Origin: Escherichia phage A51.2
Sequence record: ON286973
Strand: one strand, 5' to 3'
Length of the DNA stretch: 64,000 bases
Shown: positions 1-64,000 of the stretch, one piece after another
Position numbering within the stretch: position 1 is the first letter of the stretch
Layout of the letters: the number at the start of each line of letters is the position of its first letter
Translations under genes and position numbers: made by a program
Notes under the pieces: generated by a model
Database searches by the model: none
The model's input: only the letters and a program-made list of their open reading frames with translations
What the model was told of the DNA's origin: nothing

Positions 1-1
1 T

Positions 2-277
2 CAGGGACTTATCGGTAAGGGTAAGTTCGGAGATGCCTCAGCATTCTACCTACTGTCTCAGTGCAGCACTCCAAAGGAGATGTGGATGGCTATTATTGAT
101 CAGTACAAGAAGTGGTTCCCGAAAGGTGTTGTTAAGTATACTGACTTCAATGATATTGATCGTAGAATTTCCGTAGGTCAATGGATGAGTATAATTTTTG
201 ACTGTTTGTATATGAAGCGAACATTCAATGATCAAACAAAACTTGTTAACGTTCTTAGAAATGTTGGAGCAATTTGA
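2..277 (+). CDS. hypothetical protein, 3' part (gene starts upstream of window)
   Basis: Frame open from window start to TGA at 275-277; ORF-track fragment 80..277 is its C-terminus. Confidence 0.35.
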   Translation, partial: QGLIGKGKFGDASAFYLLSQCSTPKEMWMAIIDQYKKWFPKGVVKYTDFNDIDRRISVGQWMSIIFDCLYMKRTFNDQTKLVNVLRNVGAI

Positions 278-609
278 TGACTAAAAATTCTGTAGATAAC
301 GCAATTATGGAAGCTGTTTTTGAGGATGATCACACAACAGGGACACTTAAAACAAAAAATACATTCGTTGTTGCCACAGGTATGTGGCGGTTGTATGAAG
401 ATGACACCATTTCATACATCCTGTACACGGATGATTACGCAGATGACCGTGTATGGTCTGCTGTTTTAAAAGAGGATTGTGAGCTGATTGAGGGCGAGCG
501 GTTATGCATGTTCACCAGTGTGGAAACAGATGTTAAGCTTTGCTCTCTCGTATTGTTCAAAGATAAGGCTTATGCTCCTGATGAAGGAGAGGAGGATGAG
601 GAAGCATGA
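277..609 (+). CDS. hypothetical acidic protein
   Basis: ORF with ATG at 277 overlapping upstream stop (TTGATGA); C-terminus EGEEDEEA. Confidence 0.45.
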   Translation: MTKNSVDNAIMEAVFEDDHTTGTLKTKNTFVVATGMWRLYEDDTISYILYTDDYADDRVWSAVLKEDCELIEGERLCMFTSVETDVKLCSLVLFKDKAYAPDEGEEDEEA

Positions 610-1235
610 GAGAGCGTCTATTATCCATAGACCAGTCGTTGACACACACAGCTTGCGTTGTATGGGACGATGGAAAGCCTGTTCATAAGGTTGTGTTACG
701 AACTCAAAGCTCATCTGCAAAAGAGAAGAAACCAGGGACGGTTTCTTTTGCAACAGCTGCTGAGCGTATTGACTGGATCTGCAAACAGGTCAGATATTAT
801 ATCCACACGCACGGCGTTGACACCGTAGTTATGGAAGGGCTTTCCTTTGGATCACGCGGGGATGCCACACGTGAACTGGCTGGGTTGTTTTACGGTCTTG
901 AAGTTATGCTTTGGGATGCCTTAGCTGATTGTGAAAATGACGGCCTGTTTAAGGTCCACACAGTGACACCAACAACTGTCAAAAAGTTTGCTCGTAGTCA
1001 TCTTCCTGAGGAACTTGCTTTCGAGGAGAAGAAAAAGCTTGACAAAAAGACAGGTAAAGAGCATACTGTGAAGAAACCTGTTACGATGGATAAAAAGTTG
1101 ATGGTTAAGGCCTGCGAAGTATCTGAACCTGGGTTCCTAGATGGGGTCAATTTGGTACAAGGTAAGGCCGATCTCGCAGATGCTTATTGGATAGGCAGGG
1201 CGCATCTGGAGGGATTATCGCAAAGCGTAAAATAA
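606..1235 (+). CDS. putative nuclease, RNase H-like fold (RuvC/YqgF-like resolvase?)
   Basis: 209 aa; N-terminal LSIDQS...TACVV and later acidic residues loosely resemble RuvC-type resolvases; weak. Confidence 0.3.
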   Translation: MRERLLSIDQSLTHTACVVWDDGKPVHKVVLRTQSSSAKEKKPGTVSFATAAERIDWICKQVRYYIHTHGVDTVVMEGLSFGSRGDATRELAGLFYGLEVMLWDALADCENDGLFKVHTVTPTTVKKFARSHLPEELAFEEKKKLDKKTGKEHTVKKPVTMDKKLMVKACEVSEPGFLDGVNLVQGKADLADAYWIGRAHLEGLSQSVK

Positions 1236-1792
1236 GAAAGAAAGCTGTCAAAGCCCCCGTTCATAACGGGTGGTTAAAAGATTCTAAGGACATAGCCAAC
1301 TTTCGAAAAGAATTGTCAGAGGAGCAGGATGGTCTTGATCCGATCTTGTGCGAGCCACTTCGTAAGCCTTGTTTGGATCATGACCATCTGACTGGTCGTT
1401 GCAGGGGTGTTTTGTCACAATGCACTAATACCTTTGAGGGGTATGTGCTTAAATACTGGATGAAATACTGTAACGAGTATACAGATTGCAGTTTATCAGA
1501 GGCGTTGCGCCGGATGGCTGACTATCTGGAGAAAGACTACAGCGACTTCCCGCTCCACAAAAACTACAGAGATGATATGACAAAGTTCTTGAGGAGATGC
1601 TCTAAAGCTACGGTTATTGCACGAGCAGAATCAGATCTCAATCTTGTCATTAATCCAGAGTGCACCAAGCATGAGGCTATTGAGTCCTACATGCAGGAGT
1701 TTATAAAGAAAACTGAGGAGAGAGACTTCTATGAGGATGAAAAAGGTATTCAATCCTTGCGACTCAGTCCTGATCAGGATGAAATACCGTAA
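1187..1792 (+). CDS. endonuclease VII family recombination endonuclease (T4 gp49-like)
   Basis: Motif C..C-LDHDH-LTG-RG-L-CN...EG matches T4 endo VII zinc/catalytic region; start uncertain (TTG at 1187, no in-frame ATG). Confidence 0.8.
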   Translation: MDRQGASGGIIAKRKIRKKAVKAPVHNGWLKDSKDIANFRKELSEEQDGLDPILCEPLRKPCLDHDHLTGRCRGVLSQCTNTFEGYVLKYWMKYCNEYTDCSLSEALRRMADYLEKDYSDFPLHKNYRDDMTKFLRRCSKATVIARAESDLNLVINPECTKHEAIESYMQEFIKKTEERDFYEDEKGIQSLRLSPDQDEIP

Positions 1793-1952
1793 CTGGAAAG
1801 GTGTTGTTGCAGATCGCTGCGTTACTGAGCCTAATTTATGGTTTGGATCTACAGAGTATCATAAAGAAGAGCAGTGGTTGATGCGTGCCTTCGATGTAGA
1901 CAAGGGCGAATATCGTGACTTCGCTTTAAAAGACATTCTTCAGTTTTACTAA
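1779..1952 (+). CDS. hypothetical small protein
   Basis: Internal ATG of ORF 1731..1952; overlaps end of endo VII gene; weak RBS. Confidence 0.25.
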   Translation: MKYRNWKGVVADRCVTEPNLWFGSTEYHKEEQWLMRAFDVDKGEYRDFALKDILQFY

Positions 1953-1964
1953 GGAATCTTGACG

Positions 1965-2948
1965 ATGATGACAAAGTTAACTCTTGAGCAAATTTTAACA
2001 CTAAAGCAGCAGGGATACACTAATAGACAAATTGCTCGTGAATTTTTAGGCCGTGAGTCACGTGAGAGCTGGATCCGACTACAGCTTAAACGTGCACAAG
2101 AGAATATGTCAGAGATTGTAGGAGAAGCAACGGAGCGCTTCCTTGAAGAACACAAAGGTGCTAAAGTTTGGGTGTATGATACAGAGACATCACCAACAAA
2201 CGGCTGGTTCTTTGGGCACTATAAGACCAACATTCAAACCTGCGGTATTGAAATTATGCCCTATATGCTAACTTTCGCAGGTAAGTGGTTAGACAGTCCT
2301 AGTGTGGTTGACTGCGCTCTTCCCGATTACAAAATGTGGGATGAGGATATTCACAATGACCTCGAATTGATTCAGGACTTGTGGTATTATCTGGATAAAT
2401 GTGATGTCGCAGTAGCCCACAATTCAGGTTTTGACTGTGGGTGGGCAAACCAACGATTTGCATTTCACGGGTTGCCGCCAACAAGCCCATACAAAGAGGT
2501 TGACACCCTTAAAATGATCAAGAAGGCATTCCGTTTGAATGCAAACACTTTGGAGTATGCATGCAAATACTTCCAACTTGCCCGACAGAAACTGATTGAC
2601 CACACATTTGAAATGTGGATCAAGTGTGTTCATGGTGATCTTGAGGCGTTTAAACAGATGCGGGAGTACAATGTTGGTGATATCCTATCTCTGGAAGGCC
2701 TGTATTTGCTGGCACGCCCGTTTGCTAAGCAGCACCCCAACATGTCATTGTACTACCAGGATGAGGAGCCAAAAGTTCGTTGCCCACGCTGTGGTGGAGA
2801 ACACCTTCACGAGGAAGAAGCTTTGGCGTATACTCAACTGAGTGCATTTAAAACATATCGCTGCGAAGGTTGTGGATCTGTTGTTCGTGACCGTAACAAC
2901 ATCCGTACCAGAGAAGAAATGAAAAACACCCTGATTCAGATAATCTAA
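1965..2948 (+). CDS. DEDD-type 3'-5' exonuclease-like protein with N-terminal HTH and C-terminal zinc ribbon
   Basis: VYDTETS (Exo I-like), HNSGFDCGW (Exo II-like), C-terminal CPRCGG...CEGCGS; ATG 1965 preceded by AAGGAA. Confidence 0.45.
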   Translation: MMTKLTLEQILTLKQQGYTNRQIAREFLGRESRESWIRLQLKRAQENMSEIVGEATERFLEEHKGAKVWVYDTETSPTNGWFFGHYKTNIQTCGIEIMPYMLTFAGKWLDSPSVVDCALPDYKMWDEDIHNDLELIQDLWYYLDKCDVAVAHNSGFDCGWANQRFAFHGLPPTSPYKEVDTLKMIKKAFRLNANTLEYACKYFQLARQKLIDHTFEMWIKCVHGDLEAFKQMREYNVGDILSLEGLYLLARPFAKQHPNMSLYYQDEEPKVRCPRCGGEHLHEEEALAYTQLSAFKTYRCEGCGSVVRDRNNIRTREEMKNTLIQII

Positions 2949-2957
2949 TCAAGTATA

Positions 2958-2986
2958 GGGAGGCTTGCGCCTCCCTTTTCCTTTTG
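2958..2986 (+). terminator. intrinsic terminator (GGGAGGC-TTGC-GCCTCCC hairpin plus T tract)
   Basis: Perfect 7-bp stem followed by TTTTCCTTTT directly after exonuclease stop. Confidence 0.6.
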
Positions 2987-2994
2987 GAGGCACT

Positions 2995-3813
2995 TTGAGC
3001 AAGAAAGAGTCCAACGACAAATATTACACAAACCCTGAGTATGCAGAATATCTTGTTGGTAAAGTAAAAGATAAGTATGGAAATTGTGCATACGTTGAGC
3101 CTTCTGCTGGAAGGGGTTCTTTTTCAAAACTATTTTCAGAGATACTGTCTTACGATCTGGTACCAGATCCTGAATTTGAAGGACCAACACCGTGCATTCA
3201 GGCAAACTTCTTGGAGGTGCATCCCAAGGCAGATGTCTTCATAGGTAACCCACCATTTGGCAAGAATTCATCTTTAGCTTGCAAATTCTTTAACCATTGT
3301 GCATCATTGCTAGAGCTTGGAGGGGCTATAGCCTTCATCTTGCCACGGACATTTGAAAAAATATTTTTTGCAAACAAACTGGACATGTCTATGCACCTTG
3401 TCTACAGTGAAAGGTGCCCTAAGAACTCGTTTCTACTTAATGGCAAACCTTATGACGTGCCATGTGTTTTCCAAATTTGGGAGAAAAAGGCGTGCAACAG
3501 GGATCCTGTAGAGATTGGAGAGAATAAGTTATTTTCTTTTAGCACACCAGATGACTACGACTTCTGTGTAAGACGTGTTGGGTATAATGCTGGAAAAGTA
3601 TTGGGGGATGATGACCCAAAATCTGAAGAATCAACATATTTCATAAAATCTTTAGTTGACGGTGTTGACAGAGTGTTTGCTGAATGCTATTCTTCTTTTC
3701 AAGAAGAAGCAGGTAAGACTGCTGGAATGAAGAGTATAGGTAAGAAAGAACTACAATACATTTTGGAGACCAGGTATGATCAAAAGCATAGACTTGACCA
3801 AAGAACTTACTGA
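2995..3813 (+). CDS. DNA N6-adenine methyltransferase
   Basis: Motif I-like EPSAGRGSF and motif IV NPPF; probable TTG start after GGAGG (ORF-track start 2965 lies inside the terminator hairpin). Confidence 0.65.
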   Translation: MSKKESNDKYYTNPEYAEYLVGKVKDKYGNCAYVEPSAGRGSFSKLFSEILSYDLVPDPEFEGPTPCIQANFLEVHPKADVFIGNPPFGKNSSLACKFFNHCASLLELGGAIAFILPRTFEKIFFANKLDMSMHLVYSERCPKNSFLLNGKPYDVPCVFQIWEKKACNRDPVEIGENKLFSFSTPDDYDFCVRRVGYNAGKVLGDDDPKSEESTYFIKSLVDGVDRVFAECYSSFQEEAGKTAGMKSIGKKELQYILETRYDQKHRLDQRTY

Positions 3814-4234
3814 TGCAAAAGCTTTTGGTGAGACAGCGGTACAAAGGGGGCAGGCGATGGGACTGGCACTACCTTTCGTATTAAAAGAGCACTTTACAGA
3901 TTTTCAACTTATCAAGGGTGATAAGGGAATGCTTATCCTGGAGCATAAGTTGAGTAAGAAACGCTATAAAGTTGTTTTTAATTCTAAAGCTCCAACAAAA
4001 CTGGGATTCAGAACTTACAATCTTAACCCATCCTACACTAAGGGTGTTGGAAGGGTAGAACAACAGCATTTCAGTGCCAGAGCTTCTTTAGCCCCTTTGA
4101 TGCTAAATTTCTCAGGGGTGGCTTTAGGATACCTTGATAAGAAAAGAGTTCTTCATGTCCGTTTCACAGACTTTGTAACGCTTCTAGCCAACAACGAGGT
4201 TGATGAAAAGGGACGTGTAAAAACAAACTTCTAA
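3776..4234 (+). CDS. hypothetical protein
   Basis: 152-aa ORF, ATG after GGAGAC. Confidence 0.4.
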   Translation: MIKSIDLTKELTDAKAFGETAVQRGQAMGLALPFVLKEHFTDFQLIKGDKGMLILEHKLSKKRYKVVFNSKAPTKLGFRTYNLNPSYTKGVGRVEQQHFSARASLAPLMLNFSGVALGYLDKKRVLHVRFTDFVTLLANNEVDEKGRVKTNF

Positions 4235-4261
4235 TAACGCATAGTATGATTGGAGAACGCA

Positions 4262-4453
4262 ATGACACTAAAGTTAACAATTCCAGACAGCTTTTCAGAA
4301 GACTTTATCCCAGAAATGATGGATAAGATGCGATCATTGCTTGATCAGATCGAGGAAGCTGTTTGGGAAGACGATGCTGTAGTGGCTAACGAGCTGGTAG
4401 ATAAGTGTAAAAGTATTATTGATGCAGTTGAAGAATACCACGGAGGTTTTTGA
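4262..4453 (+). CDS. hypothetical small acidic protein
   Basis: ATG 4262; stop overlaps next start (TGATG). Confidence 0.35.
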   Translation: MTLKLTIPDSFSEDFIPEMMDKMRSLLDQIEEAVWEDDAVVANELVDKCKSIIDAVEEYHGGF

Positions 4454-5067
4454 TGGATATTATTGTTCTTAACGCCCCACCCAGCAGTGGTAAGGATCAC
4501 ATTGCAGATCTCTTGTTGGAAGCTATTCCTAACTCACACCACCGTGAGGTTAAGGAGATGCTCTTCAGTGTGGCAATTAAGGCAGCTGGTGTAACTCCTC
4601 AACTCTGGAATGCACTTTATGACCGCCACTACAAAGAAGAGCCTTGCCCTTTCTTAATGATAGACGGTAAGCATGTTTCTCCGCGAGAATGGATGATCCA
4701 TTGTAGTGAAAATCTGATTAAACCTATCTTTGGTGAAGATGCTTTCGGTAAAGCCGCAGTCGCATCTTTGAAGAAAGATTTCCCTAAAGGTAAAGGGGTT
4801 GTTGTTTACTCCGATGGTGGATTCAAAGAGGAGCTGGCATGCCTTAGCGAGTACGCGTACAGCACAGGTGGAGATCTGTTGTTGTTCCGTATTCACCGTG
4901 TCGGATATGACTGGGGAAATGATTCCAGAACCTATCTAAGTCTGGAAAAGAACGGAATAAAAGGAATTGAGTTCGATGTTGTAAACCCTGAAGGTGCACC
5001 TTGGGAATGTGCATCGGAGATTGTGTGCAAGTATATTGATGCTAAAGAGGCCCAAGAAGAATGTTAA
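4453..5067 (+). CDS. P-loop nucleotide kinase, dNMP kinase-like (T4 gp1-like)
   Basis: N-terminal Walker A LNAPPSSGKDHIADL resembles T4 deoxynucleoside monophosphate kinase. Confidence 0.5.
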   Translation: MDIIVLNAPPSSGKDHIADLLLEAIPNSHHREVKEMLFSVAIKAAGVTPQLWNALYDRHYKEEPCPFLMIDGKHVSPREWMIHCSENLIKPIFGEDAFGKAAVASLKKDFPKGKGVVVYSDGGFKEELACLSEYAYSTGGDLLLFRIHRVGYDWGNDSRTYLSLEKNGIKGIEFDVVNPEGAPWECASEIVCKYIDAKEAQEEC

Positions 5068-5654
5068 TCGGTATTGATGTAGATTTGACACTGGTAGATT
5101 CAGGAACAGCATGGTGGGAGTGGTTGGAGCGTTTATATGGTCCAGCCAGTAAGACAGTCACTAAACCCTCTAATGGGTTAATGTATTACGATCTGTCAAA
5201 GTATTGGCCTGATCGCCCCAAAGAAAACATCATAGGGCCTTTTGATTTCTGGAGTGACCCGTTCCTCTACGACTTTCTTAAGCCTGAAGATGGGGCTATT
5301 GAGGTTATGAAAGATTTGGTGGCTCGTGGTCACAAGCTTGCATTTATCTCGGTATGCAAGAAAGGTCACCTTGCATCTAAATCAAGGTTCTTAAAGCGTT
5401 GGACTAGTGATTTTATGGATCTGGACGATCACACCCAGGGTCACGGCTTCTACGCCACGCATTTCAAGGGAAATGTGGCTGTAGATGTTATAATTGACGA
5501 CAGGCATGAATACCTGAACCAATTCGCTTCACGCCCTGAAGTTATTAAAATCCTAAAAGATACGCCTTATGAGCAATTTGAGGAGTTAAAGGTCAGTGTT
5601 GACTATACCGCTAATAGCTGGTATAAAATAGGAAAGTTTTTAGAAGGTATTTGA
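5061..5654 (+). CDS. HAD-superfamily 5'(3')-deoxyribonucleotidase-like phosphatase
   Basis: HAD motif I IGIDVDLTLVDS (DxD) and late DD motif VIIDDRHE. Confidence 0.6.
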   Translation: MLIGIDVDLTLVDSGTAWWEWLERLYGPASKTVTKPSNGLMYYDLSKYWPDRPKENIIGPFDFWSDPFLYDFLKPEDGAIEVMKDLVARGHKLAFISVCKKGHLASKSRFLKRWTSDFMDLDDHTQGHGFYATHFKGNVAVDVIIDDRHEYLNQFASRPEVIKILKDTPYEQFEELKVSVDYTANSWYKIGKFLEGI

Positions 5655-5655
5655 A

Positions 5656-5856
5656 ATGGGCAGATGTTCTAAAGGTGGCGATCCTGTAGTCAGATACGGT
5701 GACTGGCTAGAGGTGTATGATCTGGGAGGTAAGCTGGTGTATGCCTCCAGGATCACCCAAGACATGTGCTCCGATATGTTCAACAGATACCTTGCATTTA
5801 AGGCCAACATAAACCCAGACGAAATTTCCAAAATTAAAACAAGGAGAGCTAAATAA
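5656..5856 (+). CDS. hypothetical protein
   Basis: 66-aa ORF between nucleotidase and ThyX-like gene. Confidence 0.35.
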   Translation: MGRCSKGGDPVVRYGDWLEVYDLGGKLVYASRITQDMCSDMFNRYLAFKANINPDEISKIKTRRAK

Positions 5857-6839
5857 TGCTAAAACTGTGCACTGCAAAGATCATTGCTGACAGCATTTCC
5901 GAGAAAGGTAAGCGCATCACCACTTTTGAGCTAGAGTATCCTCGAATTATTCACTCAGAGCTTATGACGCACCGAGTGTTCAGCCGAAACGCCATGTCTT
6001 CCCGTGCAGTGCCTGTCGGAAAGATGCTGCAACAGATTGTGGAGAATCCGGCAATGCCAGTTCGCTTCGGTGTAAATAAGCGAGGAATGGAAGATGGTGG
6101 GGAACACGATCAAAAGATCCGTGTAGAGTACACTGATATGGAGCTAACTCCGGAAGAGTTTTGGAAAGAAGCTGCAAAAAACGCCGCTTGGCATGCAGAG
6201 AAGTTTGCCCTTGCTGGTTACCATAAGCAAGTATGTAACCGCTTAGTGGAGCCTTTTCAGCGCATGAAAACAGTTGTAACAAGCACCGAGTGGAATAATT
6301 TTTTCCACCTCCGTTGCTGGCACGATGCGGATCCTACGATTCAGATGTTAGCTAATTGTATGTGGGAGGCTCTTGTGAATAGCACTCCTGAAATCCTTAA
6401 ACCGGGTCAATGGCACACTCCATATGTAGAGCACGTTTATTTGGACGGGGAGTTTAACTACGCTGTACGTGACACAGAAGGAAAGCTCTGCATTCTCGAT
6501 ACTAAAGAAGCTCTGTCTATCAGTGCTAGTTGCTGTGCACAAGTATCTTATCGAAATATTGACAGCACGTTTGAAAAGGCAGACAGTGTGGCTAAAAAAT
6601 TGATTGGTGGGGATCGTATTCATGCAAGCCCTTACGAGCACCAGGCAACACCTATGGATCACGATAACGCAATGGAACGTTTAAACTACTACCTGTCTTC
6701 ATGTGAAATCACACAAGACATCAGTACTTGGCAGGAAGGTGTAACCCATCAAGACCGTGATGGTAAATTCTGGTCTGCCAACTTTTGTGGGTGGGTTCAG
6801 CACAGACAACTGCTTAATAACCACTTCGTGAAAGGTTAA
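5856..6839 (+). CDS. thyX: ThyX-like (flavin-dependent thymidylate synthase family) protein, divergent signature
   Basis: RBS AAGGAGAG; THRVFSRNAMSSRA aligns to ThyX signature RHRxxSxNExSxRY with 3 consensus positions changed; 327 aa is longer than typical. Confidence 0.6.
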   Translation: MLKLCTAKIIADSISEKGKRITTFELEYPRIIHSELMTHRVFSRNAMSSRAVPVGKMLQQIVENPAMPVRFGVNKRGMEDGGEHDQKIRVEYTDMELTPEEFWKEAAKNAAWHAEKFALAGYHKQVCNRLVEPFQRMKTVVTSTEWNNFFHLRCWHDADPTIQMLANCMWEALVNSTPEILKPGQWHTPYVEHVYLDGEFNYAVRDTEGKLCILDTKEALSISASCCAQVSYRNIDSTFEKADSVAKKLIGGDRIHASPYEHQATPMDHDNAMERLNYYLSSCEITQDISTWQEGVTHQDRDGKFWSANFCGWVQHRQLLNNHFVKG

Positions 6840-6868
6840 TCCTATCACAGCGATAGGTAACTTTTGTG

Positions 6869-6897
6869 TTGACTAATAGTATTAGATAATCTATAAT
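6869..6897 (+). promoter_or_regulatory. sigma70-like promoter (TTGACT-17-TATAAT)
   Basis: Consensus hexamers with 17-bp spacer upstream of 6926 gene. Confidence 0.55.
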
Positions 6898-6925
6898 AAT
6901 GGCTCACTTTGTTGGTGAGCCAGAA

Positions 6926-7399
6926 ATGGAGACAGATATGAGTAATGTTATGATTCCTAAAAAGACATTTATTTCAGTTACTTTGGATTTCCTATCTACC
7001 GTTCCCGGGTTTAACGTTCGCACACGAAACGGTCTCCGAGCTGCACTCTTTGCCGTAGGGTTTGATTTAAAAAGTATTGATGTTCTTCGTGGAAAAAACG
7101 TTCGATGCAAAAATAAGCCAACACATTATCGAAAGGCAGATGTATTTGCTGGTGTCATGCGTGCAGACTTTAGATACCCGCAAATGTATAACGGTGTAGA
7201 TATTTTAGATGTGGATAAAGCACCTGGTGAGGCAATGCTTGTTCAAGATCTTCCGTATGATATTCCTGTAGAGGATCGTGTTAATGTAAGAAAGTATACA
7301 AAACAATCTGAAAAGGCTGAAGATATTCATATTGTTGATGAACCTTTCAATTTTGAAGATCTGCATCGCCTGGAAAAATTATTCGGTATTGAAAGCTAA
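6926..7399 (+). CDS. hypothetical protein
   Basis: ORF 6899..7399 trimmed to first ATG downstream of the promoter -10. Confidence 0.4.
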   Translation: METDMSNVMIPKKTFISVTLDFLSTVPGFNVRTRNGLRAALFAVGFDLKSIDVLRGKNVRCKNKPTHYRKADVFAGVMRADFRYPQMYNGVDILDVDKAPGEAMLVQDLPYDIPVEDRVNVRKYTKQSEKAEDIHIVDEPFNFEDLHRLEKLFGIES

Positions 7400-7409
7400 G
7401 GTGGTGAAG

Positions 7410-7640
7410 ATGAGTCATAACTCCAAGTGGAAGGATCTTGGTTTTGCAAGTCGGTCAGAGTATGTTGGTTGGCTTTGGTTCAACGGCCTGACAAACGATA
7501 TTAAAATGTATGATGATGTTTATTATGACGAGTATACAGGCAAAATTATAAATATCTCTGTAGAAGAGGATACCTTTATCCAGCAAGATACTGATACCTG
7601 CCTTGATAAATACGTTGATGAAGTGGAGGAAGCAAATTGA
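7410..7640 (+). CDS. hypothetical protein
   Basis: ATG 7410 after AAGGTGG; ORF-track 7332 start overlaps upstream gene. Confidence 0.4.
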   Translation: MSHNSKWKDLGFASRSEYVGWLWFNGLTNDIKMYDDVYYDEYTGKIINISVEEDTFIQQDTDTCLDKYVDEVEEAN

Positions 7641-9952
7641 TCACCAAGGTAATTAAAAGCAACGGATGTGAAGTGGCATTCGATCCAGAACGTTTAAATA
7701 AGGCAGCTATTTTCGGTGACGACGGTAACGGCAATTGGTCACATATTGCACTGGATGCATACAAACGACTGTATGATGGATGTACAACCAAAGAAGTTAA
7801 CCAAGCTATCATAGACTCCTGTGTTAGCCGTAAAGACGAAGCACATTCCCGTATGGCTGGTCGTGTTCTTATTGGTCAGATTTATAAAGAGGCTTTTGGA
7901 GGGTTTACAAAGATCCCTTCCTTACCATCATTTTACAACGACATGGTTGAGAAAGGGTATTGGGAGGATATGGGATATAGCTTTACCGAGCTAAACACTT
8001 TAGACGCTGTTATTGACCACAGTAAAGATCTCGGTTATGGCTATGCAGTCCTTAAACAGTTTCGCGACAAATACGGGATCAAGGATACTCTTAAAGACAC
8101 CTTGTTTGAATCTCCCCAGATGATGTTTATGGGGATAGCAATGGCTGTCATGAAGAATATGCCGAAAGAACGTCGTATCAACGATGTTGTAAAATTATAC
8201 ACTTATCTGTCCGACTTAAAGATCAATGCCCCGACACCGTACTTAAACGGGCTGCGCACAGGTAAGACAGGGTATGCATCTTGTTGTGTAATAAAAGCTG
8301 ACGATACAGCAAAATCTATTGGTGTGGCACGTGAAGTTGCGTACACAATGACGGTTAACCAAGCAGGTATCGGCTACTATTTATCATCAAGATCTGCAGG
8401 TGATGGTGTTCGCGGTAACACTATTAAACACATGGGTAAGATTCCATATTATCGAGGTATTGATGCTGGTGTTAAGGAGAACAGACAACAATCACGTGGC
8501 GGTTCTGCAACAGTATCATTCCTTGCACTGGACCCGCAGATTGATGAGCTAATCCGTTTGAGAAACCCTATGACTGTTGCTTCAAAAAGAATCAACACCA
8601 TGGACTACTCCATCGGTATTAATAGGTCGTTTATCAACCGTGTGGCTAAGAATTTAGATTGGATGCTTGTTTCTTATAAGCACGCTCCTCAACTGCATGA
8701 GGGTATCTTCACCATGTCTATGGAGGAGTTCGATGCAGAGGTTGAGCGTATTGCTAAAGATGACAGTATTCCTAAGACATGGATCCGGGCTAGAGATCTT
8801 GCTGTTGAGCTGATCACGCAGCGTACTGAGGTGGGAAGGCTGTACGTATACTGGACAGATGAGATGAATAGACATACACCTTTTAAAGATGTGATCTATT
8901 CAAGCAACCTGTGTGCAGAAATAGCCCTCCCGACAAAAGGCTATTCAGATATGCGTAATATCTTCAAGTACGATGTTGATGATGGTGAGGTTGCATTGTG
9001 CTTCCTGTCATCTCTTGTAGCTGGAAGGGTTACCCCAGAGGAGTATGAGGATGTTGCATACTACACGGTACTTATGATTGACAATGTTATGGAAATCATG
9101 ACATATCCGTATGAAAACATGGAGAGTACTGTTAAAAAACGCAGATCCATCGGGGTTGGCCTTACCAATGTTGCACATTTTATTGCCAGCCACAAGGTTA
9201 CTTACGGATCTCCTGAAAGTAAACAGCTTGTTCACGATCTTGCAGAACTTCACAGCTACAGCTTGCATAAGGCAAGTTTACGGTTGGCAAAAGAGCGTGG
9301 TGTCTGCGAGTGGATGTATAAAACAAAATATCCAGAAGGTTGGTTACCAATCGACACTTATAACAAAGAGGTCGATAGTGTGGTGAAAGATCCTTCTCTT
9401 AAACAGGATTGGGAAGGGTTACGTAAAGAAATCATTGAAAATGGTGGGCTACGTAATAGCGTTCTTGAAGCATATATGCCTAATGAAAGCTCTTCGCTGG
9501 CAACAAACACCACTAACGGGGTTTATCCTGTCCGTGAGCACATTATCTTTAAAAAGTCGCCACAAGGGCAGGTGCTGTTTATCGTTCCTGAATACGATGA
9601 GTTGAAAGAGTATTACACTTCGGCTTGGGACGTTGATACTAACGACATGATCGATATGTATGCTGTGATTCAAAAATTCACAGGTCAGGCAATCAGCGCG
9701 GATTTATACATAGACTACACCAAGTTGAAAGATGGTAAAATTTCAATGAAGGAGCAGCTAGGGTACCTTATCCGTGCCACTAAATTCGGGATGAAGACAT
9801 GGTATTATTTAAACTCTAGGGTTGGTGCTGGTGACTCCTTGGCAGAGGAACTTCATGCCAAGAAACAGGCTGAAGATGAAACCAGAAAGAACTATCCTTT
9901 GATTGCAGATAGTTCAGTTGAAGATCCGTATTGCGAAAGCTGTGCACTATAA
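7637..9952 (+). CDS. nrdA: ribonucleotide reductase class Ia large subunit
   Basis: N-terminal ATP-cone (VIKSNG..E.F), catalytic NLCAEIALP motif, 771 aa; TTG start after GGAGGA. Confidence 0.9.
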   Translation: MITKVIKSNGCEVAFDPERLNKAAIFGDDGNGNWSHIALDAYKRLYDGCTTKEVNQAIIDSCVSRKDEAHSRMAGRVLIGQIYKEAFGGFTKIPSLPSFYNDMVEKGYWEDMGYSFTELNTLDAVIDHSKDLGYGYAVLKQFRDKYGIKDTLKDTLFESPQMMFMGIAMAVMKNMPKERRINDVVKLYTYLSDLKINAPTPYLNGLRTGKTGYASCCVIKADDTAKSIGVAREVAYTMTVNQAGIGYYLSSRSAGDGVRGNTIKHMGKIPYYRGIDAGVKENRQQSRGGSATVSFLALDPQIDELIRLRNPMTVASKRINTMDYSIGINRSFINRVAKNLDWMLVSYKHAPQLHEGIFTMSMEEFDAEVERIAKDDSIPKTWIRARDLAVELITQRTEVGRLYVYWTDEMNRHTPFKDVIYSSNLCAEIALPTKGYSDMRNIFKYDVDDGEVALCFLSSLVAGRVTPEEYEDVAYYTVLMIDNVMEIMTYPYENMESTVKKRRSIGVGLTNVAHFIASHKVTYGSPESKQLVHDLAELHSYSLHKASLRLAKERGVCEWMYKTKYPEGWLPIDTYNKEVDSVVKDPSLKQDWEGLRKEIIENGGLRNSVLEAYMPNESSSLATNTTNGVYPVREHIIFKKSPQGQVLFIVPEYDELKEYYTSAWDVDTNDMIDMYAVIQKFTGQAISADLYIDYTKLKDGKISMKEQLGYLIRATKFGMKTWYYLNSRVGAGDSLAEELHAKKQAEDETRKNYPLIADSSVEDPYCESCAL

Positions 9953-9959
9953 TTTTAAA

Positions 9960-9978
9960 GGGGCTTCGGCCCCATTTT
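9960..9978 (+). terminator. hairpin GGGGC-TTCG-GCCCC plus T tract between nrdA and nrdB (terminator/attenuator)
   Basis: Perfect stem with TTCG loop followed by ATTTT, 8 nt after nrdA stop. Confidence 0.5.
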
Positions 9979-9990
9979 AGAGGTAGAATA

Positions 9991-11079
9991 ATGGCTGTAT
10001 TTAATGCTGAGAACACCGCTCATAAAACTGGTGACTATCCGCTGTTTCTGGGACAGCAAATGGGTATGTACGACTCTATCAACAAAAAATATCCACAACT
10101 GTTTGAACTATACAAAAAACAAAAAGAGCAAGATTGGGCAGAGGATGAAGTGGATTTGTCGCAATCTATTTCAGATTTTGTAACATGCTCAAAGTCAACT
10201 TATGACGTGATGGTGCAGACCTTGATGTGGCAATGGGAGGCTGATAGCGTTGCGGCAAGATCGATCATCTGCCTCTTTTCACCATTCATCACTAATAGTG
10301 AGCTTTTCACTCTATTGATGAAACAGTCAGAGATTGAAGTTCTTCACGCACTAACTTACTCAGAGATTGTTAGACAATGCCTCCCCAATGCCCGTGAGAT
10401 TATAGAAGAGATTCAGGAAAACCAAAACGTTCTGAGCAGATCCGGCGTTATTGTCAAATACATGCAAGAGCTTGAGGTTATTGGTGCAAAATACCGCCTG
10501 GATCCTTCTAGTGTTGAAGAAGATATTGTGCGGAAATGCATTCTTAGAGCGCTTTTTGCGCTTTTAGCTCTGGAAAGTATTGAGTTTATTGCAAGTTTTG
10601 CATGCACTTTCGCAGTAGCTGAACAGGGTATCTTTGTTCAGGTGGCGCAGCTTGTTCAAAAAATCATGCTTGACGAAATGCTACATTCGAAAGGTGATTT
10701 TGCCATCATTGATATCTTGCTTAATGATCCCGCATGGGAGAAAAGCTTCCTTGAGATAAAGGGGGAGTTAAAAGAGATTCTTGATGAAGTACGAACCAAA
10801 GAGTACGGTTGGAGTGACTATATTTTCAGCGAAGGAAGAGCGATTATAGGTCTTAACTCACCGTTGCTTAAAGAGTGGGTTGACTATAACTGCTCACCGA
10901 TTTATGATTACTACGACATCGACAAAGACTTTGTGCCGCCAACAAAGGACCCGCTACCGTTTATGCAGGTGTGGATGAAACCTTCATTACAACAGACGGC
11001 GAACCAAGAAATGTCGAACACTGACTACCGCGTCAACACAACTGTTAACGACGCTGAAGAAGAAATTTGGGAGTTTTAA
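9991..11079 (+). CDS. nrdB: ribonucleotide reductase class Ia small subunit
   Basis: Iron-ligand region EVLHALTYSEIV and FACTFA; ATG 9991 downstream of the hairpin (ORF-track start 9931 runs through it). Confidence 0.85.
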   Translation: MAVFNAENTAHKTGDYPLFLGQQMGMYDSINKKYPQLFELYKKQKEQDWAEDEVDLSQSISDFVTCSKSTYDVMVQTLMWQWEADSVAARSIICLFSPFITNSELFTLLMKQSEIEVLHALTYSEIVRQCLPNAREIIEEIQENQNVLSRSGVIVKYMQELEVIGAKYRLDPSSVEEDIVRKCILRALFALLALESIEFIASFACTFAVAEQGIFVQVAQLVQKIMLDEMLHSKGDFAIIDILLNDPAWEKSFLEIKGELKEILDEVRTKEYGWSDYIFSEGRAIIGLNSPLLKEWVDYNCSPIYDYYDIDKDFVPPTKDPLPFMQVWMKPSLQQTANQEMSNTDYRVNTTVNDAEEEIWEF

Positions 11080-11082
11080 TAT

Positions 11083-11361
11083 ATGAGCTGCGAAAAATCT
11101 TTTTTCATCATCATTTACGGTAAGGATAACTGCCCACATTGTGTCAGAGCAAAAGAATTTGCAATCAGCAAAGGTCTGCCTTTTGTATATAAGACACTTG
11201 GCGAGGGCTACACAAAAGAAGAGCTTATTGAGAAGTGCAGTCCAATTGTCCCCAGAACGTTGCCGCAGATCTTCTTAGAAAGCGATCTTGACAGTGTCCA
11301 TATAGGCGGTGCCGACGATTTCATCTCTTTTGTTAAGAATGGTTTTGGAGAGAAAAAGTGA
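11083..11361 (+). CDS. glutaredoxin/NrdH-like redoxin
   Basis: 92 aa with CPHC active-site motif, between nrdB and nrdD. Confidence 0.65.
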   Translation: MSCEKSFFIIIYGKDNCPHCVRAKEFAISKGLPFVYKTLGEGYTKEELIEKCSPIVPRTLPQIFLESDLDSVHIGGADDFISFVKNGFGEKK

Positions 11362-13496
11362 AAGTTGTAAAACGGGACGGTAGAGAAGAGTTCTATAACG
11401 GAATTAAGGTGATCAAGGCGGCAGAGTCCGCCTTACTTGAGTCTGGACATACTGAAGAAGAAGCTTACCGGATCGCCTGCGCGGTTAATGAAGTTGTTGC
11501 TAACAATCTACCAACCGACCAGTGCACGATCTCTGTAAAAAATATCCATATCCTTGTTGAAGATGCTCTTATGGATATGGGTTTAAAATGTGCAGCCAGA
11601 GAATACATCCAGTATAGACAGACAAGAGATAATAACAGAGAGGCAGGTGGAAAACTGCTTGCAGATATTAGTGGCTTCTTGGATCGAACTTGTGATGAAT
11701 TTACAAAAGAAAACGCAAATAAGCCTACTAATCATGTACACACTCATCGCGACCTGCTTGCAGGTATTCTTAGCAAACACCTTGCATCAACACAGATCCT
11801 GCCAGACCGTGTCTCCGAAGAGCACAATAAAGGATTCATCCATGTGCATGATCTTGACTACTTGATCAGTCCGTTAACAAACTGTTGTTTGGTAAATTAT
11901 CCAGATATGTTGGAAAACGGATTCAACATTGGTAACGCCCATGTCAGTAAGCCGAAGTCAATAGGGGTTGCAACAACAATCCTTAGCCAAATCTCTAGTG
12001 CGGTAGCTAGTGCTCAATATGGTGGTCAGACTATGAGCCATATTGATCATTATCTGGCACAGTATGCTGAAGCAACCTATGAGAAGAACCTTAAATTTTG
12101 CCAGGAACATTGGTTGCCGGATGCTGAAACTGTTGCAATGCAAATGACAGATAAAGACGTATTTGACAGCATGCAGACTTTGCTCTATCAAATCAACACG
12201 TTAACTTCTGTCAACGGGCAAACTCCATTCATCACATTGAGTTTAGGACTGGATACCTCGGTCTTTGGTAGAATGATTACCAAAAACTACCTGAAAGTCC
12301 ACAAAATGGGTCTTGGTGAAGAACGTATCACACCTGTGTTCCCTAAAGTGCTGTTCTTCCTGGAAGAGGGTGTCAACATGAACCCTGGGGATCCTAACTA
12401 TGATTTGAAACGATTAGCTCTGGAATGCTGTGCAGAACGTATCTATCCTGACTTCGTATCTGTACCACTAAATAGAAAAGTGACAGGCTCGACAGATGGC
12501 AAAGTAACTAGCATGGGTTGCAGGAGTTTTCTTAGCAAATACAATGACTTGGAAACAGGCGAGGAGAAATACCTTGGCAGATTTAACTTAGGCGTTGTTA
12601 GCCTTAACCTGCCAATGATTGCGGCAAAAGCTAAGACGGAAGGTGTTGATTTCTTTGCAGTTCTTGACGAATACTTGGATCTTGCATACGAGGCTCACCT
12701 TGTAAGGGTTAACCGTCTAAAAGGAACAAAGGCAGGGCAGAACCCCATCATGTGGTGTGAAGGCGCTCTTGCTCGCCTGGATCCTGAAGAAAGTATTGAT
12801 AAACTCTTCTATGACGGGTACGCTTCCATCAGCATTGGGTACATTGGTGTGTATGAAACCTGTCAGATTTTGGGCAGAGAAGGTGACAAGGCTTTAGCTC
12901 TTGGAATCCTTCAGCACATGAGAGATGCTTGTGAGCGATACAAGAAGGAAAGTAGACTAGCATTTAGCTTGTACGGCACTCCTTCTGAGAGTCTATGCTA
13001 TAAAGCTGCAACCTGTCTGGATCGTGAATATCCAGAAGTGTTAAAGCACGAGCATGAATATCTCACCAACAGTTTCCATCAGCCAGTATGGATCAATAGC
13101 TCTCCTTTTGATAAGTGGGAGTATGAGGAAGGTTTTGCTATGATCTCCTCCGGTGGCAACATCGGATACGTAGAGACACCTAACCTGAAAAACAACCTTG
13201 ATGCTTTAGAGGCTCTTGTTGACTTCGGGTATAAACACATTATGTATTTTGGTATTAACCAACCTGTGGATAAATGTCTCAAGTGTGGTTTCTCTGGTGA
13301 GTTCAGTGCAACAGCTAAAGGGTTCTGCTGCCCTGCGTGCGGATGCCACGATGAACAATATATCTCAGTGATCCGAAGAGTGTCTGGCTATCTCTCCAGC
13401 CCGAACAGTAGGCCGTATAACACAGGTAAACAAGCAGAGGTTATCGAACGTGTTAAACATGTTGGGAATGTAGACTGTTGTCCGTTGAGTAAATAA
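11358..13496 (+). CDS. nrdD: anaerobic ribonucleotide reductase (class III)
   Basis: N-terminal ATP-cone, 712 aa, C-terminal glycyl-radical motif RRVSGYL plus Cys cluster; GTG start. Confidence 0.9.
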   Translation: MKVVKRDGREEFYNGIKVIKAAESALLESGHTEEEAYRIACAVNEVVANNLPTDQCTISVKNIHILVEDALMDMGLKCAAREYIQYRQTRDNNREAGGKLLADISGFLDRTCDEFTKENANKPTNHVHTHRDLLAGILSKHLASTQILPDRVSEEHNKGFIHVHDLDYLISPLTNCCLVNYPDMLENGFNIGNAHVSKPKSIGVATTILSQISSAVASAQYGGQTMSHIDHYLAQYAEATYEKNLKFCQEHWLPDAETVAMQMTDKDVFDSMQTLLYQINTLTSVNGQTPFITLSLGLDTSVFGRMITKNYLKVHKMGLGEERITPVFPKVLFFLEEGVNMNPGDPNYDLKRLALECCAERIYPDFVSVPLNRKVTGSTDGKVTSMGCRSFLSKYNDLETGEEKYLGRFNLGVVSLNLPMIAAKAKTEGVDFFAVLDEYLDLAYEAHLVRVNRLKGTKAGQNPIMWCEGALARLDPEESIDKLFYDGYASISIGYIGVYETCQILGREGDKALALGILQHMRDACERYKKESRLAFSLYGTPSESLCYKAATCLDREYPEVLKHEHEYLTNSFHQPVWINSSPFDKWEYEEGFAMISSGGNIGYVETPNLKNNLDALEALVDFGYKHIMYFGINQPVDKCLKCGFSGEFSATAKGFCCPACGCHDEQYISVIRRVSGYLSSPNSRPYNTGKQAEVIERVKHVGNVDCCPLSK

Positions 13497-13506
13497 GGAA
13501 AGAGGT

Positions 13507-13537
13507 GGAGAGCAAGGATGCTCTCATTTTTTTTTTT
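13507..13537 (+). terminator. intrinsic terminator (GGAGAGCA-AGGA-TGCTCTC plus T11)
   Basis: Stem-loop followed by 11 T residues right after nrdD. Confidence 0.7.
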
Positions 13538-13544
13538 GTTTTTA

Positions 13545-13573
13545 TTGACTTCTATTCCTCTTTTCTATAGTAT
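13545..13573 (+). promoter_or_regulatory. sigma70-like promoter (TTGACT-17-TAGTAT)
   Basis: Hexamers with 17-bp spacer, 39 nt upstream of 13612 ATG. Confidence 0.5.
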
Positions 13574-13611
13574 GCAATATAAAGTGAATAGCGGAAGGGT
13601 CTGGTCTGGTA

Positions 13612-14544
13612 ATGAGAAGACTAACAACCGAAGAGTTTATAGAAAAAGCTCAGACTATACATGGTGACAAATATGATTACTTCAAAGTGGAGTATAAAAA
13701 CAACAAGACACCTGTGTGTATAATTTGTCCTGAGCACGGTGAGTTCTGGCAAACCCCTGTGGCACATGCTTTCAAGAATCATGGTTGTCCAAGGTGTGGT
13801 GGGTCAGCGAAAAAGAACACTGAAGAGTTCATAAAAGAGGCTATGGCTGTTCATGGGGACAAGTACGATTACTCATTAGTCAAATATGCGAACATGAGAA
13901 CGCCTGTAAAAATTGTTTGCCCTGAACACGGTGTGTTTGAACAATACCCTGAAAACCACTTATACCAAAGAAACGGCTGCCCAGAGTGCTATGACTTAAG
14001 ACGTGGGCAAAGTCAAGCGTTAACCCATAAGGAGCACGCTGCAATTATCCACAAAGCCAACCCAGACATAGAAATATTAGAGAAAATTGCCAATGATAAC
14101 ACAAAAGTGCAATGTAGGTGCAAAATTTGTGGGTATAAGTGGTCTGCTAAACCTAATAACCTAAAAAGTGGTCGTGGCTGCTGTAAATGCGCACAAAATG
14201 GATTCTTATCTCATGAGTACGGTAAACTCTACATTATGGTTGATGACTTAGAAGTGCCAACACTTATGAAAATCGGTGTATGCGTTAAAATGCACAGGAG
14301 GAAAAATGAGGTGCTTAACAGTGCTCGTAAATCTGGCGCAGGTGTCCACACTCTTCACGTAGTAAAAACATGGAGCGGATCAACTCAAAACATGGTAGAT
14401 TTAGAAAAATCTGTGCATAAGGCCTTGAGCAAGTATAAAATAAACTTTCCTGTAAAATTTGACGGTAGCACTGAGTTTTTCTACTACAGGCCTGAAGTGT
14501 TTGACACGGTAGAAGAGGTATACAAGAAGATTTGTGGTAAATGA
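13612..14544 (+). CDS. homing-endonuclease-like protein: three zinc-ribbon repeats plus C-terminal T5orf172/GIY-YIG-like domain
   Basis: Repeats HGDKYDY...CPEHG...GCP.C x3; C-terminal LYIM...KIG...TEFF pattern; sits between nrdD and nrdG with its own promoter. Confidence 0.5.
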   Translation: MRRLTTEEFIEKAQTIHGDKYDYFKVEYKNNKTPVCIICPEHGEFWQTPVAHAFKNHGCPRCGGSAKKNTEEFIKEAMAVHGDKYDYSLVKYANMRTPVKIVCPEHGVFEQYPENHLYQRNGCPECYDLRRGQSQALTHKEHAAIIHKANPDIEILEKIANDNTKVQCRCKICGYKWSAKPNNLKSGRGCCKCAQNGFLSHEYGKLYIMVDDLEVPTLMKIGVCVKMHRRKNEVLNSARKSGAGVHTLHVVKTWSGSTQNMVDLEKSVHKALSKYKINFPVKFDGSTEFFYYRPEVFDTVEEVYKKICGK

Positions 14545-14596
14545 TTGTAGAAAGATATGCATATCTTAAACATGCTATTAACTAAGGAGGTGCAGT

Positions 14597-14713
14597 ATGT
14601 CATCAGGTATTTATAAAATTTGCAAGTGTGGTTGTCGTTGCAATCTTCGTTGGTGCAAGGCACTGGACGATTTTATTTGGCATTGCCCTGAATGCGATGC
14701 GGAGTACTTATAA
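14597..14713 (+). CDS. small Cys-rich protein (38 aa, zinc-ribbon-like)
   Basis: Strong RBS AAGGAGGTG; MSSGIYKICKCGCRCNLRWCKALDDFIWHCPECDAEYL; below ORF-track cutoff. Confidence 0.35.
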   Translation: MSSGIYKICKCGCRCNLRWCKALDDFIWHCPECDAEYL

Positions 14714-14864
14714 GCATAAGGGGTCGAAATGCGGAAATCTATCAAGAAAATCAAGATAAAATTGTTAGCACTGAAGCGTAAGTATAAAAAGTTATACGGC
14801 TTCATCAAATGGACTTTTATAGGTTTATCTTGAATAGAAGCACATCACAGAAGAGAGGTTCCTT

Positions 14865-15101
14865 ATGATAGGTGTCTGTGTAAAAGCTAACAGATGGTTT
14901 ACATTCGGTAAGGATTACGAAATTATCTTTCATTCGGACAGAGCCACAACAGTAGAAAGCGATGATGGGTGCCACTGGTTCGTTAGTTACCATGGTGATG
15001 GGTATTATAGATCTACTGATTCCAGAGGGGAAGAAGCTGTTTTCTTGGATAGAGCTTATTGTGGGCCTGAATATCCTTACCTAAAAGAGGATAAGGAATG
15101 A
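14865..15101 (+). CDS. hypothetical protein
   Basis: 78-aa ORF, RBS AGAGAGG; stop overlaps nrdG start. Confidence 0.4.
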   Translation: MIGVCVKANRWFTFGKDYEIIFHSDRATTVESDDGCHWFVSYHGDGYYRSTDSRGEEAVFLDRAYCGPEYPYLKEDKE

Positions 15102-15571
15102 ATGTTGTTAATATTATAGAGTGTAGCATGGTTGACGGCCCAGGCATTAGGACAACGGTGTTCTGTTCTGGTTGCCCACATCACTGCGTCGGTTGCCAAA
15201 ACAAAAGTGTTTGGTCACCAGCTAAAGGGGAACCGTTAACAAATGACACTATTGAGAGTATACTTCACTCTATAGAGCCGAAACACATTACTGGCGTTAC
15301 ATTATGCGGTGGCGAACCTTTAGCGCCTTACAATATTGATGGTATGTACTCGATCATTCGCGCTATCCGTGAACACTTCGGCAACACAAAAACTATCTGG
15401 GTGTACACAGGGTATTTGTTTGAAGAAGTCCCCGATTACATTAAAGATAGTGTTGATTACATTATGGACGGTAAGTACGAAAAAGATAACCCCACCAAAA
15501 AACCCTTTAGAGGCAGTGATAACCAAAGAATGTTTAAAAAGGTAGCAGATGGTTGGGTTCAGGTTGACTAA
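15098..15571 (+). CDS. nrdG: anaerobic ribonucleotide reductase activating protein (radical SAM)
   Basis: CSGCPHHCVGC cluster (CxxxCxxC) near N-terminus, 157 aa. Confidence 0.85.
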   Translation: MNVVNIIECSMVDGPGIRTTVFCSGCPHHCVGCQNKSVWSPAKGEPLTNDTIESILHSIEPKHITGVTLCGGEPLAPYNIDGMYSIIRAIREHFGNTKTIWVYTGYLFEEVPDYIKDSVDYIMDGKYEKDNPTKKPFRGSDNQRMFKKVADGWVQVD

Positions 15572-15574
15572 TCG

Positions 15575-15604
15575 TTGACAAAGCTTTGTTAAGTCGGTTA
15601 TAAT
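15575..15604 (+). promoter_or_regulatory. sigma70-like promoter (TTGACA-18-TATAAT)
   Basis: Consensus hexamers immediately after nrdG stop. Confidence 0.55.
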
Positions 15605-15633
15605 TGTCGTAATGAAAGCAGAGGAGGTGCCAA

Positions 15634-15747
15634 ATGGCTAAAAAAGCCTTGAAGAAGGCGTACAAGAAAGAGATTGCGCTTGAGCTTAAGAAAAAACACA
15701 AGCGTGAAAAGAAACATCATGAAGATGAAGAGGGGGTGCAACAGTGA
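15634..15747 (+). CDS. small lysine-rich protein (37 aa)
   Basis: RBS GAGGAGG; MAKKALKKAYKKEIALELKKKHKREKKHHEDEEGVQQ; stop overlaps next start (GTGA). Confidence 0.3.
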   Translation: MAKKALKKAYKKEIALELKKKHKREKKHHEDEEGVQQ

Positions 15748-16094
15748 CACAAGAACGTATCGATTTGGCTAATAAGTTTGTAGATCTCATTTTGCCACGG
15801 TTAGTTACTCAACATGCAGATGCTATTTCTACTAATCTTGATGGCTTACGCCTAATGCTGAATCGCACAGATGACCCTCGTATTCGGGCTGATTTAGAAG
15901 CCTCTGCCAACAAACTGGAAAAGTTCTTGCAAGTAGACACGCAAGAAGCCTTGCACAAGATTATGGTGGAAGGTTTCTCTAAAGAATTTACCATTAAAGA
16001 GCTTAAGGAGCTGATCCACCAAGAAGAGATGAATATCCGAGTTCAGGCTGTTGCAAGCAGCATGGAAGCGGTTATTGAAAAACTGTTGCAGTAA
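15744..16094 (+). CDS. hypothetical protein
   Basis: 116-aa ORF, GTG start coupled to upstream small ORF. Confidence 0.4.
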   Translation: MTQERIDLANKFVDLILPRLVTQHADAISTNLDGLRLMLNRTDDPRIRADLEASANKLEKFLQVDTQEALHKIMVEGFSKEFTIKELKELIHQEEMNIRVQAVASSMEAVIEKLLQ

Positions 16095-16132
16095 AAGTAC
16101 TTGGCACATCTCAATCTGAAAGGAGTCCCAAC

Positions 16133-16921
16133 ATGGGTCGAGCTAAAGAAACAAAACGCATGCGTGATGAAGCTAGAGAGGCTCGCAAATCTGATCGCCT
16201 GCGTAAGGCTGCTGAGAAATTTGCTGACGAAAGAGAGCACACCGCTCCAGCTCTCCGACCAATGAATAAGAAGCAGCAAAAGTATCTTGATTATCTAGGG
16301 TCACGTAAGATTATTATTGTAAACGGTGTGTTTGGATCCGGTAAGACATTTATGGCATCTGCATATGCAGGTGATCTTCTGCGTAAGAACGAGATTGATA
16401 AGATCATTGTTGCACGTCCTTACGTCCAGACAGGAAAGACTTCAGGATTTAAACCCGGAAATGCAATGCAGAAACTGTGGCCCTATCTTCGAAGCATGAT
16501 GGACACGATTTGTCGTCGTGTTGGCAAAGGTGCTTTTACCGCAATGCTGGGAGACGGTCAGAACAGTCGTATCGAGATTTGTGAAGTTGAAAGCATTCGT
16601 GGTCGTAGTTTCGATGAGCGATGCTTTGTCCTGATTGACGAGGCACAGCAAACTAACCCTGAAGAAATGTTGTCAATTATCACAAGGATCTCTGATCAAG
16701 CCACCCTTGTAATTATGGGTGATAATAGCCAACGTGACATCCCTGGTAAATCTGGCCTCGCATGGGTGACGGATTTCTTTACTCGTCATCCAGATCCTGA
16801 GGTTGGAATGATTAGCTTTGATAGTCCAGACGATGTCGTTCGTTCCGGGTTGGGTCGTCAGATTGCACTCAATCTTATTGAAGATCGTGCAAATCATATT
16901 TGGACCCCTGTTTCCGAGTAA
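16133..16921 (+). CDS. phoH: PhoH-like ATPase
   Basis: Walker A GVFGSGKTFMA, Walker B FVLIDEAQQ, PhoH-like overall pattern; RBS AGGAG. Confidence 0.85.
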   Translation: MGRAKETKRMRDEAREARKSDRLRKAAEKFADEREHTAPALRPMNKKQQKYLDYLGSRKIIIVNGVFGSGKTFMASAYAGDLLRKNEIDKIIVARPYVQTGKTSGFKPGNAMQKLWPYLRSMMDTICRRVGKGAFTAMLGDGQNSRIEICEVESIRGRSFDERCFVLIDEAQQTNPEEMLSIITRISDQATLVIMGDNSQRDIPGKSGLAWVTDFFTRHPDPEVGMISFDSPDDVVRSGLGRQIALNLIEDRANHIWTPVSE

Positions 16922-16966
16922 TACAGAAGGGTGGTTATTCCACCCTTAAAATATCTAAAACAGTTG

Positions 16967-16995
16967 TTGACAAACAGGTAAGCTTTAGATATTAT
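16967..16995 (+). promoter_or_regulatory. sigma70-like promoter (TTGACA-17-TATTAT)
   Basis: Hexamers with 17-bp spacer after PhoH; preceded by hairpin GGGTGG..CCACCC. Confidence 0.55.
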
Positions 16996-17025
16996 CATCG
17001 GACAAAACAAGGAGAAGGAGATAGT

Positions 17026-17337
17026 ATGGCTACAATACAAGAGAGACTGAATAAAATATACTGCCTGTTCGTCTACAACGGTGAGACAATTTTGGCAAAT
17101 AAAGGATCCAAGAATGTGTGGATCAAGGACAGTGGTGGTAATATAATCAACTTAGCGTTGCTACGTGAGCGCCGACACAGATTCTTTATCGAGTCTCGAA
17201 TTATTGAAAGCAGCACCTGCTACAGAACAGGCGATAAAGTAATTGTTGACAATGATACGTGGTATGTGGTAGACTGGCAATCATTGAGTTGTGATGCTTC
17301 TGACAATCGTAAGTATTCCATAGTGATTGCTAAATAA
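17026..17337 (+). CDS. hypothetical protein
   Basis: ATG 17026 after AAGGAGAAGGAG, downstream of promoter. Confidence 0.45.
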   Translation: MATIQERLNKIYCLFVYNGETILANKGSKNVWIKDSGGNIINLALLRERRHRFFIESRIIESSTCYRTGDKVIVDNDTWYVVDWQSLSCDASDNRKYSIVIAK

Positions 17338-17397
17338 AGGTAAATGTGAATCAGGTTTAAATAAATAGCTTTCAACTTCCAATATTAAGGATTTCTC

Positions 17398-18444
17398 ATG
17401 AATTTAACACCTCGCAGCACCATGGTACACGGCATGAAAGAAAAACAGAACGGTTTCGAACCTATGAGTAATAAAATGTTTGGTATGCCGGGCGGTATCA
17501 TGGAAACATACAGCTACCCAACACCTGTTGTTGACCACGTTCTTTATATCGACGATTTGGAAGACCTGCAGGATCATATGTCTCGTCTGCAGACGATCCG
17601 TATGGCTCAGCCGGAAGAAAGCATTCGGGTGATCATCAATAGCCCTGGTGGTTGCGTGCACATTGCAATGGCTTATCTACAGGCATTCCGCGAGTCTCAG
17701 GCAAGCGTTGTTGCACATGCTGAAGGGATGTGCTGCTCTGCGGGAACAATCTTATGGCTGGGTTGTAAAGAACGCACTGTGGCTCCGGACACAGAATTTA
17801 TGTTCCACTACTATCAAGGTGGCACTTATGGTAACGGTGTGAACATGAATACTCAGGTCAGCTACTGGAAAAAACGTTTTGAACGCCTGATCGAAAAATA
17901 CTACGGTGGGGTGCTGACAGAAGATGAGATCGCATCCATCACAGCTGGTGGTGAAGTGTGGTTGGACGGAGAGGAGCTGGCAGCTCGAACTGGAGCCATC
18001 ATTCTGGATGAAGGTAACATACAGCGCATCCAGAACGGACAAAAACCTAAAAAGCTTCTGGCAAAAGGTGATGAAGGCGTGTTAGGTGAAGCAGGTCTTC
18101 CTGAGATTCACCAGTGCACCTCTTTAGATGAGCTAGTTCATGCTGTTGAATCTGCGAAAGCGGTTGGTTCGAAAGGTGATGTTCACACTGTGTTCCTAAA
18201 TCTGCAGATGGAAAGTGGTGAGACCATTAAGATTGCCTTAGGTGAGATTACCTCAGAAGATCTGCAGCGATTCTCTGTCGTTGAACTTCAAGACATTCTG
18301 TCCCAATTGAAGACAACCCTGAACGGCGGTGAAGAGGTTAAGGTAAAAGATAAGACTCGCAAGCGTCTGGTGGACAATATTATTAAAACAGCAAAAGAGC
18401 TCAATGAAAAAATCCTGGGTGCAGGAATTGTCGAAGAAGCTTAA
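17398..18444 (+). CDS. ClpP-family serine peptidase with about 170-aa C-terminal extension
   Basis: VIINSPGG...CSAGT...MFHY matches ClpP/S14 signature with Ser and His positions; 348 aa. Confidence 0.6.
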   Translation: MNLTPRSTMVHGMKEKQNGFEPMSNKMFGMPGGIMETYSYPTPVVDHVLYIDDLEDLQDHMSRLQTIRMAQPEESIRVIINSPGGCVHIAMAYLQAFRESQASVVAHAEGMCCSAGTILWLGCKERTVAPDTEFMFHYYQGGTYGNGVNMNTQVSYWKKRFERLIEKYYGGVLTEDEIASITAGGEVWLDGEELAARTGAIILDEGNIQRIQNGQKPKKLLAKGDEGVLGEAGLPEIHQCTSLDELVHAVESAKAVGSKGDVHTVFLNLQMESGETIKIALGEITSEDLQRFSVVELQDILSQLKTTLNGGEEVKVKDKTRKRLVDNIIKTAKELNEKILGAGIVEEA

Positions 18445-18456
18445 ACATTAATTCTA

Positions 18457-18479
18457 AAGCCCTCTTCGGAGGGCTTTTA
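18457..18479 (+). terminator. intrinsic terminator (AAGCCCTC-TTCG-GAGGGCTT plus T tract)
   Basis: Perfect 8-bp stem, TTCG loop, TTTT. Confidence 0.7.
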
Positions 18480-18495
18480 TGATCTGGAGATTTGC

Positions 18496-19029
18496 ATGAC
18501 TTGTGCTAGAAAACCTGATGAACAACGTAACGCTTACGATGAGTATGTGACACCGGAGTGGTGTGCAGAAGGGCTGTATGACCTTATTCCGTTCCCAGAA
18601 GACTGGACCTATTTAGAGCCTTGCAGGAATAGTGCCTCAGGTGTGTTCTACTCACGTATGCCGTTAGGATCTGCATGGGGAGAAATCCAAGAAGGTGTTG
18701 ACTATCTGAATACAGAATACAACCATGTTGACTGTATTATCACCAACCCACCATACAGTTTGGCTCGTGAGTTTGTAGACAAGGCGTTGAAAGATGCTGA
18801 CGTAGTTATTATGCTTTTGCGTCTTAATTTTCTGGAAAGCAAAGCCAGATTTGAATGGTGGCTTGATAATGCACCTACCACTGTGATCACAATATCTAAG
18901 CGTCCATCTTTTCAATCAAATGGCAGAACTGACGGGCAAGCATATGCATATTTTGTCTGGGATAAGAAAAACCGTTTAGACTTGCCGCCATTTATGTGGT
19001 TGGCACCTCCAGAGGTAGACCTGAAATGA
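18496..19029 (+). CDS. small DNA N6-adenine methyltransferase-like protein (phage Dam-like)
   Basis: ITNPPYS motif (NPPY) in 177-aa protein; RBS GGAGA. Confidence 0.55.
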   Translation: MTCARKPDEQRNAYDEYVTPEWCAEGLYDLIPFPEDWTYLEPCRNSASGVFYSRMPLGSAWGEIQEGVDYLNTEYNHVDCIITNPPYSLAREFVDKALKDADVVIMLLRLNFLESKARFEWWLDNAPTTVITISKRPSFQSNGRTDGQAYAYFVWDKKNRLDLPPFMWLAPPEVDLK

Positions 19030-19310
19030 AAATGAGTGCTAAGGACAAATTACACCAGTTAGCGCTAAAACGTCCTGTAACGCTTCCTGACGAGCTTAAC
19101 TCTATTTATGATGCGATTGTAGGGGAGATACAAAATAAAGCGTTAGCAGGCTTTCTGGGGTGCGGATTTTCGATAAATCTACCATCGCATCTCTCAGATT
19201 ACTTCCCGCACATTGTTGGAGATTTAAGGGCAGGAGGTCTGCAGGTAGATGTTGTTGGCATCTCCCCAGAGAAAAATAATACGGTTGCCTACTTGACAGT
19301 AACCTGGTAG
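19026..19310 (+). CDS. hypothetical protein
   Basis: ATG overlapping upstream stop (ATGA). Confidence 0.4.
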   Translation: MKMSAKDKLHQLALKRPVTLPDELNSIYDAIVGEIQNKALAGFLGCGFSINLPSHLSDYFPHIVGDLRAGGLQVDVVGISPEKNNTVAYLTVTW

Positions 19311-19346
19311 TTGTGTATTGTTGTTTTCAACAAGAGGGGGTCATTT

Positions 19347-19586
19347 ATGTACAAGTCATTTTCAATCTACTCAAGACAGTCGAAACACTACACAGAGATC
19401 CTGATCACTCAGAAAAAATCTGTGGAAGGTGAGTGGGAATATCACCATAAAATGTTGCGTCCAGACTGGGTTTTTGATAGACTTATTGCTATGATCCCTC
19501 TCGGAGAAGTATACCCTCTGACAGCCCATCGCGATGCTTGGGATTTAATTGATTACATAGATTCATTTAAGGAGCCTAGATTATGA
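19347..19586 (+). CDS. hypothetical protein
   Basis: ATG 19347 after AGAGGGGG. Confidence 0.4.
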   Translation: MYKSFSIYSRQSKHYTEILITQKKSVEGEWEYHHKMLRPDWVFDRLIAMIPLGEVYPLTAHRDAWDLIDYIDSFKEPRL

Positions 19587-19981
19587 AGATTGAGATTACT
19601 AAAGAAGGTAAGAAAGTGTCCGGCAACTATGCAACAGTAATTCGGGATTTAATGTTTGAAGCCACCAAGATCGGTACATCTAAAGTTGGTCAAACTGTTA
19701 GTGTGCAAAGTAATATCTCCACAGGAGAGAAGGTATTCATTGTGGTCAAAGGGCAGGATCCCGTGGAAGGAACAGTGGGCCGAGGTGGCTACCTGTGCAT
19801 TTCTGAAGAGCCGCGTATGTTAGTGGCTGACGCTACTATGGGTGGGAAACGTGTGTGCGAGGCGGATGAGGTAATGATTATCCAACCTGTTGATCCAGAT
19901 GACCCAGCAACTTGGGTGGTAGGAAATGAAATCTTCTCTTTAGAAGAGTTATCCTTCCCAGCACCGCGCTCTGTTCAGTAA
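19583..19981 (+). CDS. hypothetical protein (MKIEIT N-terminus)
   Basis: RBS AAGGAG; 132 aa. Confidence 0.45.
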   Translation: MKIEITKEGKKVSGNYATVIRDLMFEATKIGTSKVGQTVSVQSNISTGEKVFIVVKGQDPVEGTVGRGGYLCISEEPRMLVADATMGGKRVCEADEVMIIQPVDPDDPATWVVGNEIFSLEELSFPAPRSVQ

Positions 19982-20018
19982 TAATTTATCTTACCAGGGA
20001 CGGTAGGTAGGAGGTAGC

Positions 20019-20252
20019 ATGAAAGTTAAATTTCTTACAGATTTAGGGTACCCTTCCTTGGTTGACTGTGTTGGTAAAATTGTGGAAGCAAAACGGCTAT
20101 CTGCAAACGAGAATGTTGTCCTGGTTAAAGGGAAGGATTTACTAGCTGCAGGTGCAGAGTCTGGCAGGATCTCTCCTGATTATATGTATTACCTATCTTT
20201 AAGTAATCTGCCAGAGCGAGGCGGTAAAGGCCTTGAAGTTGTGGAGGAGTGA
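20019..20252 (+). CDS. small acidic protein, VEVVEE-tail family member A
   Basis: RBS AGGAGG; MKVKFL...KGKDLLAAGA...LEVVEE. Confidence 0.5.
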   Translation: MKVKFLTDLGYPSLVDCVGKIVEAKRLSANENVVLVKGKDLLAAGAESGRISPDYMYYLSLSNLPERGGKGLEVVEE

Positions 20253-20257
20253 CAGGT

Positions 20258-20782
20258 ATGCTTCTGATTAACTGGGAAGACCTCTATGGGGACAAAGACC
20301 CTGTTGCGTTTGTTGATCGTAGGTGGAGATACACTGAAGAACAACTGGCGGCAAAAAATTTAACTGCAAAACGCAGAAAGATCATCCAGTGCAAGTACAA
20401 ATACGCACAGTTTGCTGCAAAAGTGTCTCCACAAATCGAGAGCTTTGTGCTTAAATTGTATGACGAGTACCTCAAATTCAAATTGGATTTTGTGCAGGTG
20501 TACCGTGCACAGGTACGACCAGATACCAACATATGTAGATGGAAGGTTGTTTGTGAAGGTAAAGATTTGCCGCTCAGCTTGACAATTGAGTGGCGTTATG
20601 GGTATCATGAGTGTGGTCTGTATGATATTTGGGATGTCATTGTAGATCCTGCTAAGCATCTGAACACAGAGGAGCTGGAATATATCAATAAGGTTATTCT
20701 CGATATGTTTTTCAGCTACACACATGAAAACTCTGAGAAAGAACGGGATAATTTTCTTGACACCCTCAGCGACCATTTGTAG
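20258..20782 (+). CDS. hypothetical protein
   Basis: ATG 20258 after GGAGGAG. Confidence 0.45.
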   Translation: MLLINWEDLYGDKDPVAFVDRRWRYTEEQLAAKNLTAKRRKIIQCKYKYAQFAAKVSPQIESFVLKLYDEYLKFKLDFVQVYRAQVRPDTNICRWKVVCEGKDLPLSLTIEWRYGYHECGLYDIWDVIVDPAKHLNTEELEYINKVILDMFFSYTHENSEKERDNFLDTLSDHL

Positions 20783-20812
20783 TATACAATTTAACCTACA
20801 AAGGGAGGACCA

Positions 20813-21040
20813 ATGAGTATAAATGTTGTGCTAATAGGTTACCTGGTAATGTCCGTTATAACAGCGGTATTCTTGACAGGTGTATGCATCGTGTCCAGAC
20901 GAAGGGTGAAGTTTGATGATTTTATCACCATCATCACTGCTGCACCTTTTTGGCCTGTTGTTATCTTCATCGTAATAATGTGCCTAGTTGATTACTACAA
21001 GAATATCAGGAAGGAGAGTAGGGATGGAGACTGCACCTAA
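20813..21040 (+). CDS. small membrane protein (two predicted TM segments)
   Basis: RBS AAGGGAGG; hydrophobic stretches VVLIGYLVMSVITAVFL and FWPVVIFIVIMCLV. Confidence 0.45.
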   Translation: MSINVVLIGYLVMSVITAVFLTGVCIVSRRRVKFDDFITIITAAPFWPVVIFIVIMCLVDYYKNIRKESRDGDCT

Positions 21041-21176
21041 AACTATCTATACTGTTCTTAAAGAGATTGCGTTCTACGCAGATCTTAGCCAGGCACCTTT
21101 ATGGGAAAAGAGCATGTATTTAAAATGGTGCGTTAATTTAGGGAGACCTTCCAGTGTTTCAAGCCATGTTTATTGA
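21024..21176 (+). CDS. hypothetical small protein
   Basis: Internal ATG of ORF 20988..21176. Confidence 0.3.
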   Translation: METAPKTIYTVLKEIAFYADLSQAPLWEKSMYLKWCVNLGRPSSVSSHVY

Positions 21177-21259
21177 GATGCTATCTGGGATATTGTTACT
21201 GGTAGCCATCTTAGGTGGTGCAGTTCTGATGTATAACTATCTTGAAAAAGGAGACAGCA

Positions 21260-21445
21260 ATGGTAAAAAATAAATCTTTAGAGCAGGCTGAAAACCTTCT
21301 CCACGAGCTGGTAAAGGAGTGGAAAGTTGAATACTCAGATTTTAATGCACGAGAGGGTGAAGAATATTGGCCTACGGAGCGCTCAGAGGGCGAATGGTAT
21401 CAAGATTTTATAGAGTGGTTATATCAGACGTGCGATGAGGGGTGA
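21260..21445 (+). CDS. hypothetical protein
   Basis: ATG 21260 after AAGGAG. Confidence 0.4.
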   Translation: MVKNKSLEQAENLLHELVKEWKVEYSDFNAREGEEYWPTERSEGEWYQDFIEWLYQTCDEG

Positions 21446-21447
21446 CG

Positions 21448-21912
21448 ATGTTTGTTAAATATGTAAAAACGTGCCTCAACAGTCTTGGCAGAGAGCATTG
21501 GTACACCTTGCTTGAAAAAGGGGAAATTTTAACAAAATCTGGAAAGATAACTTTGATACCTCTTGATAGTAAAGGTAAAGACCCGTCACGACTTGTTATA
21601 GATGATTACGTTACAGGTGTGACGTTCGAGGTCTCTGTGGAGAGGTTAATACGCAGAGCTGGCGGCCCTTATGACCGAAGAGAGTATGTTTTCGATTCCG
21701 TTACAGAGATGGGGGAGCATCCGTCTTTAATGTTCAGGATGGTAATCAGAGATATGAGGTCATCTATAGATAGGATCGTAAAGGACATTAAGGAACCTTT
21801 TAGAGTAAAAGTTAAGAAGTTTTTCGATTCTAAGATTAACATACTCGCCGTTGCACTAGGTGTAGTTCAACTTCTGTTAATTTTGCACTATTTTGAACTA
21901 CTATTTAAGTAG
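21448..21912 (+). CDS. hypothetical protein with C-terminal hydrophobic segment
   Basis: ATG 21448 after GAGGGG. Confidence 0.4.
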   Translation: MFVKYVKTCLNSLGREHWYTLLEKGEILTKSGKITLIPLDSKGKDPSRLVIDDYVTGVTFEVSVERLIRRAGGPYDRREYVFDSVTEMGEHPSLMFRMVIRDMRSSIDRIVKDIKEPFRVKVKKFFDSKINILAVALGVVQLLLILHYFELLFK

Positions 21913-21974
21913 TAGTTGAGATATGGCACAAAGGATGTGCCATAGTGAAATAAACTAAGAAAGAGGTAGAGAGA

Positions 21975-22322
21975 ATGCCAAAGATTAAAACGTTATTACT
22001 GTGGGTAGCTGTTTTAGCTTTTATAGGGTACTGGACTTGGGAAACTGAATTAAAAGATATCGGATATACCAGTCTTGAGAGCAAGGCGTGCATTGGCATA
22101 ACCGATGCGTTCAGGCAAAATGCTATGGATCACGAATGTGTTGATGCAGATATAGATGAGAAACTGTCTAAGGACAAAGATTTTTACCATGGGCATGCTT
22201 TACTTGATAGTGGTGACACTGTAGAGTTCTGGTCGTGGTTTCGTGAAGATGGAACAATAAAAACAGCAGTAAAGATCTCTAACAAAGAGTTAATGCTGTT
22301 GCAGCAAAAGGAGGCTCAATGA
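21975..22322 (+). CDS. hypothetical protein with N-terminal TM/signal-like segment
   Basis: RBS AAGAGG; LLLWVAVLAFIGYW near N-terminus. Confidence 0.45.
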   Translation: MPKIKTLLLWVAVLAFIGYWTWETELKDIGYTSLESKACIGITDAFRQNAMDHECVDADIDEKLSKDKDFYHGHALLDSGDTVEFWSWFREDGTIKTAVKISNKELMLLQQKEAQ

Positions 22323-22606
22323 TCTGGATATCCTATGCTGATGGCACCATGCTGTATACTGCAGGTACCAGATATGAAGTTCAGGAGAACGATAAAAAAT
22401 TTATCGTAAAAACATTTGACAAGGACGACAACCTTTTGCTAGAATTGACTTACAAAGTTGGAGAGGTATCCAATATCCAGTTGGATTGTGGTCATAAAGA
22501 TAATCCACTCAAAAAACCTGGAGTAGGTAAGGCTTCAGAAGAACGTCTGTCTCGTATTGCAGAAAGCGTTTCTCCCCAAAAATCTAAGAAGAGGACTAGA
22601 AAATGA
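22319..22606 (+). CDS. hypothetical protein
   Basis: RBS AAAGGAGG, overlapping start/stop. Confidence 0.4.
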   Translation: MIWISYADGTMLYTAGTRYEVQENDKKFIVKTFDKDDNLLLELTYKVGEVSNIQLDCGHKDNPLKKPGVGKASEERLSRIAESVSPQKSKKRTRK

Positions 22607-22797
22607 AAAACTTACGTTTTAACACTTATTACTACAACACATTGAATGATTTGTATTATATTGTTCGAAGTAAAAGTCCTGAAACAGTCCTATTCTGCCG
22701 CGAACCTTTCAAAGGGGAGGAAGTAGAGTCTGAGATGAATGTTAGCCAGATCACCTCTTTGTTGCTCTCAGGCGCAATGGAAGAAGCAATATTCTAA
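22603..22797 (+). CDS. hypothetical protein
   Basis: RBS AAGAGGA. Confidence 0.4.
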   Translation: MKNLRFNTYYYNTLNDLYYIVRSKSPETVLFCREPFKGEEVESEMNVSQITSLLLSGAMEEAIF

Positions 22798-22815
22798 ACC
22801 AGGCAGGAGGGTTTT

Positions 22816-23001
22816 ATGAAGCACTATTGCCTGTCTGGTAGAATGGGTGCAGATTGTGATTGGGTTTTCTTAAAACTTGTCAGCATTCGAGAGTTCATCC
22901 CAGAGGAAGAGCAAGAAAGCGAGCTGATGTCATGGATCAACCATTACGGTAACACTTTTCGGCATGTTAAGGTAGAAGAGTTGCCAAGCGAGGCTGATTG
23001 A
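22816..23001 (+). CDS. hypothetical protein
   Basis: RBS AGGAGG. Confidence 0.4.
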   Translation: MKHYCLSGRMGADCDWVFLKLVSIREFIPEEEQESELMSWINHYGNTFRHVKVEELPSEAD

Positions 23002-23096
23002 CTATGATTGCATCAATATTAACGTTTATGGGTGGCGTGGCATTCGGATTCATTGTTTGCCTGTTTATAGTGATTATGTCTATGCGAGGCTGAATT

Positions 23097-23393
23097 ATGA
23101 AACTTTTTGAGTGGTTTAAAAAGTTTAAATATAAAGCTGTAGCCATCGTGCCGTGGTCCATTCAGTGGGTTGATGAAGGTGGTCTACCGATACCTGGTGA
23201 CAAAGATACTGGGTACTGGATTATGATGGAGAACGGGTTTGGAAAGCGAAAGTATACGTGCACAAACTCTACTCGATCTGCACTTAATAGAGTGCCTGGT
23301 TACAAACTTATGGTTGTGTGGAAAATGTCAGGCGTGCCTCCAGCCAATGCTCAATTTCTTACTGACAATCCGACCACGGTAGAGGGAGATTGA
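23097..23393 (+). CDS. hypothetical protein
   Basis: 98-aa ORF. Confidence 0.4.
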   Translation: MKLFEWFKKFKYKAVAIVPWSIQWVDEGGLPIPGDKDTGYWIMMENGFGKRKYTCTNSTRSALNRVPGYKLMVVWKMSGVPPANAQFLTDNPTTVEGD

Positions 23394-23395
23394 TA

Positions 23396-23677
23396 ATGAA
23401 AAAGATTAACAGTAGTGAAGTAGAGTTTAAACTTGTCGGAAAAGGCACTTACTGGGAAGTTCGTCAAAAGGTATATTTGTTCGGTCTTATTCCCTACTGG
23501 TCTAAATTCTACTGGGGAGCTAACGAGTTGGGAAGATACGCCACCAAATCAATGGCACTTATTGGTATAGCAGAGTACATTGCAGCCCGAGACAGGGTTG
23601 GAACCACTTATTACTACACTGCTGACGATATTCGTAACAGTGTTTACGTCCCACAACCACCTGATGGAGACCGTTGA
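23396..23677 (+). CDS. hypothetical protein
   Basis: ATG 23396 after AGAGGGAG. Confidence 0.4.
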   Translation: MKKINSSEVEFKLVGKGTYWEVRQKVYLFGLIPYWSKFYWGANELGRYATKSMALIGIAEYIAARDRVGTTYYYTADDIRNSVYVPQPPDGDR

Positions 23678-23901
23678 TGAAAGTTAAAGTTTTAGATTCA
23701 AGCTTCTATATTGGTCAGGAGCCTTTAGTAGGAAAAGTGTTTACTGCTGTCCCTAACGAAGATTACCCTGACCTTTTAAAAATAAAAGGAGCAGATCTTA
23801 TTGCCGCTGGTGCATCTCAGGAATGCTTTGACAGTCAGTGGACCTATAACTTTGCCCTAGGTGAGGATGTAGAGGTAGTGGAGGACGATCATGAAGGTTA
23901 A
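23677..23901 (+). CDS. small acidic protein, VEVVEE-tail family member B
   Basis: MKVKVLDS...KGADLIAAGA...DVEVVEDD. Confidence 0.5.
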   Translation: MKVKVLDSSFYIGQEPLVGKVFTAVPNEDYPDLLKIKGADLIAAGASQECFDSQWTYNFALGEDVEVVEDDHEG

Positions 23902-24145
23902 AATTCTTGATTCTAACGTCTACTTGGGACAATCCTTCCTGAATGGAAAGGTCGTTCCTGCGGTATACTTTGAAGGGTTGCCGTGGGATGATCCTGTGCG
24001 GCAACATCACAGTTATGTAGGCCACAACGTGGTGTTTATCTTGGGATCAGACCTGATCACCGCTGGTGCACCTGAATATTATTTCGGGGAAGAGTCCTAC
24101 TATGCCTTTGGGGTAGGGTCAGATGCAGATATTGTAGAGCTGTGA
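23891..24145 (+). CDS. small acidic protein, VEVVEE-tail family member C
   Basis: MKVKILDS...GSDLITAGA...DADIVEL; similar to B. Confidence 0.5.
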   Translation: MKVKILDSNVYLGQSFLNGKVVPAVYFEGLPWDDPVRQHHSYVGHNVVFILGSDLITAGAPEYYFGEESYYAFGVGSDADIVEL

Positions 24146-24157
24146 TGGGTAACCGTT

Positions 24158-24556
24158 GTGAAAAATAAACTGTTTAAAGTTACAATGAAAATTCGCGGGG
24201 CTTGGAGCGTAAAGCAAGGGCGTATTCCAGAATTTGAGAAAGACTTCTACGTAGTCTCCACCTCGGAGGAGGCTGCATGCTGGCAGGCTGGCTATGCCTA
24301 TGCAAGAACCTGGTACGAAGGATACCAGACTGGGGGCTATGACGGAGAAATTATCAGCAAGGGTGTAGAAGAAATTAATGTGTTGACAAGTGAAAAAGTT
24401 TTTGTTATAGTGCATCCAGATTCCAGAGTGAAGCATTACTGGAATGCCAGAACAAAAACTTGGACACCGTTTGCAGATTCTGCTACGCCACTTTTAAACC
24501 AGAAAGCTCTTGACTCTGCCCCAAGTTATGGGGTTGTTGAAGAAAAGCTAAACTGA
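24158..24556 (+). CDS. hypothetical protein, paralogue of 26368..26763
   Basis: Shares HP[DH]S..YW..K.WTP motif with the 26368 gene; GTG start. Confidence 0.45.
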   Translation: MKNKLFKVTMKIRGAWSVKQGRIPEFEKDFYVVSTSEEAACWQAGYAYARTWYEGYQTGGYDGEIISKGVEEINVLTSEKVFVIVHPDSRVKHYWNARTKTWTPFADSATPLLNQKALDSAPSYGVVEEKLN

Positions 24557-24573
24557 AACAGTGAGGTGTCACC

Positions 24574-24864
24574 ATGATGGATTTAATTCTAAATATTGAT
24601 AACGCAGGAGAGTTTAAAGACGATGGTGTAACAAGCATGGACAAACCCTGCTCTGCTAAGGTTGACTCAAAATGGACCTACAAGTTTGACGGAGAGATCT
24701 TCGCAAATGATGAGAAGGTTGTAGATGCTGCAGCCATTTTAAACGCTCTAGGGTACGACCCTGTGAATTCTTTGATCAAGGATCCTGTTGAGTTTGCAGA
24801 GTATGTTCGAAAAATGGCAGATCTTGCTGTGGATATTTTAAAAACTATCGACAACAAGCTGTAA
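24574..24864 (+). CDS. hypothetical protein
   Basis: RBS GTGAGGTG. Confidence 0.45.
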   Translation: MMDLILNIDNAGEFKDDGVTSMDKPCSAKVDSKWTYKFDGEIFANDEKVVDAAAILNALGYDPVNSLIKDPVEFAEYVRKMADLAVDILKTIDNKL

Positions 24865-24870
24865 AAACTG

Positions 24871-24899
24871 TTGACACAACGCTTCAGATTTAGTATCAT
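24871..24899 (+). promoter_or_regulatory. sigma70-like promoter (TTGACA-17-TATCAT) upstream of hpf homologue
   Basis: Consensus -35 with 17-bp spacer. Confidence 0.55.
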
Positions 24900-24948
24900 T
24901 GTTTTCAAAGAGAGATAGTTATTCCCTCTTCCTTAAAAGGAACACGTT

Positions 24949-25269
24949 ATGCAAATTGAAATCACTGGCAACAATGTAGAAATCACAGAAGGTATGGTAT
25001 CTTTTATTTCCCGCAAAATGTCCAAGCTGGAGCGTTTACATCCCTCTGTTAACTATGCACGTGTGAGTGTAAAAGTTGAAAATGATCACCAGGAAGTTAT
25101 GGCGTTCATTTTTGACAATTCTGGAAAAGAAGTTATTGCCAAGGCTAAAGGCAGTGATGCTTACGAGGCAACTGACCGTATGGTAGATGTTGCAGCACGT
25201 CAGCTGGCTAAATGCGGTGGAAAGAAAGGTAAGGGGAAAGGCAAAGTAAAGATTGACTTTGGAGAATGA
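24949..25269 (+). CDS. hpf: ribosome hibernation promoting factor / RaiA (YfiA) family protein
   Basis: MQIEITGNNVEITEGM...KLE...VKVE...DAYEATDRMVDVAARQLAK aligns closely with E. coli HPF/YfiA; basic Lys/Gly C-tail. Confidence 0.85.
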   Translation: MQIEITGNNVEITEGMVSFISRKMSKLERLHPSVNYARVSVKVENDHQEVMAFIFDNSGKEVIAKAKGSDAYEATDRMVDVAARQLAKCGGKKGKGKGKVKIDFGE

Positions 25270-25406
25270 GGTGCTACAATGGGTGTGATTAAGAAATTAG
25301 TCCCAAATGTAGAGATTGCATGCTTTGAAATTATGTTTGCAATCGCAGTTGTAGTTAATGTGTTAGGTTACGGCTATTAATATCAAATAATTGAGGAGAC
25401 CTCTAA

Positions 25407-25676
25407 ATGAAAATTAAATTATTCCAAACTGAGCTGGCAGACAAAAATTGTGGACTGGTTGAAGGCATGATTGTTGAAGCACAACCAGTGGACTATATGA
25501 AGGTGGTTCGTGATGCCCTAGGTGAAGGTTTTGATCTGATGGAGCCAGCTCTGCGAGAAGATGTTATCGAGATGGCTAAAAAGCACACACCTGAAGGTTT
25601 GGTGGTGTTTGTTGCACCGGGTAACGGAGAAGAGTTGATTGTAACTCCTGATGTGTATGAGATTGTAGAGGAATAA
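25407..25676 (+). CDS. small acidic protein, VEVVEE-tail family member D
   Basis: RBS GAGGAG; MKIKLF...C-terminus VYEIVEE. Confidence 0.5.
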   Translation: MKIKLFQTELADKNCGLVEGMIVEAQPVDYMKVVRDALGEGFDLMEPALREDVIEMAKKHTPEGLVVFVAPGNGEELIVTPDVYEIVEE

Positions 25677-25767
25677 TCCTGCTTGGATTAGCATACTTCC
25701 TCGCTAAGGAAGATTTGTAATTATTTGTGGGAAAGGAGTCCCAATCTCTTACCAGAGGTGATACTAT

Positions 25768-26031
25768 ATGATTGTTTATTTTAAAACTTCAGGTGGATAC
25801 CCTGATTCTCAAAGCTTGATCGGAAAAACGTGCACAGCATACTCACCTCTTGATGAGGAGGTAAGCGATATTTTACGAAATATGTATCGGATTGACCCCC
25901 AAGAAGCCTTTGATCAAAACCTTGTATTTGTCAAGGGCTCAGATATGAAGTCTTTGGGAGCATTCCCTGAAGCAGATGATGATGCCGTTTATTCGTTCAT
26001 GACTCCTTTTGAAGCTATGGTTGTTGGGTGA
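25768..26031 (+). CDS. small acidic protein, VEVVEE-tail family member E
   Basis: RBS AGAGGTG; KGSDMKSLGA core; C-terminus FEAMVVG. Confidence 0.5.
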   Translation: MIVYFKTSGGYPDSQSLIGKTCTAYSPLDEEVSDILRNMYRIDPQEAFDQNLVFVKGSDMKSLGAFPEADDDAVYSFMTPFEAMVVG

Positions 26032-26035
26032 TAAT

Positions 26036-26368
26036 ATGAAAGTACGCTTTATTGGTGAAACAATTCCTGTGCATCTCCGGTCGCCTGAGGATTCTGCAGA
26101 TCTTGCATCTCAAAAGGCGAGAGGTTATGATAAGAAAGTAACCTCAACCGATGTAGTGCTTGAGGCTACTAGTCTACCTGACCCTGCTGCATTCTTTAAT
26201 CATTATGGGTACTATTTCAGCAATCTGATGAATATCGGTGAGCTTGTGTTTATTAGTGGTGGAGAAATTGTTAGCAAGCTTGGCGGCGATCCGGATGTCT
26301 TTCATGAAACCTGTCCTTTTGCATTTGTGGTGGGTTCAGATGTGGAAGTTATTGAGGAGGTGCGGTAA
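26036..26368 (+). CDS. small acidic protein, VEVVEE-tail family member F
   Basis: MKVRFIGE...C-terminus SDVEVIEEVR; ATG 26036. Confidence 0.5.
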   Translation: MKVRFIGETIPVHLRSPEDSADLASQKARGYDKKVTSTDVVLEATSLPDPAAFFNHYGYYFSNLMNIGELVFISGGEIVSKLGGDPDVFHETCPFAFVVGSDVEVIEEVR

Positions 26369-26763
26369 TGGTAAGCCTATACCGTGTTGAGTATAGCTCA
26401 GATACTGTATACAACGTAAGAAGCAAAGATCGCAGCGACAGAGTGCAAGAAATGTATGTTCTTGCCGACAGTCCGTTATCTGCAGCGTTCAAGGCAGGGG
26501 CTCTTGCATCTCGTTGGAAATTTGAAGGCGGATCTTTCTATGAAGAAACCCTTGAAGATTCTGTTGTTATTTCTTCTGTAGAGGTTTCAGATGACTACGA
26601 AGGGAAAAAGTTCGTAATGCGGCACCCACACAGCAACATTGCGTACTACTGGGATGTTCTGAACAACGAGTGGACCCCAGATCTTCAGAAGGCTACTGTG
26701 CTAACACCGTTTTTGGCAGATAAGTTCCCACCAGAAGGTAATTTATCCGCACTGTTTCAGTAA
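26368..26763 (+). CDS. hypothetical protein, paralogue of 24158..24556
   Basis: RBS GGAGGTG; shares HPHS..YW..WTP motif. Confidence 0.5.
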   Translation: MVSLYRVEYSSDTVYNVRSKDRSDRVQEMYVLADSPLSAAFKAGALASRWKFEGGSFYEETLEDSVVISSVEVSDDYEGKKFVMRHPHSNIAYYWDVLNNEWTPDLQKATVLTPFLADKFPPEGNLSALFQ

Positions 26764-26781
26764 TTTTCTTGCACACAGGTG

Positions 26782-26812
26782 TTGACAACACCAACCCTGT
26801 GTGAAATAATAC
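26782..26812 (+). promoter_or_regulatory. possible promoter (TTGACA inside CACACAGG/CCTGTGTG inverted repeat)
   Basis: -35 consensus flanked by 8-bp inverted repeat; -10 ambiguous. Confidence 0.35.
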
Positions 26813-26842
26813 CTTCATCTTAACAAGACGGGAGACTGATTG

Positions 26843-27100
26843 ATGAAGATTAAACTGAAAAACCTTGAAATGGCAGAGATTCAGGATGGTGTTGATTTCC
26901 GCTCTAAAGATGGTGACATCTTGGAGGTAAATCTTCCAACCTACGAGCTGATTAAAGGTTTTGGCAACGTTCAGGAAGAGGATATTCCAGAAACTCTTAT
27001 GATGTTGATTCTTGACGGAACTGTGTTTGTAGGTGAAGGTGAGAACGCTATTGCAATCCCCGGCCATTTTTATGAAGTAGTTGACGAAGAGGTGCTGTAA
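26843..27100 (+). CDS. small acidic protein, VEVVEE-tail family member G
   Basis: MKIKLKNL...C-terminus YEVVDEEVL. Confidence 0.5.
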   Translation: MKIKLKNLEMAEIQDGVDFRSKDGDILEVNLPTYELIKGFGNVQEEDIPETLMMLILDGTVFVGEGENAIAIPGHFYEVVDEEVL

Positions 27101-27451
27101 ATGAAAGTAGAAATTACTGGTTTTGATGTTAGTGTGGTTCCGGAAGATATTTTAGCTAACTTACCGGAAGGTTTTGGTAACGGTGTTGTGGTGGATGCTG
27201 TTCCTCCTACCAAAGACATTCTGCTGCAGTATGGTGTAGCAGAGGAAGATGTCGATAAAGTTCTTACAATGATGGCAATCGATCGTGTTGTCGTTGTTAA
27301 AGGTCTCGATAATTTTGAGAGTGATCCTCTGATTATTCGCGGAGATGACTACAAAATCATCGATAATGAAGGCCAAGAGTTCTATGAGCCTTGTGCAGAA
27401 GATATTCTTAACTTATTACTGGAAGCAGGCACCGAAGAGGAGGACGAATAA
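27101..27451 (+). CDS. hypothetical acidic protein (MKVEITG N-terminus)
   Basis: 116-aa ORF, C-terminus EEEDE. Confidence 0.45.
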   Translation: MKVEITGFDVSVVPEDILANLPEGFGNGVVVDAVPPTKDILLQYGVAEEDVDKVLTMMAIDRVVVVKGLDNFESDPLIIRGDDYKIIDNEGQEFYEPCAEDILNLLLEAGTEEEDE

Positions 27452-27780
27452 TGAAGATTGACCCGTTACTGAAGGCTCGTGCAGAAAAAGCGTACACCAT
27501 TAAGCTGACCAACCTGGTTCCTACTTGTCATCCAGATGTAGGTTGGCCCGAAGGTTTGGTGGAGGGAACTGTAACAGCTGCATACCTTCCTAACATCAAA
27601 TACCTTATGGAAATCTTGGAGCTGGATGAGGAAACGGCAGAAGAGTTACAGTTGGACATGAAACAAAGTGGGACTCTGGTTATTCACGGGTGGTATAATA
27701 CTAAAGATGCAGAAGACCCTCTGGTAACTTCTAATCTGGCATATGAAATCTTAGGACCTTTGAACCTGGAGGAAGACTAA
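27451..27780 (+). CDS. hypothetical acidic protein
   Basis: 109-aa ORF, overlapping start/stop. Confidence 0.45.
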   Translation: MKIDPLLKARAEKAYTIKLTNLVPTCHPDVGWPEGLVEGTVTAAYLPNIKYLMEILELDEETAEELQLDMKQSGTLVIHGWYNTKDAEDPLVTSNLAYEILGPLNLEED

Positions 27781-28067
27781 TGAAAGATTTGGTTAAGATT
27801 AAGATTAAAGATACCAATGGAGAACTCAGCCATTTTGGAATTAAGGATGGTGACGAGCTGATCGCACACTTGCCTACTAAGGAGGTTGTAAGCAAAGCAG
27901 TTGCCGGAGAAGAAGCTGCAATGCAGGCTGCAGGTGTGGATGAAAACTATGTAGCTATGTGCATGTGCCGAGATCAGGTTGTTCTGTATAAAGCGTATCG
28001 ACCAAACGGAGCCACGGAGTGGCTTGTATTCCGACCCGAAGGATATGAAATCTTAGAGGCACTATGA
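27780..28067 (+). CDS. hypothetical protein
   Basis: 95-aa ORF. Confidence 0.45.
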   Translation: MKDLVKIKIKDTNGELSHFGIKDGDELIAHLPTKEVVSKAVAGEEAAMQAAGVDENYVAMCMCRDQVVLYKAYRPNGATEWLVFRPEGYEILEAL

Positions 28068-28156
28068 TAAATCTTGCCAAGGTTGCAACGGCACTGTTAA
28101 TTATTTGCTGGTCTGTAACCTTAACACTGTGTCTTGTATTTCAGTGAGGTGCTTGT

Positions 28157-28420
28157 ATGAACATCCTGATGTGGGTTATAGCAGTGGCGTTTGTTGCATG
28201 TTTTTGCTGCTGGGTTGCGGTGAGGATTTCTGTAGCTACCCTTCGGAAGTTGGGGTTCTCAGAATGGGATATTAATATCCTTTCTTTTCGCAATGAAACA
28301 ATCTCAGCCGCCCTGCTTTGTAAGAAATTCAAGTGGGAACCTTGTGAGGTCATGAGCTATCTAAGAACAGGCGATATCCCTGAAAGATTTAAAAAAGTTC
28401 TTGACGGCAAGGATAAATGA
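28157..28420 (+). CDS. small membrane protein (N-terminal TM)
   Basis: RBS GTGAGGTG; MNILMWVIAVAFVACFCCWVAV. Confidence 0.45.
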   Translation: MNILMWVIAVAFVACFCCWVAVRISVATLRKLGFSEWDINILSFRNETISAALLCKKFKWEPCEVMSYLRTGDIPERFKKVLDGKDK

Positions 28421-28575
28421 CAGTATAGTGACTAACAAGAGGTGAGGAGTGACTGATTTTACTGAAGCTTTAATGATGGCCTTGTCTGTTTTAGCGCTAT
28501 CGGTGTGTTTTGGGGCGTTATTCACATCTCTGGTTAAAGTTTTACATACAGTATTATTACCCAAGGAGCGCAGTA

Positions 28576-28827
28576 ATGACGAAGATTGACTTGAATGCTG
28601 GTGATCATGTTGTTGTCAAATGCATTGGAGATTATCTTGGATTCACAATCGGCAATACTTACGAGGCGGTAGTGGCGAAGGTTTATCATGATAAAGTCCT
28701 CAGTCTTGTATTTGACTGCGATGATGATGGGGATGACCGATACGTCTGTGAGGTGCTGGCACGAGACGATAGTGAAGACCAGAAATTCCTGGTTATTGAA
28801 CTGAACGGTATTTTTGTAGAACGTTAA
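28576..28827 (+). CDS. hypothetical acidic protein
   Basis: RBS AAGGAG; ATG 28576. Confidence 0.45.
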   Translation: MTKIDLNAGDHVVVKCIGDYLGFTIGNTYEAVVAKVYHDKVLSLVFDCDDDGDDRYVCEVLARDDSEDQKFLVIELNGIFVER

Positions 28828-28855
28828 TTTAAAACAACATAAGGAGACTCTTACT

Positions 28856-29161
28856 ATGGCTAAATCTAAAGTTGAACTGTTCACCTCTCTTCCTTCTGAC
28901 ACTGCAGAACGTGATCGCCTTCGCAAAACAATTGAAGAACTGGTGGAACTCCAGCTTCAGATTAAAGATTTGAAAGATGCCATCAAGGATATCATTCTTG
29001 TTGAGAAGCAGGATCATCTGTATTCTCCTAAATTCATCAAATCTCTGGTGGCTACCGAGTTCGATATTCGATATGAGGCTGAAAAACGTCGAGCTAAAAT
29101 CGAAGAAGAGGTTGAGCACATGTCTGAGGCAGACATTCTGTTCAAACGCTCTGTAGAATAA
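28856..29161 (+). CDS. hypothetical coiled-coil-like protein
   Basis: RBS AAGGAGA; charged heptad-like sequence. Confidence 0.45.
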   Translation: MAKSKVELFTSLPSDTAERDRLRKTIEELVELQLQIKDLKDAIKDIILVEKQDHLYSPKFIKSLVATEFDIRYEAEKRRAKIEEEVEHMSEADILFKRSVE

Positions 29162-29166
29162 TGACA

Positions 29167-29193
29167 AAGAGGGGGGCTTAGGCCCCTCTTTTT
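29167..29193 (+). terminator. intrinsic terminator (AAGAGGGG...CCCCTCTT plus T tract)
   Basis: 8-bp stem followed by TTT. Confidence 0.7.
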
Positions 29194-29216
29194 ACTATCC
29201 ATGAAGGAGACTTGAG

Positions 29217-29549
29217 ATGGGTATACCGATCACTGTAAAAGAATTGAATGAACGTGATGCAGGTGGTCTATGGCCTGCACGAAAAATACACTGCATCCGT
29301 ATGAAAGAGAACCTTCAGCATCTTGAGCAACAGAAACGGATTGAGGTTGGTGATATTTTCGAAGTATTTTATTCTGATCGCCGTAACTGGGAAACCATTC
29401 AACCTTCCGGTTTTGTTCTTGCTAAGCTTGACACTGGAGAAGTGATTGTTCCTGGGTTGGATATTGTCTTCGAAATTATACAGGAGTGGGATCCGGACAA
29501 GATTAGATACGAAGAGCTATTCGGTGAAGGTATTATCAAACCTGTGTGA
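29217..29549 (+). CDS. hypothetical protein
   Basis: RBS AAGGAGA 6 nt upstream. Confidence 0.45.
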   Translation: MGIPITVKELNERDAGGLWPARKIHCIRMKENLQHLEQQKRIEVGDIFEVFYSDRRNWETIQPSGFVLAKLDTGEVIVPGLDIVFEIIQEWDPDKIRYEELFGEGIIKPV

Positions 29550-29557
29550 GGTGGATT

Positions 29558-29857
29558 ATGTCTACAAAGGCGGCTAAATACTCCTATATGCCATCAACCT
29601 CTGCAGAGGTAGACTTTAGTTTCGATGTGTTTCCACTGTTTGAGGTGGTTCTGGCATACCCAACAATACTATCTACTCCTGAATCACTTGTGCCTGTTAA
29701 GTTGCAGAACGCTATGCATTCCATGCACTACAACAACAAATGTAGGCACAGATGGTGTCAGGACGAGGAAAAAGATTTGGATAGTTTGAGAGATTTTGAC
29801 AGTCACCTTTTGACACCTTTCAGCTACTCCAACCTTGATAAGCCCTCGTGGGTATAG
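29558..29857 (+). CDS. hypothetical protein
   Basis: ATG 29558 after GTGAGGTGG. Confidence 0.4.
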   Translation: MSTKAAKYSYMPSTSAEVDFSFDVFPLFEVVLAYPTILSTPESLVPVKLQNAMHSMHYNNKCRHRWCQDEEKDLDSLRDFDSHLLTPFSYSNLDKPSWV

Positions 29858-30070
29858 CAAAATATCAAATTTAAGACACCTAGAACGCTCTGTGGCGTCC
29901 TTTTCTTTATCTGGTGCACGATTGCATACCTTGGGTAGTTAATTTCATTACAGAGCGTTTAAGAGCTCCCTACAAACAACCCCATATTTCGAGCGTAGCG
30001 AGAACGCACGTCCGTTTTGACCCAAATCACCATACGCTCGGATTTTAACCAAACCCTCGCGGCGTTTCTG

Positions 30071-30099
30071 TTGACACATTACCGATCCAGTGATAGTAT
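30071..30099 (+). promoter_or_regulatory. sigma70-like promoter (TTGACA-17-TAGTAT)
   Basis: Consensus hexamers; overlaps 8/9 DnaA-box-like TATCCACAC. Confidence 0.55.
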
Positions 30100-30131
30100 C
30101 CACACATCGTTTGGAGAATATGGGATACACA

Positions 30132-30221
30132 ATGAAAACATTGTCAGAGGTTTTGGTGGTGATCCTGATGATCATTACGTCCATAGTGGCTGTTGCCGGA
30201 ATACTCACGGGTGGAACATGA
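30132..30221 (+). CDS. small hydrophobic peptide (29 aa)
   Basis: MKTLSEVLVVILMIITSIVAVAGILTGGT downstream of promoter; below ORF cutoff. Confidence 0.3.
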   Translation: MKTLSEVLVVILMIITSIVAVAGILTGGT

Positions 30222-30430
30222 TAAACACACATGCATCTGAAGAGACATCCAAAGGAGTGACTATATGTCCCTTGACTGAGCCAGTGCAAGAGGAAAACTT
30301 CGATTCTGAAGATTCTTCATCTTCGCTCCAGGTAGATCCTGAGGCTGATGACCTGACGTGGGAAGACATCGTAGATATCTGGTTCTCTATTATGCCTGAG
30401 CACGAAGAGTTCAGGGGTGGTAGACTATGA
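30218..30430 (+). CDS. hypothetical acidic protein
   Basis: ATG overlapping upstream stop (ATGA); part of ORF-track 30017..30430. Confidence 0.3.
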   Translation: MINTHASEETSKGVTICPLTEPVQEENFDSEDSSSSLQVDPEADDLTWEDIVDIWFSIMPEHEEFRGGRL

Positions 30431-30551
30431 AGCACCGAGCCCACACAGGTTCCTCATGCTGAAGCATGGCCTGAAGAGGCAAACGTGCATAATTCCTGTG
30501 CATCGGAACGTATAAAACCCTGTTCACACTCTCATTTCCAGAGGAGATTTC

Positions 30552-30767
30552 ATGAAGATAGAAATATTTGGTGGAGCTGACAACACTCGTGGCCTGATTT
30601 ACCTTGAATTCGATGAATCATACCTGCCAGAGGTGTTAAATATAGACTCTGTTGCTGATGCTTTGGGAGTAAGTCCTAAAGATCTCTACTCTGGTGCTGA
30701 GATTGATGGTTGGGAGGAGACCATGAACATTGATTTCAGTGAAGTAGAGGATGAACCGCTGGACTGA
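30552..30767 (+). CDS. small acidic protein (MKIEIFG..., C-terminus EVEDEPLD)
   Basis: RBS AGAGGAGA; last plus-strand gene before the non-coding region. Confidence 0.45.
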   Translation: MKIEIFGGADNTRGLIYLEFDESYLPEVLNIDSVADALGVSPKDLYSGAEIDGWEETMNIDFSEVEDEPLD

Positions 30768-32183
30768 CGCACAATTAGCTGCCCGGCCAAAGTGCTGGAA
30801 GCACCTATAACACATCTTTCAACTAAATTTCCCACCACCACAATCACTTACCTTCCACACATGACTGTTTGCTTGTTTAGTGAGCAGTCATGCCTTGACA
30901 TTCTTGCCTATCCTGATAAAATTAAGTTCTTCTCTTTTCTTTTACCGAGTAATTCGGGTTTTCTGTTCTCTTCGGTTTGAAGGGGTATAGAGATACACCT
31001 GAGTGAACAGGGTGAACAACCGAACCATTAGCTATGGCATTAGCATGGCGAAGCGGACGGGTGACGAAAGAGGGGCCGGAGGACACCAGTCACTGCCATA
31101 TGATATATGGGTGATAACCTGAAGAGTCTGAATAAGTGTTTAAGTACCAGTCAGAGGAAAAGGTGAATGGTAGCCGAAGGGGGGAGGGGGGTTTCTTGTA
31201 TCTTTAATTTGTATATTATGTATACACTTGTAAACCAATCTAATCTGAATCTGTTTACCACACAAAGCGGATAGAGACAAATATTGCCTATTAAACTTGA
31301 ATTATTTATAGAAAATACCACAACACCCCTTAAGTCTTTGATTTTACACACAAATCCTACAGATATTCAACCTCCATATTTAACATACTTGTAACATATT
31401 CCATACTCTACCTGCCTGATCAATTTCCCCAACTACATTCTCATATTTCCCCTGTCTGTACTACCCTGCCCCACCGGGAGTCCCGTCATATCTGGCTTTC
31501 CAGCAAATATCACACCCACAAATATCATGCCTGAAGAGGGTTTCATCCCATAATACCTGCCTTGCCTGAAGAGCGCTTCATACACCACGTAAATTTTTTA
31601 ATTGACCTCCCCTGCCCCGCCGGAGAGGTTGGCTTTTCCCACACAGACCTGGAGAGTCAGCCAGAAATATCTGAATAGGCCCAGTTCTACCACGATTTTG
31701 ACCTGACCTACAGGAGCGCTGCCAGGCGGACGAAATGGGAATACTTCTCATTCTTATAACAATTCTCAAATATCGAGGCAGTGAGGCAAATTAATAGGCC
31801 AGGCCGTTCACACAGTGGCACAACATTTGCAACCTATCTTGTGGGGTGAATGAGAATACCTATCATTGTGAGAACCATTATCATTACGGGCAATTTAACA
31901 TAATACCCATTATGCGCACCACTGGCGATCCATACAGGGATTGATAACACGAGTTACAGTTTACGCATATAACAATCATATTTCTTACTATTTGTGTGGG
32001 ATATAGTTAGCAGCCGATAGATTAGATATTGACCTGTGGACTTCCAACCGTCTAGACGTCTAAGCGCCCACACAACAAGGCTTATACATACATTACTGAA
32101 TGTAAACAGGGCCGCAAAAATGCTACCATACCAGTTTGTAAATTTTTCATGCAGCACTTGACAAAGAGGAGGAAAACTTGTCT

Positions 32184-32277
32184 GACACAATGTCACACAA
32201 TATGACACAATAACGGCTGTTACCATTCCATATCTCACTGTTTACGCATAGACTGTTTACGCCTGGATAGTTTACAC
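32184..32277. repeat. short direct repeats: GACACAAT x3 (32184-32211) and TGTTTACGC x2 plus GTTTACAC (32239-32277)
   Basis: Read directly from sequence; non-coding. Confidence 0.8.
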
Positions 32278-32395
32278 AGATATGATAAGCCATGCCATTC
32301 GTTTGCATGAAAACAATTAACAAGATAACAATCGACAAGTTAATAATCTTTCGCTGGCTATGCCAGGTGACTAGGTCACCCCTTCGGGCGTTCCT

Positions 32396-32550
32396 ATGAC
32401 ATAATATAAAAGCAGGGCAACTATTAGCAGATCTATAGTTGCCTTGCTTGTTATGTCATGATTAACTAAATACAAGGCAACTATGATCTGATTAATAGTT
32501 TGCAGACAAACTATCACGGGGGTGATGGTTACTGCTTTTATATTATGTCG
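32396..32550. repeat. inverted-repeat-bounded cassette with GGCAACTAT iterons in alternating orientation
   Basis: ATGACATAATATAAAAGCAG (32396-32415) vs its reverse complement 32532-32550 (19/20); GGCAACTAT at 32416, 32476; ATAGTTGCC at 32435; ATAGTTTGC at 32495. Confidence 0.75.
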
Positions 32551-33195
32551 CGACTCCGTCGCGCCATGCCATTCGTTTGCATAGTTGCCTTATTGTTATG
32601 AATAAAACAATTGCATTGTTAATGATTTCTTATCTTTCTATTAGTCATCTAATGATTTCAGTCAGGATAGTAATGTACAGTAAACATTAGACGACTAAAG
32701 ATTTCTCTGTTTATGATAACCTATCGTGACAATTTCGGACTGTTTACGAAAAATGTTGACACCTGAGCTGATTTATGTTATGCAGTTTACACGAATAATT
32801 ATTTTATACAGGTATTGACTATTCTGTTATTCTATGGTTGGAATAAATACTTAGCAGACTATAGAATGGTGAGCGTACGTAAATTCTGAGATCTGGCGGC
32901 TATAGTTATACTCGATTTTTCACGTAGAACGCGCTTTTGTGGTTATGTAAGTGTATGACTTATAAGAATTTTTATTTGTTGACAAGATATTGAAGATGTG
33001 CATCAGGTTAAAATTTGTGCAATAGCGGCATTACGTGCAATTTTGAGGGAGAAAACGGGTAAAAATGGCCCTGCTACCACACAATGAAAAATTATGCAAT
33101 AGTTATTTTATATGTATGTTTGTACAGTGTGTGGGATTGATGGCTAGTCAATTATTCCACTTGCCAGGCTGGGCCGTTTGTGGTAGGGGGAAGAG

Positions 33196-33225
33196 CAGAC
33201 AAAAAGAAAGGGGCCTAAGCCCCTT
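33196..33225 (-). terminator. intrinsic terminator for minus-strand small-gene cluster
   Basis: Hairpin AAGGGGC-TTAG-GCCCCTT followed by U-run on minus strand, just 3' of gene 33244..33663. Confidence 0.6.
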
Positions 33226-33243
33226 GATAATTCAGTTAAAAAA

Positions 33244-33663
33244 TTATAATGATTCGTATATTTCATAGATTCGATTTGCCAGGTCGTTACGATAACGAAA
33301 TTTTTCATCACGTTTGATCATCAGATCCTTAAATCCATATTCTTTAAGCACTTCATTAACTTTATAGCGGCATACCTTCATATTATCCTGAGCGTCACCG
33401 ATAAACTTGTTGCTATGATGCATGGCTTTGATCTCTTCCTCCAGGACCAGGGCAACTATGCGGACCGGATCAAGCTGATAGGCGGTAACATCCATGCGGC
33501 ATTGCAAACGGCTTTTTACGTCTGCCACCGGATATACTGCAACCTCTTCCCCGTCAACATTGACAATAATTAGTTTACCATCAATTTCAAAACCTTTCGC
33601 CGCCGGACCGTGACAAAAAGCGTTATCAAAGCTATATGCCGGATTATTAGATTTAATGTTCAT
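33244..33663 (-). CDS. hypothetical protein
   Basis: 139-aa ORF, RBS GAGGT. Confidence 0.5.
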   Translation of the reverse strand: MNIKSNNPAYSFDNAFCHGPAAKGFEIDGKLIIVNVDGEEVAVYPVADVKSRLQCRMDVTAYQLDPVRIVALVLEEEIKAMHHSNKFIGDAQDNMKVCRYKVNEVLKEYGFKDLMIKRDEKFRYRNDLANRIYEIYESL

Positions 33664-33712
33664 GGTGTTTTTACCTCTTAGTTAATTTTCTTACAACTTC
33701 CCTTCAAAAAAG

Positions 33713-33741
33713 AATATAGCAAAACTGCCGATCCTTGTCAA
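33713..33741 (-). promoter_or_regulatory. sigma70-like promoter (TTGACA-17-TATATT)
   Basis: Consensus hexamers on minus strand upstream of 33663 start. Confidence 0.55.
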
Positions 33742-33809
33742 CCAAGGATAGCATAATTTTTTATGTGATCAAGGGGCTTTATTGCCCCCCTGATCGTGCA
33801 ACTTGTTTA

Positions 33810-34073
33810 TTATTTGTTGCTCATCCAGTTTTCCCAGGCTGCCTGATAATCTGCCTCACTGCGGCGGATCTCTTCTTGTTCTTCAAGGCGGATCTCTTCT
33901 TCCAGGTACCCCAGTATATCGGCTTTTTTGGTCTGGCGTAGCATCCAGTCATCTTTTTTGCGGGTAAAGATCTTATAAGCTTTCTCGCAAACCTCTTTTT
34001 TGCTACCTTTCTGGACTTCAAGAACACGATAAGCCATATATTGAACTAGTTTGAGCTGGTCAAGACGTTTCAT
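33810..34073 (-). CDS. hypothetical basic protein
   Basis: Internal ATG with RBS AAGAGG chosen; ORF-track start 34157 would overlap next gene. Confidence 0.4.
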   Translation of the reverse strand: MKRLDQLKLVQYMAYRVLEVQKGSKKEVCEKAYKIFTRKKDDWMLRQTKKADILGYLEEEIRLEEQEEIRRSEADYQAAWENWMSNK

Positions 34074-34134
34074 GATGTTTACCTCTTTATGCGGTTCTGG
34101 TTTGGTGGGCCTTTTGGCCCGTGTCATTATCTTA

Positions 34135-34407
34135 TTACTTATGGCGGCAGAATTCAAGCGTTTTTAATTGATAATCTTCCTCAGCCTGGAGTACTACCGC
34201 CTCGATCATTTCGTTGGCATTGTTAAAGCCATAACCTTTAGCGAACTCATCCGCGCCACCTTCGTGATCATGTTCTGCGTTCATCGCTTCCACAAAATGG
34301 AATTCCAAATTGTTGAGGTAGGGGCTTGATGTTCCGTCCTCTTTTTCGATGAGATCCCAAATAGCATTAAAACGTGATTCGACTTCTTGATTAATCCAGC
34401 TTGACAT
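34135..34407 (-). CDS. hypothetical acidic protein
   Basis: 90-aa ORF, RBS AGGAGAGAGG. Confidence 0.45.
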   Translation of the reverse strand: MSSWINQEVESRFNAIWDLIEKEDGTSSPYLNNLEFHFVEAMNAEHDHEGGADEFAKGYGFNNANEMIEAVVLQAEEDYQLKTLEFCRHK

Positions 34408-34461
34408 AGTGTTTTCCTCTCTCCTGGTTGTTGTGTGGGCACCTTTGCCCCTTCAAGATAA

Positions 34462-34491
34462 ATGTTACCTCACCCCCATGGCAGATGTCAA
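34462..34491 (-). promoter_or_regulatory. promoter (TTGACA-18-TAACAT) followed by GC hairpin and CA-rich leader
   Basis: Hexamers on minus strand; hairpin GGGGCAAAGGTGCCC at 34437-34451. Confidence 0.5.
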
Positions 34492-34516
34492 CGGTTTTTA
34501 TAGTTCTTATATGACA

Positions 34517-34539
34517 GGCAGGCCCGGTGATTGTCTCCC
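34517..34539. repeat. 23-bp repeat GGGAGACAATCACCGGGCCTGCC (minus orientation), identical to 44142-44164
   Basis: Perfect 23/23 inverted match about 9.6 kb apart. Confidence 0.85.
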
Positions 34540-34628
34540 CCCTGTTCCCAAGTGCCGCCCGTTTAATAAGAATAACAAAAGGGGCCGAACAAGTCAACCC
34601 CAAAATCAGTACCAAAAACACTTTTTAT

Positions 34629-34940
34629 TTATACGGTCCGATCATTGGCCTTTGTCCAGGACCTGGCGATCCGTTTCCCGGTCACCTGGAACGGAGACTG
34701 CATTGTGTGTAATGAGTCCAGCGTAAGGGAGGACCGTTTACGGCGTATCTTCAGGATCGCTAACGTATTGTCCATCTCACGGCCAGGCCCTGGGCGGTAT
34801 GGTGTGCCTCCAGCGTTAAGGTTGATGATCTCATGTATTGAGATCCGGCGTTGTTTTGCTTCCGCATCTTTGAAGATAGCCAGCGGAGGCGCTATGCGTT
34901 GCCGATACCAATCTAAAACGGTTGGCGTAATAGCGATCAT
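34629..34940 (-). CDS. hypothetical protein
   Basis: 103-aa ORF. Confidence 0.45.
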   Translation of the reverse strand: MIAITPTVLDWYRQRIAPPLAIFKDAEAKQRRISIHEIINLNAGGTPYRPGPGREMDNTLAILKIRRKRSSLTLDSLHTMQSPFQVTGKRIARSWTKANDRTV

Positions 34941-35128
34941 ATTTTACCCCCTATGTAGTCCGGTCGGTTTTTCTCTGTCATGCGCTTTAGCAATTCTTGC
35001 ATGTTACTTATGGCTTGTAGTGTATCCCCTTCCAGGCTTGAATCAACATAATCAGGATCGTCTATGACCTTTCTATGATTATGATAACGCAGTACTGCTA
35101 ATACCTTTCTAACTTGTTCGATATTCAT
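34937..35128 (-). CDS. hypothetical protein
   Basis: 63-aa ORF, overlapping start/stop with neighbour. Confidence 0.4.
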   Translation of the reverse strand: MNIEQVRKVLAVLRYHNHRKVIDDPDYVDSSLEGDTLQAISNMQELLKRMTEKNRPDYIGGKI

Positions 35129-35140
35129 TTTTACCGCTCT

Positions 35141-35275
35141 TTAAAACAAGGTGCCAACCGTTTCCAATAGATCACTGACCATCAGGACAATACTGATCAG
35201 CACATGCCTAACCATAAGGGGAAAGAGCGCCAGCGATCCCGCCACAATCCCCAAGGTGATGATTATCTTTCTCAT
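35141..35275 (-). CDS. small hydrophobic membrane peptide (44 aa)
   Basis: MRKIIITLGIVAGSLALFPLMV...; below ORF cutoff. Confidence 0.3.
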   Translation of the reverse strand: MRKIIITLGIVAGSLALFPLMVRHVLISIVLMVSDLLETVGTLF

Positions 35276-35277
35276 GG

Positions 35278-35562
35278 TTAACGGTTTACGTAAGCTTTAC
35301 CGTTTACGGTGATGGGCAGATCTTCCAGGTCTGGATCTTCCTTAAGGTCGCGAGCAAGCTCACCGCACCGGATACCCTCGAATCCGTAGTACTCTGTTGT
35401 GCCGTCATTAAAAGTTTTAGCGGCAAGGCATAAGCGATAAGTAACCCCGATTTGATTGACGGCATGAATATCCGTTAGATTAACCTCTTTTGCCAGCTCT
35501 TTAGCCATTACAGGCGCATTAAGTCCAACAACCAGGGCAACCACTGCGATCATCTTTTTCAT
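35278..35562 (-). CDS. secreted/periplasmic small protein with signal peptide
   Basis: MKKMIAVVALVVGLNAPVMA followed by KELAKE (AxA-type cleavage site). Confidence 0.55.
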   Translation of the reverse strand: MKKMIAVVALVVGLNAPVMAKELAKEVNLTDIHAVNQIGVTYRLCLAAKTFNDGTTEYYGFEGIRCGELARDLKEDPDLEDLPITVNGKAYVNR

Positions 35563-35653
35563 TGTGTCTATCCTCTTTCTGCTACGTTTAAGGCGGCGGT
35601 AACCGCCTGTTTATGCTTTGTTGGTTAATTTTCGGGTATCGGTATAAATTAAA

Positions 35654-35878
35654 CTATGCTGTACGCTCAACTATAACAACGGTTTGAGGGATCTCACCTT
35701 CCACCACTATCAAGGCCTTTTTCTGCGTGATGGATATCTTTACCCGTTGCAGCGTGGCGGTGAAGTCTTTCATTTCGTCACGTGGTGTTTTAGTGCAATA
35801 CCAGATCTCAGGCTTGCCGACCTGCAAGCCGCGCAAGAATTCCGTTTTACCTGTTTTATTCGTGATCATTTGATTCAC
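35654..35878 (-). CDS. hypothetical protein
   Basis: 74-aa ORF. Confidence 0.45.
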   Translation of the reverse strand: MNQMITNKTGKTEFLRGLQVGKPEIWYCTKTPRDEMKDFTATLQRVKISITQKKALIVVEGEIPQTVVIVERTA

Positions 35879-35879
35879 C

Positions 35880-35984
35880 TTAACCGATACCGTGGGAAGA
35901 TAGGATCATGTTAGCCATAGTTGCAACCCATCCAACCGATAATGCCAGGCCAACTACTACAACCGTGAAAATTTTCTCTAACAT
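35880..35984 (-). CDS. small hydrophobic membrane peptide (34 aa)
   Basis: RBS GAGGGTAG; MLEKIFTVVVVGLALSVGWVATMANMILSSHGIG. Confidence 0.3.
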   Translation of the reverse strand: MLEKIFTVVVVGLALSVGWVATMANMILSSHGIG

Positions 35985-36061
35985 GATTCTACCCTCATTA
36001 ATGGCGGGAAGTATTCCCGCGCTATGTAGTACACTTTACCAGATTGTTGACTGTTGTCAAA

Positions 36062-36289
36062 CTAATTTTTACAAGGGATCAGTAAACTTCTTGCTACTGC
36101 TTCGCGTAGTCCTTGACTTTTTATCAGATCTATTGTTGCAGGATGGCAAGTAAAAGCCTTTGACCATTTTTGATCCCCTGGTTTACGGGCAAAAATGTAA
36201 ACTTCCCCGTCGATTTCATCCCAACGAGTATTGCTTGTTAGTTTTTTAAGCGCCATGATGATCTCTCTTTTAGTTGTGAGCGGCATCAT
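36062..36289 (-). CDS. hypothetical protein
   Basis: 75-aa ORF. Confidence 0.45.
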   Translation of the reverse strand: MMPLTTKREIIMALKKLTSNTRWDEIDGEVYIFARKPGDQKWSKAFTCHPATIDLIKSQGLREAVARSLLIPCKN

Positions 36290-36307
36290 TGCCGCCCTAC
36301 GAAATAC

Positions 36308-36335
36308 ATTCTACCCGATTTACAATTGTTGTCAA
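36308..36335 (-). promoter_or_regulatory. sigma70-like promoter (TTGACA-16-TAGAAT)
   Basis: Hexamers on minus strand upstream of 36289. Confidence 0.5.
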
Positions 36336-36341
36336 ACTATT

Positions 36342-36521
36342 TTAACGATAATCATCATATGCTTTATTGACCTGGCGAATATAACATTCAAAAGCTAGAT
36401 CAATAGATTTATATTCACGGATATATTCACCATAGGAAACCACATACATTTCTATAGCTTCCTCATATGCGAGGAGAATAGAATCTAAGCCTACGATCTC
36501 AGTCTTTGCAATAATAGCCAT
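36342..36521 (-). CDS. hypothetical protein (59 aa)
   Basis: RBS AAGAGGA; below ORF cutoff. Confidence 0.35.
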   Translation of the reverse strand: MAIIAKTEIVGLDSILLAYEEAIEMYVVSYGEYIREYKSIDLAFECYIRQVNKAYDDYR

Positions 36522-36571
36522 GATTTTTATCCTCTTTGTGGTTGGTGGGGCTTGTTGCCCCTTTGATTTAT

Positions 36572-36600
36572 ATTCTACAGTCTTATAAGGTCATGTCAAC
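36572..36600 (-). promoter_or_regulatory. sigma70-like promoter (TTGACA-17-TAGAAT) plus leader hairpin GGGGCAACAAGCCCC
   Basis: Hexamers on minus strand; hairpin at 36547-36561 then CA-rich leader and RBS. Confidence 0.5.
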
Positions 36601-36829
36601 TATTTTCAAAAAATTTTTCTGCTGTAATATTTTTCCCGGTAGGGTTCGCTACTTTCAAAATTTTATCATGCACTGGACGCCCAAAAGAATAAGCGCCGTA
36701 CACAGTGCACCAATAATCGCCGTCAGGCTGTACTATTACAGCCGCATAGGGTACGCCTTTTTCGTTTTTGCTGACAAAATAGATCACGTTGCCATTAATA
36801 GCCTCGGCGCGTTTAATTTGTTCCATCAT
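36596..36829 (-). CDS. hypothetical protein
   Basis: 77-aa ORF. Confidence 0.45.
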   Translation of the reverse strand: MMEQIKRAEAINGNVIYFVSKNEKGVPYAAVIVQPDGDYWCTVYGAYSFGRPVHDKILKVANPTGKNITAEKFFENS

Positions 36830-36885
36830 GATGATTTGCCTCTCTTTATTTTCATAATTGGGGGGCCTTTTCGGCCCCGCCAGGT

Positions 36886-37170
36886 TTATTTATTGATAGC
36901 GTGCAGCGGGAAAGGTACGCCAGGTTGATAGATAACTTTTACAACCTCATCAGAGCAAAAGAAATTACAGAATTCGCCCTGATAAGCCTCATCCTCTTTT
37001 AATTCTTCATCAACATACTCAAAAAAGTAGTCAACACTTGGATAATCTTGCCCTGGGTTATAGTCAACCATTGTCAGGACCAGTTCAAGATCGTTGCGTA
37101 GGATATGCATACCCGCTTTTAAGTATTTTGCTTCCATTTCTACTACATCGCCAGCGGTAACAATAGCCAT
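36886..37170 (-). CDS. hypothetical acidic protein
   Basis: 94-aa ORF, RBS AGGAG. Confidence 0.45.
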   Translation of the reverse strand: MAIVTAGDVVEMEAKYLKAGMHILRNDLELVLTMVDYNPGQDYPSVDYFFEYVDEELKEDEAYQGEFCNFFCSDEVVKVIYQPGVPFPLHAINK

Positions 37171-37224
37171 GGTTTTAACTCCTATCTATCCGGTTAATGA
37201 TTGGGGGCCGCCCCCCGACACGTC

Positions 37225-37254
37225 CTATTATCCATATTGTAGGGCTTGATGCAA
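37225..37254 (-). promoter_or_regulatory. promoter (TTGCAT-18-TAATAG) with CAATATGGATAATA motif and leader hairpin
   Basis: Minus-strand hexamers; hairpin GGGGGCGGCCCCC at 37203-37215. Confidence 0.45.
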
Positions 37255-37372
37255 GTACTTCTTTAAAAAATTTTTTAAGCGCCTTGGGGGTAGCTGTAAC
37301 GCTAAAATAATAAAGGCCATGCAACCGCATAGCCTTTATGTGATTATATCGCTGCAGGCCCTGCTAGGGGCC

Positions 37373-37723
37373 TTATTTTGCATTCTTGCTTGTATTGCCG
37401 CCACGGTACCAACGTTTGCGGTGAAAATGGTAATAATCACCCTCGGCATTGAACATCAGATGATTTTCAATAACCAGCTTACGAAGGTGGGCCGGATCTT
37501 GTTCCATTCTTGCCAGATTCCGGCTGTTGTTACGTAAGCGGATAAATTCCATATTCAGGCCGTTGATTGCAGCATGGATGTCAAAGTAACCACCTTTGAG
37601 ACGTTCACGCATGGCGTTAAGCTCAACACAATATACAGATTTCTCACAAATCAAGGTATTAGCCAGGGCGCGGACCTGGGCAAGGGGGTTAAGCTCATTA
37701 AGGTAATATAGTTTTACTTTCAT
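37373..37723 (-). CDS. hypothetical protein
   Basis: 116-aa ORF. Confidence 0.45.
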   Translation of the reverse strand: MKVKLYYLNELNPLAQVRALANTLICEKSVYCVELNAMRERLKGGYFDIHAAINGLNMEFIRLRNNSRNLARMEQDPAHLRKLVIENHLMFNAEGDYYHFHRKRWYRGGNTSKNAK

Positions 37724-37740
37724 AAAATCACCTGCTGAAA

Positions 37741-38049
37741 TTAGTTTGAGAAAACATCGTTCACAATAGCGATCACAATGCCGCCCACCTTGTCACGGTC
37801 AACAATGCACAAATCACCATAGATCATGTGGTAGTCTGGATGATCTTTCACAGAATAGTCAATAAGTGTTTTCTTGTCGTCCAGCTTCGTAACTTCCATT
37901 CTCATAACGATATGAGAATCATCAAAGGCATTATTCCGGAAAGTCATAGCCTGACCACCAGGGCACCCGGTGATCTCCACTTCCACACCATCTACGATCT
38001 GACCATCAAAGAAATAAAGATTATTAGCCTGGATAAACATGTCTATCAC
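37741..38049 (-). CDS. hypothetical protein
   Basis: 102-aa ORF, RBS AAGGAG. Confidence 0.45.
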   Translation of the reverse strand: MIDMFIQANNLYFFDGQIVDGVEVEITGCPGGQAMTFRNNAFDDSHIVMRMEVTKLDDKKTLIDYSVKDHPDYHMIYGDLCIVDRDKVGGIVIAIVNDVFSN

Positions 38050-38086
38050 TCCTTGTTAACTGCGTGGTATTTTAACAGGGTTTAAA

Positions 38087-38130
38087 TTTACTTTATCGAT
38101 GGCCCTGAAGTCAAGGCCATCTAAAAATAA
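38087..38130. repeat. 44-bp intergenic repeat copy 1 (contains hairpin GATGGCC..GGCCATC and TTGACT)
   Basis: Near-identical to 41826-41869 and 42448-42491; lies directly 3' of gene 38134..38334. Confidence 0.85.
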
Positions 38131-38133
38131 ATT

Positions 38134-38334
38134 TTACAGGCCTACAATCTCTTTGATTCGTTTAACTGCTGCCTCAGCGCCTTGGGGGTAGAAATTATGA
38201 TAACCAATCACGCGAGTGATACTAATCGCCGTTTGATGATCTTCATAGTCGCCCTTGAAGATTTCTTGACCGTCAATCAGCACGGCAATTTTTTCTTCTT
38301 TTTTGAAGTTAATAACGCGGATATTGTTGCTCAT
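38134..38334 (-). CDS. hypothetical protein
   Basis: 66-aa ORF, RBS GAGGAG. Confidence 0.45.
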   Translation of the reverse strand: MSNNIRVINFKKEEKIAVLIDGQEIFKGDYEDHQTAISITRVIGYHNFYPQGAEAAVKRIKEIVGL

Positions 38335-38391
38335 CTTCTTTCTCCTCTTCGGGCTTTTGTTTGTGTGGTGGGGATGTTTCCCCGTTGATTG

Positions 38392-38421
38392 TTATTATCC
38401 ATATTGCGGACCGGATTGCAA
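38392..38421 (-). promoter_or_regulatory. promoter (TTGCAA-18-TAATAA) with CAATATGGATAATA motif and leader hairpin GGGGAAACATCCCC
   Basis: Same architecture as the 37225 promoter. Confidence 0.45.
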
Positions 38422-38439
38422 CACCCTGAAAGGGAAATT

Positions 38440-38472
38440 TTTTAAAAAGATAGGCCCCCATGATCGGGGGCC
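38440..38472 (-). terminator. intrinsic terminator (GGCCCCCGATCATGGGGGCC plus U-run)
   Basis: Hairpin followed on minus strand by TCTTTTTAAAAA. Confidence 0.55.
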
Positions 38473-38476
38473 GTTC

Positions 38477-38596
38477 TTAGTTACTTACAGCGATAAAGTA
38501 CATCCCTACGCCTAGCAATATTTCAAGGGCGATGATCTCAAGCCATACCATAACCCGGCGCGCCTTATCGGTACGGGGCTTATCCTTGGTTGTCAT
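38477..38596 (-). CDS. small membrane peptide (39 aa)
   Basis: RBS AAGGGGGAG; MTTKDKPRTDKARRVMVWLEIIALEILLGVGMYFIAVSN; speculative. Confidence 0.25.
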   Translation of the reverse strand: MTTKDKPRTDKARRVMVWLEIIALEILLGVGMYFIAVSN

Positions 38597-38838
38597 CGTC
38601 TCCCCCTTTCTTCCTGGTAGTAGTGACGTGGTTTACAATGGCCCCCAGGAGTACCATCACCACGCACATCCCAAGAAAAATTATCTCCGCTGTTGTTCGG
38701 TCCATTGTTATAAAATTCCTCAAGATCAGGCTTGAAAATAAAGCGTTCGTTATTGAATCCATCACGCCAGGCGGCTGGATTCAAATCTTCACTAAAGGGA
38801 TTAATTAACGTGGCATTATTTAAACGGTTGGCCCACAT
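38593..38838 (-). CDS. hypothetical protein
   Basis: Internal ATG with RBS AGAGGA; region has competing ORFs. Confidence 0.3.
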   Translation of the reverse strand: MWANRLNNATLINPFSEDLNPAAWRDGFNNERFIFKPDLEEFYNNGPNNSGDNFSWDVRGDGTPGGHCKPRHYYQEERGRR

Positions 38839-39187
38839 ATTTTCTATTCCTCTCAAATAGGCGATCCGCCTCAGTTAAACATATCTCATGGGCTTGATCT
38901 CTGGTTTTAGCCTCATCGAAAACTTGTTGTGCCAGGCTGCAGCGTAGGGAGACTGGAAGATCACTATAATAGGCGTTGACAAACGTTTGAGCGTCGTACA
39001 GGTCTGAAAATACTTTACCCTTTCTATTATTCCCCTTGTCAACAATTGCAAGGATAACCAATACAATAGTTGCAACCACTCCCAGGAAAATAGATATAAC
39101 AAACCATAGAAAAGCGGATCTACCCATCTTGCCAGCGATCCAGGCGTTGAACAAGGCAACTACTACAGCCAAAATAATAAATTCCAT
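38816..39187 (-). CDS. membrane protein (two TM segments)
   Basis: MEFIILAVVVALFNAWIAG and FLWFVISIFLGVVATIVLVILAIV; RBS AAGAGGT. Confidence 0.5.
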   Translation of the reverse strand: MEFIILAVVVALFNAWIAGKMGRSAFLWFVISIFLGVVATIVLVILAIVDKGNNRKGKVFSDLYDAQTFVNAYYSDLPVSLRCSLAQQVFDEAKTRDQAHEICLTEADRLFERNRKYVGQPFK

Positions 39188-39251
39188 TCTATGTACCTCT
39201 TTTGCAGTTCTGTTTAACAATAAGGCGGCAAATATGCCGCCTGTTACCTGA

Positions 39252-39632
39252 TTAAAAATTATCGCCGTAAATCTTTCCGCTTTCTGCCCACACCACCACG
39301 CGGGGCATGTTATCCCATACGTCTTGTTTTAGATTTAACGCGTGCAATTCTTCTGTGGTGCTCATACCAGGCACGGGCTGATTGTATACTGCAAAACGAC
39401 CACCTGCATAATCATAAGCTAAAGTCAAATCGCACTGAATCATTTTCTTGATCATGGCGTTGAGCATAGCATTAGCCGCATATTGATCACGTTTTAAAGG
39501 CAACTCTTTGATTAGTTTGCGATAGTTTTCAATGTGATCGCACACTGTTTCACGTGGAAGATCTTTCATATCCTCGCGAAAGGTAACCAGGTTAAACATA
39601 ACGGTGTCAATAGCTTTAGTAGTGTTTTTCAT
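39252..39632 (-). CDS. hypothetical protein
   Basis: ATG 39632 after leader hairpin and RBS AAAGAGGA; ORF-track start 39668 reads through the hairpin. Confidence 0.45.
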   Translation of the reverse strand: MKNTTKAIDTVMFNLVTFREDMKDLPRETVCDHIENYRKLIKELPLKRDQYAANAMLNAMIKKMIQCDLTLAYDYAGGRFAVYNQPVPGMSTTEELHALNLKQDVWDNMPRVVVWAESGKIYGDNF

Positions 39633-39683
39633 GATGTTTTCCTCTTTGTTTTGTGTGGGGCAAGTCATCTCGCCCCTTGAGTT

Positions 39684-39713
39684 TTAATATAGCAGGTTTT
39701 TAAATTATTGCAA
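39684..39713 (-). promoter_or_regulatory. promoter (TTGCAA-18-TATTAA) plus leader hairpin GGGGCGAGATGACTTGCCCC
   Basis: Minus-strand hexamers; hairpin 39657-39676. Confidence 0.45.
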
Positions 39714-39721
39714 CACTTTAT

Positions 39722-40345
39722 TTATGAAAAACTCATCTCACCATATTCATCTACATCAAACCGCCAATCATTGGCTTCAATAAGGCCGATCAGGTTTTCG
39801 GTAGTAAACTGTTCAAGATAGGCCTCCTCAAGGTCTACATAAACCTTGCGGGATAGCTCCCGTACCGTCTCGGTGATCAGCTCTTCCAGATCTTCCACTT
39901 TATTTTCTTGTTTTGCGGTCAGATCTAGCCAGGTAGTATCAATATATCCGCTTACAGTGTTTTCATGGCTGTAATGGCTGTACTTGTCGCGTTCAACACT
40001 GGCTGATAGTTCGCCATCGTGCATTGTGCCGAACAAGTGACGAATTGATCGGAACTTGGTCAGGGCCTTGACTTTACGCAAGAATTTCTCTAAGTCTACA
40101 TTTTCAGCACTAATTGACGCGCCATCGCCTTGACACCAAAAGCCGGACCAATGTACATCGGTATCTTCAAGGCCGTACTCTGGAAAAACCTGTTCTTTAT
40201 AGTATTCAATTACACTTTCTGCAAAAAAGTTATCCCCGCTGTGTTCTTCTCTTTCGCGGACCATTTCAATAGCTTTTTCTTTTTGTTCGTCGGTCAGCAC
40301 GTCGAAAGATAAATTGTAACCTGTGGTAATGTTAACGGTGGTCAT
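39722..40345 (-). CDS. hypothetical acidic protein (207 aa)
   Basis: Largest ORF of the small-gene cluster; no recognised motif. Confidence 0.5.
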   Translation of the reverse strand: MTTVNITTGYNLSFDVLTDEQKEKAIEMVREREEHSGDNFFAESVIEYYKEQVFPEYGLEDTDVHWSGFWCQGDGASISAENVDLEKFLRKVKALTKFRSIRHLFGTMHDGELSASVERDKYSHYSHENTVSGYIDTTWLDLTAKQENKVEDLEELITETVRELSRKVYVDLEEAYLEQFTTENLIGLIEANDWRFDVDEYGEMSFS

Positions 40346-40373
40346 GATATTTTCTCCTATTTTCTTTGTTAGT

Positions 40374-40430
40374 GGCGGGAAAACTTCCCGCCTGTGTGTT
40401 TAAGTATACTTATTGAGATTTACTTGTCAA
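40374..40430 (-). promoter_or_regulatory. promoter-hairpin module: TTGACA-16-TATACT-TAAACAC then GGCGGGAAGTTTTCCCGCC
   Basis: One of three near-identical modules (with 42239-42292 and 42918-42974). Confidence 0.55.
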
Positions 40431-40680
40431 CACTATTTTTTAAATTATTGTGGCGTAAAATGTTCAAGATCTCTTCAACGTCATCAACACGGCGGCAATT
40501 TTTAAACGCTACCAGTTGCCCCAGTATTTTAATCACTGGACGGCCTTGCCAGTGCCCTTGGAGAAAGCGAGCTTTAACTTTATCGGTGGAACTATCACGC
40601 CACCAAATGGCCTTGTTGTTGCAGTAGTAAAAATTATTCAGGACAACATCAACTTTATCAAAATTTTTTAATTTACGCAT
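40420..40680 (-). CDS. hypothetical protein
   Basis: 86-aa ORF. Confidence 0.45.
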   Translation of the reverse strand: MRKLKNFDKVDVVLNNFYYCNNKAIWWRDSSTDKVKARFLQGHWQGRPVIKILGQLVAFKNCRRVDDVEEILNILRHNNLKNSVDK

Positions 40681-40880
40681 GGCGTTTACTCCTTTCTCTC
40701 TTTGATGTGGTTAGTATAGCTAACCTGTTTAAGATGTCAAGCTTTAAATAAAATCACTATCAATGATATTTTTAACGCCATAAAACGGCCCTAAGCGATG
40801 TTTTCAGGTTAAAGGGGGCGATTGCATAGGTGGGGCCTTTTTGGCGCTTACAGGGCCAACCGGGGGCGCTATTCGTAGGA

Positions 40881-40912
40881 TAGAAATAAAAAGCCCCGCA
40901 CAATGGCGGGGC
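40881..40912 (-). terminator. intrinsic terminator (GCCCCGCCATTGTGCGGGGC plus U-run)
   Basis: Hairpin followed on minus strand by TTTTTATTTC. Confidence 0.6.
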
Positions 40913-40920
40913 GTTGGTTG

Positions 40921-41118
40921 TTATTTGCCTTTGTGGCGGTATCGTTCCGCCTGTCGTTCACGTTCCAAAAGCAGGCCCGGTAATTTGCGATCATAATGAT
41001 TCCGCCAGATCTTCCCAAATCTTTTTGGCTTATTCAGTTTATTGTTGCGCTGGCGGCGTTCCGGCAGCTCTTCGGAAGCATGAGATCGCTTTACAATCTT
41101 CTCAAAATTAATCTTCAT
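40921..41118 (-). CDS. hypothetical basic protein
   Basis: ATG 41118 after AAGGGGGG; Arg/Lys-rich. Confidence 0.4.
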   Translation of the reverse strand: MKINFEKIVKRSHASEELPERRQRNNKLNKPKRFGKIWRNHYDRKLPGLLLERERQAERYRHKGK

Positions 41119-41461
41119 ATATTCCCCCCTTGCTAACTTCAATATTGGCCTGAATAGCCCGGATACGGCGCTTTATAACTTCCTGATCTGTGTGATCGTA
41201 TCCCCAAAAGTCTACGATTTTTGCGCCTCCAGCCTTTAGGCGGTATAGTGTTTCTTGCATCTTGTAAGCCGGGATCGGTCGCGGTGTTACCTGGTCGCCC
41301 TTCTCATTCTTGTACTTGATAATATAGTCTTCATTGTCGTTGAATACCCAAAACGGGTATTCTGTAAGGGCGTTGCTATCTTTTTCGTTTTTAGATTGGA
41401 TCTTGTTTACAATTAAAGCCGTAGCAATAGCGCCAATAATAAAACTTGCCCCGCTGATCAT
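41108..41461 (-). CDS. membrane-anchored protein (N-terminal TM)
   Basis: ATG 41461 after AAAGGAGA; MISGASFIIGAIATALIV. Confidence 0.45.
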   Translation of the reverse strand: MISGASFIIGAIATALIVNKIQSKNEKDSNALTEYPFWVFNDNEDYIIKYKNEKGDQVTPRPIPAYKMQETLYRLKAGGAKIVDFWGYDHTDQEVIKRRIRAIQANIEVSKGGIYED

Positions 41462-41536
41462 GTACTTTCTCCTTTCATTGTATTGATAAACTATCTTTAT
41501 AGATGGCCCTGCTACCAGGACCACCGAAAAAACAGC

Positions 41537-41782
41537 TTATTTGACGATACCGACAAAACAGATCCCGCCTTCCCCTATATAGGCAATATCGGTAATTTTA
41601 TAATTTGTCAAGATCCGCGTGTTCAGATCATTAATAAAATCGGTCATCGCGTTGGTGTAGTTGTCTTCCGTGTCTAAGGCATAATCCCAGGTGTAAACCT
41701 TTTTACGTCCGAAGCCTTTTACCATGATACGGGCGCTTTTGGTGTTGGTAGGGGCATAATATTTGGTGATTAGTGCTGCCAT
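41537..41782 (-). CDS. hypothetical protein
   Basis: 81-aa ORF, RBS AGAGGAG. Confidence 0.45.
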   Translation of the reverse strand: MAALITKYYAPTNTKSARIMVKGFGRKKVYTWDYALDTEDNYTNAMTDFINDLNTRILTNYKITDIAYIGEGGICFVGIVK

Positions 41783-41825
41783 GGTTTTAACTCCTCTGAA
41801 TTAGTTCAGTGTTAACAGTATAAAG

Positions 41826-41869
41826 TTTACTTTATTGATGGCCCTGGAGTCAAGGCCATCTAAAAATAA
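41826..41869. repeat. 44-bp intergenic repeat copy 2
   Basis: TTTACTTTATTGATGGCCCTGGAGTCAAGGCCATCTAAAAATAA, directly 3' of gene 41872..42213. Confidence 0.85.
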
Positions 41870-41871
41870 TC

Positions 41872-42213
41872 TTACTCGTTTTCTTCCAGCTCCGCAAGCT
41901 CTTCTTTTGCTTCTTCTAACTCTGTCTGTAGTTCCTGGTATTCTTCATCTTCCTCAATATCCAGGCTGTCGATGTAGTCGCTAAATCCGCAGCGGTAAGC
42001 GATAGGATCTAGCTCCTTGAGGATACGCGACGGAAGAAAAGAAATGTTTCCGATCATAATTTCGCCGTAGATCTCGTCTAACCATTCATCATAGTTTTCG
42101 TCGTACTTGTCCTCGTCGATTTCAAAGTTATCGATCTTGTTCTCAAGGTCTGCGATCTGTTTTTTCAGCGCGGCGATCTGCATAGCTTTTTCTGCGGCGG
42201 TCATAGTAGTCAT
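41872..42213 (-). CDS. hypothetical acidic coiled-coil protein
   Basis: 113-aa ORF. Confidence 0.45.
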   Translation of the reverse strand: MTTMTAAEKAMQIAALKKQIADLENKIDNFEIDEDKYDENYDEWLDEIYGEIMIGNISFLPSRILKELDPIAYRCGFSDYIDSLDIEEDEEYQELQTELEEAKEELAELEENE

Positions 42214-42238
42214 GGTGTTTTCTCCTTTTGTGTGCTCT

Positions 42239-42292
42239 GGGAAGTTTTCCCGTTTACGTGTTTAAGTATATCGATCTAAGTTAGTTTGTCAA
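42239..42292 (-). promoter_or_regulatory. promoter-hairpin module: TTGACA-16-TATACT-TAAACAC then GGGAAAACTTCCC
   Basis: Same architecture as 40374-40430. Confidence 0.55.
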
Positions 42293-42447
42293 TTAAAAAT
42301 TTAAGAAAAATTTTGCAAAACTGTTAGCGCTACTCATTAACATTTGCGCCAGGATGTAACCGACAACGCAAACGATAATAGTTACCTTTGTGTATTGGCG
42401 TGTAGTGCTCATCTTAAAGCCCCCTTTTTTCGCTTAGTTGAGATTAG

Positions 42448-42491
42448 TTTACTTTATTGATGGCCCTGAAGTCAAGGCCATCTAAAAATAA
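42448..42491. repeat. 44-bp intergenic repeat copy 3
   Basis: TTTACTTTATTGATGGCCCTGAAGTCAAGGCCATCTAAAAATAA, directly 3' of gene 42494..42898. Confidence 0.85.
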
Positions 42492-42493
42492 AC

Positions 42494-42898
42494 TTAGTAA
42501 GTTTTCAGTACTTTACCGTCCAACCTGTCAAGCTGGATCTCGATAGCTGCAGAAAACCTATTGTAAACCACATCGCCCATAGAATCCAACCAGTCTATGA
42601 TATTATACACTTGCTCTTTGTTCTTGCAGGTCCGGATCCGTTTCATGATGTAAGCCGGATCAATATTGGTACTCTCGTTGGTGTTCCCCTGTACCTGGTT
42701 TGCCGTATTAGTTACATCTTTAATGGCCTTTACCACCACCTGGAATGGCTTTAAGGTGCCTTTTGCGTTCATCTCACGCGCTTTTGCGGCGCGGTTGTTA
42801 TATGTTACACAACGGCGGCAAATGTTGATCAAATGCATGTCAATAATTTTTTCATCGTTTGCCAACTCGTTCATGATGCGGCGTACGTTCTTATTCAT
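42494..42898 (-). CDS. hypothetical protein
   Basis: 134-aa ORF downstream of promoter-hairpin module. Confidence 0.45.
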   Translation of the reverse strand: MNKNVRRIMNELANDEKIIDMHLINICRRCVTYNNRAAKAREMNAKGTLKPFQVVVKAIKDVTNTANQVQGNTNESTNIDPAYIMKRIRTCKNKEQVYNIIDWLDSMGDVVYNRFSAAIEIQLDRLDGKVLKTY

Positions 42899-42917
42899 GA
42901 TCTTTTTCCTTTGTGCT

Positions 42918-42974
42918 GGCGGGAAACATTCCCGCCTTTTGTGTCTAGTTTACTTGAATTTTGCAGCGTGTCAA
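42918..42974 (-). promoter_or_regulatory. promoter-hairpin module: TTGACA-16-TAAACT then GGCGGGAATGTTTCCCGCC
   Basis: Same architecture as 40374-40430. Confidence 0.55.
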
Positions 42975-42986
42975 TAATTTTTTTTT

Positions 42987-43385
42987 TTATTCGTGGGCAC
43001 ATGTTACAATGTGCTTTTTATAGCCTAGGTGGTCAGCAAGTGCTGACAAAAACTCTTCTTCGTAGATCCAGCCGTTGGCAGTGATCCCCATAGCATTTAA
43101 TGCGCTCTCAAGTGCTGCGTTAGCTTTATCATAACCGTGACCGCTCGCCTTGCCGCCAGTATAGCCGTACTTATTGTTCTTGTTGTCGTGTATCCAAAAA
43201 ACGCAGTAGTAAGTGTTCCCGCTGTCGGCGGCATAATACCGGATCTCAGCTACTTCGTGCAAATTATTGTCATCGTCCAGGCCCACCAGATTATAAGCCT
43301 TGTAAAATCCACGATCACGGCGGCAGTTCTTGACATCAGAAAAAGAAAAGTCTGCATTATCAAAATTAAAGGTAGTGGTTTTCAT
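42987..43385 (-). CDS. hypothetical protein
   Basis: 132-aa ORF. Confidence 0.45.
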   Translation of the reverse strand: MKTTTFNFDNADFSFSDVKNCRRDRGFYKAYNLVGLDDDNNLHEVAEIRYYAADSGNTYYCVFWIHDNKNNKYGYTGGKASGHGYDKANAALESALNAMGITANGWIYEEEFLSALADHLGYKKHIVTCAHE

Positions 43386-43449
43386 GATTTTATCCTCTTA
43401 GTGTCTTTTGTGCTTTTAGTGTATTTGGTGTCGGACTATATGTCAATAC

Positions 43450-43647
43450 TTATTTTTTATTAAACCAGTGGTTGATCTGACCTTTTGTCAGGGCGCAACG
43501 ATTAAGCTGTTGCAGGGTATAGCTATGACCGCGACGAAATTTATAAAGGCCTTGCCCGTTGTTGATGGTTACATCCACCCGGCAAATCACTTGATTGGTG
43601 ACCACCTGGCGAGTGTTGCGACGTACTTTGATCCCGTATGCGTTCAT
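43450..43647 (-). CDS. hypothetical basic protein
   Basis: ATG 43647 after AAGAGGA; ORF-track start 43725 probably an extension. Confidence 0.4.
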   Translation of the reverse strand: MNAYGIKVRRNTRQVVTNQVICRVDVTINNGQGLYKFRRGHSYTLQQLNRCALTKGQINHWFNKK

Positions 43648-43943
43648 AAATTTATCCTCTTTACTGGTTAGTGCGGTGTTGTTCACCTTGTAGGGTAATA
43701 ATACCATGATTAACCTTGTTGTCAACGACTATTTTAAATTATTTTTATGATAGAATCCACCTGCCGCCGCCCTGCCAGGTTAACCATCATTTTTTCGTAC
43801 TCTTCTTTATGTTCCAACGCTCCCGCCATGGCCTTTTCAACCAGGGCGATAGCCTCAGCGTCATTAATAGCTACATTTTCCAGGCTGGCCCCGCCAGGTT
43901 GCAGCGGTTAGCGCATCAGGTTAGAAAAATTTTTTGAAAAGTG

Positions 43944-43972
43944 TTGACAGCGGCCCCGCCAGGTGGCACAAT
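43944..43972 (+). promoter_or_regulatory. possible promoter (TTGACA-17-CACAAT) reading into GC-rich element
   Basis: Good -35, moderate -10; no ORF downstream. Confidence 0.3.
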
Positions 43973-44141
43973 ATACCTATCGAAAGGACGGCAGGCACCG
44001 GTGACGGGGGAGACAACCACCGGGGATGGGCGCTGCATAAAATGAGAACGGTTATCATTATCATTTAAAAATTTATGCAAAAAATCCTTGCTTTCTTTGT
44101 CCTGTGTGATACTATAATAACAAGCCGGGGCAACAGGGGCC

Positions 44142-44164
44142 GGGAGACAATCACCGGGCCTGCC
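44142..44164. repeat. 23-bp repeat GGGAGACAATCACCGGGCCTGCC (plus orientation); variant copy at 44008-44025
   Basis: Identical to reverse complement of 34517-34539; preceded by TATAAT at 44114. Confidence 0.85.
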
Positions 44165-44397
44165 CGTTATTCTGCAAACGAGAATGATTATCATTCAAAA
44201 TTCTAAATGAGAACTCCTCGCATTTAATAAATTTAATTAGCACGCTAATTACCCTCCGTAACAATTTCCTATAAAACAGTATCCCATAAAATATTCCCGT
44301 ATAGAAATTTTAAAAATCCATTTCTGAAAACGAAAAATCGATTTCGTCCCCAAAAATTTTAGGCCAAGAGCCGGAGCGATTTCCAGAAAATCCGATT

Positions 44398-44488
44398 CAG
44401 AAAACGAAAAACAGATCGAGTACTGAGAAATTTATCGAGAAAAATTTTCAGAAAATTCAATCTTTGAAACGAAAAACAGATCGAGTAC
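44398..44488. repeat. direct repeats: ACGAAAAACAGATCGAGTAC x2 at 65-bp period, degenerate third copy at 44326
   Basis: Perfect 20-bp copies at 44404-44423 and 44469-44488 in AT-rich non-coding DNA. Confidence 0.8.
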
Positions 44489-44799
44489 CTGGAAAGCTGC
44501 ACCGCAACTTCAAGATAGTGGTTGGATTATTGCTATAAAAGGTCAAGGGTAAGTGGAGGAAGTTCTAGTAGCGAGATGTAAGCATGTGCGGGAAATCTAT
44601 AATGGTGGTCTGGAATATGGTGCAAACGGTAGGATGAGTGATTCAGCTTGTCGCGCCTACTCTGAAAAATCCATTTTAGTTTTCGATCCATTTTCTGATT
44701 TTCTAAGGATTTTAAAATATCCTGGCAGGTAAAATATCAAAAGGAGGAAATCCATTTTAGAAATCCTCCTGATCTCTGGCAACCTGATAACTTAAAATA

Positions 44800-45132
44800 T
44801 CAGGCTCCCAGTGTGTTCTTTCCTTTGTACAACCTTAAGGGTATAGTTTTTGTAACAGTCCATCTCCCCAGCCCTTCCCAGTTCCAGTTGTAGGCATGGT
44901 ACCCGGTTACGCATGCACTGCTAGAGTGGTCATAGGCATAAGAGAACGCTATACGCACCAAATGGAACCAGTCTTTCCACGGTTGTGGTCCGTAAGCTTT
45001 TCTCCAACACCGACACAAACTAAATGTCTCAAGAATAGGCAGGATAACAAATCCATACACCGCCACCAGAATAGCCAGCGCAATGATTGTCAGGAATACA
45101 TACCCTGCAGTTGAAACGATGATCTCTGTCAT
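44800..45132 (-). CDS. membrane protein (N-terminal TM segments)
   Basis: VFLTIIALAILVAVYGFVILPIL. Confidence 0.45.
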   Translation of the reverse strand: MTEIIVSTAGYVFLTIIALAILVAVYGFVILPILETFSLCRCWRKAYGPQPWKDWFHLVRIAFSYAYDHSSSACVTGYHAYNWNWEGLGRWTVTKTIPLRLYKGKNTLGA

Positions 45133-45332
45133 TTGTCGTCCCCTTTCTTACGGATATAGATGTGAGAACCTGCCTGTATATAAATTTCTCGACCATCTTC
45201 TGCGAAGATGTGGAATACACGGTCACCTTCGTACTCAATACGAGATATCTTCATAATGGTCTTTCCACCTGGGATACGGATCTCGTCCCCCACAGCGATG
45301 TTCCATGCAGATTTAAGCTTAAACATCTGCAC
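45129..45332 (-). CDS. hypothetical protein
   Basis: 67-aa ORF. Confidence 0.4.
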   Translation of the reverse strand: MQMFKLKSAWNIAVGDEIRIPGGKTIMKISRIEYEGDRVFHIFAEDGREIYIQAGSHIYIRKKGDDK

Positions 45333-45564
45333 CCTCCTTTGGGAACTTGAACTCTGGCATAGCCATATACGCTACAACAGGGTTGTGATCAAAGTAGAAC
45401 TGACCGTTAATTATCCCGGTTTTGTCCACATAGTTACCAGATCCTGCAAGAACAACCTCGCAAGCTCCGAAATCTACATTGCCATCCTCATCAGCCATGG
45501 CTACGATATACTTTCCAAGAGGCATGTTTTTAACGCCGTCTACAAATGTCCACCCTTTGCTCAT
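45319..45564 (-). CDS. hypothetical protein
   Basis: 81-aa ORF. Confidence 0.4.
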   Translation of the reverse strand: MSKGWTFVDGVKNMPLGKYIVAMADEDGNVDFGACEVVLAGSGNYVDKTGIINGQFYFDHNPVVAYMAMPEFKFPKEGADV

Positions 45565-45584
45565 ACTTTATCTCCTGCGCTTTC

Positions 45585-45917
45585 TTAAGGTAACCAGTAA
45601 ACAATCTCGCCTTTCAGCTTCATGTCGTTTCCAACATAAATTTCCCAGCCATCCATCTTAGCAACTGTAGGCCCAAAGTCATCCGCACCCCTTACCTCTT
45701 TCCAGGCTCCGTAGTCAGGTTGCCAGATATAGAATCCACCTTCTTTGTCCCATGCTCCGTACACTACGTTTAACAGGTTTCCCATTGCAACAATGGTGGG
45801 CCGTGGGAATAATACATCTACAGATGCGCCACAATTTCGAGTATCTTTTAAGTTGCAATCCCAAAAGATGTCTGCCAGTGTGGCGGCGATAGCTTTACGT
45901 CTTTCCAATGTTACCAT
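45585..45917 (-). CDS. hypothetical protein
   Basis: 110-aa ORF. Confidence 0.45.
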   Translation of the reverse strand: MVTLERRKAIAATLADIFWDCNLKDTRNCGASVDVLFPRPTIVAMGNLLNVVYGAWDKEGGFYIWQPDYGAWKEVRGADDFGPTVAKMDGWEIYVGNDMKLKGEIVYWLP

Positions 45918-45927
45918 GGCACGATAC

Positions 45928-46119
45928 TCACTTGTTGTTAATAAGTTCTAAAACTTTCTGTCTTACTTTGTCAAGGTCTGTTGATTCAAAAACTGTGCGA
46001 TATCCCCAACTTTGCCCATAAGAGTGACTGCAATCCCCGTAGCACCATTGCTCAATTTGATAGTATTCAAGGAACGGGTGCTGTCTAACTATGATACCAT
46101 CCCGGTTAAAAATTACCAT
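45928..46119 (-). CDS. hypothetical protein
   Basis: 63-aa ORF. Confidence 0.4.
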   Translation of the reverse strand: MVIFNRDGIIVRQHPFLEYYQIEQWCYGDCSHSYGQSWGYRTVFESTDLDKVRQKVLELINNK

Positions 46120-46182
46120 AATACATCACTCTCTGTTAGTTTATGCATATATTATACACTGCAGTTTTCAGATGTCAATCTT

Positions 46183-46377
46183 TTACAGGTTACTCCAGTA
46201 TAATCGGCATTTACATTTTGGGCAATGAGGTTCTTTTATGTAATAACCATCAGTCTTTGGAACACTTTTTGGTGCAGTTTTAAGATTGTACCTGGTAAAA
46301 CATCGGAAGCAGGTTACCTCTCCAACCTGTTGATCGTTGATCCACTCACCAGAGTAAAGCTCTTTCTTGTTTCTCAT
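46183..46377 (-). CDS. small zinc-ribbon protein
   Basis: ATG 46377 after GGGAGAG; CFRC...CPKCKC. Confidence 0.4.
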   Translation of the reverse strand: MRNKKELYSGEWINDQQVGEVTCFRCFTRYNLKTAPKSVPKTDGYYIKEPHCPKCKCRLYWSNL

Positions 46378-46628
46378 AATTCTCTCCCAAATCCTCTGCA
46401 ATCTTATACCAAAATCTCCAGCCAGAAAGCACACGGGAACACTTTGAGGATTGAATCTTTACTTGGCTCGGAAGTTCTTTTTCCGTATGGTAGGTAGAAA
46501 TACCCTCCTGCAGATTCGAATATAGCTCCTTCGGTTGTATCTACCACAGCAAGAATTAAGATTTTAGTCTCCACAGTGCTCTCCTCTCTTAGTTGTTGTG
46601 GAGACTATATCACCTCAGAAGATGGTCG

Positions 46629-47087
46629 TCAACACTTTTTGTACTCTACTACAACCACATCAATATCTGTGGTTGCAAGATTAATTACATCTTCTACATG
46701 TTCCCACTTTAGACCGCCAATACCGCATCCAATTTTAGGAATGTAGAACGGCAATGACACACCTTTGAATACCTCGTTGACTCGCTCAAAACCTTTCATG
46801 ATTGAGAAGTATTCAGCATTGGGCCCTGGGTAGAACTGGGTATACAGGTTGATTCCATATACGACCCTGTTCTTGGCAAAATGCTCCCAACAAGAAAACA
46901 TACCCAGCTTGTCTAGATTACCATAAGCAGTTTCTTTGTCGGCTGCCAGTGCTTGAGGGAACTCACGGGCAATATCTTTCGCTATACCTGCACCCATTGT
47001 GTGAAAGCAGTTACAACCGTGGATCATGTGGCCTGACCCTTTCTTGAAAATGGAGATTAGATCTCCACCTACAGTATCAATAATCAC
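46629..47087 (-). CDS. macrodomain protein, TARG1/DarG-like (ADP-ribose hydrolase family)
   Basis: IHGCNCFHTMGAGIAKDI resembles TARG1-type AHCISEDCRMGAGIA motif; probable GTG start at 47087 after GGAAGAGGAG. Confidence 0.6.
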   Translation of the reverse strand: MIIDTVGGDLISIFKKGSGHMIHGCNCFHTMGAGIAKDIAREFPQALAADKETAYGNLDKLGMFSCWEHFAKNRVVYGINLYTQFYPGPNAEYFSIMKGFERVNEVFKGVSLPFYIPKIGCGIGGLKWEHVEDVINLATTDIDVVVVEYKKC

Positions 47088-47502
47088 GGTATGCCAGCTC
47101 CTCTTCCGCAATTTCAAAAAACTCAGTCCAGCACTGTGGCATATTGGAGTTGCCGAAGTGGCTTTCATAGTAAAGGTTCTCACCACTTGGAAGATAGAAA
47201 TCTGTTACCTCATAGAATCCACAATCGTCGCACTCACCTTCTTCAAACTTGGCCTCAACCTTAATACCGAGGAAGGTGAAAAGTTTATGGATATCTTCAG
47301 TTTCGAACTCCCAGTGAATGTTGTTTTCCGCATCGGTGTAGAACTGGATCAGCAGACCCTTGTCCAGTTTACCAAAATACTCTGTGAAGTAACTTCCTTC
47401 CCAGAAATCTTTATGACAAATAATATCCATGCGTTTGCCCATAATAATGGTGTGAGCGTTTTGGGCATCGTCACGAATCAGTTTTGGCATTTCATAGATC
47501 AT
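47077..47502 (-). CDS. hypothetical protein
   Basis: 141-aa ORF. Confidence 0.45.
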   Translation of the reverse strand: MIYEMPKLIRDDAQNAHTIIMGKRMDIICHKDFWEGSYFTEYFGKLDKGLLIQFYTDAENNIHWEFETEDIHKLFTFLGIKVEAKFEEGECDDCGFYEVTDFYLPSGENLYYESHFGNSNMPQCWTEFFEIAEEELAYRDY

Positions 47503-47570
47503 CTTAGTTCTCCTGGTTCAACAGGTGGTGGCGCTACAGGAAGATCATAAAACATAGCTATCACAGTCTC

Positions 47571-47768
47571 TTACACAGGAATTGCTTCAAACAGGCCGTT
47601 ATCTATACCGTCCTTCAGATAGAGATTATATTCTATGTCGGTATCTGTGTAAAGGGCAGCATCCAGCATTCTATCTGTGAGTCCATCCATTGGGTGGATA
47701 AACCACCACCCACGCCAGTCAAAGTAACAGCCTGGTGCATCTTCTCTTACACGGATTCGATAAATCAT
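47571..47768 (-). CDS. hypothetical protein
   Basis: 65-aa ORF. Confidence 0.4.
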   Translation of the reverse strand: MIYRIRVREDAPGCYFDWRGWWFIHPMDGLTDRMLDAALYTDTDIEYNLYLKDGIDNGLFEAIPV

Positions 47769-47864
47769 GGGCAGTGGCCTCCTGTTAGTTATACATCCCA
47801 GTTTTCTTCGTTCATCACGTCCTCCCGTTCTATGAAGTTATAATTGCACACCTTTCAATCTGTG

Positions 47865-48281
47865 TCAACAGAAAACTTCAACAAATTCTTCCACAGTTTT
47901 AATGTCGTGGGAAAAAGGTTTACGGCTATAACGGGCAATAGCACTATCAACCACCGCCCGGTACTCCAAATCTTCAGAATATTTCATGAAGCATTGTAGC
48001 GTCTCTGGACAGATAGCTAAATAGCTCCACCACCCCTCTTCAGATTGGTAGTCGAATCCCATACTATCCAACCATGAAGCATATACGCCTGCACCCTCAA
48101 GCCAGTGAGTATTTTCATCCAGAAACTTGTTAATAGACATGTGAGCTTCTAAGCATTTATCCAGCTCTTTTCCGTTAACCAGCCACGCACTGACCGTGGC
48201 GCATCCAAGGTCTACAGATTGAGTTGACAGGTTGTATTGGTCATAGTTCTCAGGCTTAACAATGATATCTTCTAATGTCAT
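47865..48281 (-). CDS. hypothetical protein
   Basis: 138-aa ORF. Confidence 0.45.
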   Translation of the reverse strand: MTLEDIIVKPENYDQYNLSTQSVDLGCATVSAWLVNGKELDKCLEAHMSINKFLDENTHWLEGAGVYASWLDSMGFDYQSEEGWWSYLAICPETLQCFMKYSEDLEYRAVVDSAIARYSRKPFSHDIKTVEEFVEVFC

Positions 48282-48343
48282 TTTTCAGATCTCCTTATAC
48301 AAAAATGCCCCACCCTTTCGGGCAGGGCTATGTTAACTAGATG

Positions 48344-49570
48344 TTAAAAAGGGATGTCATCATCAAAGGTATACTGTGCTGGATTCTGATCCATTGGGTC
48401 ATCTTCCTCATCATTTACAGGAGGAGCGTCTACAGTGTTTTGCTGTGGAGCTGCTTCCTGTTTGGCAGCCTGGGGTTCTTGATAGTCAGTTGACCCAGCA
48501 CCGTTCTTGATCCAATCGTACAACGGTTCAGCCAGATTAGTCAAGACATCTTTTGCTTCTGCAGTAATTGCCGCTGCAAAATCATCAACTTTCGTTTTCT
48601 TGTCAATACGGCGACAAGCGTTCAACACCGCATTACCGACACTGGCACCTACTTCATCTTCAGTTCGGTTGGTGGCTTGAGCATACTCTTTCTTAAGCTC
48701 AATGGTGACTACGTGCAGTGTTTTAGCCACGCCCAGTGGGTCGTCTACCTTAAACCCGCGATCCAGGATGATCTGCAACGCATTGATGCTATGCCCCGTT
48801 TCCACACCGATAGGGTCGTAAGAGGATTTACGCTTGCCACCGGAGCCTTGAGTGCCGTTCTCTGCCTTAGGGGGATAGGCTTTGAAACCGCTGATAATGT
48901 TTCCGGTGTCTTTGTCAACAATGGCTGCAACACGACCACCTACCACCAGGTCTTTAAGCTGCTCATCAGTTACAACCATAGCACCTTCGCCAATCTTGTG
49001 GTCATTAACAGTAACCACGTTGCCAACAATCTGAGTCACATCGCCATAGATGCGTAAAACGTCCTGATTGGCATTCTGCTGAGGTTTCTGCTTCTGGCCT
49101 TGTGATTGTGCACCTTGTTGCTGTTTTTGCTGCTGAGTCGCTGCTGGAGCCTCTCCTGCACCCAGCTTGACCATCTTAGCCAGTGAGCCTTTGTAATAGG
49201 TCTTACCGTTATGCTCGTTTGCCTTCAAAGGGATATTTACGATCCATCCCGGCGTTACGGTTTCCCACTTGTCATCAATTTTAACAGAGACAGAGTCTTG
49301 ATGACCAGGTTTAAGCAGCTTATCACCCATGCTGATCCAAACTTCTTCACCACCTTGAAGCAGGTTATCAGAGGAATCCAGTTCAGAAATCAGTAAAGAG
49401 ATGGTGTGGCTGGATTCAATTTTCTTACCTTGCCACACAGTGGTTTTAATACCTGTTGTAGGATCAGCACCTTTGATAGGCTTGATGCTGACACGTTTAA
49501 TCATGCCGTGAGCCAGTAAAACAGTTTCACGCGGATTCATCGGGTTAGCGAATTGTTGAATAACGCTCAT
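48344..49570 (-). CDS. putative ssDNA-binding-type replication protein with host-SSB-like C-terminal tail
   Basis: 408 aa; Gln-rich linker; C-terminus ends DDDIPF (E. coli SSB ends DFDDDIPF); N-terminal fold not recognised. Confidence 0.55.
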   Translation of the reverse strand: MSVIQQFANPMNPRETVLLAHGMIKRVSIKPIKGADPTTGIKTTVWQGKKIESSHTISLLISELDSSDNLLQGGEEVWISMGDKLLKPGHQDSVSVKIDDKWETVTPGWIVNIPLKANEHNGKTYYKGSLAKMVKLGAGEAPAATQQQKQQQGAQSQGQKQKPQQNANQDVLRIYGDVTQIVGNVVTVNDHKIGEGAMVVTDEQLKDLVVGGRVAAIVDKDTGNIISGFKAYPPKAENGTQGSGGKRKSSYDPIGVETGHSINALQIILDRGFKVDDPLGVAKTLHVVTIELKKEYAQATNRTEDEVGASVGNAVLNACRRIDKKTKVDDFAAAITAEAKDVLTNLAEPLYDWIKNGAGSTDYQEPQAAKQEAAPQQNTVDAPPVNDEEDDPMDQNPAQYTFDDDIPF

Positions 49571-49935
49571 TATTTGTCTCCTTGTTCTTCGTTAGTGTTT
49601 GCCGTGTGTGCAAACCCTGCTTGAATTAATTTGTCCTGAACTTGAGCCAACAGCCCCATTGCAAAACTTGTGGTCCCAGAGAGGGCCATCAGCATATCTC
49701 GTTGTTGAGCTACCCAACCTAAGGCATAGTCCAAACGACGATATTTTTCTTCTTCACGCAGAGCTTGAAATAATTGTTCAGCCTCTGGTTGTTGTGTGAG
49801 CTCCTGAAGTCTTCCCATGAAAGAAGAAAGCACTAGCAGAAGAGACACTTGATCTTTACTTAACCCTAAGAAAAATTCTTGAGGTTGTTCTTGCTCGTTC
49901 ATCGCAACCGACGCTTGATCGTTCATTTGTTCCAT
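49570..49935 (-). CDS. hypothetical protein
   Basis: 121-aa ORF abutting the SSB-tail gene. Confidence 0.45.
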   Translation of the reverse strand: MEQMNDQASVAMNEQEQPQEFFLGLSKDQVSLLLVLSSFMGRLQELTQQPEAEQLFQALREEEKYRRLDYALGWVAQQRDMLMALSGTTSFAMGLLAQVQDKLIQAGFAHTANTNEEQGDK

Positions 49936-50018
49936 TATGGAATCTCCGATTTTATTTGAACAACATAGAAGGAGACACTATTTTAGCATCCCCTTCTGCA
50001 AATTACAATAGGTATTTG

Positions 50019-50264
50019 TTAGCCAATCACTTCGAAAGTTCCCCAATTCCCGTCCAGCAGGCAGGTGATCGGATCCCCATCGTCGTCAAAGATTTCAAAG
50101 TTTTCAGCATCCAGGATGTGGCCCTCAAACACAATACTTTCGTCGCCACCACCAGAAATAACAGCGTATTCCTTACCTTGAGTCAAGTTTTGACACCCTT
50201 TGCCACCAAAACCTACTTCAACACAACGTACTTTCTGTCCTGCGCGAGCAACTACTTCAGTCAT
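50019..50264 (-). CDS. hypothetical protein
   Basis: 81-aa ORF. Confidence 0.4.
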   Translation of the reverse strand: MTEVVARAGQKVRCVEVGFGGKGCQNLTQGKEYAVISGGGDESIVFEGHILDAENFEIFDDDGDPITCLLDGNWGTFEVIG

Positions 50265-50281
50265 CTTAAGGTCTCCTGATA

Positions 50282-50602
50282 TTAATCGTCAAGTTCAAAA
50301 TAGATTTTAACAGCTTCATCAAAGATTGGAATCCCGATGTTGTTAATAAGCTGCCAAACTACCATATCTTTACCTGGGTCGGGGAGAATGTCAACCTTTC
50401 TCCATGCGCTGTATATCCAGTTCGGACCACCTTCTGCACTAACTGGCAGATTTTCACCAGCCTCCTGCAGATACTTATACAGCAAAAGATATTCTGGATA
50501 CTCTAGAACACTGTCCTCTGTAGTATATAGCAGTTCACGGTATACTTTTAAGAACCCTGCGGGGGTGATGTTTTCAGTCTTCATTTGCTGCTTCTCCTGC
50601 AT
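50282..50602 (-). CDS. hypothetical protein
   Basis: 106-aa ORF, start uncertain. Confidence 0.4.
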   Translation of the reverse strand: MQEKQQMKTENITPAGFLKVYRELLYTTEDSVLEYPEYLLLYKYLQEAGENLPVSAEGGPNWIYSAWRKVDILPDPGKDMVVWQLINNIGIPIFDEAVKIYFELDD

Positions 50603-50966
50603 TCATCAGATCTGCCATAGCGTCACCCACGAAGAGAACAACCACATCGTTGACAGCGTCAGCATCATCTTTGTTGACGTTGCTGAATTTAGGACACACA
50701 GCAATGATCATATAGACACCGTTACCAACTTGAACTGTCCGTGTGGTGCACATCATGGCGGTATTTGTGCCTTCTTTGAAGGCGAAGCCTTGAAGACGCT
50801 CCTCTAAAGTGTTACCGGTAGATTTCAGAAGCGCCAGCTCGTCCAAGGCATAGATGATATCTCCGGAAGTTAGTGTTGCCTTGCCATCAGACACCATAAT
50901 CACTCCATCAGCACCATCAAGCTTAGAGGCTTCAAAGATATCGATATCCCAAATATTTTTCATCAC
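50574..50966 (-). CDS. hypothetical acidic protein
   Basis: 130-aa ORF. Confidence 0.4.
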   Translation of the reverse strand: MMKNIWDIDIFEASKLDGADGVIMVSDGKATLTSGDIIYALDELALLKSTGNTLEERLQGFAFKEGTNTAMMCTTRTVQVGNGVYMIIAVCPKFSNVNKDDADAVNDVVVLFVGDAMADLMNAGEAANED

Positions 50967-51235
50967 GCTTCCTCATCATCTAAGTAATCATCAAGAGAGG
51001 TGAAGATTTCACCGAAGTATTCTAAGATTTCTAGCTCACGTGTGGTGCAGCAAACATAATCGCCTTGGTCGTCCTTAATAGTGGCCTCTTTACCCAGAAT
51101 ATCTACTTCAAGTTCATCGTTCAACAGGACGGCCCCTGTGTAAACTTTGTCAGCTGTGCAGTCCCGAAAAGCAGAGTCCTTCTCCAGATAGTCTGGCTTA
51201 ACCTTGGCTTTAATTCGTTGATATTGTTTGGTCAT
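50963..51235 (-). CDS. hypothetical protein, paralogue of 51299..51553
   Basis: ATG 51235 after AAAGGGGA; shares KP.Y.E.D.AF.DCT and KDD.GD...CT motifs. Confidence 0.4.
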   Translation of the reverse strand: MTKQYQRIKAKVKPDYLEKDSAFRDCTADKVYTGAVLLNDELEVDILGKEATIKDDQGDYVCCTTRELEILEYFGEIFTSLDDYLDDEEA

Positions 51236-51298
51236 TGCTGTGGTCCCCTTTCGTTTTGATAGGGCCATTATAGTAGGCCCTATGACTGTTGTCAAGCA

Positions 51299-51553
51299 TT
51301 AATGTTCAGGTTTTACAAAAACTACTTCATTAACAGTGCACCAGACAGAGTCTCCTTCATCATCTTTAAAGGTAAGGCACTGTGCTGAGTTTTCCAACTC
51401 ATCAAGCTCTTCCTGTGATAGAGGAGCTCCTTCTTCCAGAAGGGCTTTTACCAAAGGGTTCTCACAAAACTCTGCTTCATAAATTGCACCGATTGTGCAA
51501 TCTTTAAAAGCTCGGTCATTTTCAACGCATTCTGGCTTCAGAGTAATTTTCAT
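51299..51553 (-). CDS. hypothetical protein, paralogue of 50963..51235
   Basis: 84-aa ORF, RBS AAGGAGA. Confidence 0.45.
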   Translation of the reverse strand: MKITLKPECVENDRAFKDCTIGAIYEAEFCENPLVKALLEEGAPLSQEELDELENSAQCLTFKDDEGDSVWCTVNEVVFVKPEH

Positions 51554-51629
51554 CTTAGCGGTCTCCTTAAGTGTTAAACAATCAACGCTCTGTTTGTGTG
51601 AAGCATCTTATATCTAATCTTACTTCCTG

Positions 51630-52028
51630 TCAACGACTATTTTCGATCATCCACCAAGGATCAAGATAAGTTTGTTGACTTTTTGCCCACTGACAAACTT
51701 CATTGTACATCTGAACCTCGTTGTCCGTCAATTCACGAATAGGTTCATCTATACCCTCATTTTTATGGTAATCCCATTCTGCGTCTATCTCCCACAGCCA
51801 TGACTTGTTGTCACCACGCTTACGCACACAAAAATCACCAGGGCGGCCTGCCAGTGCATTTAAGAACTCGTTCTCCGCTCGCTCCTGGAGAATACTAAGG
51901 AGCAAAACGTTGGAGCATGACCGTAAAATATGCTTCAGCTCACAATCATCAATCTCAACTTCAATACGTTGTTTGACTGTGTGGGTACCTTTTACTAACA
52001 TCCTGCCTCCTCTAAACGAACTCTGCAA
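51630..52028 (-). CDS. hypothetical protein
   Basis: 132-aa ORF. Confidence 0.45.
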   Translation of the reverse strand: MQSSFRGGRMLVKGTHTVKQRIEVEIDDCELKHILRSCSNVLLLSILQERAENEFLNALAGRPGDFCVRKRGDNKSWLWEIDAEWDYHKNEGIDEPIRELTDNEVQMYNEVCQWAKSQQTYLDPWWMIENSR

Positions 52029-52206
52029 GAGTTGTGTTGTTCACTGCACCGCAGTAAATGGAGTATCCCAGCCCATTAGAGTGCAGAAACCACGGCGTGC
52101 CGAAATTATCTTTCACGTAGACATCACCGTTGTTTGTAAAGGGCCAATATTCTTCACCAAGGGTAAAATACCTATTCATACCTTCAGCAAGATACTTTAC
52201 TTTCAT
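52012..52206 (-). CDS. hypothetical protein, three-member paralogue family
   Basis: Shares (F/Y)F..G..Y......KD..G..W(Y/F)...... pattern with next two genes. Confidence 0.4.
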   Translation of the reverse strand: MKVKYLAEGMNRYFTLGEEYWPFTNNGDVYVKDNFGTPWFLHSNGLGYSIYCGAVNNTTLAEFV

Positions 52207-52430
52207 AGGTCCTCTTCAACAACTACAAACTTGGCAAGCAAAGTGGTTCCGTAGATATGATACTCACCGTTTGCCAGGTGAGAGATATACCAGGCAACCC
52301 CTTCCTCGTCTTTAATCATTTTGTTTGCACGAGCTTTATCGTAATAAACCTCGTAGGTCTTTCCTTCTTTAAAGAATGACAGGTCTGTCATCTTTTCTTC
52401 TACAAAGGTAGCTTTAACCAAAGTCGTCAT
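52203..52430 (-). CDS. hypothetical protein, three-member paralogue family
   Basis: FFKEGKTYEV...IKDEEGVAWYI. Confidence 0.4.
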   Translation of the reverse strand: MTTLVKATFVEEKMTDLSFFKEGKTYEVYYDKARANKMIKDEEGVAWYISHLANGEYHIYGTTLLAKFVVVEEDL

Positions 52431-52711
52431 TGATCGGTCTCCTTCTTGTTAAGTCTGAATACTGCAATAATAGCATTCCCAAGGTGCAGTGTCAAGTCAT
52501 TTCCAAGATACCACAGCATCCCACGGTCATCTTTAATGAAAGGGTAACAATCTGGTGCCTTCCAGACATTGTACACTTTCCCAACCTGAAAGAAATCAGG
52601 CCCTGTTGGGATTTTGGTGCCAGGCCACACTTGAGATACCTGAACACACTCCACCTGCATAATAACAGGAATGGTCATGGATGTAAATGTTTTTGTTGGC
52701 TCTACTACCAT
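52427..52711 (-). CDS. hypothetical protein, three-member paralogue family
   Basis: ATG 52711 after AAGAGGAG; FFQVGKVYNV...IKDDRGMLWYL. Confidence 0.45.
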   Translation of the reverse strand: MVVEPTKTFTSMTIPVIMQVECVQVSQVWPGTKIPTGPDFFQVGKVYNVWKAPDCYPFIKDDRGMLWYLGNDLTLHLGNAIIAVFRLNKKETDQ

Positions 52712-52760
52712 AAAAGTCTCCTCTTTGCTCAACAGCACCTCCCTGTGCTGATAGTTTACA

Positions 52761-55538
52761 TTAGTGACAATCACCCCAGTTACGACCGCACAAGTATTCA
52801 CCTGTGATCTGGAATGGAACGCCCATCATTTTAGAAGCTTGCCAGAAGCAATGCACCACCATTTCACCCACAGGGCTCCAGATAAGTTCAAGCTTTCCGT
52901 CATCGTTCAGGATAGGATCGTACACCGTGTTTCCGTCTCTGTCAACCACTTCGTTTCCGTTTTCATCCTTGCGTGCCTTTTTGTACTTATGACCGTCGAA
53001 CACATGAAGTTTGGCTTCCTGCTCTGCCTTAAATGCTTCCAATTCTTCAATTGTGTCGAAGGTGTACACAGTCTTATACTTAGGTGTGTCAGGGACCTGA
53101 AGTTGGTACTCATCATGGTAATAAATAATACGACGGACACCTTCATCGTACCACCCACGCTTCACCATTTGGTGGTGCATGAGTATCCCAACTAAGTCAC
53201 ACAGCGATGCACCACCATTTTGTTGGTATGCATTAAGTAAAGAGTGTTTAGATCGGGTCCAGATAGCATGACCATCAAAAGAGTAGATAAACTTCTTACC
53301 TGTTGCTTCCCAGAATTTCTCCAGATCCTCTTTGCGCCCCTTAAGACCGGGGTTGGCATCCCAAAGTGCATCGATCACCCTTTGCCCCAACTCTGGGGAG
53401 ATATCCAGCATATCTGCGACTTTATCTTTTTGTGCCCCGTACATAACCCCATACGTGATAGGTTTACCGTCGTTACGAGACACCTCTCTGCCTGCTACTT
53501 TTGTATATGCCTCAGCATTGTTTTGGTGTGCGTCTCCGTTACTTACAACATCATAGTACAAGCCGTTGTCGAACTCAAAGGCACCCCAAGCCCCGATAAG
53601 CTGCTCTAAGTTGGACCCGTCAATACCGATCTCAAAATATCCAGGAGGAACACCCCACAAGCTACGCATCTCTTTACCCATAACCACTTTAGGAGATGGT
53701 TTAGGCATGTTTGCACAAATACTGTGTTTCTGTCGGGAAGTGTTTGTTAATCCAGAGCTTTTAGCAGGAAGCTTATGGTCAATCTTCAAACGTGGGTGAT
53801 TAAGAAGACCAGTATCAACCTTATCCTCCTTGATTGGATCAAGGACCGATCTGCGGTTTCGCAATGATAACCACAAGACGATATCTTTAGCCATCTCTCC
53901 GTTCAATTTTTCAAGATTCGGACATAGGTGTCCAAACGTATCTTTCAGTTGCGGAGAAGTAATAAGTGCCCTGGCTTTTCTGCGTATTTTCCCGAACACT
54001 TCCTTTTTAATCCTTTCGGAGTTAGGAAAGCTTCGGAACTTGTGCACTGTTGTCTGAAACTTAGCATCAGTTTTGTTCCAGAAGTTGATAATTAGGTCAC
54101 AATACTCTGACTCTAAAAGCTCGTCCATGTATGCATATACTCGTGCATCAACATCTGCATCAGGTAGAGCTTTCTTCTTGCTGTCCTTAGTTACATCCTT
54201 AGTTCTCCACATTGTCGGAAGCCAACCAGCACTGATCAGGTATCGCTTAATGTCGTCCTGATTGCTGATTTTCATAGGTATCTTGCAGTCAGGCATTCGC
54301 TTCTGCTGCAGATCACTTATTGCCTGATCCATCAGCTCTTTAGGTAAAGGTTGTGGTGTGGAGGTGCCCTTAATATAACCTCTCAAGAAATCAGCCATCT
54401 TGTCGGGGTCTTTGCAGCCCATCTCTTCGCACCATTTTATCCCCATCTTGCTGACATCTCCTGTGGAGGTAAATGCTCGCTTAGGCGGGGCTTTGAATTC
54501 TAAGGCGCTCATGTCTACAGGATAGCCAAGCTTATCTTTTAACCATTTCCAACCATTATTGGAGATTGTCCCATCTTGGTTAAACGGCTTTTCAGGGAAC
54601 TTGGGCCGCTGAGACATTGACAACTCTTTTAAAGGAAGTTGAGGTTCAACACGATCAGCGATCTCTTTCATCCACGCATCGCAACGGTCACGTAAAGCAA
54701 TAGCCCCATCTATGTCGAAATACACACCCTGACGGGCCTGCAGCTCCATCAGGAAGTGCTGCAGCATGCCTCGGCGTAATGCGTTCTTCCAGGTGATTTT
54801 CTTGAACCCTTTCGGCTTCTCTTTGGCTGGATCGTACATAAAGTTCTGCATGTCAGATTTGCCGTAGAATACACCTTTTGATTCCGCTATCAGCTCTTTC
54901 CAGAGCAGCTCCTGGATGATAACGTCCTCGAATACACGATCCACATACTTCCACAACGGAAGATCGCGCCAGTCATCAATTTGAACTTTCTGGTTACCAA
55001 GGGCGTAGCCCCATGCCATAAGGCCGTGAGGACCAACAGGCTGCATTTTCTTAGTAACCGGGTTGAATACAGAGTCCGGACAACCTTTTGGTAAAGGGCG
55101 ATCAGGCCACAAGATTCTGCTCATCGCCAACGTATCAAACAGGTTAACCTGGTGGTCGTTGATAGTCCCCATGCATTTAGGATCACGGAACATATCAAAA
55201 TGAATACCGGATAATCTTTCCATCAGCATAAAGTCATAACTGTAGCAGTTATGGCAGTTCAAAGCTGTTGGTGACCAGTCGGAATTGCCTGTAAGCCAAC
55301 CTTCCAACTCCGAAAAATCTGCTATGCGAACTTCAAAATCTTTATGAAGAGTTTTCTTTGCCAGAATAAAGTTCTTAGCCTTCTCTATATCCTCTTCGGA
55401 GTAGTGTGTGCGGTCATTTAGAGGAAGGAACAGCATAAAACGGTTCTTATTCAGCTCTTTAAACAGGCCGCAGTGATAATAAAGATCTGGATCTTCCAGC
55501 AAACCGGATGACTCAAAGTCGAACGACCACATGCTCAT
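52761..55538 (-). CDS. DNA polymerase, family A, with 3'-5' exonuclease domain
   Basis: 925 aa; exo motif FDFESSG; Pol motif A-like DGSNLEQLIGAW, motif B-like KPITYGVMYGAQ, motif C YYHDEYQ. Confidence 0.85.
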   Translation of the reverse strand: MSMWSFDFESSGLLEDPDLYYHCGLFKELNKNRFMLFLPLNDRTHYSEEDIEKAKNFILAKKTLHKDFEVRIADFSELEGWLTGNSDWSPTALNCHNCYSYDFMLMERLSGIHFDMFRDPKCMGTINDHQVNLFDTLAMSRILWPDRPLPKGCPDSVFNPVTKKMQPVGPHGLMAWGYALGNQKVQIDDWRDLPLWKYVDRVFEDVIIQELLWKELIAESKGVFYGKSDMQNFMYDPAKEKPKGFKKITWKNALRRGMLQHFLMELQARQGVYFDIDGAIALRDRCDAWMKEIADRVEPQLPLKELSMSQRPKFPEKPFNQDGTISNNGWKWLKDKLGYPVDMSALEFKAPPKRAFTSTGDVSKMGIKWCEEMGCKDPDKMADFLRGYIKGTSTPQPLPKELMDQAISDLQQKRMPDCKIPMKISNQDDIKRYLISAGWLPTMWRTKDVTKDSKKKALPDADVDARVYAYMDELLESEYCDLIINFWNKTDAKFQTTVHKFRSFPNSERIKKEVFGKIRRKARALITSPQLKDTFGHLCPNLEKLNGEMAKDIVLWLSLRNRRSVLDPIKEDKVDTGLLNHPRLKIDHKLPAKSSGLTNTSRQKHSICANMPKPSPKVVMGKEMRSLWGVPPGYFEIGIDGSNLEQLIGAWGAFEFDNGLYYDVVSNGDAHQNNAEAYTKVAGREVSRNDGKPITYGVMYGAQKDKVADMLDISPELGQRVIDALWDANPGLKGRKEDLEKFWEATGKKFIYSFDGHAIWTRSKHSLLNAYQQNGGASLCDLVGILMHHQMVKRGWYDEGVRRIIYYHDEYQLQVPDTPKYKTVYTFDTIEELEAFKAEQEAKLHVFDGHKYKKARKDENGNEVVDRDGNTVYDPILNDDGKLELIWSPVGEMVVHCFWQASKMMGVPFQITGEYLCGRNWGDCH

Positions 55539-55596
55539 ATACAGTTCTCCTTAAAGGGGAGGCGGTTGTACTACCCCTCCCACTCTTTGTTAAACA

Positions 55597-57675
55597 TTAA
55601 AAAGGTGTTTCATCATCCTCAAAACCAGGGACCGGATCAGAGGATGGATCATCGTATTGGAGGTCTTCCTGCGTGTCAATAGGCTTGACAGTGGGTGTTA
55701 CAACCTTATCAGCCACAACCTTGCCCATAGGTGTTTCTACAACTGCATGCTCTTGATCCTCAAACATAGCCTGAGGTCTCCAAACAACCTCCCCACCTTC
55801 TCCGTCTGTAAACATCTGCATTTCTTTGTCCCAGTACCAATTACTGGCATCATGGAACTTACCTGTATGCGGATCCATAACTAAAGTGTCAGCAATACCT
55901 AAAGTTTTTGCTGGACGGTTTTTAAGACCTACCAGACGGACACGTCCACGAGAACGATCCACCATTTCTTCGGCCTCGACACCTATGACTACCCAACTCA
56001 ACTGTTCAAGCCCAGCCGATCCTCGCAAATTCTCTTTTCGCACAGGATACCAGAAAGGTAATGGGTTACCATCCTTGTCCTTAGGGGGCACAATCTCTGT
56101 ACGTTTGAGGTGAGCGATCACCAAGATAAACACGTTAAACTGCTTACAAAACGCAGCCAGTTGGGTCATAGCCATGTCCAGTTCTTTTCGCTCATCCTTA
56201 ACATTAAGCCCTGAAATTACCATGGACAGGTGATCCAGCACAATATAACGGCAATGGTACAGGCAAACCATTTGCTTAAGCTTGGTAATCAACTCGTCCA
56301 CCGGAATAGATCCGAAATGTTTGAACACTTTGATTTTTCCAGCTTTTGCCCATGATTGGTGGATCTCTGCGTGTTCTTGATCAGTTAAAAACTGGCTAGG
56401 ATCTTCAACAAACTCTTTAACATCAAACCCTAACTGGTTTGCATACAAGGAGTTAATTGCTTCCTCTGGGTCCTCCTCAAGATGGATCATACATAGACGA
56501 TCATCCTCTTCATAGTCATCAGCCTTCGGGCATGTCGGGTCCATTAGGTATCTTGCAATACAATGTTCCAGTTTTTTAGCTACAGTTGTTTTACCGCCCC
56601 CTGATGGCCCTGTAAGCATTACGAGTGTCCCTTTGTGCAAGCCTTTTAGCATTTTTTGCAGTTTTGGGAACTCTGCGCTGATATCTACCCCGTTGGAAGT
56701 CTTTTTCCGCAAAGACTCGATAGAGAAGTCTTCTAAATCCGACACAGCATCAGGCACATATTTAACAGGGTGCCGGAACATGTTGACAATATCTTCCAGC
56801 TTTTTAGCCTTCAGCATGTCACGGATATCTTTTACCCCGTCAGGGTCATTTACTTCACCAGGGTATTCTACGTGGTAAACGTTATCAGCCATCAAAAATG
56901 CTGCGATATTGTGCGTGGCCTCAACACCTTTAATGACGTGTTTTTGCTTCTCTACCTCGTTAGCTGCATCGTTATCCATTGCCAGCACAACTGTTCCATA
57001 GCTACGGATAAACTTCTCATTGTTTGCAAAAGTATCTACTGCGTTTGCACATCCACAGTTAATTCCAACAAAAGGCAGGCAGGGTTTTCCTGCCAGATCA
57101 CCACCGTTGATAACTGCGTCGATCCCGTCCTGGACCTCTTTAGCCCACTGCTTCACCTTTGCCGGGGCTTTAGCGTTGGTGAGAATCCCTTTTACTTGTA
57201 TCTGATATGCAGCCTGCCATGCTGCAATAACATCACCTTCTCCCTCACAAACGTTAATCTGCTTACGGTTGTTGGAAGATGCACACAGCTTTTGACCAAA
57301 CATCTGGGAGTTGGCCTTTACGATGCCAACAACGGAGAAGTGGCCCCTTTGTTCTTTAGGAATAGTCCAGTCACGCTTTTTGAAACCGGACAGATTTCCG
57401 TAGCGGTCGTAATATGGGAAATATGTTGCAGTGACTGTCACACCGTCTTCTTGTGACAATGCTGATCGCACACCAAAATATTGTGCAGCCATCAGACCGA
57501 TATTTTGTTGTGGGACAGGGACAATTTTAGTATTTTCTAAAACAGTCTCTACAGTTTCAACTTCTTTTTCATCACGATAGTCTCGTTTCACACTTCCCCC
57601 ACTTTTATACTTAGTTGCTTTCGGGTTTGGCTCACCGAAACGGTTGTATGCAGATGCCATAAATTTACTTCCCAT
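55597..57675 (-). CDS. bifunctional primase-helicase (T7 gp4-like: TOPRIM plus DnaB-type helicase)
   Basis: TOPRIM-like EGEGD and DNDAANE; Walker A LTGPSGGGKTT; Walker B IVLDHL. Confidence 0.8.
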   Translation of the reverse strand: MGSKFMASAYNRFGEPNPKATKYKSGGSVKRDYRDEKEVETVETVLENTKIVPVPQQNIGLMAAQYFGVRSALSQEDGVTVTATYFPYYDRYGNLSGFKKRDWTIPKEQRGHFSVVGIVKANSQMFGQKLCASSNNRKQINVCEGEGDVIAAWQAAYQIQVKGILTNAKAPAKVKQWAKEVQDGIDAVINGGDLAGKPCLPFVGINCGCANAVDTFANNEKFIRSYGTVVLAMDNDAANEVEKQKHVIKGVEATHNIAAFLMADNVYHVEYPGEVNDPDGVKDIRDMLKAKKLEDIVNMFRHPVKYVPDAVSDLEDFSIESLRKKTSNGVDISAEFPKLQKMLKGLHKGTLVMLTGPSGGGKTTVAKKLEHCIARYLMDPTCPKADDYEEDDRLCMIHLEEDPEEAINSLYANQLGFDVKEFVEDPSQFLTDQEHAEIHQSWAKAGKIKVFKHFGSIPVDELITKLKQMVCLYHCRYIVLDHLSMVISGLNVKDERKELDMAMTQLAAFCKQFNVFILVIAHLKRTEIVPPKDKDGNPLPFWYPVRKENLRGSAGLEQLSWVVIGVEAEEMVDRSRGRVRLVGLKNRPAKTLGIADTLVMDPHTGKFHDASNWYWDKEMQMFTDGEGGEVVWRPQAMFEDQEHAVVETPMGKVVADKVVTPTVKPIDTQEDLQYDDPSSDPVPGFEDDETPF

Positions 57676-58459
57676 TAATTCTGCTCCTTACTACAGGCTC
57701 GTTTGCTAGGAATACGGCTTTTGCCCAGCCACGTGGTGTGAGGCTTCGAATCATCTTCGTTCTTGCACTCTTTCCACCCAGCTTGGCGTGTTGCATGGAA
57801 TACCCGCTAACCGCGTCAACTATTTGCGGGACAGGTTTTGTGGCTGGGATTATAAATCCATTACCTATCCAGCCGCAAGTTATTTTTGGATAGGCATCAC
57901 GTGGAGCTATAAATTCAGGAAACCATGGGTTTACATCATCTTCCGGTAAATACCCGCCATAATCCGAAGGGTGAAAACGGTAATCAGGTTTGCGCCACAG
58001 TGTGGACATAACACCCACAGGATTCTCTACATGCCACGGGCAATCGTAAATCTCTCCCAGCTCTTCCGCAACCCGAGCATCCTTTACAGCATTAATTTGG
58101 ATCATGGGGTCCTTAGCCAGTTTTTTCTTAAAATGTGCAGCACCTGATACCGCTAAATGCGTGCACGGAGGAAATGCAAGAATAAAATCTGGAGCCGGAT
58201 ACATGCAAAAAGTTTCCTGAGGGAACCACGGGTCAATCCAATAGTCCACATAGTGAATGTTGGGATGATCGGTGATCACCTCTGCATAACTGCCGTGATC
58301 AGCGCCTTCTGCATTAAAGCACAGGCACAGGTACCCAGCTTTTGCCCAGTCAATGACTGCACCACCAGACCCGTCAAATAGACTCCACACAACACCTTTG
58401 TGGTAGTGTTCTTTGTAGATAAATTTCAATTTACTGTCTCCTAATGCAAAAAGCCCCAC
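57665..58459 (-). CDS. minimal C5-cytosine methyltransferase-like protein
   Basis: 264 aa with motif I LFDGSGG, motif IV FPPC, motif VI-like VENP in canonical order; no obvious target-recognition domain. Confidence 0.5.
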   Translation of the reverse strand: MGLFALGDSKLKFIYKEHYHKGVVWSLFDGSGGAVIDWAKAGYLCLCFNAEGADHGSYAEVITDHPNIHYVDYWIDPWFPQETFCMYPAPDFILAFPPCTHLAVSGAAHFKKKLAKDPMIQINAVKDARVAEELGEIYDCPWHVENPVGVMSTLWRKPDYRFHPSDYGGYLPEDDVNPWFPEFIAPRDAYPKITCGWIGNGFIIPATKPVPQIVDAVSGYSMQHAKLGGKSARTKMIRSLTPRGWAKAVFLANEPVVRSRINGK

Positions 58460-58480
58460 CCTTTCGGGCAGGGCCTAGTG

Positions 58481-58963
58481 TTAAACCCGGATACCTATTG
58501 TATACTCGGTGGATACCAATGTCAAATCTAAATTTAAAATTTCTTGCATCTCATAATATGCGTCCAGGGTTAGATACATTTCCCCATCCTTTTCTGCATA
58601 CTTGTCCAAGTGCTTAAGGCATTTCGGATAACTATCGAGTGCAGCTTTCAGACACTCAAATTCTGTGCTGTTAATGAATCCTTCCATCTTAGCTACCCGT
58701 TCTGGAGTAACGATAGCACTGTAGTGAGATTTAGCTTCCTGAATGCAATGGGTCCAAGCATCAACTTTCTCTTCGAAAAGCCCGAAGAACTTCTTTTTGG
58801 TGAGCTTCAGATTCTTTAAGTGCTTAAGCACTCGGTTGCCGATCACAGCCACATCACGAAACTTAAGGATCACTTTGTCGATATCCTCGCGGCCTATTTT
58901 CACAAAGCAAGCCTCGCACATTTCAGGAGTGGCATAGCCTACTTTCCACATAAAATCTGACAT
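58481..58963 (-). CDS. hypothetical protein
   Basis: 160-aa ORF. Confidence 0.45.
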   Translation of the reverse strand: MSDFMWKVGYATPEMCEACFVKIGREDIDKVILKFRDVAVIGNRVLKHLKNLKLTKKKFFGLFEEKVDAWTHCIQEAKSHYSAIVTPERVAKMEGFINSTEFECLKAALDSYPKCLKHLDKYAEKDGEMYLTLDAYYEMQEILNLDLTLVSTEYTIGIRV

Positions 58964-58975
58964 AACACCCTCTCC

Positions 58976-59371
58976 TTATTCCTGAAAAGCAACGATATCA
59001 TATGAACTTGCAGATGATCCTGGTGAAGAATGACTCCAGTCTAGGTCATCAGAGTAGTCAGCGTACTGTGCACCACTACGTAGTTTGTATTTTACCCACT
59101 TACCTGGTGCAGGGTTTTCACCACCTTCCCATACTTCCCAGCCTTCTGGCAGGCCGTCCTGGGGGTAGTCATCCACCTCACTAATAATCTTAGGGTTTGG
59201 CACCAAGATCCCTGCAGGCTCTTCCTTCCTGATAAGTGTCCACACAGCGTAGGTGTCTGAGCAGGCGCATGATAGCAAAGTATATCCACTATTCAGAACT
59301 TCTGCAAGCTCTTTCTCAGCATCTTCCAACTTGGTTAAGTGGTATTGGACAATCTTCACATCTGTAATCAT
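58976..59371 (-). CDS. hypothetical protein
   Basis: 131-aa ORF. Confidence 0.45.
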   Translation of the reverse strand: MITDVKIVQYHLTKLEDAEKELAEVLNSGYTLLSCACSDTYAVWTLIRKEEPAGILVPNPKIISEVDDYPQDGLPEGWEVWEGGENPAPGKWVKYKLRSGAQYADYSDDLDWSHSSPGSSASSYDIVAFQE

Positions 59372-59715
59372 CAGAAACCTCCCACTTCTTCGGCAAATGC
59401 AGCTGCTGTCGTCGCTGCATCAAGATAGGACTCTAGTTCACGGGCTGCACGTTTGTAAATTGAGTGGCGCATATCGTTTGGCAGTTTGTGGAAGTCCACC
59501 TCTTCACCGTTGTGGTAAGCATGCACATCAGTGATCTGTCTAAATCCATAATAGTCAACATCAGAATCACGACACTCTGGGTCTGGCAACTGGACAACTG
59601 CCTGAGCTTCCACAGTGAACATATCGTCAAGTTCAAAATCGATTTCAAAAGTGTATGGTTTATAACGTTTCATCATTTGATTGTACTCTTTATTGATCAG
59701 ACTTATCTTTCGCAA
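59371..59715 (-). CDS. hypothetical protein
   Basis: 114-aa ORF. Confidence 0.45.
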   Translation of the reverse strand: MRKISLINKEYNQMMKRYKPYTFEIDFELDDMFTVEAQAVVQLPDPECRDSDVDYYGFRQITDVHAYHNGEEVDFHKLPNDMRHSIYKRAARELESYLDAATTAAAFAEEVGGF

Positions 59716-61015
59716 CTAAGGCCGGGGCAAGTTTGTAATAACGGAAGCCACCACCACCTTGCCAGTTTACAGACTTAGAAATACCACCTTGATCTTCGCC
59801 ATCGATCACTTTTTCCAAGCGCGGAATAATATGGGTATGACAATGATCACCTAGCTCGATTGAGATCCAGCGTCTTTTCATCTTATGAGCTACAGCAGCA
59901 GTAGTTCCCGAACCACCGAATGAATCCAATACCAAATCGCCTTCTCGCGTGCACATTTCGAAAATCCGCTTCAAAAGCGCTTCTGGTTTTTTCCCATTTT
60001 TGAAACTAACGCCGCCTTCATTTGCTATTCCATTCCAACTAATGTCTGTCCAAACATCAGTTATTAGTTCCGCAGGTTGCATCTCACCGTCAATTTCCAA
60101 AAGCCTATTGGAGTAAAAGACCATTTGCCTACCATTTGCGATATAAAATCCTTCAACATCCTCATTTGGATGTACATAAACCTTATCCCTATCTTTCTTT
60201 GACTTCTCGATAGTTTCTTTTCTCTTTATTTTAGCACCACCACCAATTGCAACAGATTGAAATACACGTTCTGCATTATCAATTGCGAATTGTGCTAATT
60301 CATCATCGAATGTATCAGGCAGTTTTTTCTTGGCTTCTTTTGCATCTTTATAGCCATTGGCCTTTGCAAACGCATCGGCAATACCGCACCACGTCCAATT
60401 TTTATAATGGTCATCCGGGTTTAATAGGTATTTGTTATATCCTGTATCATACCCTTTAGGTATATAGATTTTGTTAAGCGGTTTCTGGGTGCGATCTTTT
60501 GCATATACAAGCAAAAAGTTTGCTGTGGAGAAAACTGTGGCTCCTGTTGCCTTAAATCCCGAAGGGGAATTTGTGGTCATCGATATAGTATTTAACTGAT
60601 TTGCACGACCAAAAATCTCGTCCATCAAAACTTTTAAATACGCCATTTCGCAATCATCTAAGTGAACGAATATTACCCCATCATCACTTAGAAGATTACG
60701 AATTATTTCTAACCTATCCCTCATTAAGCCCAGCCAAATGGAATGCTCCAGGCTATCATCGTAATGCTCAAAAGCCCTCCCGGTATTGAATGGTGGGTCT
60801 ATGTAAACACACTTCACTTTGCCTGCATACTCTTGCTCTAGCGCCTTCAATGCTAATAAGTTATCTCCAAAAATCAGTTTATTATCAAAAATATCGTTTT
60901 CGGTCACTTTCTGGCTGTGGTAAGATTTGCTAGAATCTTCTAACAAAATGTGTGGCTCTAACTTTTTGCGCTCGTTTTTACCTATCCAGGTAAGTTCTAA
61001 TTTGGTTTTGCTCAT
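59690..61015 (-). CDS. beta-class DNA methyltransferase (N6-adenine or N4-cytosine; Type III Mod-like)
   Basis: N-terminal LTWIGKNE, motif IV DPPF, C-terminal motif I DSFGGSGTT. Confidence 0.75.
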   Translation of the reverse strand: MSKTKLELTWIGKNERKKLEPHILLEDSSKSYHSQKVTENDIFDNKLIFGDNLLALKALEQEYAGKVKCVYIDPPFNTGRAFEHYDDSLEHSIWLGLMRDRLEIIRNLLSDDGVIFVHLDDCEMAYLKVLMDEIFGRANQLNTISMTTNSPSGFKATGATVFSTANFLLVYAKDRTQKPLNKIYIPKGYDTGYNKYLLNPDDHYKNWTWCGIADAFAKANGYKDAKEAKKKLPDTFDDELAQFAIDNAERVFQSVAIGGGAKIKRKETIEKSKKDRDKVYVHPNEDVEGFYIANGRQMVFYSNRLLEIDGEMQPAELITDVWTDISWNGIANEGGVSFKNGKKPEALLKRIFEMCTREGDLVLDSFGGSGTTAAVAHKMKRRWISIELGDHCHTHIIPRLEKVIDGEDQGGISKSVNWQGGGGFRYYKLAPALVAKDKSDQ

Positions 61016-61076
61016 CGTTTGGTGCTCTCCTTAGTTTTTTGTGGGGAGGAGGCCTCCCCTTTATACTCACATCTTA

Positions 61077-61418
61077 CTACTCAAGGTCTTCAGAGTCAAG
61101 CTCAAAAAGAATCAAACTGTGCATGCCTGCAGATAGATTAACACACCCTGCAACAATAAGGGTCTGATAGTAAGGTTCAGCACCCTCAATGTCTTCGTTA
61201 AAATCCACAACAAGGTAGTCACCTTTGTTAAAGGTGTATTTGTCCGATGTAAACGCAAAACCTGCCCAGTCCCCTACTGCAGGGTCTTTATCAGTCACCT
61301 TTGTTAACAGTAGATCTTTTTCACGGGATCTTTTAGTAAAATCGTGAATCACAACATCCTTCTCTTCAGGAGTTGGATTGCCACACACGTAGTTAACTAT
61401 ATTTCTCCACAAACTCAT
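61077..61418 (-). CDS. hypothetical protein
   Basis: 113-aa ORF. Confidence 0.45.
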   Translation of the reverse strand: MSLWRNIVNYVCGNPTPEEKDVVIHDFTKRSREKDLLLTKVTDKDPAVGDWAGFAFTSDKYTFNKGDYLVVDFNEDIEGAEPYYQTLIVAGCVNLSAGMHSLILFELDSEDLE

Positions 61419-62785
61419 ACGTCCCCCTCTTCGGCTCTGGTTTCAAAATCTTTCCTGACAATTTTGTCTAAGTCAGGGAATGTTGTATTGTAAAACTCTA
61501 CGACTCGCGGGTCAACAATAATGTCAACTTCTCTTAGTGGACGCAACAAGTTTATTCCTTGTATTGTCTTAACCCGACTCAAAGCAACATACGTCATCCC
61601 AGGAGAGAAAGCTCCGTTCTTTCCAAGGTCCAGGTTGTAACAATCTAGCGTAAGTCCTTGACTTTTATGAGATGTTACGGCATACCCAGATTTCAGAGGA
61701 AGTTGCCTGTATGACCCAATCACTACCCTCTCTATAAACTTCTCCATCTTCCTTTCTGCAATGTTGTATCTCTGAGATGGCTTATACTCGTTATTCTCCC
61801 ACAACCTTTGCTCTATGTCAACCTGTGTTCCATCTTCAAGCTCTACCACCACTGCCTTGTTCTTAAATTTAACAATTGTGGCACGTGTTCCGTTAACATA
61901 ATAAGGTACTTTGTGCGTCGGGTCAACATCGTTGGCGGTTATCATAACTTTCATGCCAATTTTCAACTTCATCTCCTGCTCAACTGGCAGGGTGGAGGGA
62001 AACTTACCCTTCATTTCACCAGTGTATACCTTCTCTGGGGCGTTGATGGCATCATAGAACCTTCTGTTCACTTCCTCTGCTTGTTTGTTGGTGGCGCAAA
62101 TTGTGAGAGCATCTGTTGGTACACCACCTTTGTAACAGCGAGCATTAAGTTCTGCTACAACCTCTTTTATGCGACGACCCTCACGAACACAGTTGAGCAT
62201 TGTGGCAAATCGAATAGACTCCTGTCGGAACTGATCTATTAGGGCTATGTTGTGGAGGTCAAGCTCTTTCCAAGATTCGGTATAGCAACACAGGTCCGTA
62301 TGGTAGAAGTTGAAATAGGCCTCCTTCTCCATAGAAGAGACAACAGGGGGGGCCTGGTAAAAATCGCCAAACAATATGACCTGTATGCCTCCGAAAGGTT
62401 TGTCATTTTTTCGAAGGAAGCGGAGTTTCCTATCCATCTCTATAAACTTATCAGCACGGATCATAGAGATTTCATCGATAATTAGGATGGTAAATGCCTT
62501 GCTTTTCAAAGGCTTTGCTGTTTTTGCCCTTATTGCGGTCCAGTCTGACTCCATGCTCACACCTGCTGCAAGATCGAAGGTTCGGTGTGCTGTTGCTCCA
62601 TTAACGTTTAAAGCGGCTACCCCTGTCGGGGCAACCGTTATGCAAGAGTCTCCATACATTGACTGGATCATGTTGATGAGGTACGTCTTCCCACAACCTG
62701 CGGGTCCTGAAACGAAGACATTCTCACCACTCATGATTGCAACGAGGGCAGCATCTGTGCCTACATCATACTGCCCTTTTTCCAT
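61415..62785 (-). CDS. SF1 DNA helicase, Dda/RecD-like
   Basis: Walker A VSGPAGCGKT, Walker B ILIIDEISM, 456 aa. Confidence 0.8.
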   Translation of the reverse strand: MEKGQYDVGTDAALVAIMSGENVFVSGPAGCGKTYLINMIQSMYGDSCITVAPTGVAALNVNGATAHRTFDLAAGVSMESDWTAIRAKTAKPLKSKAFTILIIDEISMIRADKFIEMDRKLRFLRKNDKPFGGIQVILFGDFYQAPPVVSSMEKEAYFNFYHTDLCCYTESWKELDLHNIALIDQFRQESIRFATMLNCVREGRRIKEVVAELNARCYKGGVPTDALTICATNKQAEEVNRRFYDAINAPEKVYTGEMKGKFPSTLPVEQEMKLKIGMKVMITANDVDPTHKVPYYVNGTRATIVKFKNKAVVVELEDGTQVDIEQRLWENNEYKPSQRYNIAERKMEKFIERVVIGSYRQLPLKSGYAVTSHKSQGLTLDCYNLDLGKNGAFSPGMTYVALSRVKTIQGINLLRPLREVDIIVDPRVVEFYNTTFPDLDKIVRKDFETRAEEGDV

Positions 62786-63990
62786 TACGCCTCCTCGTAA
62801 AGAATGTCGATAGTGTTACCGTCACGATCAACTACATATTCAATAGGGTCTCCATCTTTGCGTGCCTCCGGAGCTACCACAATCTCATAGCGGCATGCAC
62901 GGCACTTGGCGCTATTGTGTTGGTATGGCACACTAACCACATCTGCAGGGTCAACCATGACAGTCATTACAGTGCCGTAGCTCTTTGCATACTCTTTGCT
63001 GGCGCAGTGTAAGCCATAGGAGCACGCAGCTTCCGGATCATCCTCTACAAAGTTACGAGGCATGGATACAAAAGCACCCTGGTATTGTGGAACTTTACCA
63101 CTGTGCCAATCTACCCACTTGCTGCCGTTAAACTGAACCCCTTTGTAGCAAATGATTCGACCATCTTCTGCAATCTGGATATCGTTGGCCTGCATAAAAT
63201 CGTAGAGCATGTTTACAGATTTTGCAGAAGGATTGCGTAGCAGGCGAACGAGGAATTTCACATAGCGGTCATCCAGTGTTCCGTCTGCATAGTCTTTCTC
63301 AATTTTCTTTGCAATGGTGGATCGCATCTCTACACCGTAGTAGTAGAGCTTACCATCTTTCATGATCAGGTTGTCTGCAAGTGTGGTGAACTCATTCTTG
63401 CGTTCCAGCCAGACAAGGATTTCACCAATTGCCTCATCATATTCCTGAACAGAGATATGGTCGAAGACTTTCTGGTAAACTTCCTCACTTTCGCTGCGGC
63501 GAATTTCAAAAATGCCTTCGTTGCAGGTGATCTGGAGGAGTTCCCCGCAAATAACTACCAAAGGCTCGATGCTTCGAGTCTGTTGCTGAGACACACTGCT
63601 CACCACCTCCAGCACCGGGTCTTTGACTTCTACTAAAGGTTCTTCTGACTTGATTGCCACCCCAGTGAACCCCACACCGTGAACAACACACAGTGGGTAT
63701 ACCACGCCCCAACGTTTAACGGAACCTTCGCCTAAGTCTAAGATCATGGCGTACTTACCATTATCTTCCAGCCCATATCGAAATAGACGGGCCTCTTCAC
63801 GGGTTTCAAAATCCTCACGGGTGTAGCAGACGCTGTCACGGTCAGGATCGAACAATTCTGGGGCACCCACTGCCAGTGTCCAGGTTGTGTCACCTTTCTC
63901 AATGGCACATGTGAAACCATTCTTCTCAAGTTCTGCACGGCGGTCGCGTGCTTCTTTACGAGTTTTGAAATGTTCGTAGATGAAAATCAT
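62785..63990 (-). CDS. hypothetical protein with duplicated N-terminal motif
   Basis: 401 aa; tandem F.TR.EAR..R..LE.NG repeats at N-terminus. Confidence 0.45.
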   Translation of the reverse strand: MIFIYEHFKTRKEARDRRAELEKNGFTCAIEKGDTTWTLAVGAPELFDPDRDSVCYTREDFETREEARLFRYGLEDNGKYAMILDLGEGSVKRWGVVYPLCVVHGVGFTGVAIKSEEPLVEVKDPVLEVVSSVSQQQTRSIEPLVVICGELLQITCNEGIFEIRRSESEEVYQKVFDHISVQEYDEAIGEILVWLERKNEFTTLADNLIMKDGKLYYYGVEMRSTIAKKIEKDYADGTLDDRYVKFLVRLLRNPSAKSVNMLYDFMQANDIQIAEDGRIICYKGVQFNGSKWVDWHSGKVPQYQGAFVSMPRNFVEDDPEAACSYGLHCASKEYAKSYGTVMTVMVDPADVVSVPYQHNSAKCRACRYEIVVAPEARKDGDPIEYVVDRDGNTIDILYEEA

Positions 63991-64000
63991 CTTGGTCTCC

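Follow-up and report, generated by a model that had tools for sequence, protein, structure and literature searches.

Ten micro-ORFs of 29-59 aa in the genome of a Vequintavirus (an rV5-like E. coli myovirus) appear to be genuine small protein-coding genes, set in arrays of small, mostly accessory genes; the probability of this reading is put at about 0.8. Sequence comparison shows that selection has preserved their frame, length and amino-acid sequence throughout Vequintavirus. The window, that is, the whole 64,000-nucleotide stretch of DNA that was analysed, holds all ten where the initial annotation had placed them, with ATG starts and the lengths it gave. Five lie on each strand, and every one sits in a gap flanked by longer genes and follows the strand that is coding locally. 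The list was incomplete, as three further conserved micro-ORFs were absent from it. All thirteen are given below and are named hereafter by their lower coordinate.

14597..14713, plus strand: Cys-rich peptide of 38 aa, between nrdD and nrdG
15634..15747, plus strand: peptide of 37 aa, Lys-rich N-terminus and acidic C-terminus, GTGA overlap with the downstream 116-aa gene
23004..23093, plus strand: single-TM peptide of 29 aa, on a 93-nt presence/absence cassette
25279..25380, plus strand: hydrophobic peptide of 33 aa, flanked by two RaiA/HPF-like genes
30132..30221, plus strand: single-TM peptide of 29 aa, ATGA-coupled to the 70-aa gene at 30218..30430
35141..35275, minus strand: membrane peptide of 44 aa, no SD, a presence/absence cassette
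35880..35984, minus strand: single-TM peptide of 34 aa, two N-terminal allele types
36342..36521, minus strand: soluble protein of 59 aa, four beta-strands and a C-terminal helix
38477..38596, minus strand: peptide of 39 aa, basic N-terminus and one TM, ATGA overlap with the upstream gene, followed by a terminator
42293..42412, minus strand: single-TM peptide of 39 aa, promoter-like sites on both flanks
14729..14833, plus strand: further ORF of 34 aa, very basic (net charge +12), separated by 15 nt from the Cys-rich ORF upstream
21166..21273, plus strand: further conserved single-TM micro-ORF of 35 aa (Kyte-Doolittle 2.57)
28064..28147, plus strand: further conserved single-TM micro-ORF of 27 aa (Kyte-Doolittle 2.52), ATGA overlap with the upstream gene

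Translation signals set these ORFs apart from their surroundings. An SD-like motif, defined as at least 4 nt at a spacing of 3-11 nt from the start, precedes 9/10 micro-ORFs versus 1/20 control small ORFs (Fisher p = 7e-6); the controls were drawn from the same gaps, on the antisense strand or in an ORF-free stretch. The ribosome-binding sites are excellent for 14597 (AAGGAGGT) and 15634 (AGGAGG) and good for 25279, 35880, 36342, 38477 and 42293. Good sites had been attributed to the micro-ORFs at large, and this holds for these seven. It does not hold for 23004 (GAGG at -10) and 30132, whose sites are weak or poorly spaced, nor for 35141, which lacks an SD and restarts 2 nt past the upstream stop at a TAA-cc-ATG junction. 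For 30132, an ATG at 30120 is a possible alternative start. Translational coupling, also proposed for several of the ORFs, is tight for five, through 4-nt overlaps (15634, GTGA; 30132 and 38477, ATGA) or gaps of 2-3 nt (23004, on either side, and 35141). No coupling to any neighbor is seen for 36342, 42293 or 35880. Promoters and terminators bracket the micro-ORFs: a promoter-like site lies upstream of 35880 (36060-36033), another upstream of 42293 (42475-42446), and a third would serve the next gene (42292-42265), while 38477 is the last gene ahead of a terminator hairpin at 38472-38453.

Conservation of the reading frame in relatives had been named as a check by the initial annotation, and start, frame and length are indeed kept in 13-17 relatives. 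For 35141, 35880 and 36342 they are kept even at 67-75% nucleotide identity, and under neutral drift such an ORF would survive with a chance of only 2-7% per lineage (0.02-0.07 for 35141, 0.035 for 35880). Eight of the ten are intact in every distinct ortholog, the exceptions being 30132 (12/13) and 25279 (9/11), versus 2/20 control small ORFs (p = 3e-4). The pN/pS values, which are non-independent observations because the relatives stand close to one another and pairwise sums count shared changes more than once, fall at 0.06-0.39 in the called frame of nine micro-ORFs and at 0.7-0.8 in 35141. Accepted neighboring genes (60 aa or longer) span 0.01-0.40, a range enclosing the nine. The other frames of the micro-ORFs give 0.5-8, save the antisense frame that shares wobble positions, and the control small ORFs are mostly broken, with pN/pS of 0.7-1.7. 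Indels among relatives are in-frame in 38477 and 42293. Beyond Vequintavirus, three of the micro-ORFs are also maintained in Phapecoctavirus, Justusliebigvirus or jumbo coliphages. Of the three ORFs missing from the original list, 21166 is intact in 9/9 distinct orthologs (pN/pS 0.12) and annotated in PMBT16, 28064 is intact in 6/6 (pN/pS 0.13), and the 34-aa form of 14729 is kept in a diverged contig (L027) and annotated in PMBT16 and Mangalyan.

These comparisons make it highly improbable that these are intergenic frames left open by chance, over-annotated by permissive callers and hydrophobic merely as a mirror of T-rich sequence. Short ORFs are certainly abundant (393 of at least 25 aa in 31 kb), and PMBT16 and Mangalyan annotate many tiny ORFs at 30.8-33.2 kb that are broken in relatives; chance would nonetheless have to produce a frame-specific synonymous excess, exact lengths at 67-75% nucleotide identity, in-frame indels, and the enrichment of both SD motifs and intactness over same-gap controls. 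Chance comes closest at 25279, with a nonsense codon in one relative, and at 23004, with little variation, which are the weakest of the ten.

The best lead among the ten is the 7-Cys peptide, 14597. It is found in 121 rV5-like phage records, is 38 aa long in 10/10 relatives (pN/pS 0.09-0.10), and its seven Cys are invariant. Diverged forms of 41 and 54 aa keep all Cys with altered spacing and retain the nrdD-peptide-nrdG order. The peptide is always located between nrdD and nrdG, as seen within one phage subfamily in which synteny is high anyway. Peptides of this type overlap nrdG by 4 nt in Murica (as ATGA) and in 4/5 diverged contigs, and the Murica copy has its own sigma70-like promoter.

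The peptide had been described as a Cys-rich zinc ribbon. The first half of that description stands, with seven Cys, and metal binding is probable; the second is unproven. The window copy reads CxCxCxC, a single Cys and CPEC, and diverged homologs have CxxCxCxC. Seven Cys in 38 aa and a CPxC knuckle recall small Cys-rich zinc fingers, both the zinc ribbon and the RING/PHD/FYVE cross-brace type. A zinc ribbon, however, carries two CxxC knuckles on beta-hairpins around one Zn, whereas the window copy has one CxxC and no significant structural or sequence match. Its AF2 model, of low to moderate confidence (pLDDT 71.5), contains short beta-hairpins, and the best fold matches, cross-brace Zn fingers, are non-significant (Foldseek E > 1). 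Public labels call it a class III RNR component (its PHROG, 20137) or a 'putative anaerobic RNR' (inoa). As a homolog of NrdD or NrdG it was rejected, with no significant similarity to either protein of the window and no Pfam NRDD or Radical_SAM match. The window's NrdD retains its own CLKC...CPAC site.

The gene order nrdD-peptide-nrdG does lead to a concrete hypothesis, a small accessory factor for the phage anaerobic ribonucleotide reductase. The peptide may be a metal-binding partner or co-factor of this module, and translational coupling would ensure its synthesis alongside the NrdG activase. A bolder proposal joins two ideas: that the peptide is an unrecognised dedicated metallo-subunit of the phage class III RNR, and that the region is a reservoir of exchangeable micro-gene cassettes. 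In the first, the peptide would be co-translated with the radical-SAM activase NrdG and would serve metal or cluster loading of NrdG, its reduction, or its docking on NrdD. In the second, single-TM micro-gene cassettes may be exchanged via recombination at short direct repeats bearing the next gene's SD. Taken jointly, the two are rather unlikely to hold.

The 15634 peptide keeps its 37 aa in 11/11 relatives, with a pN/pS of 0.06. In diverged contigs, the positional ortholog is 41 aa long; its charges are arranged in the same way, and the 4-nt overlap recurs. This basic/acidic peptide may act with the coiled-coil-like gene that overlaps it. Such junctions also suit a reading in which the ORFs are translated leaders or upstream ORFs that feed or regulate an overlapping downstream gene, or DNA kept for RNA structure or promoters, the peptides themselves being irrelevant. 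It would cover 15634, 30132, 23004 and 35141 through their 4-nt overlaps and 2-3-nt junctions, plus 14597 in Murica-type genomes, in which the ORF's stop overlaps the nrdG start; the repeat beside 23004 bears the next gene's SD, and promoter-like sites adjoin several ORFs. Yet the seven Cys persist across diverged forms of 14597 despite the spacing changes, the charge pattern of 15634 survives extensive sequence change, and 36342, 42293 and 35880 are uncoupled. The pN/pS of 0.06-0.3 indicates selection on the amino-acid sequence itself, and a role confined to leaders or DNA elements is quite unlikely.

The soluble protein 36342 has a confidently predicted fold of four strands and a helix, common to many uncharacterised phage proteins, and may represent a small domain, widespread in phages, whose sheet-plus-helix shape is AP2/WGR-like. 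Identity to AP2, WGR and integrase arm-binding domains is 6-9%, and the Pfam search gave no AP2 match. The protein is acidic (net charge -5), so simple DNA binding is disfavoured.

The remaining seven (23004, 25279, 30132, 35141, 35880, 38477 and 42293) had been described as hydrophobic single-TM peptides, and this is borne out by sequence-based Kyte-Doolittle means of 2.35-2.97 over 17 residues, the single-pass criterion being a single hydrophobic segment, 17 residues or longer, with a mean above 1.6. Among them, 38477 (39-40 aa in 12/12 relatives) and 42293 (38-39 aa in 11/11) both have a pN/pS of 0.16. The 30132 peptide keeps 28-29 aa in 12/13 relatives, one of them at 73% nucleotide identity (pN/pS 0.22-0.30), and corresponds to Murica gp132. 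The 35880 peptide has an unchanged length of 34 aa in 14/14 relatives, Justusliebigvirus and Phapecoctavirus among them (pN/pS 0.39), with a conserved C-terminus, ATM(A/S)NMILSS(H/N)GIG. The 44 aa of 35141 are kept in 12/12 loci carrying it, including Phapecoctavirus at 72-73% nucleotide identity, where the coupling is of the ATGA type; it is absent from Murica, A147 and A135 and forms only 3 clusters among 5.8 billion proteins. With its higher pN/pS, its sequence is held only loosely beyond hydrophobicity and a C-terminal motif.

The cassette gene 23004 is carried by about 93 phage records, mostly unannotated, among them the type phage rV5 (NC_011041). It is intact in 7/7 distinct alleles (pN/pS 0.24, from few informative substitutions), and its 93-nt indel is flanked by a 10-nt direct repeat, GCGAGGCTGA, which duplicates the next gene's SD. 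The 25279 peptide, from 117 records, is the least constrained of the ten. Its pN/pS of 0.31 comes from 17 substitutions only, it is interrupted by a nonsense codon in Mangalyan, and in D# the start is lost and a new ATG lies at codon 3. The 3' half is almost invariant at the nucleotide level, and non-coding constraint is possible there.

Because single relatives have lost, replaced or disrupted several of the membrane peptides, these are likely to be conditionally useful rather than essential; the signs of dispensability are the 23004 indel, the 35141 absences, the 25279 nonsense codon and the allelic N-termini of 35880. The seven may be inner-membrane single-pass helices that bind larger host or phage membrane proteins, by analogy with characterised bacterial small membrane proteins, which act through such binding. 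The minus-strand block would be transcribed by the host sigma70 RNA polymerase from its many near-consensus promoters, which would in turn imply early expression.

The initial annotation had pointed to host takeover, superinfection exclusion and lysis timing as frequent roles of small phage membrane peptides, which are generic suggestions. On that view the membrane peptides could be lysis-timing components (holin, antiholin, spanin-like) or superinfection-exclusion factors. Small single-TM phage proteins do have such roles, as in T4 RI, Imm and Sp and lambda S107, and the peptides share the layout of one TM with short charged flanks. The reading is nevertheless very unlikely: judging by PMBT16 ('lysozyme R'), the endolysin lies ahead of the window start, some 17 kb before 14597, the promoter context suggests host-polymerase, early-type rather than late expression, and several peptides are missing from otherwise viable relatives. 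Pfam, NCBIfam and the PHROG functional categories gave no micro-ORF similarity to lysis or exclusion families, and membership among holins, antiholins or spanins was rejected on the same searches (Pfam, NCBIfam, PHROG lysis category) and on the lack of a lysis-cassette location.

The description of these ORFs as unannotated applies only to the ORF track with a 60-aa cutoff from which the initial annotation was made, and is incorrect where public records are concerned. PMBT16 has all ten as CDSs, Murica six and inoa five, and only 23004 commonly goes without annotation in relatives. The families are thus already known in public phage records and in PHROG. A dedicated full-length PHROG exists for nine (E = 1e-19 to 7e-39 over the whole profile): 20137 (14597), 7670 (15634), 15151 (25279), 34195 (30132), 16005 (35141), 14631 (35880), 9374 (36342), 13629 (38477) and 16391 (42293). 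The exception, 23004, has a weak partial match only (E = 0.004). The rV5 genome paper described '88 mainly small ORFs' in this region, with 15 TM proteins, and its mass spectrometry was confined to virion proteins (PMC3606486). The relevance of the present analysis is chiefly to annotation quality: with a threshold of 60 aa, some 13 real genes within 28 kb of this phage go unseen, at least nine of them predicted membrane peptides. In this phage group, which has applications in biocontrol and therapy, the genes are candidate factors for interaction with the host. Current understanding is unchanged, as large lytic phages are expected to carry conserved small ORFs without known function in their early regions.

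The closest counterparts are small hypothetical proteins already annotated in rV5-like phages (PMBT16, inoa, Murica and the BASEL phages), which have equal lengths and the same genomic positions; the window differs in its own allele combination and otherwise in nothing of substance. Searches of Pfam and NCBIfam matched no micro-ORF to a family with known function, and the parallels further afield are of form. AcrZ, MgrB, MgtS, KdpF and CydX, small inner-membrane regulatory proteins of bacteria, resemble the membrane peptides in their 29-49 aa, single hydrophobic helix, short charged flanks and slots adjoining or overlapping genes. Unlike them, the peptides are phage-encoded and often dispensable, and there is no sequence similarity. 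Small early membrane proteins of the T-even and T7 type likewise have no detected homology to the micro-ORFs, but the arrangement is shared with the class of T4 Imm, Sp and RI and T7 gp0.x/1.x: early regions with runs of very small genes placed behind promoters of the host type. In Murica, a neighboring gene is itself annotated 'T7 gp1.1-like'.

The ten micro-ORFs that an initial annotation had listed from sequence alone, below an ORF-track cutoff of 60 aa, are all present in the A51.2 window (ON286973), with ATG starts and correct lengths, five on each strand. Judged by their conservation among relatives, eight are with high probability real genes; 23004 and 25279 can be regarded as such with moderate confidence. 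Named by start position, the ten are as follows:

14597, plus strand: Cys-rich peptide, 38 aa in 10/10 relatives, with all seven Cys invariant
15634, plus strand: Lys-rich peptide, 37 aa in 11/11 relatives
23004, plus strand: hydrophobic peptide, 29 aa
25279, plus strand: hydrophobic peptide, 33 aa
30132, plus strand: hydrophobic peptide, 28-29 aa in 12/13 relatives, including one at 73% nucleotide identity
35141, minus strand: hydrophobic peptide, 44 aa in 12/12 loci having the gene, including those at 67-73% identity
35880, minus strand: hydrophobic peptide, 34 aa in 14/14 relatives, with two types of N-terminal allele and a conserved C-terminus
36342, minus strand: soluble protein, 59 aa in 16/16 relatives, including a jumbo-phage contig of 348 kb
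38477, minus strand: hydrophobic peptide, 39-40 aa in 12/12 relatives, the indel being in frame
42293, minus strand: hydrophobic peptide, 38-39 aa in 11/11 relatives, the indel being in frame

A megablast search of 50,697 phage records matched 126 records at 14-26 kb and 271 at 30-43 kb. Every top match was a Vequintavirus (rV5-like E. coli myoviruses), led by Escherichia phage inoa at 98% and 94% identity, respectively. A plus-strand block extends to ~30.8 kb and carries nrdA/B, nrdD, nrdG, phoH, clpP and dam, and after these come small genes by the dozen; minus-strand genes occupy the region from ~33.2 kb onward. Because two anchor proteins retrieved only 5 loci from IMG/VR, GenBank phage records were taken for relatives. 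Homologous regions came from 13 relatives at ~67-100% nucleotide identity (inoa, PMBT16, Murica, Mangalyan, five unannotated 'Campylobacter phage' records, Aya, Justusliebigvirus alia, Phapecoctavirus Schickermooser and IMG/VR contigs); four alleles for 23004 and five metagenomic contigs were added afterwards. GenBank holds ~20 'UNVERIFIED Campylobacter phage' records (MG0656xx, including L009-L011, L015 and L016 of our locus set) that are 94-100% identical to this rV5-like region, and their Campylobacter jejuni host labels look doubtful.

On a gene map built from conserved ORFs of 60 aa or more, every ATG-initiated ORF of at least 25 aa lying at least 80% inside a gap was screened, and the listed ten all fall on the local coding strand. 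Twenty small ORFs from the antisense strand of gaps or from the ORF-free 30.8-33.2 kb served as controls. Frame conservation in relatives, the check that the initial annotation had proposed, bears the ORFs out: lengths are kept, and 8/10 are intact in all orthologs versus 2/20 controls (p = 3e-4). In the called frame, pN/pS (Nei-Gojobori) is 0.06-0.39 for nine of the ten, as pairwise sums over non-independent relatives that count shared changes repeatedly; the 66 accepted genes of the same region (60 aa or longer) range over 0.01-0.40 and the control small ORFs over 0.7-1.7. The remaining frames give 0.5-8; the exception is the antisense frame, a known artefact of shared wobble positions. Since antisense ORFs sharing wobble with real genes are likewise low, pN/pS was rejected as a sole criterion, and gap location and ORF intactness were added. 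The outlier among the ten is 35141 (0.7-0.8), for which simulated neutral drift up to the divergence seen would leave an ORF of the same length intact in only 2-7% of cases per lineage; the same simulation gives 3.5% for 35880 and 4-5% for 36342.

Shine-Dalgarno-like motifs (4 nt or longer, with a spacing of 3-11 nt) precede 9/10 listed ORFs and 1/20 controls (p = 7e-6). The quality of the ribosome-binding sites, all described as good, is uneven: 23004 has GAGG at -10, and 35141 lacks any such motif. The start of 30132 may lie at 30120. Translational coupling, suggested for several of the ORFs, is borne out for five by 4-nt overlaps and 2-3-nt gaps at their junctions. The overlaps are GTGA between 15634 and its downstream gene, ATGA between 30132 and a downstream 70-aa gene (30218..30430), and ATGA between 38477 and its upstream gene; 23004 is separated from both neighbors by 2-3 nt, and 35141 from its upstream neighbor by the same distance.

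The description 'unannotated' holds against the 60-aa track and fails in public data, where CDSs occupy the micro-ORF positions in PMBT16 (10/10), inoa (5) and Murica (6). Nine peptides each have a dedicated PHROG, matched across the entire profile (E = 1e-19 to 7e-39). The exception is 23004, which lacks such a family and where most genomes, including rV5 NC_011041, annotate nothing; 35141 is seldom called, with just 3 clusters in a set of 5.8 billion proteins. Annotation alone is not evidence of a gene, and the same permissive records annotate tiny ORFs at 30.8-33.2 kb that are disrupted in relatives. The gap screen also returned three further conserved micro-ORFs inside the span of the ten that had escaped the initial list:

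21166..21273, plus strand: 35 aa, transmembrane, pN/pS 0.12
28064..28147, plus strand: 27 aa, transmembrane, pN/pS 0.13, ATGA-coupled
14729..14833, plus strand: 34 aa, net charge +12, conserved in contig L027

Slightly beyond that span, two small minus-strand ORFs of 52 and 32 aa (44533-44755), covered by 3 loci only, likewise pass the conservation screen.

The two less secure ORFs vary in presence or integrity. Nearly invariant where it occurs, 23004 has a pN/pS of 0.24, is intact in 7/7 distinct sequences, and differs in its most divergent alleles by ~5 conservative non-synonymous and 4 synonymous events. It is carried by ~93/126 genomes, and its presence or absence is a clean 93-nt indel (22999-23096 versus ~9590-9605 of the Murica locus L008) with a 10-nt direct repeat, GCGAGGCTGA, on either side. 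The upstream gene and 23004 both have this repeat as their 3' end, and it supplies the Shine-Dalgarno sequence to whichever gene comes next, a layout suggesting how micro-genes could be gained or lost without disturbing their neighbors. A second cassette is 35141, missing in Murica and A147/A135 with a short spacer bearing a Shine-Dalgarno sequence in its place; its coupling junction is TAA-cc-ATG in Vequintavirus versus ATGA in Phapecoctavirus. For 25279, only 17 substitutions are available (pN/pS 0.31); it carries a nonsense codon (GAG>TAG) in Mangalyan, and in D# the original start is gone and a new ATG lies two codons further downstream. It is probably a gene, though a dispensable one. At 24949-25676 it is flanked by two genes annotated as RaiA/HPF-like in relatives ('sigma-54 modulation factor', ribosome-associated translation inhibitor), so that one phage holds two ribosome-hibernation-factor-like genes.

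The micro-peptides are not mutually paralogous. Several hypothetical genes of 74-131 aa at 20019-26763 (plus strand) do have paralogs among themselves (blastp E down to 1.6e-14), indicating a local expansion of gene families:

Group 1, plus strand, blastp: 23677..23901, 23891..24145, 26036..26368, 20019..20252, 25768..26031
Group 2, plus strand, blastp: 24185..24556, 26368..26763

The prediction that seven peptides are hydrophobic with a single transmembrane segment agrees with their 17-residue Kyte-Doolittle means of 2.35-2.97; each is therefore a candidate single-pass helix. The strongly basic N-terminus of 38477 suggests an N-in orientation by the positive-inside rule. Transmembrane domains occur in 15 rV5 proteins (PMC3606486). 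Pfam and NCBIfam gave nothing above threshold for any peptide. The minus-strand block contains 32 sigma70-type promoter matches at 11/12 positions versus 20.9 +/- 4.5 expected. Promoter-like sites lie directly past the stops of 42293 and 36342 and also upstream of 36342, 35880 and 42293, and a strong hairpin terminator immediately follows 38477. Such an arrangement of predicted signals is as expected for compact genes transcribed by host polymerase, and we infer that the block may be expressed early.

Between the convergent blocks, ~2.4 kb (30770-33240) contain no conserved ORF, and small ORFs there are disrupted in relatives; the stretch corresponds to the 'non-coding' box of the rV5 paper (PMC3606486). 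Scans of it for tRNAs and Rfam families were both negative. It contains 3-4 exact copies, and degenerate ones besides, of an iteron-like motif, (A)CTGTTTACG, whose 4 occurrences in the entire window (1.07 expected) all fall here, and nested inverted repeats at 32398-32599 include one perfect pair of 18 nt. An origin or regulatory region is possible.

The Cys-rich peptide 14597 was found in 121 records, all of them rV5-like. Searched exhaustively with phmmer, 1.8 billion representatives yielded only two diverged forms, of 41 and 54 aa, which retain all seven Cys and 'NLRWC...LDDFIWHCPxCDAEYL'; large repeat proteins from that scan (P0037 and P0042) lack the Cys pattern and were set aside as spurious. 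Contigs with the diverged forms repeat the order NrdD(Gly_radical)-peptide-NrdG(Radical_SAM), with a 4-nt overlap in 4/5. Murica-type genomes place the peptide behind a TTGACA-N17-TATTAT promoter of its own and AGGAGG, and there its stop codon overlaps the start of nrdG; in the window it is surrounded by a variable 310-aa ORF, the 34-aa ORF 14729 and a gene of 78 aa. It is from neighborhood, and not from homology, that the peptide has its PHROG label 'ribonucleotide reductase'. The peptide had been called a zinc ribbon. A single-sequence AF2 model (pLDDT 71.5) shows short hairpins, and Foldseek against PDB gave the 38-aa model nothing significant, only matches at E > 1, all to RING/PHD/FYVE-type Zn fingers, so that a zinc ribbon is no more than plausible. 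Descent from a detached C-terminal Zn site of NrdD was rejected: NrdD keeps its CLKC...CPAC, and similarity is confined to 'CPxC'. The preferred hypothesis, itself rated as rather improbable, makes the peptide a small partner of the activase that would bind metal.

The 310-aa ORF (13612-14544), between nrdD and 14597, has repeated '...CPEHG...GCPxC' modules and is missing from most relatives, whose alignments begin at ~14585. In Mangalyan and metagenomic contigs nrdD is split by HNH endonuclease genes, and the nrd region looks like a hotspot of mobile insertions. The 62-aa metagenomic protein P0041 (window 14597-15101), which came out of the same phmmer scan, fuses the first 20 residues of 14597 to the C-terminal 42 of the 78-aa gene, so that a naturally occurring deletion has destroyed the Cys-rich peptide.

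Synteny located a 41-aa positional ortholog of 15634 in diverged contigs. It keeps the basic-then-acidic layout, shares the motif AY-KE...LE-K, and overlaps a downstream 116-133-aa gene by 4 nt, as in the window. Nucleotide matches of ~75% to 36342 occur in the jumbo coliphages slurp01, phAPEC6 and EC.P1, and its neighbor of 77 aa (36596..36829) has a match in a T7-like Kayfunavirus record. Single small genes appear to be exchanged among unrelated coliphage lineages.

A role in lysis timing, raised for the membrane peptides, is unlikely because the endolysin lies outside the window, ~17 kb ahead of the first micro-ORF, and because searches of PHROG, Pfam and NCBIfam matched none of the peptides to lysis or exclusion families. 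Several micro-genes are both dispensable and open to exchange, consistent with accessory roles in host interaction. Searches of the Vequintavirus literature yielded no transcriptomic, Ribo-seq or functional data on the micro-genes. Public annotations and PHROG families already include them, as proteins without assigned function. Only two leads are of some interest: the nrdD-Cys-peptide-nrdG module and the micro-gene cassettes flanked by short repeats. Small-gene arrays are themselves an already described feature of rV5, in whose genome the corresponding part comprises '88 mainly small ORFs' and a 2.6-kb ORF-less stretch (PMC3606486).

Follow-up and report, generated by a model that had tools for sequence, protein, structure and literature searches.

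ClpP-like serine peptidases are known from bacteria and from several groups of phages. Closest to the protein analyzed here, outside its own family, are the members of PHROG 1827 (KVP40 ClpP, ICP1 gp211, and counterparts in T5-like phages, Pakpunavirus, Otagovirus, and Barbavirus; E=3e-40), which are likewise encoded among replication and nucleotide-metabolism genes, often just after PhoH, but are mostly 180-240 aa proteins without a C-terminal domain. Barbavirus has a separate peptidase gene in its head module, between the portal and major capsid genes (PMC6715854). Patchily distributed phage ClpPs have been proposed to target the host (PMC7824862); the literature searched holds annotation mentions and one comparative-genomics hypothesis, with no functional experiments on phage ClpP-like proteins and no experimental characterization of PHROG 1827 members. 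More distant are the ClpP-type prohead proteases (PHROGs 1684, 94, 133, and 2976; E-values to 7e-22), which also have a ClpP-like core, often followed by a C-terminal extension. By contrast with the gene described here, which is dispensable, located about 30 kb away from the head genes, and accompanied by a different head protease in the same genome, their genes are found between those for portal and major capsid protein, and head maturation depends on them. That different enzyme, an XkdF-type S78 protease (bas57_0005/bas54_0006), resembles the ClpP-like protein in being a phage-encoded serine protease, but is unrelated to it in fold and family (PF14550), has only 139 aa, and is encoded in the portal-scaffold position.

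Bacterial ClpP itself (1TYF; MEROPS S14; PF00574) shares with the phage protein the head-and-handle fold (TM ~0.7), the positions of the oxyanion Gly, the Ser, and the His, and the INSPGG and G-x-S-x-G-like motifs. Identity between the two is about 20%, and the differences are substantial: the phage protein has Glu or Gln for the triad Asp and Gly for Arg170, its ATPase-docking pocket is replaced, the region of the N-terminal axial loops is unalignable, and a linker and an 85-residue C-terminal domain are added. Moreover, the phage has no annotated Clp ATPase to go with it, as judged from MaxTheCat, a complete relative of 135 kb that is 99.6% identical.

The DNA that we analyzed, a stretch of 64,000 nucleotides (hereafter, the window), comes from a Vequintavirus, i.e., an rV5-like myophage of Escherichia coli; the region shares 98-99.6% identity with more than 100 such phages. 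The ORF at 17398-18444 on the plus strand, for which the sequence-only reading had given both the existence and the coordinates exactly right, far beyond chance, is preceded by an AAGGA Shine-Dalgarno sequence 6 nt 5' of the ATG and encodes a ClpP-like serine peptidase of 348 aa. It corresponds to rV5 gp117/ORF122, which the rV5 paper of 2013 calls a 'ClpP (ATP-dependent) protease subunit', and to bas54_0171 of phage Bas54. A ClpP or ClpP-like protease label is already on the gene in the matching Vequintavirus records, and proteins sharing 99-100% identity with its product have been labeled ClpP-like protease since 2008. Little changes in this respect for rV5 and its more than 100 relatives: the peptidase gene is a known, ordinary accessory gene, and its existence, its ClpP-like nature, the presence of a separate prohead protease, and the tolerance of disruption are all public. 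Three points were not found in the papers searched and are modest additions: the docking pocket is lost, the C-terminal domain is confined to the family, and the linkage with PhoH recurs.

The family is compact. The profile of PHROG 5410 ('ATP-dependent protease') matches residues 24-344 with E=2e-153, over profile positions 4-322 of 323, so that the C-terminal extension is part of a conserved family. A search of 5.8 billion proteins yielded 40 full-length homologues of 304-355 aa, and those with a source name all come from rV5-group phages or bacterial records.

We propose, with a probability of roughly 0.55, that this gene encodes an accessory, non-structural serine peptidase of the ClpP fold (MEROPS S14-like) that forms rings, has a working active site made up of Ser114, His137, and Glu186, does without the canonical ClpX/ClpA docking mode, and is conditionally useful to the phage. 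The ClpP fold and the role outside the head, taken on their own, are very probably right. The features on which the argument draws are as follows, all on the plus strand.

16133..16921, +, PhoH-like P-loop ATPase, 262 aa (PF02562, 161 bits; phrog_170, E=2e-75)
16967..16995, +, sigma-70-type promoter-like site, TTGACA-17-TATTAT, 11/12 matches (by consensus match only)
17026..17337, +, 103-aa ORF, rV5 ORF121, phrog_5456; first gene of a putative two-gene unit
17398..18444, +, ClpP-like peptidase gene, 348 aa
17530..18042, +, ClpP-fold core, residues 45-215 (pLDDT mostly >85; Foldseek TM ~0.7)
17737-17739, +, codon of Ser114
17806-17808, +, codon of His137
17953-17955, +, codon of Glu186, at the triad-Asp position
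18043..18180, +, linker, residues 216-261, variable and mostly disordered (pLDDT <50 at 222-241)
18181..18423, +, C-terminal domain, residues 262-342, within a conserved family-specific segment of about 85 residues
18456..18477, +, terminator-like hairpin just past the stop codon, 9-bp stem, UUCG loop, UUUAU
18496..19029, +, DNA (N6-adenine) methyltransferase (phrog_799, E=8e-67)

Fold and catalytic residues

Pfam CLP_protease (PF00574) matches residues 59-168 of the protein with a score of 47.7 bits (gathering cutoff, 20.2; E=2e-12), and solved bacterial ClpPs in the PDB match it at E ~1e-7. The core of an AlphaFold monomer model built from 19 homologues (overall pLDDT 74.9) aligns with many solved ClpPs in a Foldseek search of the PDB, over 160-173 columns. 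The motifs that had been named from the letters are all in place, namely, INSPGG at residues 80-85, CSAGT at 113-117, which includes Ser114, and MFHY at 135-138, which includes His137. The C-terminal extension claimed alongside them also exists beyond the ClpP core, but it amounts to 133 aa (residues 216-348) rather than the approximately 150 that had been estimated.

A 19-sequence alignment of the family (~35-70% identity) shows no variation at Ser114, His137, or Gly85 of the oxyanion hole. The position of the triad Asp, residue 186, is occupied by Glu in the rV5 clade and by Gln in 15 of the 19 family members; this position was placed through the HMMER alignment to Pseudomonas ClpP (ERD vs GGE) and also through short phage ClpP-like proteins that keep the Asp (GKDFW, NQDLW, GKDLW). 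The ClpP-like proteins of ICP1, KVP40, and the T5-like phage compared retain this Asp, unlike the window protein. Judging from the residues present, a Ser-His-Glu triad in the 348-aa protein is chemically plausible. In the alignment, the position of Arg170, the oligomerization sensor, is Gly. Given the replacement of Asp by Glu or Gln and of Arg170 by Gly, both catalysis and the coupling between rings could be weakened.

The handle helix (residues 150-169) and the Gly-rich strand are retained in the AlphaFold model, and because the handle region is kept, the peptidase probably assembles into ClpP-like rings. The N-terminus is a different matter. Residues 1-40 are modeled with pLDDT <50, and alignment with ClpP finds no counterpart of its axial loops or helix A before about residue 45; the family has a conserved N-terminal motif of its own, consisting of F28, Y40, and P41.

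The ATPase-docking surface and the PhoH neighborhood

ClpX and ClpA dock to ClpP through a hydrophobic pocket that receives their IGF/IGL loops. We took the list of pocket residues from a ClpAP cryo-EM study (L48, F49, A52, F82; L23, Y60, Y62, I90, M92, F112, L114, L189; bioRxiv 10.1101/820209) and mapped them through the E. coli ClpP sequence, identical to 1TYF, onto the phage family.

E. coli Y60: window R77, in 19/19 family members
E. coli F82: window E99, in 19/19 family members
E. coli I90: window H107, in 19/19 family members
E. coli M92: window E109, in 19/19 family members
E. coli F112: window T127, in 19/19 family members
E. coli L114: window A129, A or S across the family
E. coli Y62: window I79, I or V across the family, the sole mapped position that stays hydrophobic
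E. coli F49 and A52: no counterpart, inside a 5-residue deletion

Five of the 7 mapped pocket residues are thus invariant polar or charged residues in the family and, by this mapping, the hydrophobic IGF/IGL pocket is exchanged for a different, invariant polar surface. Because the pocket is replaced by Arg, Glu, His, Glu, and Thr, the phage peptidase probably does not engage ClpX or ClpA of the host in the usual way; it may still contact host ATPases by some other, non-canonical route. The widespread label 'ATP-dependent Clp protease proteolytic subunit', on which the pocket loss bears directly, becomes mechanistically doubtful since the ATPase-docking pocket is gone, and is probably over-specific and wrong in its mechanistic implication.

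These comparisons weigh on the most conservative interpretation, in which the protein is, as the database label implies, a genuine ClpP subunit, supplying host ClpX or ClpA with a proteolytic core made of itself only or of mixed rings with host ClpP. The best Pfam and PDB matches are indeed bacterial ClpPs, and the handle helix and Gly-rich strand are kept; furthermore, none of the 231 features of MaxTheCat is annotated as a cognate ClpX, ClpA, or ClpC, the only AAA+ protein annotated being a MoxR-type ATPase, which makes a host ATPase the obvious choice of partner. However, the invariant polar and charged residues in the pocket, the location of F49 and A52 within the deletion, the lack of alignable axial loops or helix A, and the presence of Gly at the Arg170 position and of Glu or Gln at the Asp171 position all run against a functional ClpX/ClpA core, and we consider this interpretation rather unlikely.

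The sequence-only reading had suggested a regulatory protease, a role that is hypothetical; judged by the same residue mapping, the pocket that a regulated protease of the ClpXP/ClpAP type needs for docking appears to be missing from the phage protein.

The gene lies inside a block of ribonucleotide-reductase, PhoH, and methyltransferase genes. Its flanks are, as had been read from the sequence, PhoH and a DNA methyltransferase (Pfam EcoRI_methylase and Dam matches are below threshold), with the 103-aa ORF between PhoH and the peptidase gene. The promoter-like site precedes this ORF as well as the peptidase gene, and its equivalent in rV5 is annotated as promoter P121, although the region as a whole holds 9 promoter-like sites vs 7.0 expected. 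The hairpin past the stop codon (-14.9 kcal/mol, z=-2.3) has a counterpart in HdK5 that carries a terminator annotation. The peptidase gene would then share a transcript with the 103-aa ORF, one that starts at a sigma-70-type promoter and stops at the hairpin, inside a nucleotide-metabolism and replication block, and the position of this two-gene unit would imply expression before, or apart from, that of the head genes.

The order of genes recurs. Among the Vequintavirinae genera seen, the methyltransferase follows immediately 3' of the peptidase gene in all 4, as it does in Barbavirus, whereas PhoH lies upstream in 3 of the 4 (Vequintavirus, Mydovirus, and Certrevirus); homologues of the 103-aa ORF precede the peptidase gene in Mydovirus and Avunavirus. 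We sampled by hand 15 further loci from other phage groups, and found the ClpP-like genes among replication and nucleotide-metabolism genes or among genes without annotated function; in none of the 15 was a ClpP-like gene beside the portal or major capsid protein (MCP) gene. PhoH, checked with tblastn, is located upstream on the same strand, 0-4 small genes away, in Vequintavirus, Mydovirus, Certrevirus, ICP1, Otagovirus, Vibrio phage F95, and Barbavirus; in Otagovirus, the two genes overlap, and Barbavirus carries the full PhoH-ClpP-methyltransferase order. This recurrent succession of PhoH and a ClpP-like gene in unrelated virulent phages is a testable lead on two widespread accessory genes.

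One way to read the linkage is that the peptidase and the adjacent PhoH-like ATPase form a phage-specific pair, possibly acting on RNA-bound or DNA-bound proteins. The recurrence of PhoH upstream in these phages, the complete order in Barbavirus, and the substitution of a conserved polar surface for the canonical partner pocket speak for such a pair. Against it, PhoH was not found near the ClpP-like gene in the sampled loci of Avunavirus and of T5-like, KVP40-like, Pakpunavirus, and N4-like phages, the adjacency may merely mirror membership in a shared accessory module, and the description given for PhoH relatives is that of RNA helicases rather than unfoldases (PMC7824862). We regard a dedicated pair as improbable. 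A broader version, to which we would attach equally small odds, is that the non-structural phage ClpP-like proteins constitute a distinct class that does without ClpX/ClpA docking and relies instead on PhoH, on a tethered C-terminal domain, or on both; if so, phage PhoH, whose role in phages has been called enigmatic (PMC7824862), would have a definite part to play in targeted proteolysis in the infected cell.

The C-terminal domain and the proposed role

The linker that follows the core differs in both length and sequence across the family and, in the rV5 clade, includes a specific insertion with one predicted helix. The C-terminal domain is far more constrained: in the 19-sequence alignment, Phe292 and Glu296 are invariant, and Leu297, Arg321, and Leu324 are nearly so. 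Modeled alone (pLDDT 80), it consists of a beta-hairpin, a short helix, and a helix-loop-helix, and it is acidic (pI = 5.15). A profile of the domain, compared with 1.84 billion representative sequences, retrieved members of the family, 2 family fragments, and 1 repeat protein with no ClpP-like region in its sequence, and a search of BFVD gave one match. The domain was found only in this Vequintavirinae family. The extensions of ICP1 gp211 (326 aa) and of the F95 protein (308 aa) have no detectable similarity to it, and homology with that of gp211 was rejected at an hhalign probability of 0.35%. The pattern of the sequence hinted at a SAP/HeH-like motif, but matches to SAP, HeH, and Rho-N DNA-binding motifs were sub-threshold and fit poorly with the acidic pI. 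Inspection by eye for a nested internal start that would yield a separate C-terminal protein, as in lambda C/Nu3, gave no convincing signal. Most plausibly, the domain is an orphan module for protein-protein contacts.

The gene could encode a catalytically crippled binder with a ClpP fold, which might, for example, inhibit host proteolysis or act as its decoy, or serve other proteins as a scaffold through its C-terminal domain, a notion that accommodates the non-conserved triad Asp, with Gln in 15/19 sequences, the Gly at the position of the oligomerization-sensor Arg, and the remodeled docking pocket. Yet, Ser114, His137, Gly85, and the motifs around them are invariant, as expected under selection for catalysis, and related short phage ClpP-like proteins retain Asp or Glu at the third position; we therefore give loss of activity little credence.

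In the reading that we prefer, an active accessory peptidase, the enzyme probably acts on peptides or on proteins, from host or phage, that are loosely folded. Substrates would then be chosen by the C-terminal domain, by the linked PhoH ATPase, or by the small protein encoded on the same putative transcript. The benefit would be conditional, for instance, in proteome remodeling or counter-defense, and would not be required for virion assembly.

The head-maturation protease and tolerance of gene disruption

The sequence-only reading had placed the gene outside a head-assembly context and suggested a function other than that of a prohead protease, while noting that a position next to portal or capsid genes in a complete genome would indicate the opposite. 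Both the placement and the suggestion are well supported. The terminase, portal, protease, scaffold, decoration, major capsid, and sheath proteins of MaxTheCat have no tblastn match in the 64-kb window. In the MaxTheCat genome, the head module occupies 0.7-6.8 kb and the ClpP-like gene 104.9-105.9 kb, the shortest gap between them being about 30 kb. The head module itself includes, between portal and scaffold, a 139-aa protein that matches Peptidase_S78_2 (XkdF) at 65 bits vs a cutoff of 24 and also matches PHROG 3017, 'head maturation protease'. This XkdF/S78-type protein, and not the ClpP-like one, is the head-maturation enzyme.

Prohead proteases frequently carry C-terminal targeting segments, and they usually leave the capsid. 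The absence of ORF122 from the 19 proteins found by mass spectrometry in the rV5 virion is, because of the latter, weak evidence. More direct are the data on Bas54, in which bas54_0171 is identical to the window protein at 344 of 349 positions (99%). The HIDEN-SEQ transposon screen of this phage counted, for each gene, the TA sites hit (bioRxiv 10.1101/2025.11.20.689424).

bas54_0171, ClpP-like protein: 28/44 TA sites, Intermediate
bas54_0006, prohead protease: 1/24 TA sites, Essential
Portal, scaffold, and major capsid protein: 0 insertions, Essential
PhoH: 30/32 TA sites, Non-essential
bas54_0172, small ORF: 25/27 TA sites, Non-essential
Methyltransferase: 33/34 TA sites, Non-essential

A second or alternative head-maturation protease, with the helical C-terminal part as a capsid-targeting or scaffold-like segment, could be imagined from the weaker matches to PHROGs 1684 (E=7e-22, extending to residue 253), 94, 2976, and 133, from weak tblastn matches to capsid maturation proteases of Gordonia phages, and from the frequency of targeting segments in such enzymes, but the phage has its own essential S78_2 protease in the head module, the ClpP-like gene tolerates insertions, unlike every head gene, it sits about 30 kb from the head genes inside a replication and metabolism block, its product is absent from the rV5 virion list, and its homologues never stand beside the portal or MCP gene in the 15 other loci, so that this option is very improbable indeed. 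A second head protease or a fusion with scaffold is ruled out by the genome position, the essential S78_2 protease, and the transposon data; given the insertion counts in Bas54 and the gene positions in MaxTheCat, the head-protease reading as a whole is close to excluded.

With regard to the accessory function, the Intermediate class of the ClpP-like gene indicates that it may have a mild fitness role; in competition, bas54_0171 showed no change in fitness (log2FC 0.23, p=0.80; bioRxiv 10.1101/2025.11.20.689424). Disruption of the orthologue is tolerated by Bas54, and growth without the gene is possible in the laboratory.

Recurrent order of PhoH and ClpP-like genes

A PhoH gene followed by a ClpP-like peptidase gene, with 0-4 small genes between them, is found in the A51.2 window (16133-18444) and in six sampled loci of other phages (L005, L007, L009, L014, L015 and L016). 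The phages displaying this order comprise Vequintavirinae, ICP1, Otagovirus, Vibrio phage F95 and Barbavirus. In Barbavirus, a methyltransferase gene is also present, directly downstream of the ClpP-like gene. Our literature search found no paper on the linkage between PhoH and ClpP-like genes.

Small ORFs upstream of the peptidase genes

The following small ORFs precede the ClpP-like genes:
Window 17026-17337, + strand: 103-aa ORF, phrog_5456
L009 (ICP1) 3240-3422: gp210, 60 aa, directly 5' of the extended ClpP-like gene
L015 (Vibrio phage F95) 3238-3432: small ORF, 64 aa, directly 5' of the extended ClpP-like gene

The 103-aa ORF, for which a Pfam search gave no match, is apparently cotranscribed with the peptidase gene. 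Mydovirus and Avunavirus carry homologues of it in the same relative position, and its orthologue in the related phage Bas54 is non-essential in the HIDEN-SEQ transposon screen (bioRxiv 10.1101/2025.11.20.689424). ICP1 gp210 and the F95 ORF are analogous to the 103-aa ORF in position and, when compared by eye, look homologous to each other, sharing the pattern …PW..(Y/W)SR..LE…ELFN…; this likeness hints that a small partner protein may be conserved.

Other features of the window and of a close relative

Window 13612-14544, + strand: 310-aa ORF that combines a T5orf172 domain with repeated modules of the treble-clef zinc-finger type (DUF723, CapR and DUF4379)
Window 30768-33243: ORF-poor stretch of 2.5 kb where gene direction changes from the + to the - strand, at the GC-skew maximum
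L001 3955-4374: XkdF/S78_2 head protease of the near-identical phage MaxTheCat

The 310-aa ORF, adjoined by anaerobic ribonucleotide reductase genes, is lacking at the equivalent position in MaxTheCat (megablast gap at window 13460-14580) and looks like a mobile, homing-endonuclease-like insertion.

The ORF-poor stretch is a candidate for an origin of replication or for a regulatory region and contains at least 6 copies of a ACTGTTTACG-type motif and the nested inverted repeats GGCAACTAT/ATAGTTGCC. An Rfam search of the stretch gave no match, and no tRNA genes were found in the 64-kb window. Judged by position, it appears to be the counterpart of the Bas54 intergenic region, ~2 kb long, where no transposon insertions were tolerated in HIDEN-SEQ (bioRxiv 10.1101/2025.11.20.689424).

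The best PHROG for the MaxTheCat head protease is phrog_1530, labelled 'DNA methyltransferase', of which the protease matches profile positions 244-373 only; this label would misdirect automated annotation.

Follow-up and report, generated by a model that had tools for sequence, protein, structure and literature searches.

Ten small genes of an rV5-like Escherichia coli myophage probably belong to one old superfamily of small, mostly acidic SH3-like β-barrels, whose members are putative early, non-enzymatic binders. They lie in a window of 64,000 nucleotides from Escherichia phage A51.2 (ON286973), a Vequintavirus sharing 99.9% identity with slur16. The initial annotation had described at least seven adjacent genes for small acidic proteins. 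All seven ORFs are found at the starts it gave (20019, 23677, 23891, 25407, 25768, 26036, and 26843), each has a Shine-Dalgarno site 5–9 nt 5′ of the start codon, and the same seven are annotated as "hypothetical protein" CDSs in the slur16 and rV5 records. Seven proved too low a count, with three further members at 27101, 27451, and 27780, and the genes are clustered but not all adjacent: 3.4 kb and ∼13 unrelated genes separate 20019 from 23677. The ten proteins in the window are single-domain and comprise 74–116 residues. Nine of them are clearly acidic (pI 4.05–4.9, net charge −5 to −22, the extreme being 27101), with an Asp plus Glu share of 20–25% in 23677, 26843, and 27101, whereas 20019 is mildly acidic (pI 5.4). 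Genes are named here by their start positions:

20019..20252, plus strand: family A member, 77 aa, rV5 ORF127 (phrog_5009 E 8e-36; leave-one-out HMM E 7.7e-6)
23677..23901, plus strand: family A member, 74 aa, rV5 ORF140, the modeled A protein (phrog_5009 E 2e-38)
23891..24145, plus strand: family A member, 84 aa, rV5 ORF141, its start overlapping the end of 23677 (phrog_5009 E 4e-32; leave-one-out HMM E 3.4e-14)
25407..25676, plus strand: family B member, 89 aa, rV5 ORF146 (leave-one-out HMM E 4.6e-4; hhalign against 26843 P 4e-4)
25768..26031, plus strand: family A member, 87 aa, rV5 ORF147 (leave-one-out HMM E 3.3e-6; hhalign against 23891 P 4.7e-7)
26036..26368, plus strand: family A member, 110 aa, rV5 ORF148 (leave-one-out HMM E 1.7e-5; hhalign against 23891 P 7.4e-8)
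26843..27100, plus strand: family B member, 85 aa, rV5 ORF150, the modeled B protein
27101..27451, plus strand: family B member, 116 aa, rV5 ORF151 (leave-one-out HMM E 7.6e-8; hhalign against 26843 P 7.6e-8)
27451..27780, plus strand: family B member, 109 aa, rV5 ORF152 (leave-one-out HMM E 4.3e-4; hhalign against 27101 P 1.3e-6)
27780..28067, plus strand: family B member, 95 aa (leave-one-out HMM E 7.9e-6; BLASTP against 26843 E 0.006)

The rV5 record splits the counterpart of 27780 into ORF153/154. BLASTP, leave-one-out profile HMMs, and all-against-all hhalign agree on membership. The multigene family is real, but it is not the single sequence family that had been proposed: the original seven genes divide into five members of family A (20019, 23677, 23891, 25768, and 26036) and two of family B, which comprises 25407, 26843, 27101, 27451, and 27780. 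In the leave-one-out searches, each member ranks fifth of 474 ORFs, after the four training members and above all non-members (E between 3e-14 and 2e-5 in family A and between 8e-8 and 5e-4 in family B; no non-member falls below 0.14). The weakest sequence link within family B is that of 25407.

The proposed sequence signatures hold in part. An MK[VI]K[FVIL] start is exact in five of the seven original members, 25768 and 26036 beginning with MIVYF and MKVRF instead, and the hydrophobic-acidic tail ascribed to all seven is found in six and is weak in 25768 (FEAMVVG). The core V.VKG.DL[IL]AAGA, said to occur in four genes, has no exact match: 20019 (VLVKGKDLLAAGA) agrees with it except for a Lys at the wildcard position, and 23677 (LKIKGADLIAAGA) deviates in the first three residues. 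A relaxed form, [VI].[VI].G.[DE][LIM]...G[AG], describes all five family A members. In a scan of the window's 474 ORFs that encode 40 aa or more, both terminal motifs together occurred in five, all inside the cluster, and the C-terminal motif in nine, eight of which are family members. The common termini are not due to chance. In an alignment of 22 family A sequences only M, G, Y, and F occupy invariant or near-invariant positions, and the family thus shows no sign of being an enzyme.

AlphaFold2 predicts a generic SH3-like small β-barrel for A and for B in two separate models. The A model was calculated from a 35-sequence alignment (pLDDT 92.5, pTM 0.80), the B model from five sequences only (pLDDT 84). 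Five antiparallel strands are present, and the nearest structural neighbors are SH3, KOW, or PsaE domains; the SH3-like class, which includes SH3 domains, PsaE, the KOW domains of Spt5/NusG, and ribosomal L24, is the closest known fold. The CM1 orthologue of 25768 is the second BFVD match to the A model (TM 0.79). In both models the MK[VI]K-hydrophobic N terminus forms strand 1 and the [Y/V/D]-[E/Y]-[V/I]-[V/I]-E C terminus strand 5. Strands 1 and 5 adjoin in an SH3-like barrel, which would account for the joint conservation of the two termini. The paralogues differ chiefly in insertions of 0–45 residues between strands 2 and 3. Such an insert is seen in 25768 and also in 26036, where it is the larger of two, the other following strand 1. 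The strand 2–3 insertions would sit at the equivalent of the n-Src loop, beside the usual SH3 ligand groove.

This architecture bears on the suggestion that the shared tail is a free docking motif. The tail is instead the last β-strand of the barrel, predicted with high confidence in both models (pLDDT is 92–94 for the strand block), and only the final 3–5 residues drop to ∼54 and are disordered. The idea of a shared docking peptide is thereby removed. In seven of the ten members, the last codons (GAG GAG or GAG GTN) serve at the same time as the Shine-Dalgarno site for the gene that abuts downstream, and the very terminal acidic residues are therefore partly a by-product of gene packing. The three members with a 12–91-nt spacer downstream retain the hydrophobic-acidic strand; in the divergent relative L005, the terminal acidic extension is lost from orthologues followed by a spacer of their own.

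Comparison of deep profiles suggests, at the level of sequence, that A and B are a single superfamily. An hhalign alignment built from 28 A and 10 B sequences is collinear over 68 columns (P 1.3e-3) and scores 22.8, a value attained by none of 200 column-shuffled controls (8.2 ± 1.6, maximum 13.8). The two termini contribute a large part of this score, and the AAA second codon and the Shine-Dalgarno overlap act on them as well. The two families could thus be unrelated, their common termini having converged through translation signals (an ATG AAA start and the GAG-rich Shine-Dalgarno overlap) and the generic demands of any small β-protein. Consistent with convergence, all E-values exceed 0.5 in the cross-family HMM comparison, and a first hhalign run with shallow profiles found no relation (0.9% probability). 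MK- starts are also frequent among non-family genes of the region, ends rich in E, D, or G occur on its other tightly packed genes, and seven of the ten tails carry the overlap described above. Convergence is nevertheless rather unlikely: the deep alignment keeps its collinearity over the whole length and scores far above the shuffled maximum, the A inserts and B helices share one point between the same two strands, the tail is kept where no gene abuts (ADIVEL, YEIVEE, and YEILEAL), and the L005 orthologue of 25407 writes it as GAA GAA, which is not Shine-Dalgarno-like.

The genes had been regarded as a fast-diverging, diversifying family, a description that our data contradict. Compared with FV3 and Aya, dN/dS is 0.03–0.25 (0.05–0.11 for 20019), the same range as in neighboring genes, and neither high dN/dS nor rapid copy turnover between close relatives was found. 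Orthologues are 84–100% identical across ∼117 Vequintavirus genomes, the 8.6-kb region is at least 80% covered in 114 of 121 records, and L005 contains 1:1 positional orthologues of all ten members (34–83% identity). The paralogues are old, each is conserved under purifying selection, and all ten predate the split from this divergent sister lineage.

The family had not been recognized in the initial annotation, and our searches bear this out: sequence searches of Pfam, NCBIfam, PADLOC, and the PDB returned no relative. Family A members have no Pfam match at E ≤ 1 and B members only sub-threshold, unrelated ones, no member exceeds the gathering score of the Pfam SH3, KOW, LSM, or Sm/Hfq profiles, and none of the ten proteins matches a PADLOC profile at E ≤ 0.1. 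Full-length PHROGs matches (E about 1e-32 to 1e-76) are all of unknown function, for family A to phrog_5009, 13367, 13920, and 13661 and for family B to phrog_11868, 12359, 12155, 12457, and 12794. Phrog_5009 is matched by 21 of 22 diverse A-type proteins; its match to 25768 is weak (1e-4), and 26036 falls in phrog_13661 instead. In PHROGs the ten genes are spread over nine families that carry no statement of function, fold, or paralogy; new here are the link between these families, the SH3-like fold, and the A–B relationship. Homologues in other phages and prophages are rare, occurring as one or two copies in accessory small-ORF arrays. A lambdoid prophage and phage MagusPhagus each encode a single homologue between the Q antiterminator and holin genes, the lambdoid prophage protein P0031 shares 46% identity with 20019, and a Proteus phage has two tandem copies within a small-ORF run.

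The family genes lie within a run of small non-structural ORFs, in one unit with nucleotide-metabolism genes, and an HPF/RaiA homologue (a ribosome-hibernation factor; PF02482, E 4e-15) is encoded among them. We located the following additional features:

24158..24556, plus strand: copy 1 of paralogue pair C, non-member (BLASTP against 26368–26763 E 1.2e-8)
24871..24899, plus strand: σ70-type promoter match, 11/12 consensus, P144 in rV5, preceding the HPF/RaiA homologue gene inside the cluster
26368..26763, plus strand: copy 2 of paralogue pair C, non-member (hhalign against the 24158 profile P 1.6e-52)
26782..26810, plus strand: σ70-type promoter match (TTGACA-17-AATAAT with TG), 11/12 consensus, P150 in the rV5 record, preceding the four-gene B run
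29166..29191, no strand assigned: bidirectional terminator-like hairpin whose GC-rich stem of 9 bp leads into a T run on either strand

Copy 1 of pair C follows one A–A pair and copy 2 a second A–A pair, and both match phrog_7379 (function unknown). The hairpin ends the plus-strand small-ORF run, at a place corresponding to an annotated rho-independent terminator in rV5, and the GC skew flips near 30 kb. Across the region the total of 37 promoter matches is not above expectation (29.4 ± 6.1 in shuffled sequence). In the rV5 virion mass-spectrometry table gp133 is the only protein reported from this region; it lacks all six tryptic-peptide strings looked for, each from a different one of the ten members, which is weak negative evidence for proteins of this small size.

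The most likely role of the ten proteins is that of putative early, non-enzymatic binding proteins. The genes would be transcribed by host σ70 RNA polymerase from promoters inside a non-late unit, and their products would not be virion components. Early in infection each protein may bind one conserved host or phage protein without catalysis, the barrel serving as scaffold and the loops and inserts conferring a separate target on each paralogue. Host takeover or regulation would fit this core-gene behavior better than would an arms-race arsenal against host defenses.

Such an arsenal, with a separate host immune protein neutralized by each paralogue, perhaps by way of acidic DNA-mimic surfaces, is an unlikely alternative. 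It would suit small proteins that are probably expressed early and are strongly acidic in nine of ten cases, as expected of DNA mimics, as well as the clustered, multi-copy arrangement and the homologues in accessory arrays such as the lambdoid Q-to-holin region. Counter-defence genes usually show patchy presence and elevated dN/dS, and the ten genes, by contrast, belong to the core, keep synteny, and evolve under purifying selection. T7 Ocr, ArdA, and T4 Arn are likewise small, very acidic early phage proteins, but they are helical or elongated dimers, and we found no sequence or fold similarity of the family to them or to other characterized phage or anti-defence proteins. There are precedents for phage SH3-like modules that bind and block a host defense protein, compared here by description only: Orf65 of an enterococcal phage, an acidic type IV restriction inhibitor with an SH3-like module (PMC11322646), and Nip of Bacillus phage phi3T, which blocks SpbK (PMC11984713). 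Orf65 is small and ∼21% acidic, close to the Asp plus Glu share given above for three of the members, but it has two domains, Nip has 279 residues and an HU-like dimerization domain, and both are single genes from phages of Gram-positive hosts rather than multi-copy families. In the BASEL study Vequintavirinae were exceptionally susceptible to restriction-modification, against the protection expected from DNA mimics, and they were often hit by abortive-infection systems (PMC8594841).

Binding of RNA, DNA, or ribosomes, as by KOW, Sm, or L24-type barrels, reprogramming host translation alongside the HPF/RaiA homologue, is very improbable, as the link to that gene is positional only, the strong acidity of nine members runs contrary to direct nucleic-acid contact, and Pfam KOW, LSM, or Hfq matches are lacking.

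The present analysis reduces ten "hypothetical" genes, ∼5% of the gene count, to one fold and two related families. The advance is incremental, small uncharacterized SH3-like proteins and paralogue expansions being common in large phages. It concerns phages that rank among the most frequently isolated on E. coli, with candidate uses in therapy and biocontrol and mostly unannotated early genes, and it defines ten small soluble proteins as tractable targets for screening by pull-down or for toxicity. A bolder and doubtful extension sees a repertoire of "natural monobodies," one stable SH3-like barrel of which ten versions differ in the strand 2–3 loop and insert, each fitted to bind and disable its own conserved host protein during takeover, with the scaffold occasionally exported singly to temperate phages. 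If this were true, the ten targets would reveal host vulnerabilities exploited by one very common group of E. coli phages. The family genes themselves are part of the conserved core, neither junk nor arms-race cargo.

Seven adjacent genes had been described in the initial annotation as a single, fast-diverging family. All seven ORFs are real, each being preceded by a good Shine-Dalgarno site. Pairwise BLASTP, leave-one-out HMMs and an all-against-all hhalign comparison that took in 33 neighbouring genes separate two families, A and B; the annotation therefore merged two families and overlooked three family B members. The genes concerned, with family members named by their start coordinates, are:

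20019, 23677, 23891, 25768 and 26036, + strand: family A (ORF127, 140, 141, 147 and 148 in rV5 numbering)
25407, 26843, 27101, 27451 and 27780, + strand: family B (ORF146, 150, 151, 152 and 153/154 in rV5 numbering)
24158-24556 and 26368-26763, both + strand: paralogue pair C (BLASTP E 1e-8; both phrog_7379, 'function unknown'; ORF142 and 149 in rV5 numbering)
24949-25269, + strand: homologue of the ribosome hibernation factor HPF/RaiA (PF02482, E 4e-15) with a Lys/Gly-rich tail (ORF144 in rV5 numbering)

Similarity within the two families is borne out by profile comparison: leave-one-out HMMs recover the members of A (E 3e-14 to 2e-5) and B (E 8e-8 to 5e-4) well ahead of non-members, the top-scoring of which always has an E-value of at least 0.14. 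The terminal motifs are likewise beyond chance, as both are carried by only 5 of the 474 ORFs in the window, all five inside the cluster. The MK[VI]K start reported for all seven genes is exact in five and not in the other two, the hydrophobic-acidic C-terminal tail is weak in 25768 and present in the rest, and the 'AAGA' core is literal in two members only. Genes 19583, 28576, 29217 and 30552 are unsupported as additional members (hhalign P at least 0.004, HMM E > 1). A 96-aa ORF at 24574-24864 (+) shows a 29-column local match (including SKWTYKFDGE) to the strand-4 region of 23677 (hhalign P 2.6e-4) and may be a family A gene remnant fused to unrelated sequence. The ClpP-like protease (17398-18444, +) has a long C-terminal extension ending in ILGAGIVEEA, a sequence reminiscent of the family tail with its 'AGA' motif; this likeness may be a coincidence.

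The AlphaFold2 model of the family A protein 23677, calculated from a 35-sequence alignment (pLDDT 92.5, pTM 0.80), contains five strands (residues 2-5, 21-23, 33-37, 56-61 and 65-69) and a single short helix (residues 38-43), which corresponds to the G-x-D-L-I-x-A-G-A motif. The family B model of 26843, based on five paralogues only (pLDDT 84, pTM 0.70), has two helices in residues 34-58 flanked by strands. In the models MKVK forms strand 1 and the tail forms strand 5, with predicted disorder confined to a few residues beyond the tail; judging from the SH3-like topology, strands 1 and 5 would pair with each other. A Foldseek search against predicted viral structures returned many small uncharacterised enterobacterial-phage proteins with the same fold (TM 0.7-0.87), for example from phages CM1, CS01, Merlin, Sf20 and RB49.

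The tail, previously seen as a possible docking motif, is thus strand 5 of the barrel rather than a free peptide, and the extra Glu/Asp residues at its end are largely a by-product of translational coupling. Seven of the ten genes end 0-5 nt short of the next start or overlap it, and the Shine-Dalgarno site of the next gene lies within their last codons (GTG GAG GAG, GAG GAG GTG, GAA GAG GTG, GAG GAG GAC, CTG GAG GAA, etc.). In locus L005 of a divergent relative, a spacer that supplies its own Shine-Dalgarno site comes after each of the orthologues of 26843, 27101 and 27451; the 27101 and 27451 orthologues have no acidic extension at their ends, and the 26843 orthologue retains just a short 'DEDQ' end. 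Window members without an abutting gene, three in all, retain the ends ADIVEL, YEIVEE and YEILEAL, and in the L005 orthologue of 25407 -VEE is encoded by GAA GAA, codons that do not resemble a Shine-Dalgarno site. The hydrophobic-acidic strand therefore belongs to the protein itself.

With shallow profiles, neither hhalign nor cross-family HMMs link A to B. Deeper profiles (28 A and 10 B sequences, among them orthologues found in the divergent relative) give a collinear 68-column hhalign alignment (P 1.3e-3) with a score of 22.8, compared with 10.2 for the reversed control and 8.2 ± 1.6 for column shuffles, 0 of 200 of which match the real score. In it the strand 1 segments, the insert positions and the tails of the two families fall opposite each other, as do 'GKVVxA' and 'GxIxxA', and likewise 'VFIKG' and 'VVV'. 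The inserts of the A members 23891, 25768 and 26036 are located in the same place as the B helices. The likeness could have arisen by convergence; the deeper profiles indicate that A and B are probably related, and together with the placement of the inserts they lead us to propose, with moderate confidence, one superfamily.

Window positions 19500-28100 share 99.9% identity with Escherichia phages slur16 and slur12 and 80-99% with ~120 other rV5-like records (genus Vequintavirus), and an annotated 'hypothetical protein' counterpart exists for each of the seven genes first described. Ribonucleotide reductases, ThyX, PhoH, the ClpP-like protease and a DNA methyltransferase are encoded upstream on the same strand, and the rV5 genome paper assigns the family genes and these upstream genes to one non-late transcription unit, genes 82-163 (PMC3606486). 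The same paper makes no mention of paralogue families, and our literature search turned up neither transcriptome nor functional work on the A and B genes. The HPF/RaiA homologue lies mid-cluster, with its own sigma70-type promoter match upstream (24871-24899). In the rV5 reference (DQ832317, 9026-9296) the orthologue of 27780 is split into ORF153 and ORF154; since the window, FV3, Aya and L005 all have an unbroken gene, the split is due to a frameshift or to a pyrosequencing error. Eighteen GenBank MG0656xx records named 'Campylobacter phage' (host C. jejuni) are 96-100% identical to the rV5-like region of the window, which looks like contamination or mislabelling.

Fast divergence finds no support. 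dN/dS values against FV3 and Aya are 0.03-0.25 in all ten members, as in neighbouring genes. The divergent metagenomic relative (L005/L006; PhoH 74% and ClpP 69% identical) has its genes in the same order, with a single positional orthologue for every member at 34-83% identity, a range similar to that of non-family neighbours (29-91%). The ten members are old, individually constrained paralogues and not a diversifying family. As a C copy directly follows each of two family A pairs, the A-A-C arrangement is found twice (23677/23891/24158 and 25768/26036/26368), which hints at an old block duplication; L005 has an unrelated gene in place of the first C copy. Some non-family neighbours (20258-20782, 22603-22797, 23097-23393) are only 51-68% identical among FV3, rV5 and Aya, in genomes otherwise 90-99% identical, and allele replacement has therefore occurred in the region, sparing the A and B genes. 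Other small paralogue pairs (50963-51295, 51299-51553, 52203-52430 and 52427-52801, all -; 14865-15101, +; BLASTP E 8e-9, 3e-4 and 9e-4) have sequences that look beta-rich, so the phage has several small duplicated families.

Searches of curated libraries (Pfam, NCBIfam, PADLOC, PDB sequences) returned no match for the family proteins; weak Pfam matches of B members to NepR, SycN and LRAT (E 0.07-0.27) were dismissed. A word-indexed protein search found close orthologues only, and tblastn located A and B members in Vequintavirus only (117-118 records, at least 84% identity). When 1.84 billion representative proteins were scanned exhaustively with the profile, only 24 matches emerged; the true ones are all 63-107 aa long and show the same pattern of motifs. 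Two of the 24, the giant adhesin-like proteins P0041 (4388 aa; YDG and MBG domains) and P0042 (3624 aa), reached E 1e-7 with the family A profile by summing 5-6 weak matches; we rejected them because these rest only on a repeated beta-helix motif, 'NVTF(I/L)SGxDIILAG' (2-16 bits per repeat), a repeat-driven false positive worth remembering with short profiles. Among loci found with single distant members, L008 is a real match and L007 a spurious one, an antisense fragment in a GC-rich phage. A 46%-identical family A homologue occurs in single copy between the Q antiterminator and holin genes of lambdoid phage MagusPhagus and of prophages; 13 of 5,426 complete E. coli genomes carry it. In a Proteus phage two copies lie in tandem within a run of small ORFs, and on one IMG/VR contig a copy adjoins apparent recombination genes. 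The ~260-aa protein that this virulent phage encodes at 57665-58459 (-) shares 54-55% identity with an ORF (L002 2709-3503, L003 3187-3879) from the replication/Nin region of those lambdoid prophages in which the family A homologue is found; thus two genes are common to very different phage types.

Only M, G, Y and F are invariant or near-invariant in a 22-sequence family A alignment, which argues against an enzyme, and the strongly acidic character of nine of the ten members argues against direct nucleic-acid binding. Early or middle expression is suggested by the matches to rV5 promoters P144 (24871-24899) and P150 (26782-26810) and by the placement of the genes in the non-late unit; family peptides were not found in the rV5 virion mass-spectrometry table. 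In the best-supported mechanism, a stable barrel would bind proteins stoichiometrically, its loops and insert setting the specificity. Binding of host defence proteins by SH3-like proteins of phages (Nip, PMC11984713; Orf65, PMC11322646) offers precedents for the anti-defence arsenal suggested initially, but that role appears unlikely: the family genes behave as core genes, and Vequintavirinae are reported to be highly sensitive to restriction-modification and abortive-infection systems (PMC8594841). For these reasons host takeover or regulation is more likely than an arms-race arsenal, although our functional proposal as a whole is tentative. We are confident of the structural and evolutionary account: the family is real, larger and older than first described and has a generic fold, and consists of small, uncharacterised phage proteins of SH3-like type that multiplied through old duplication.
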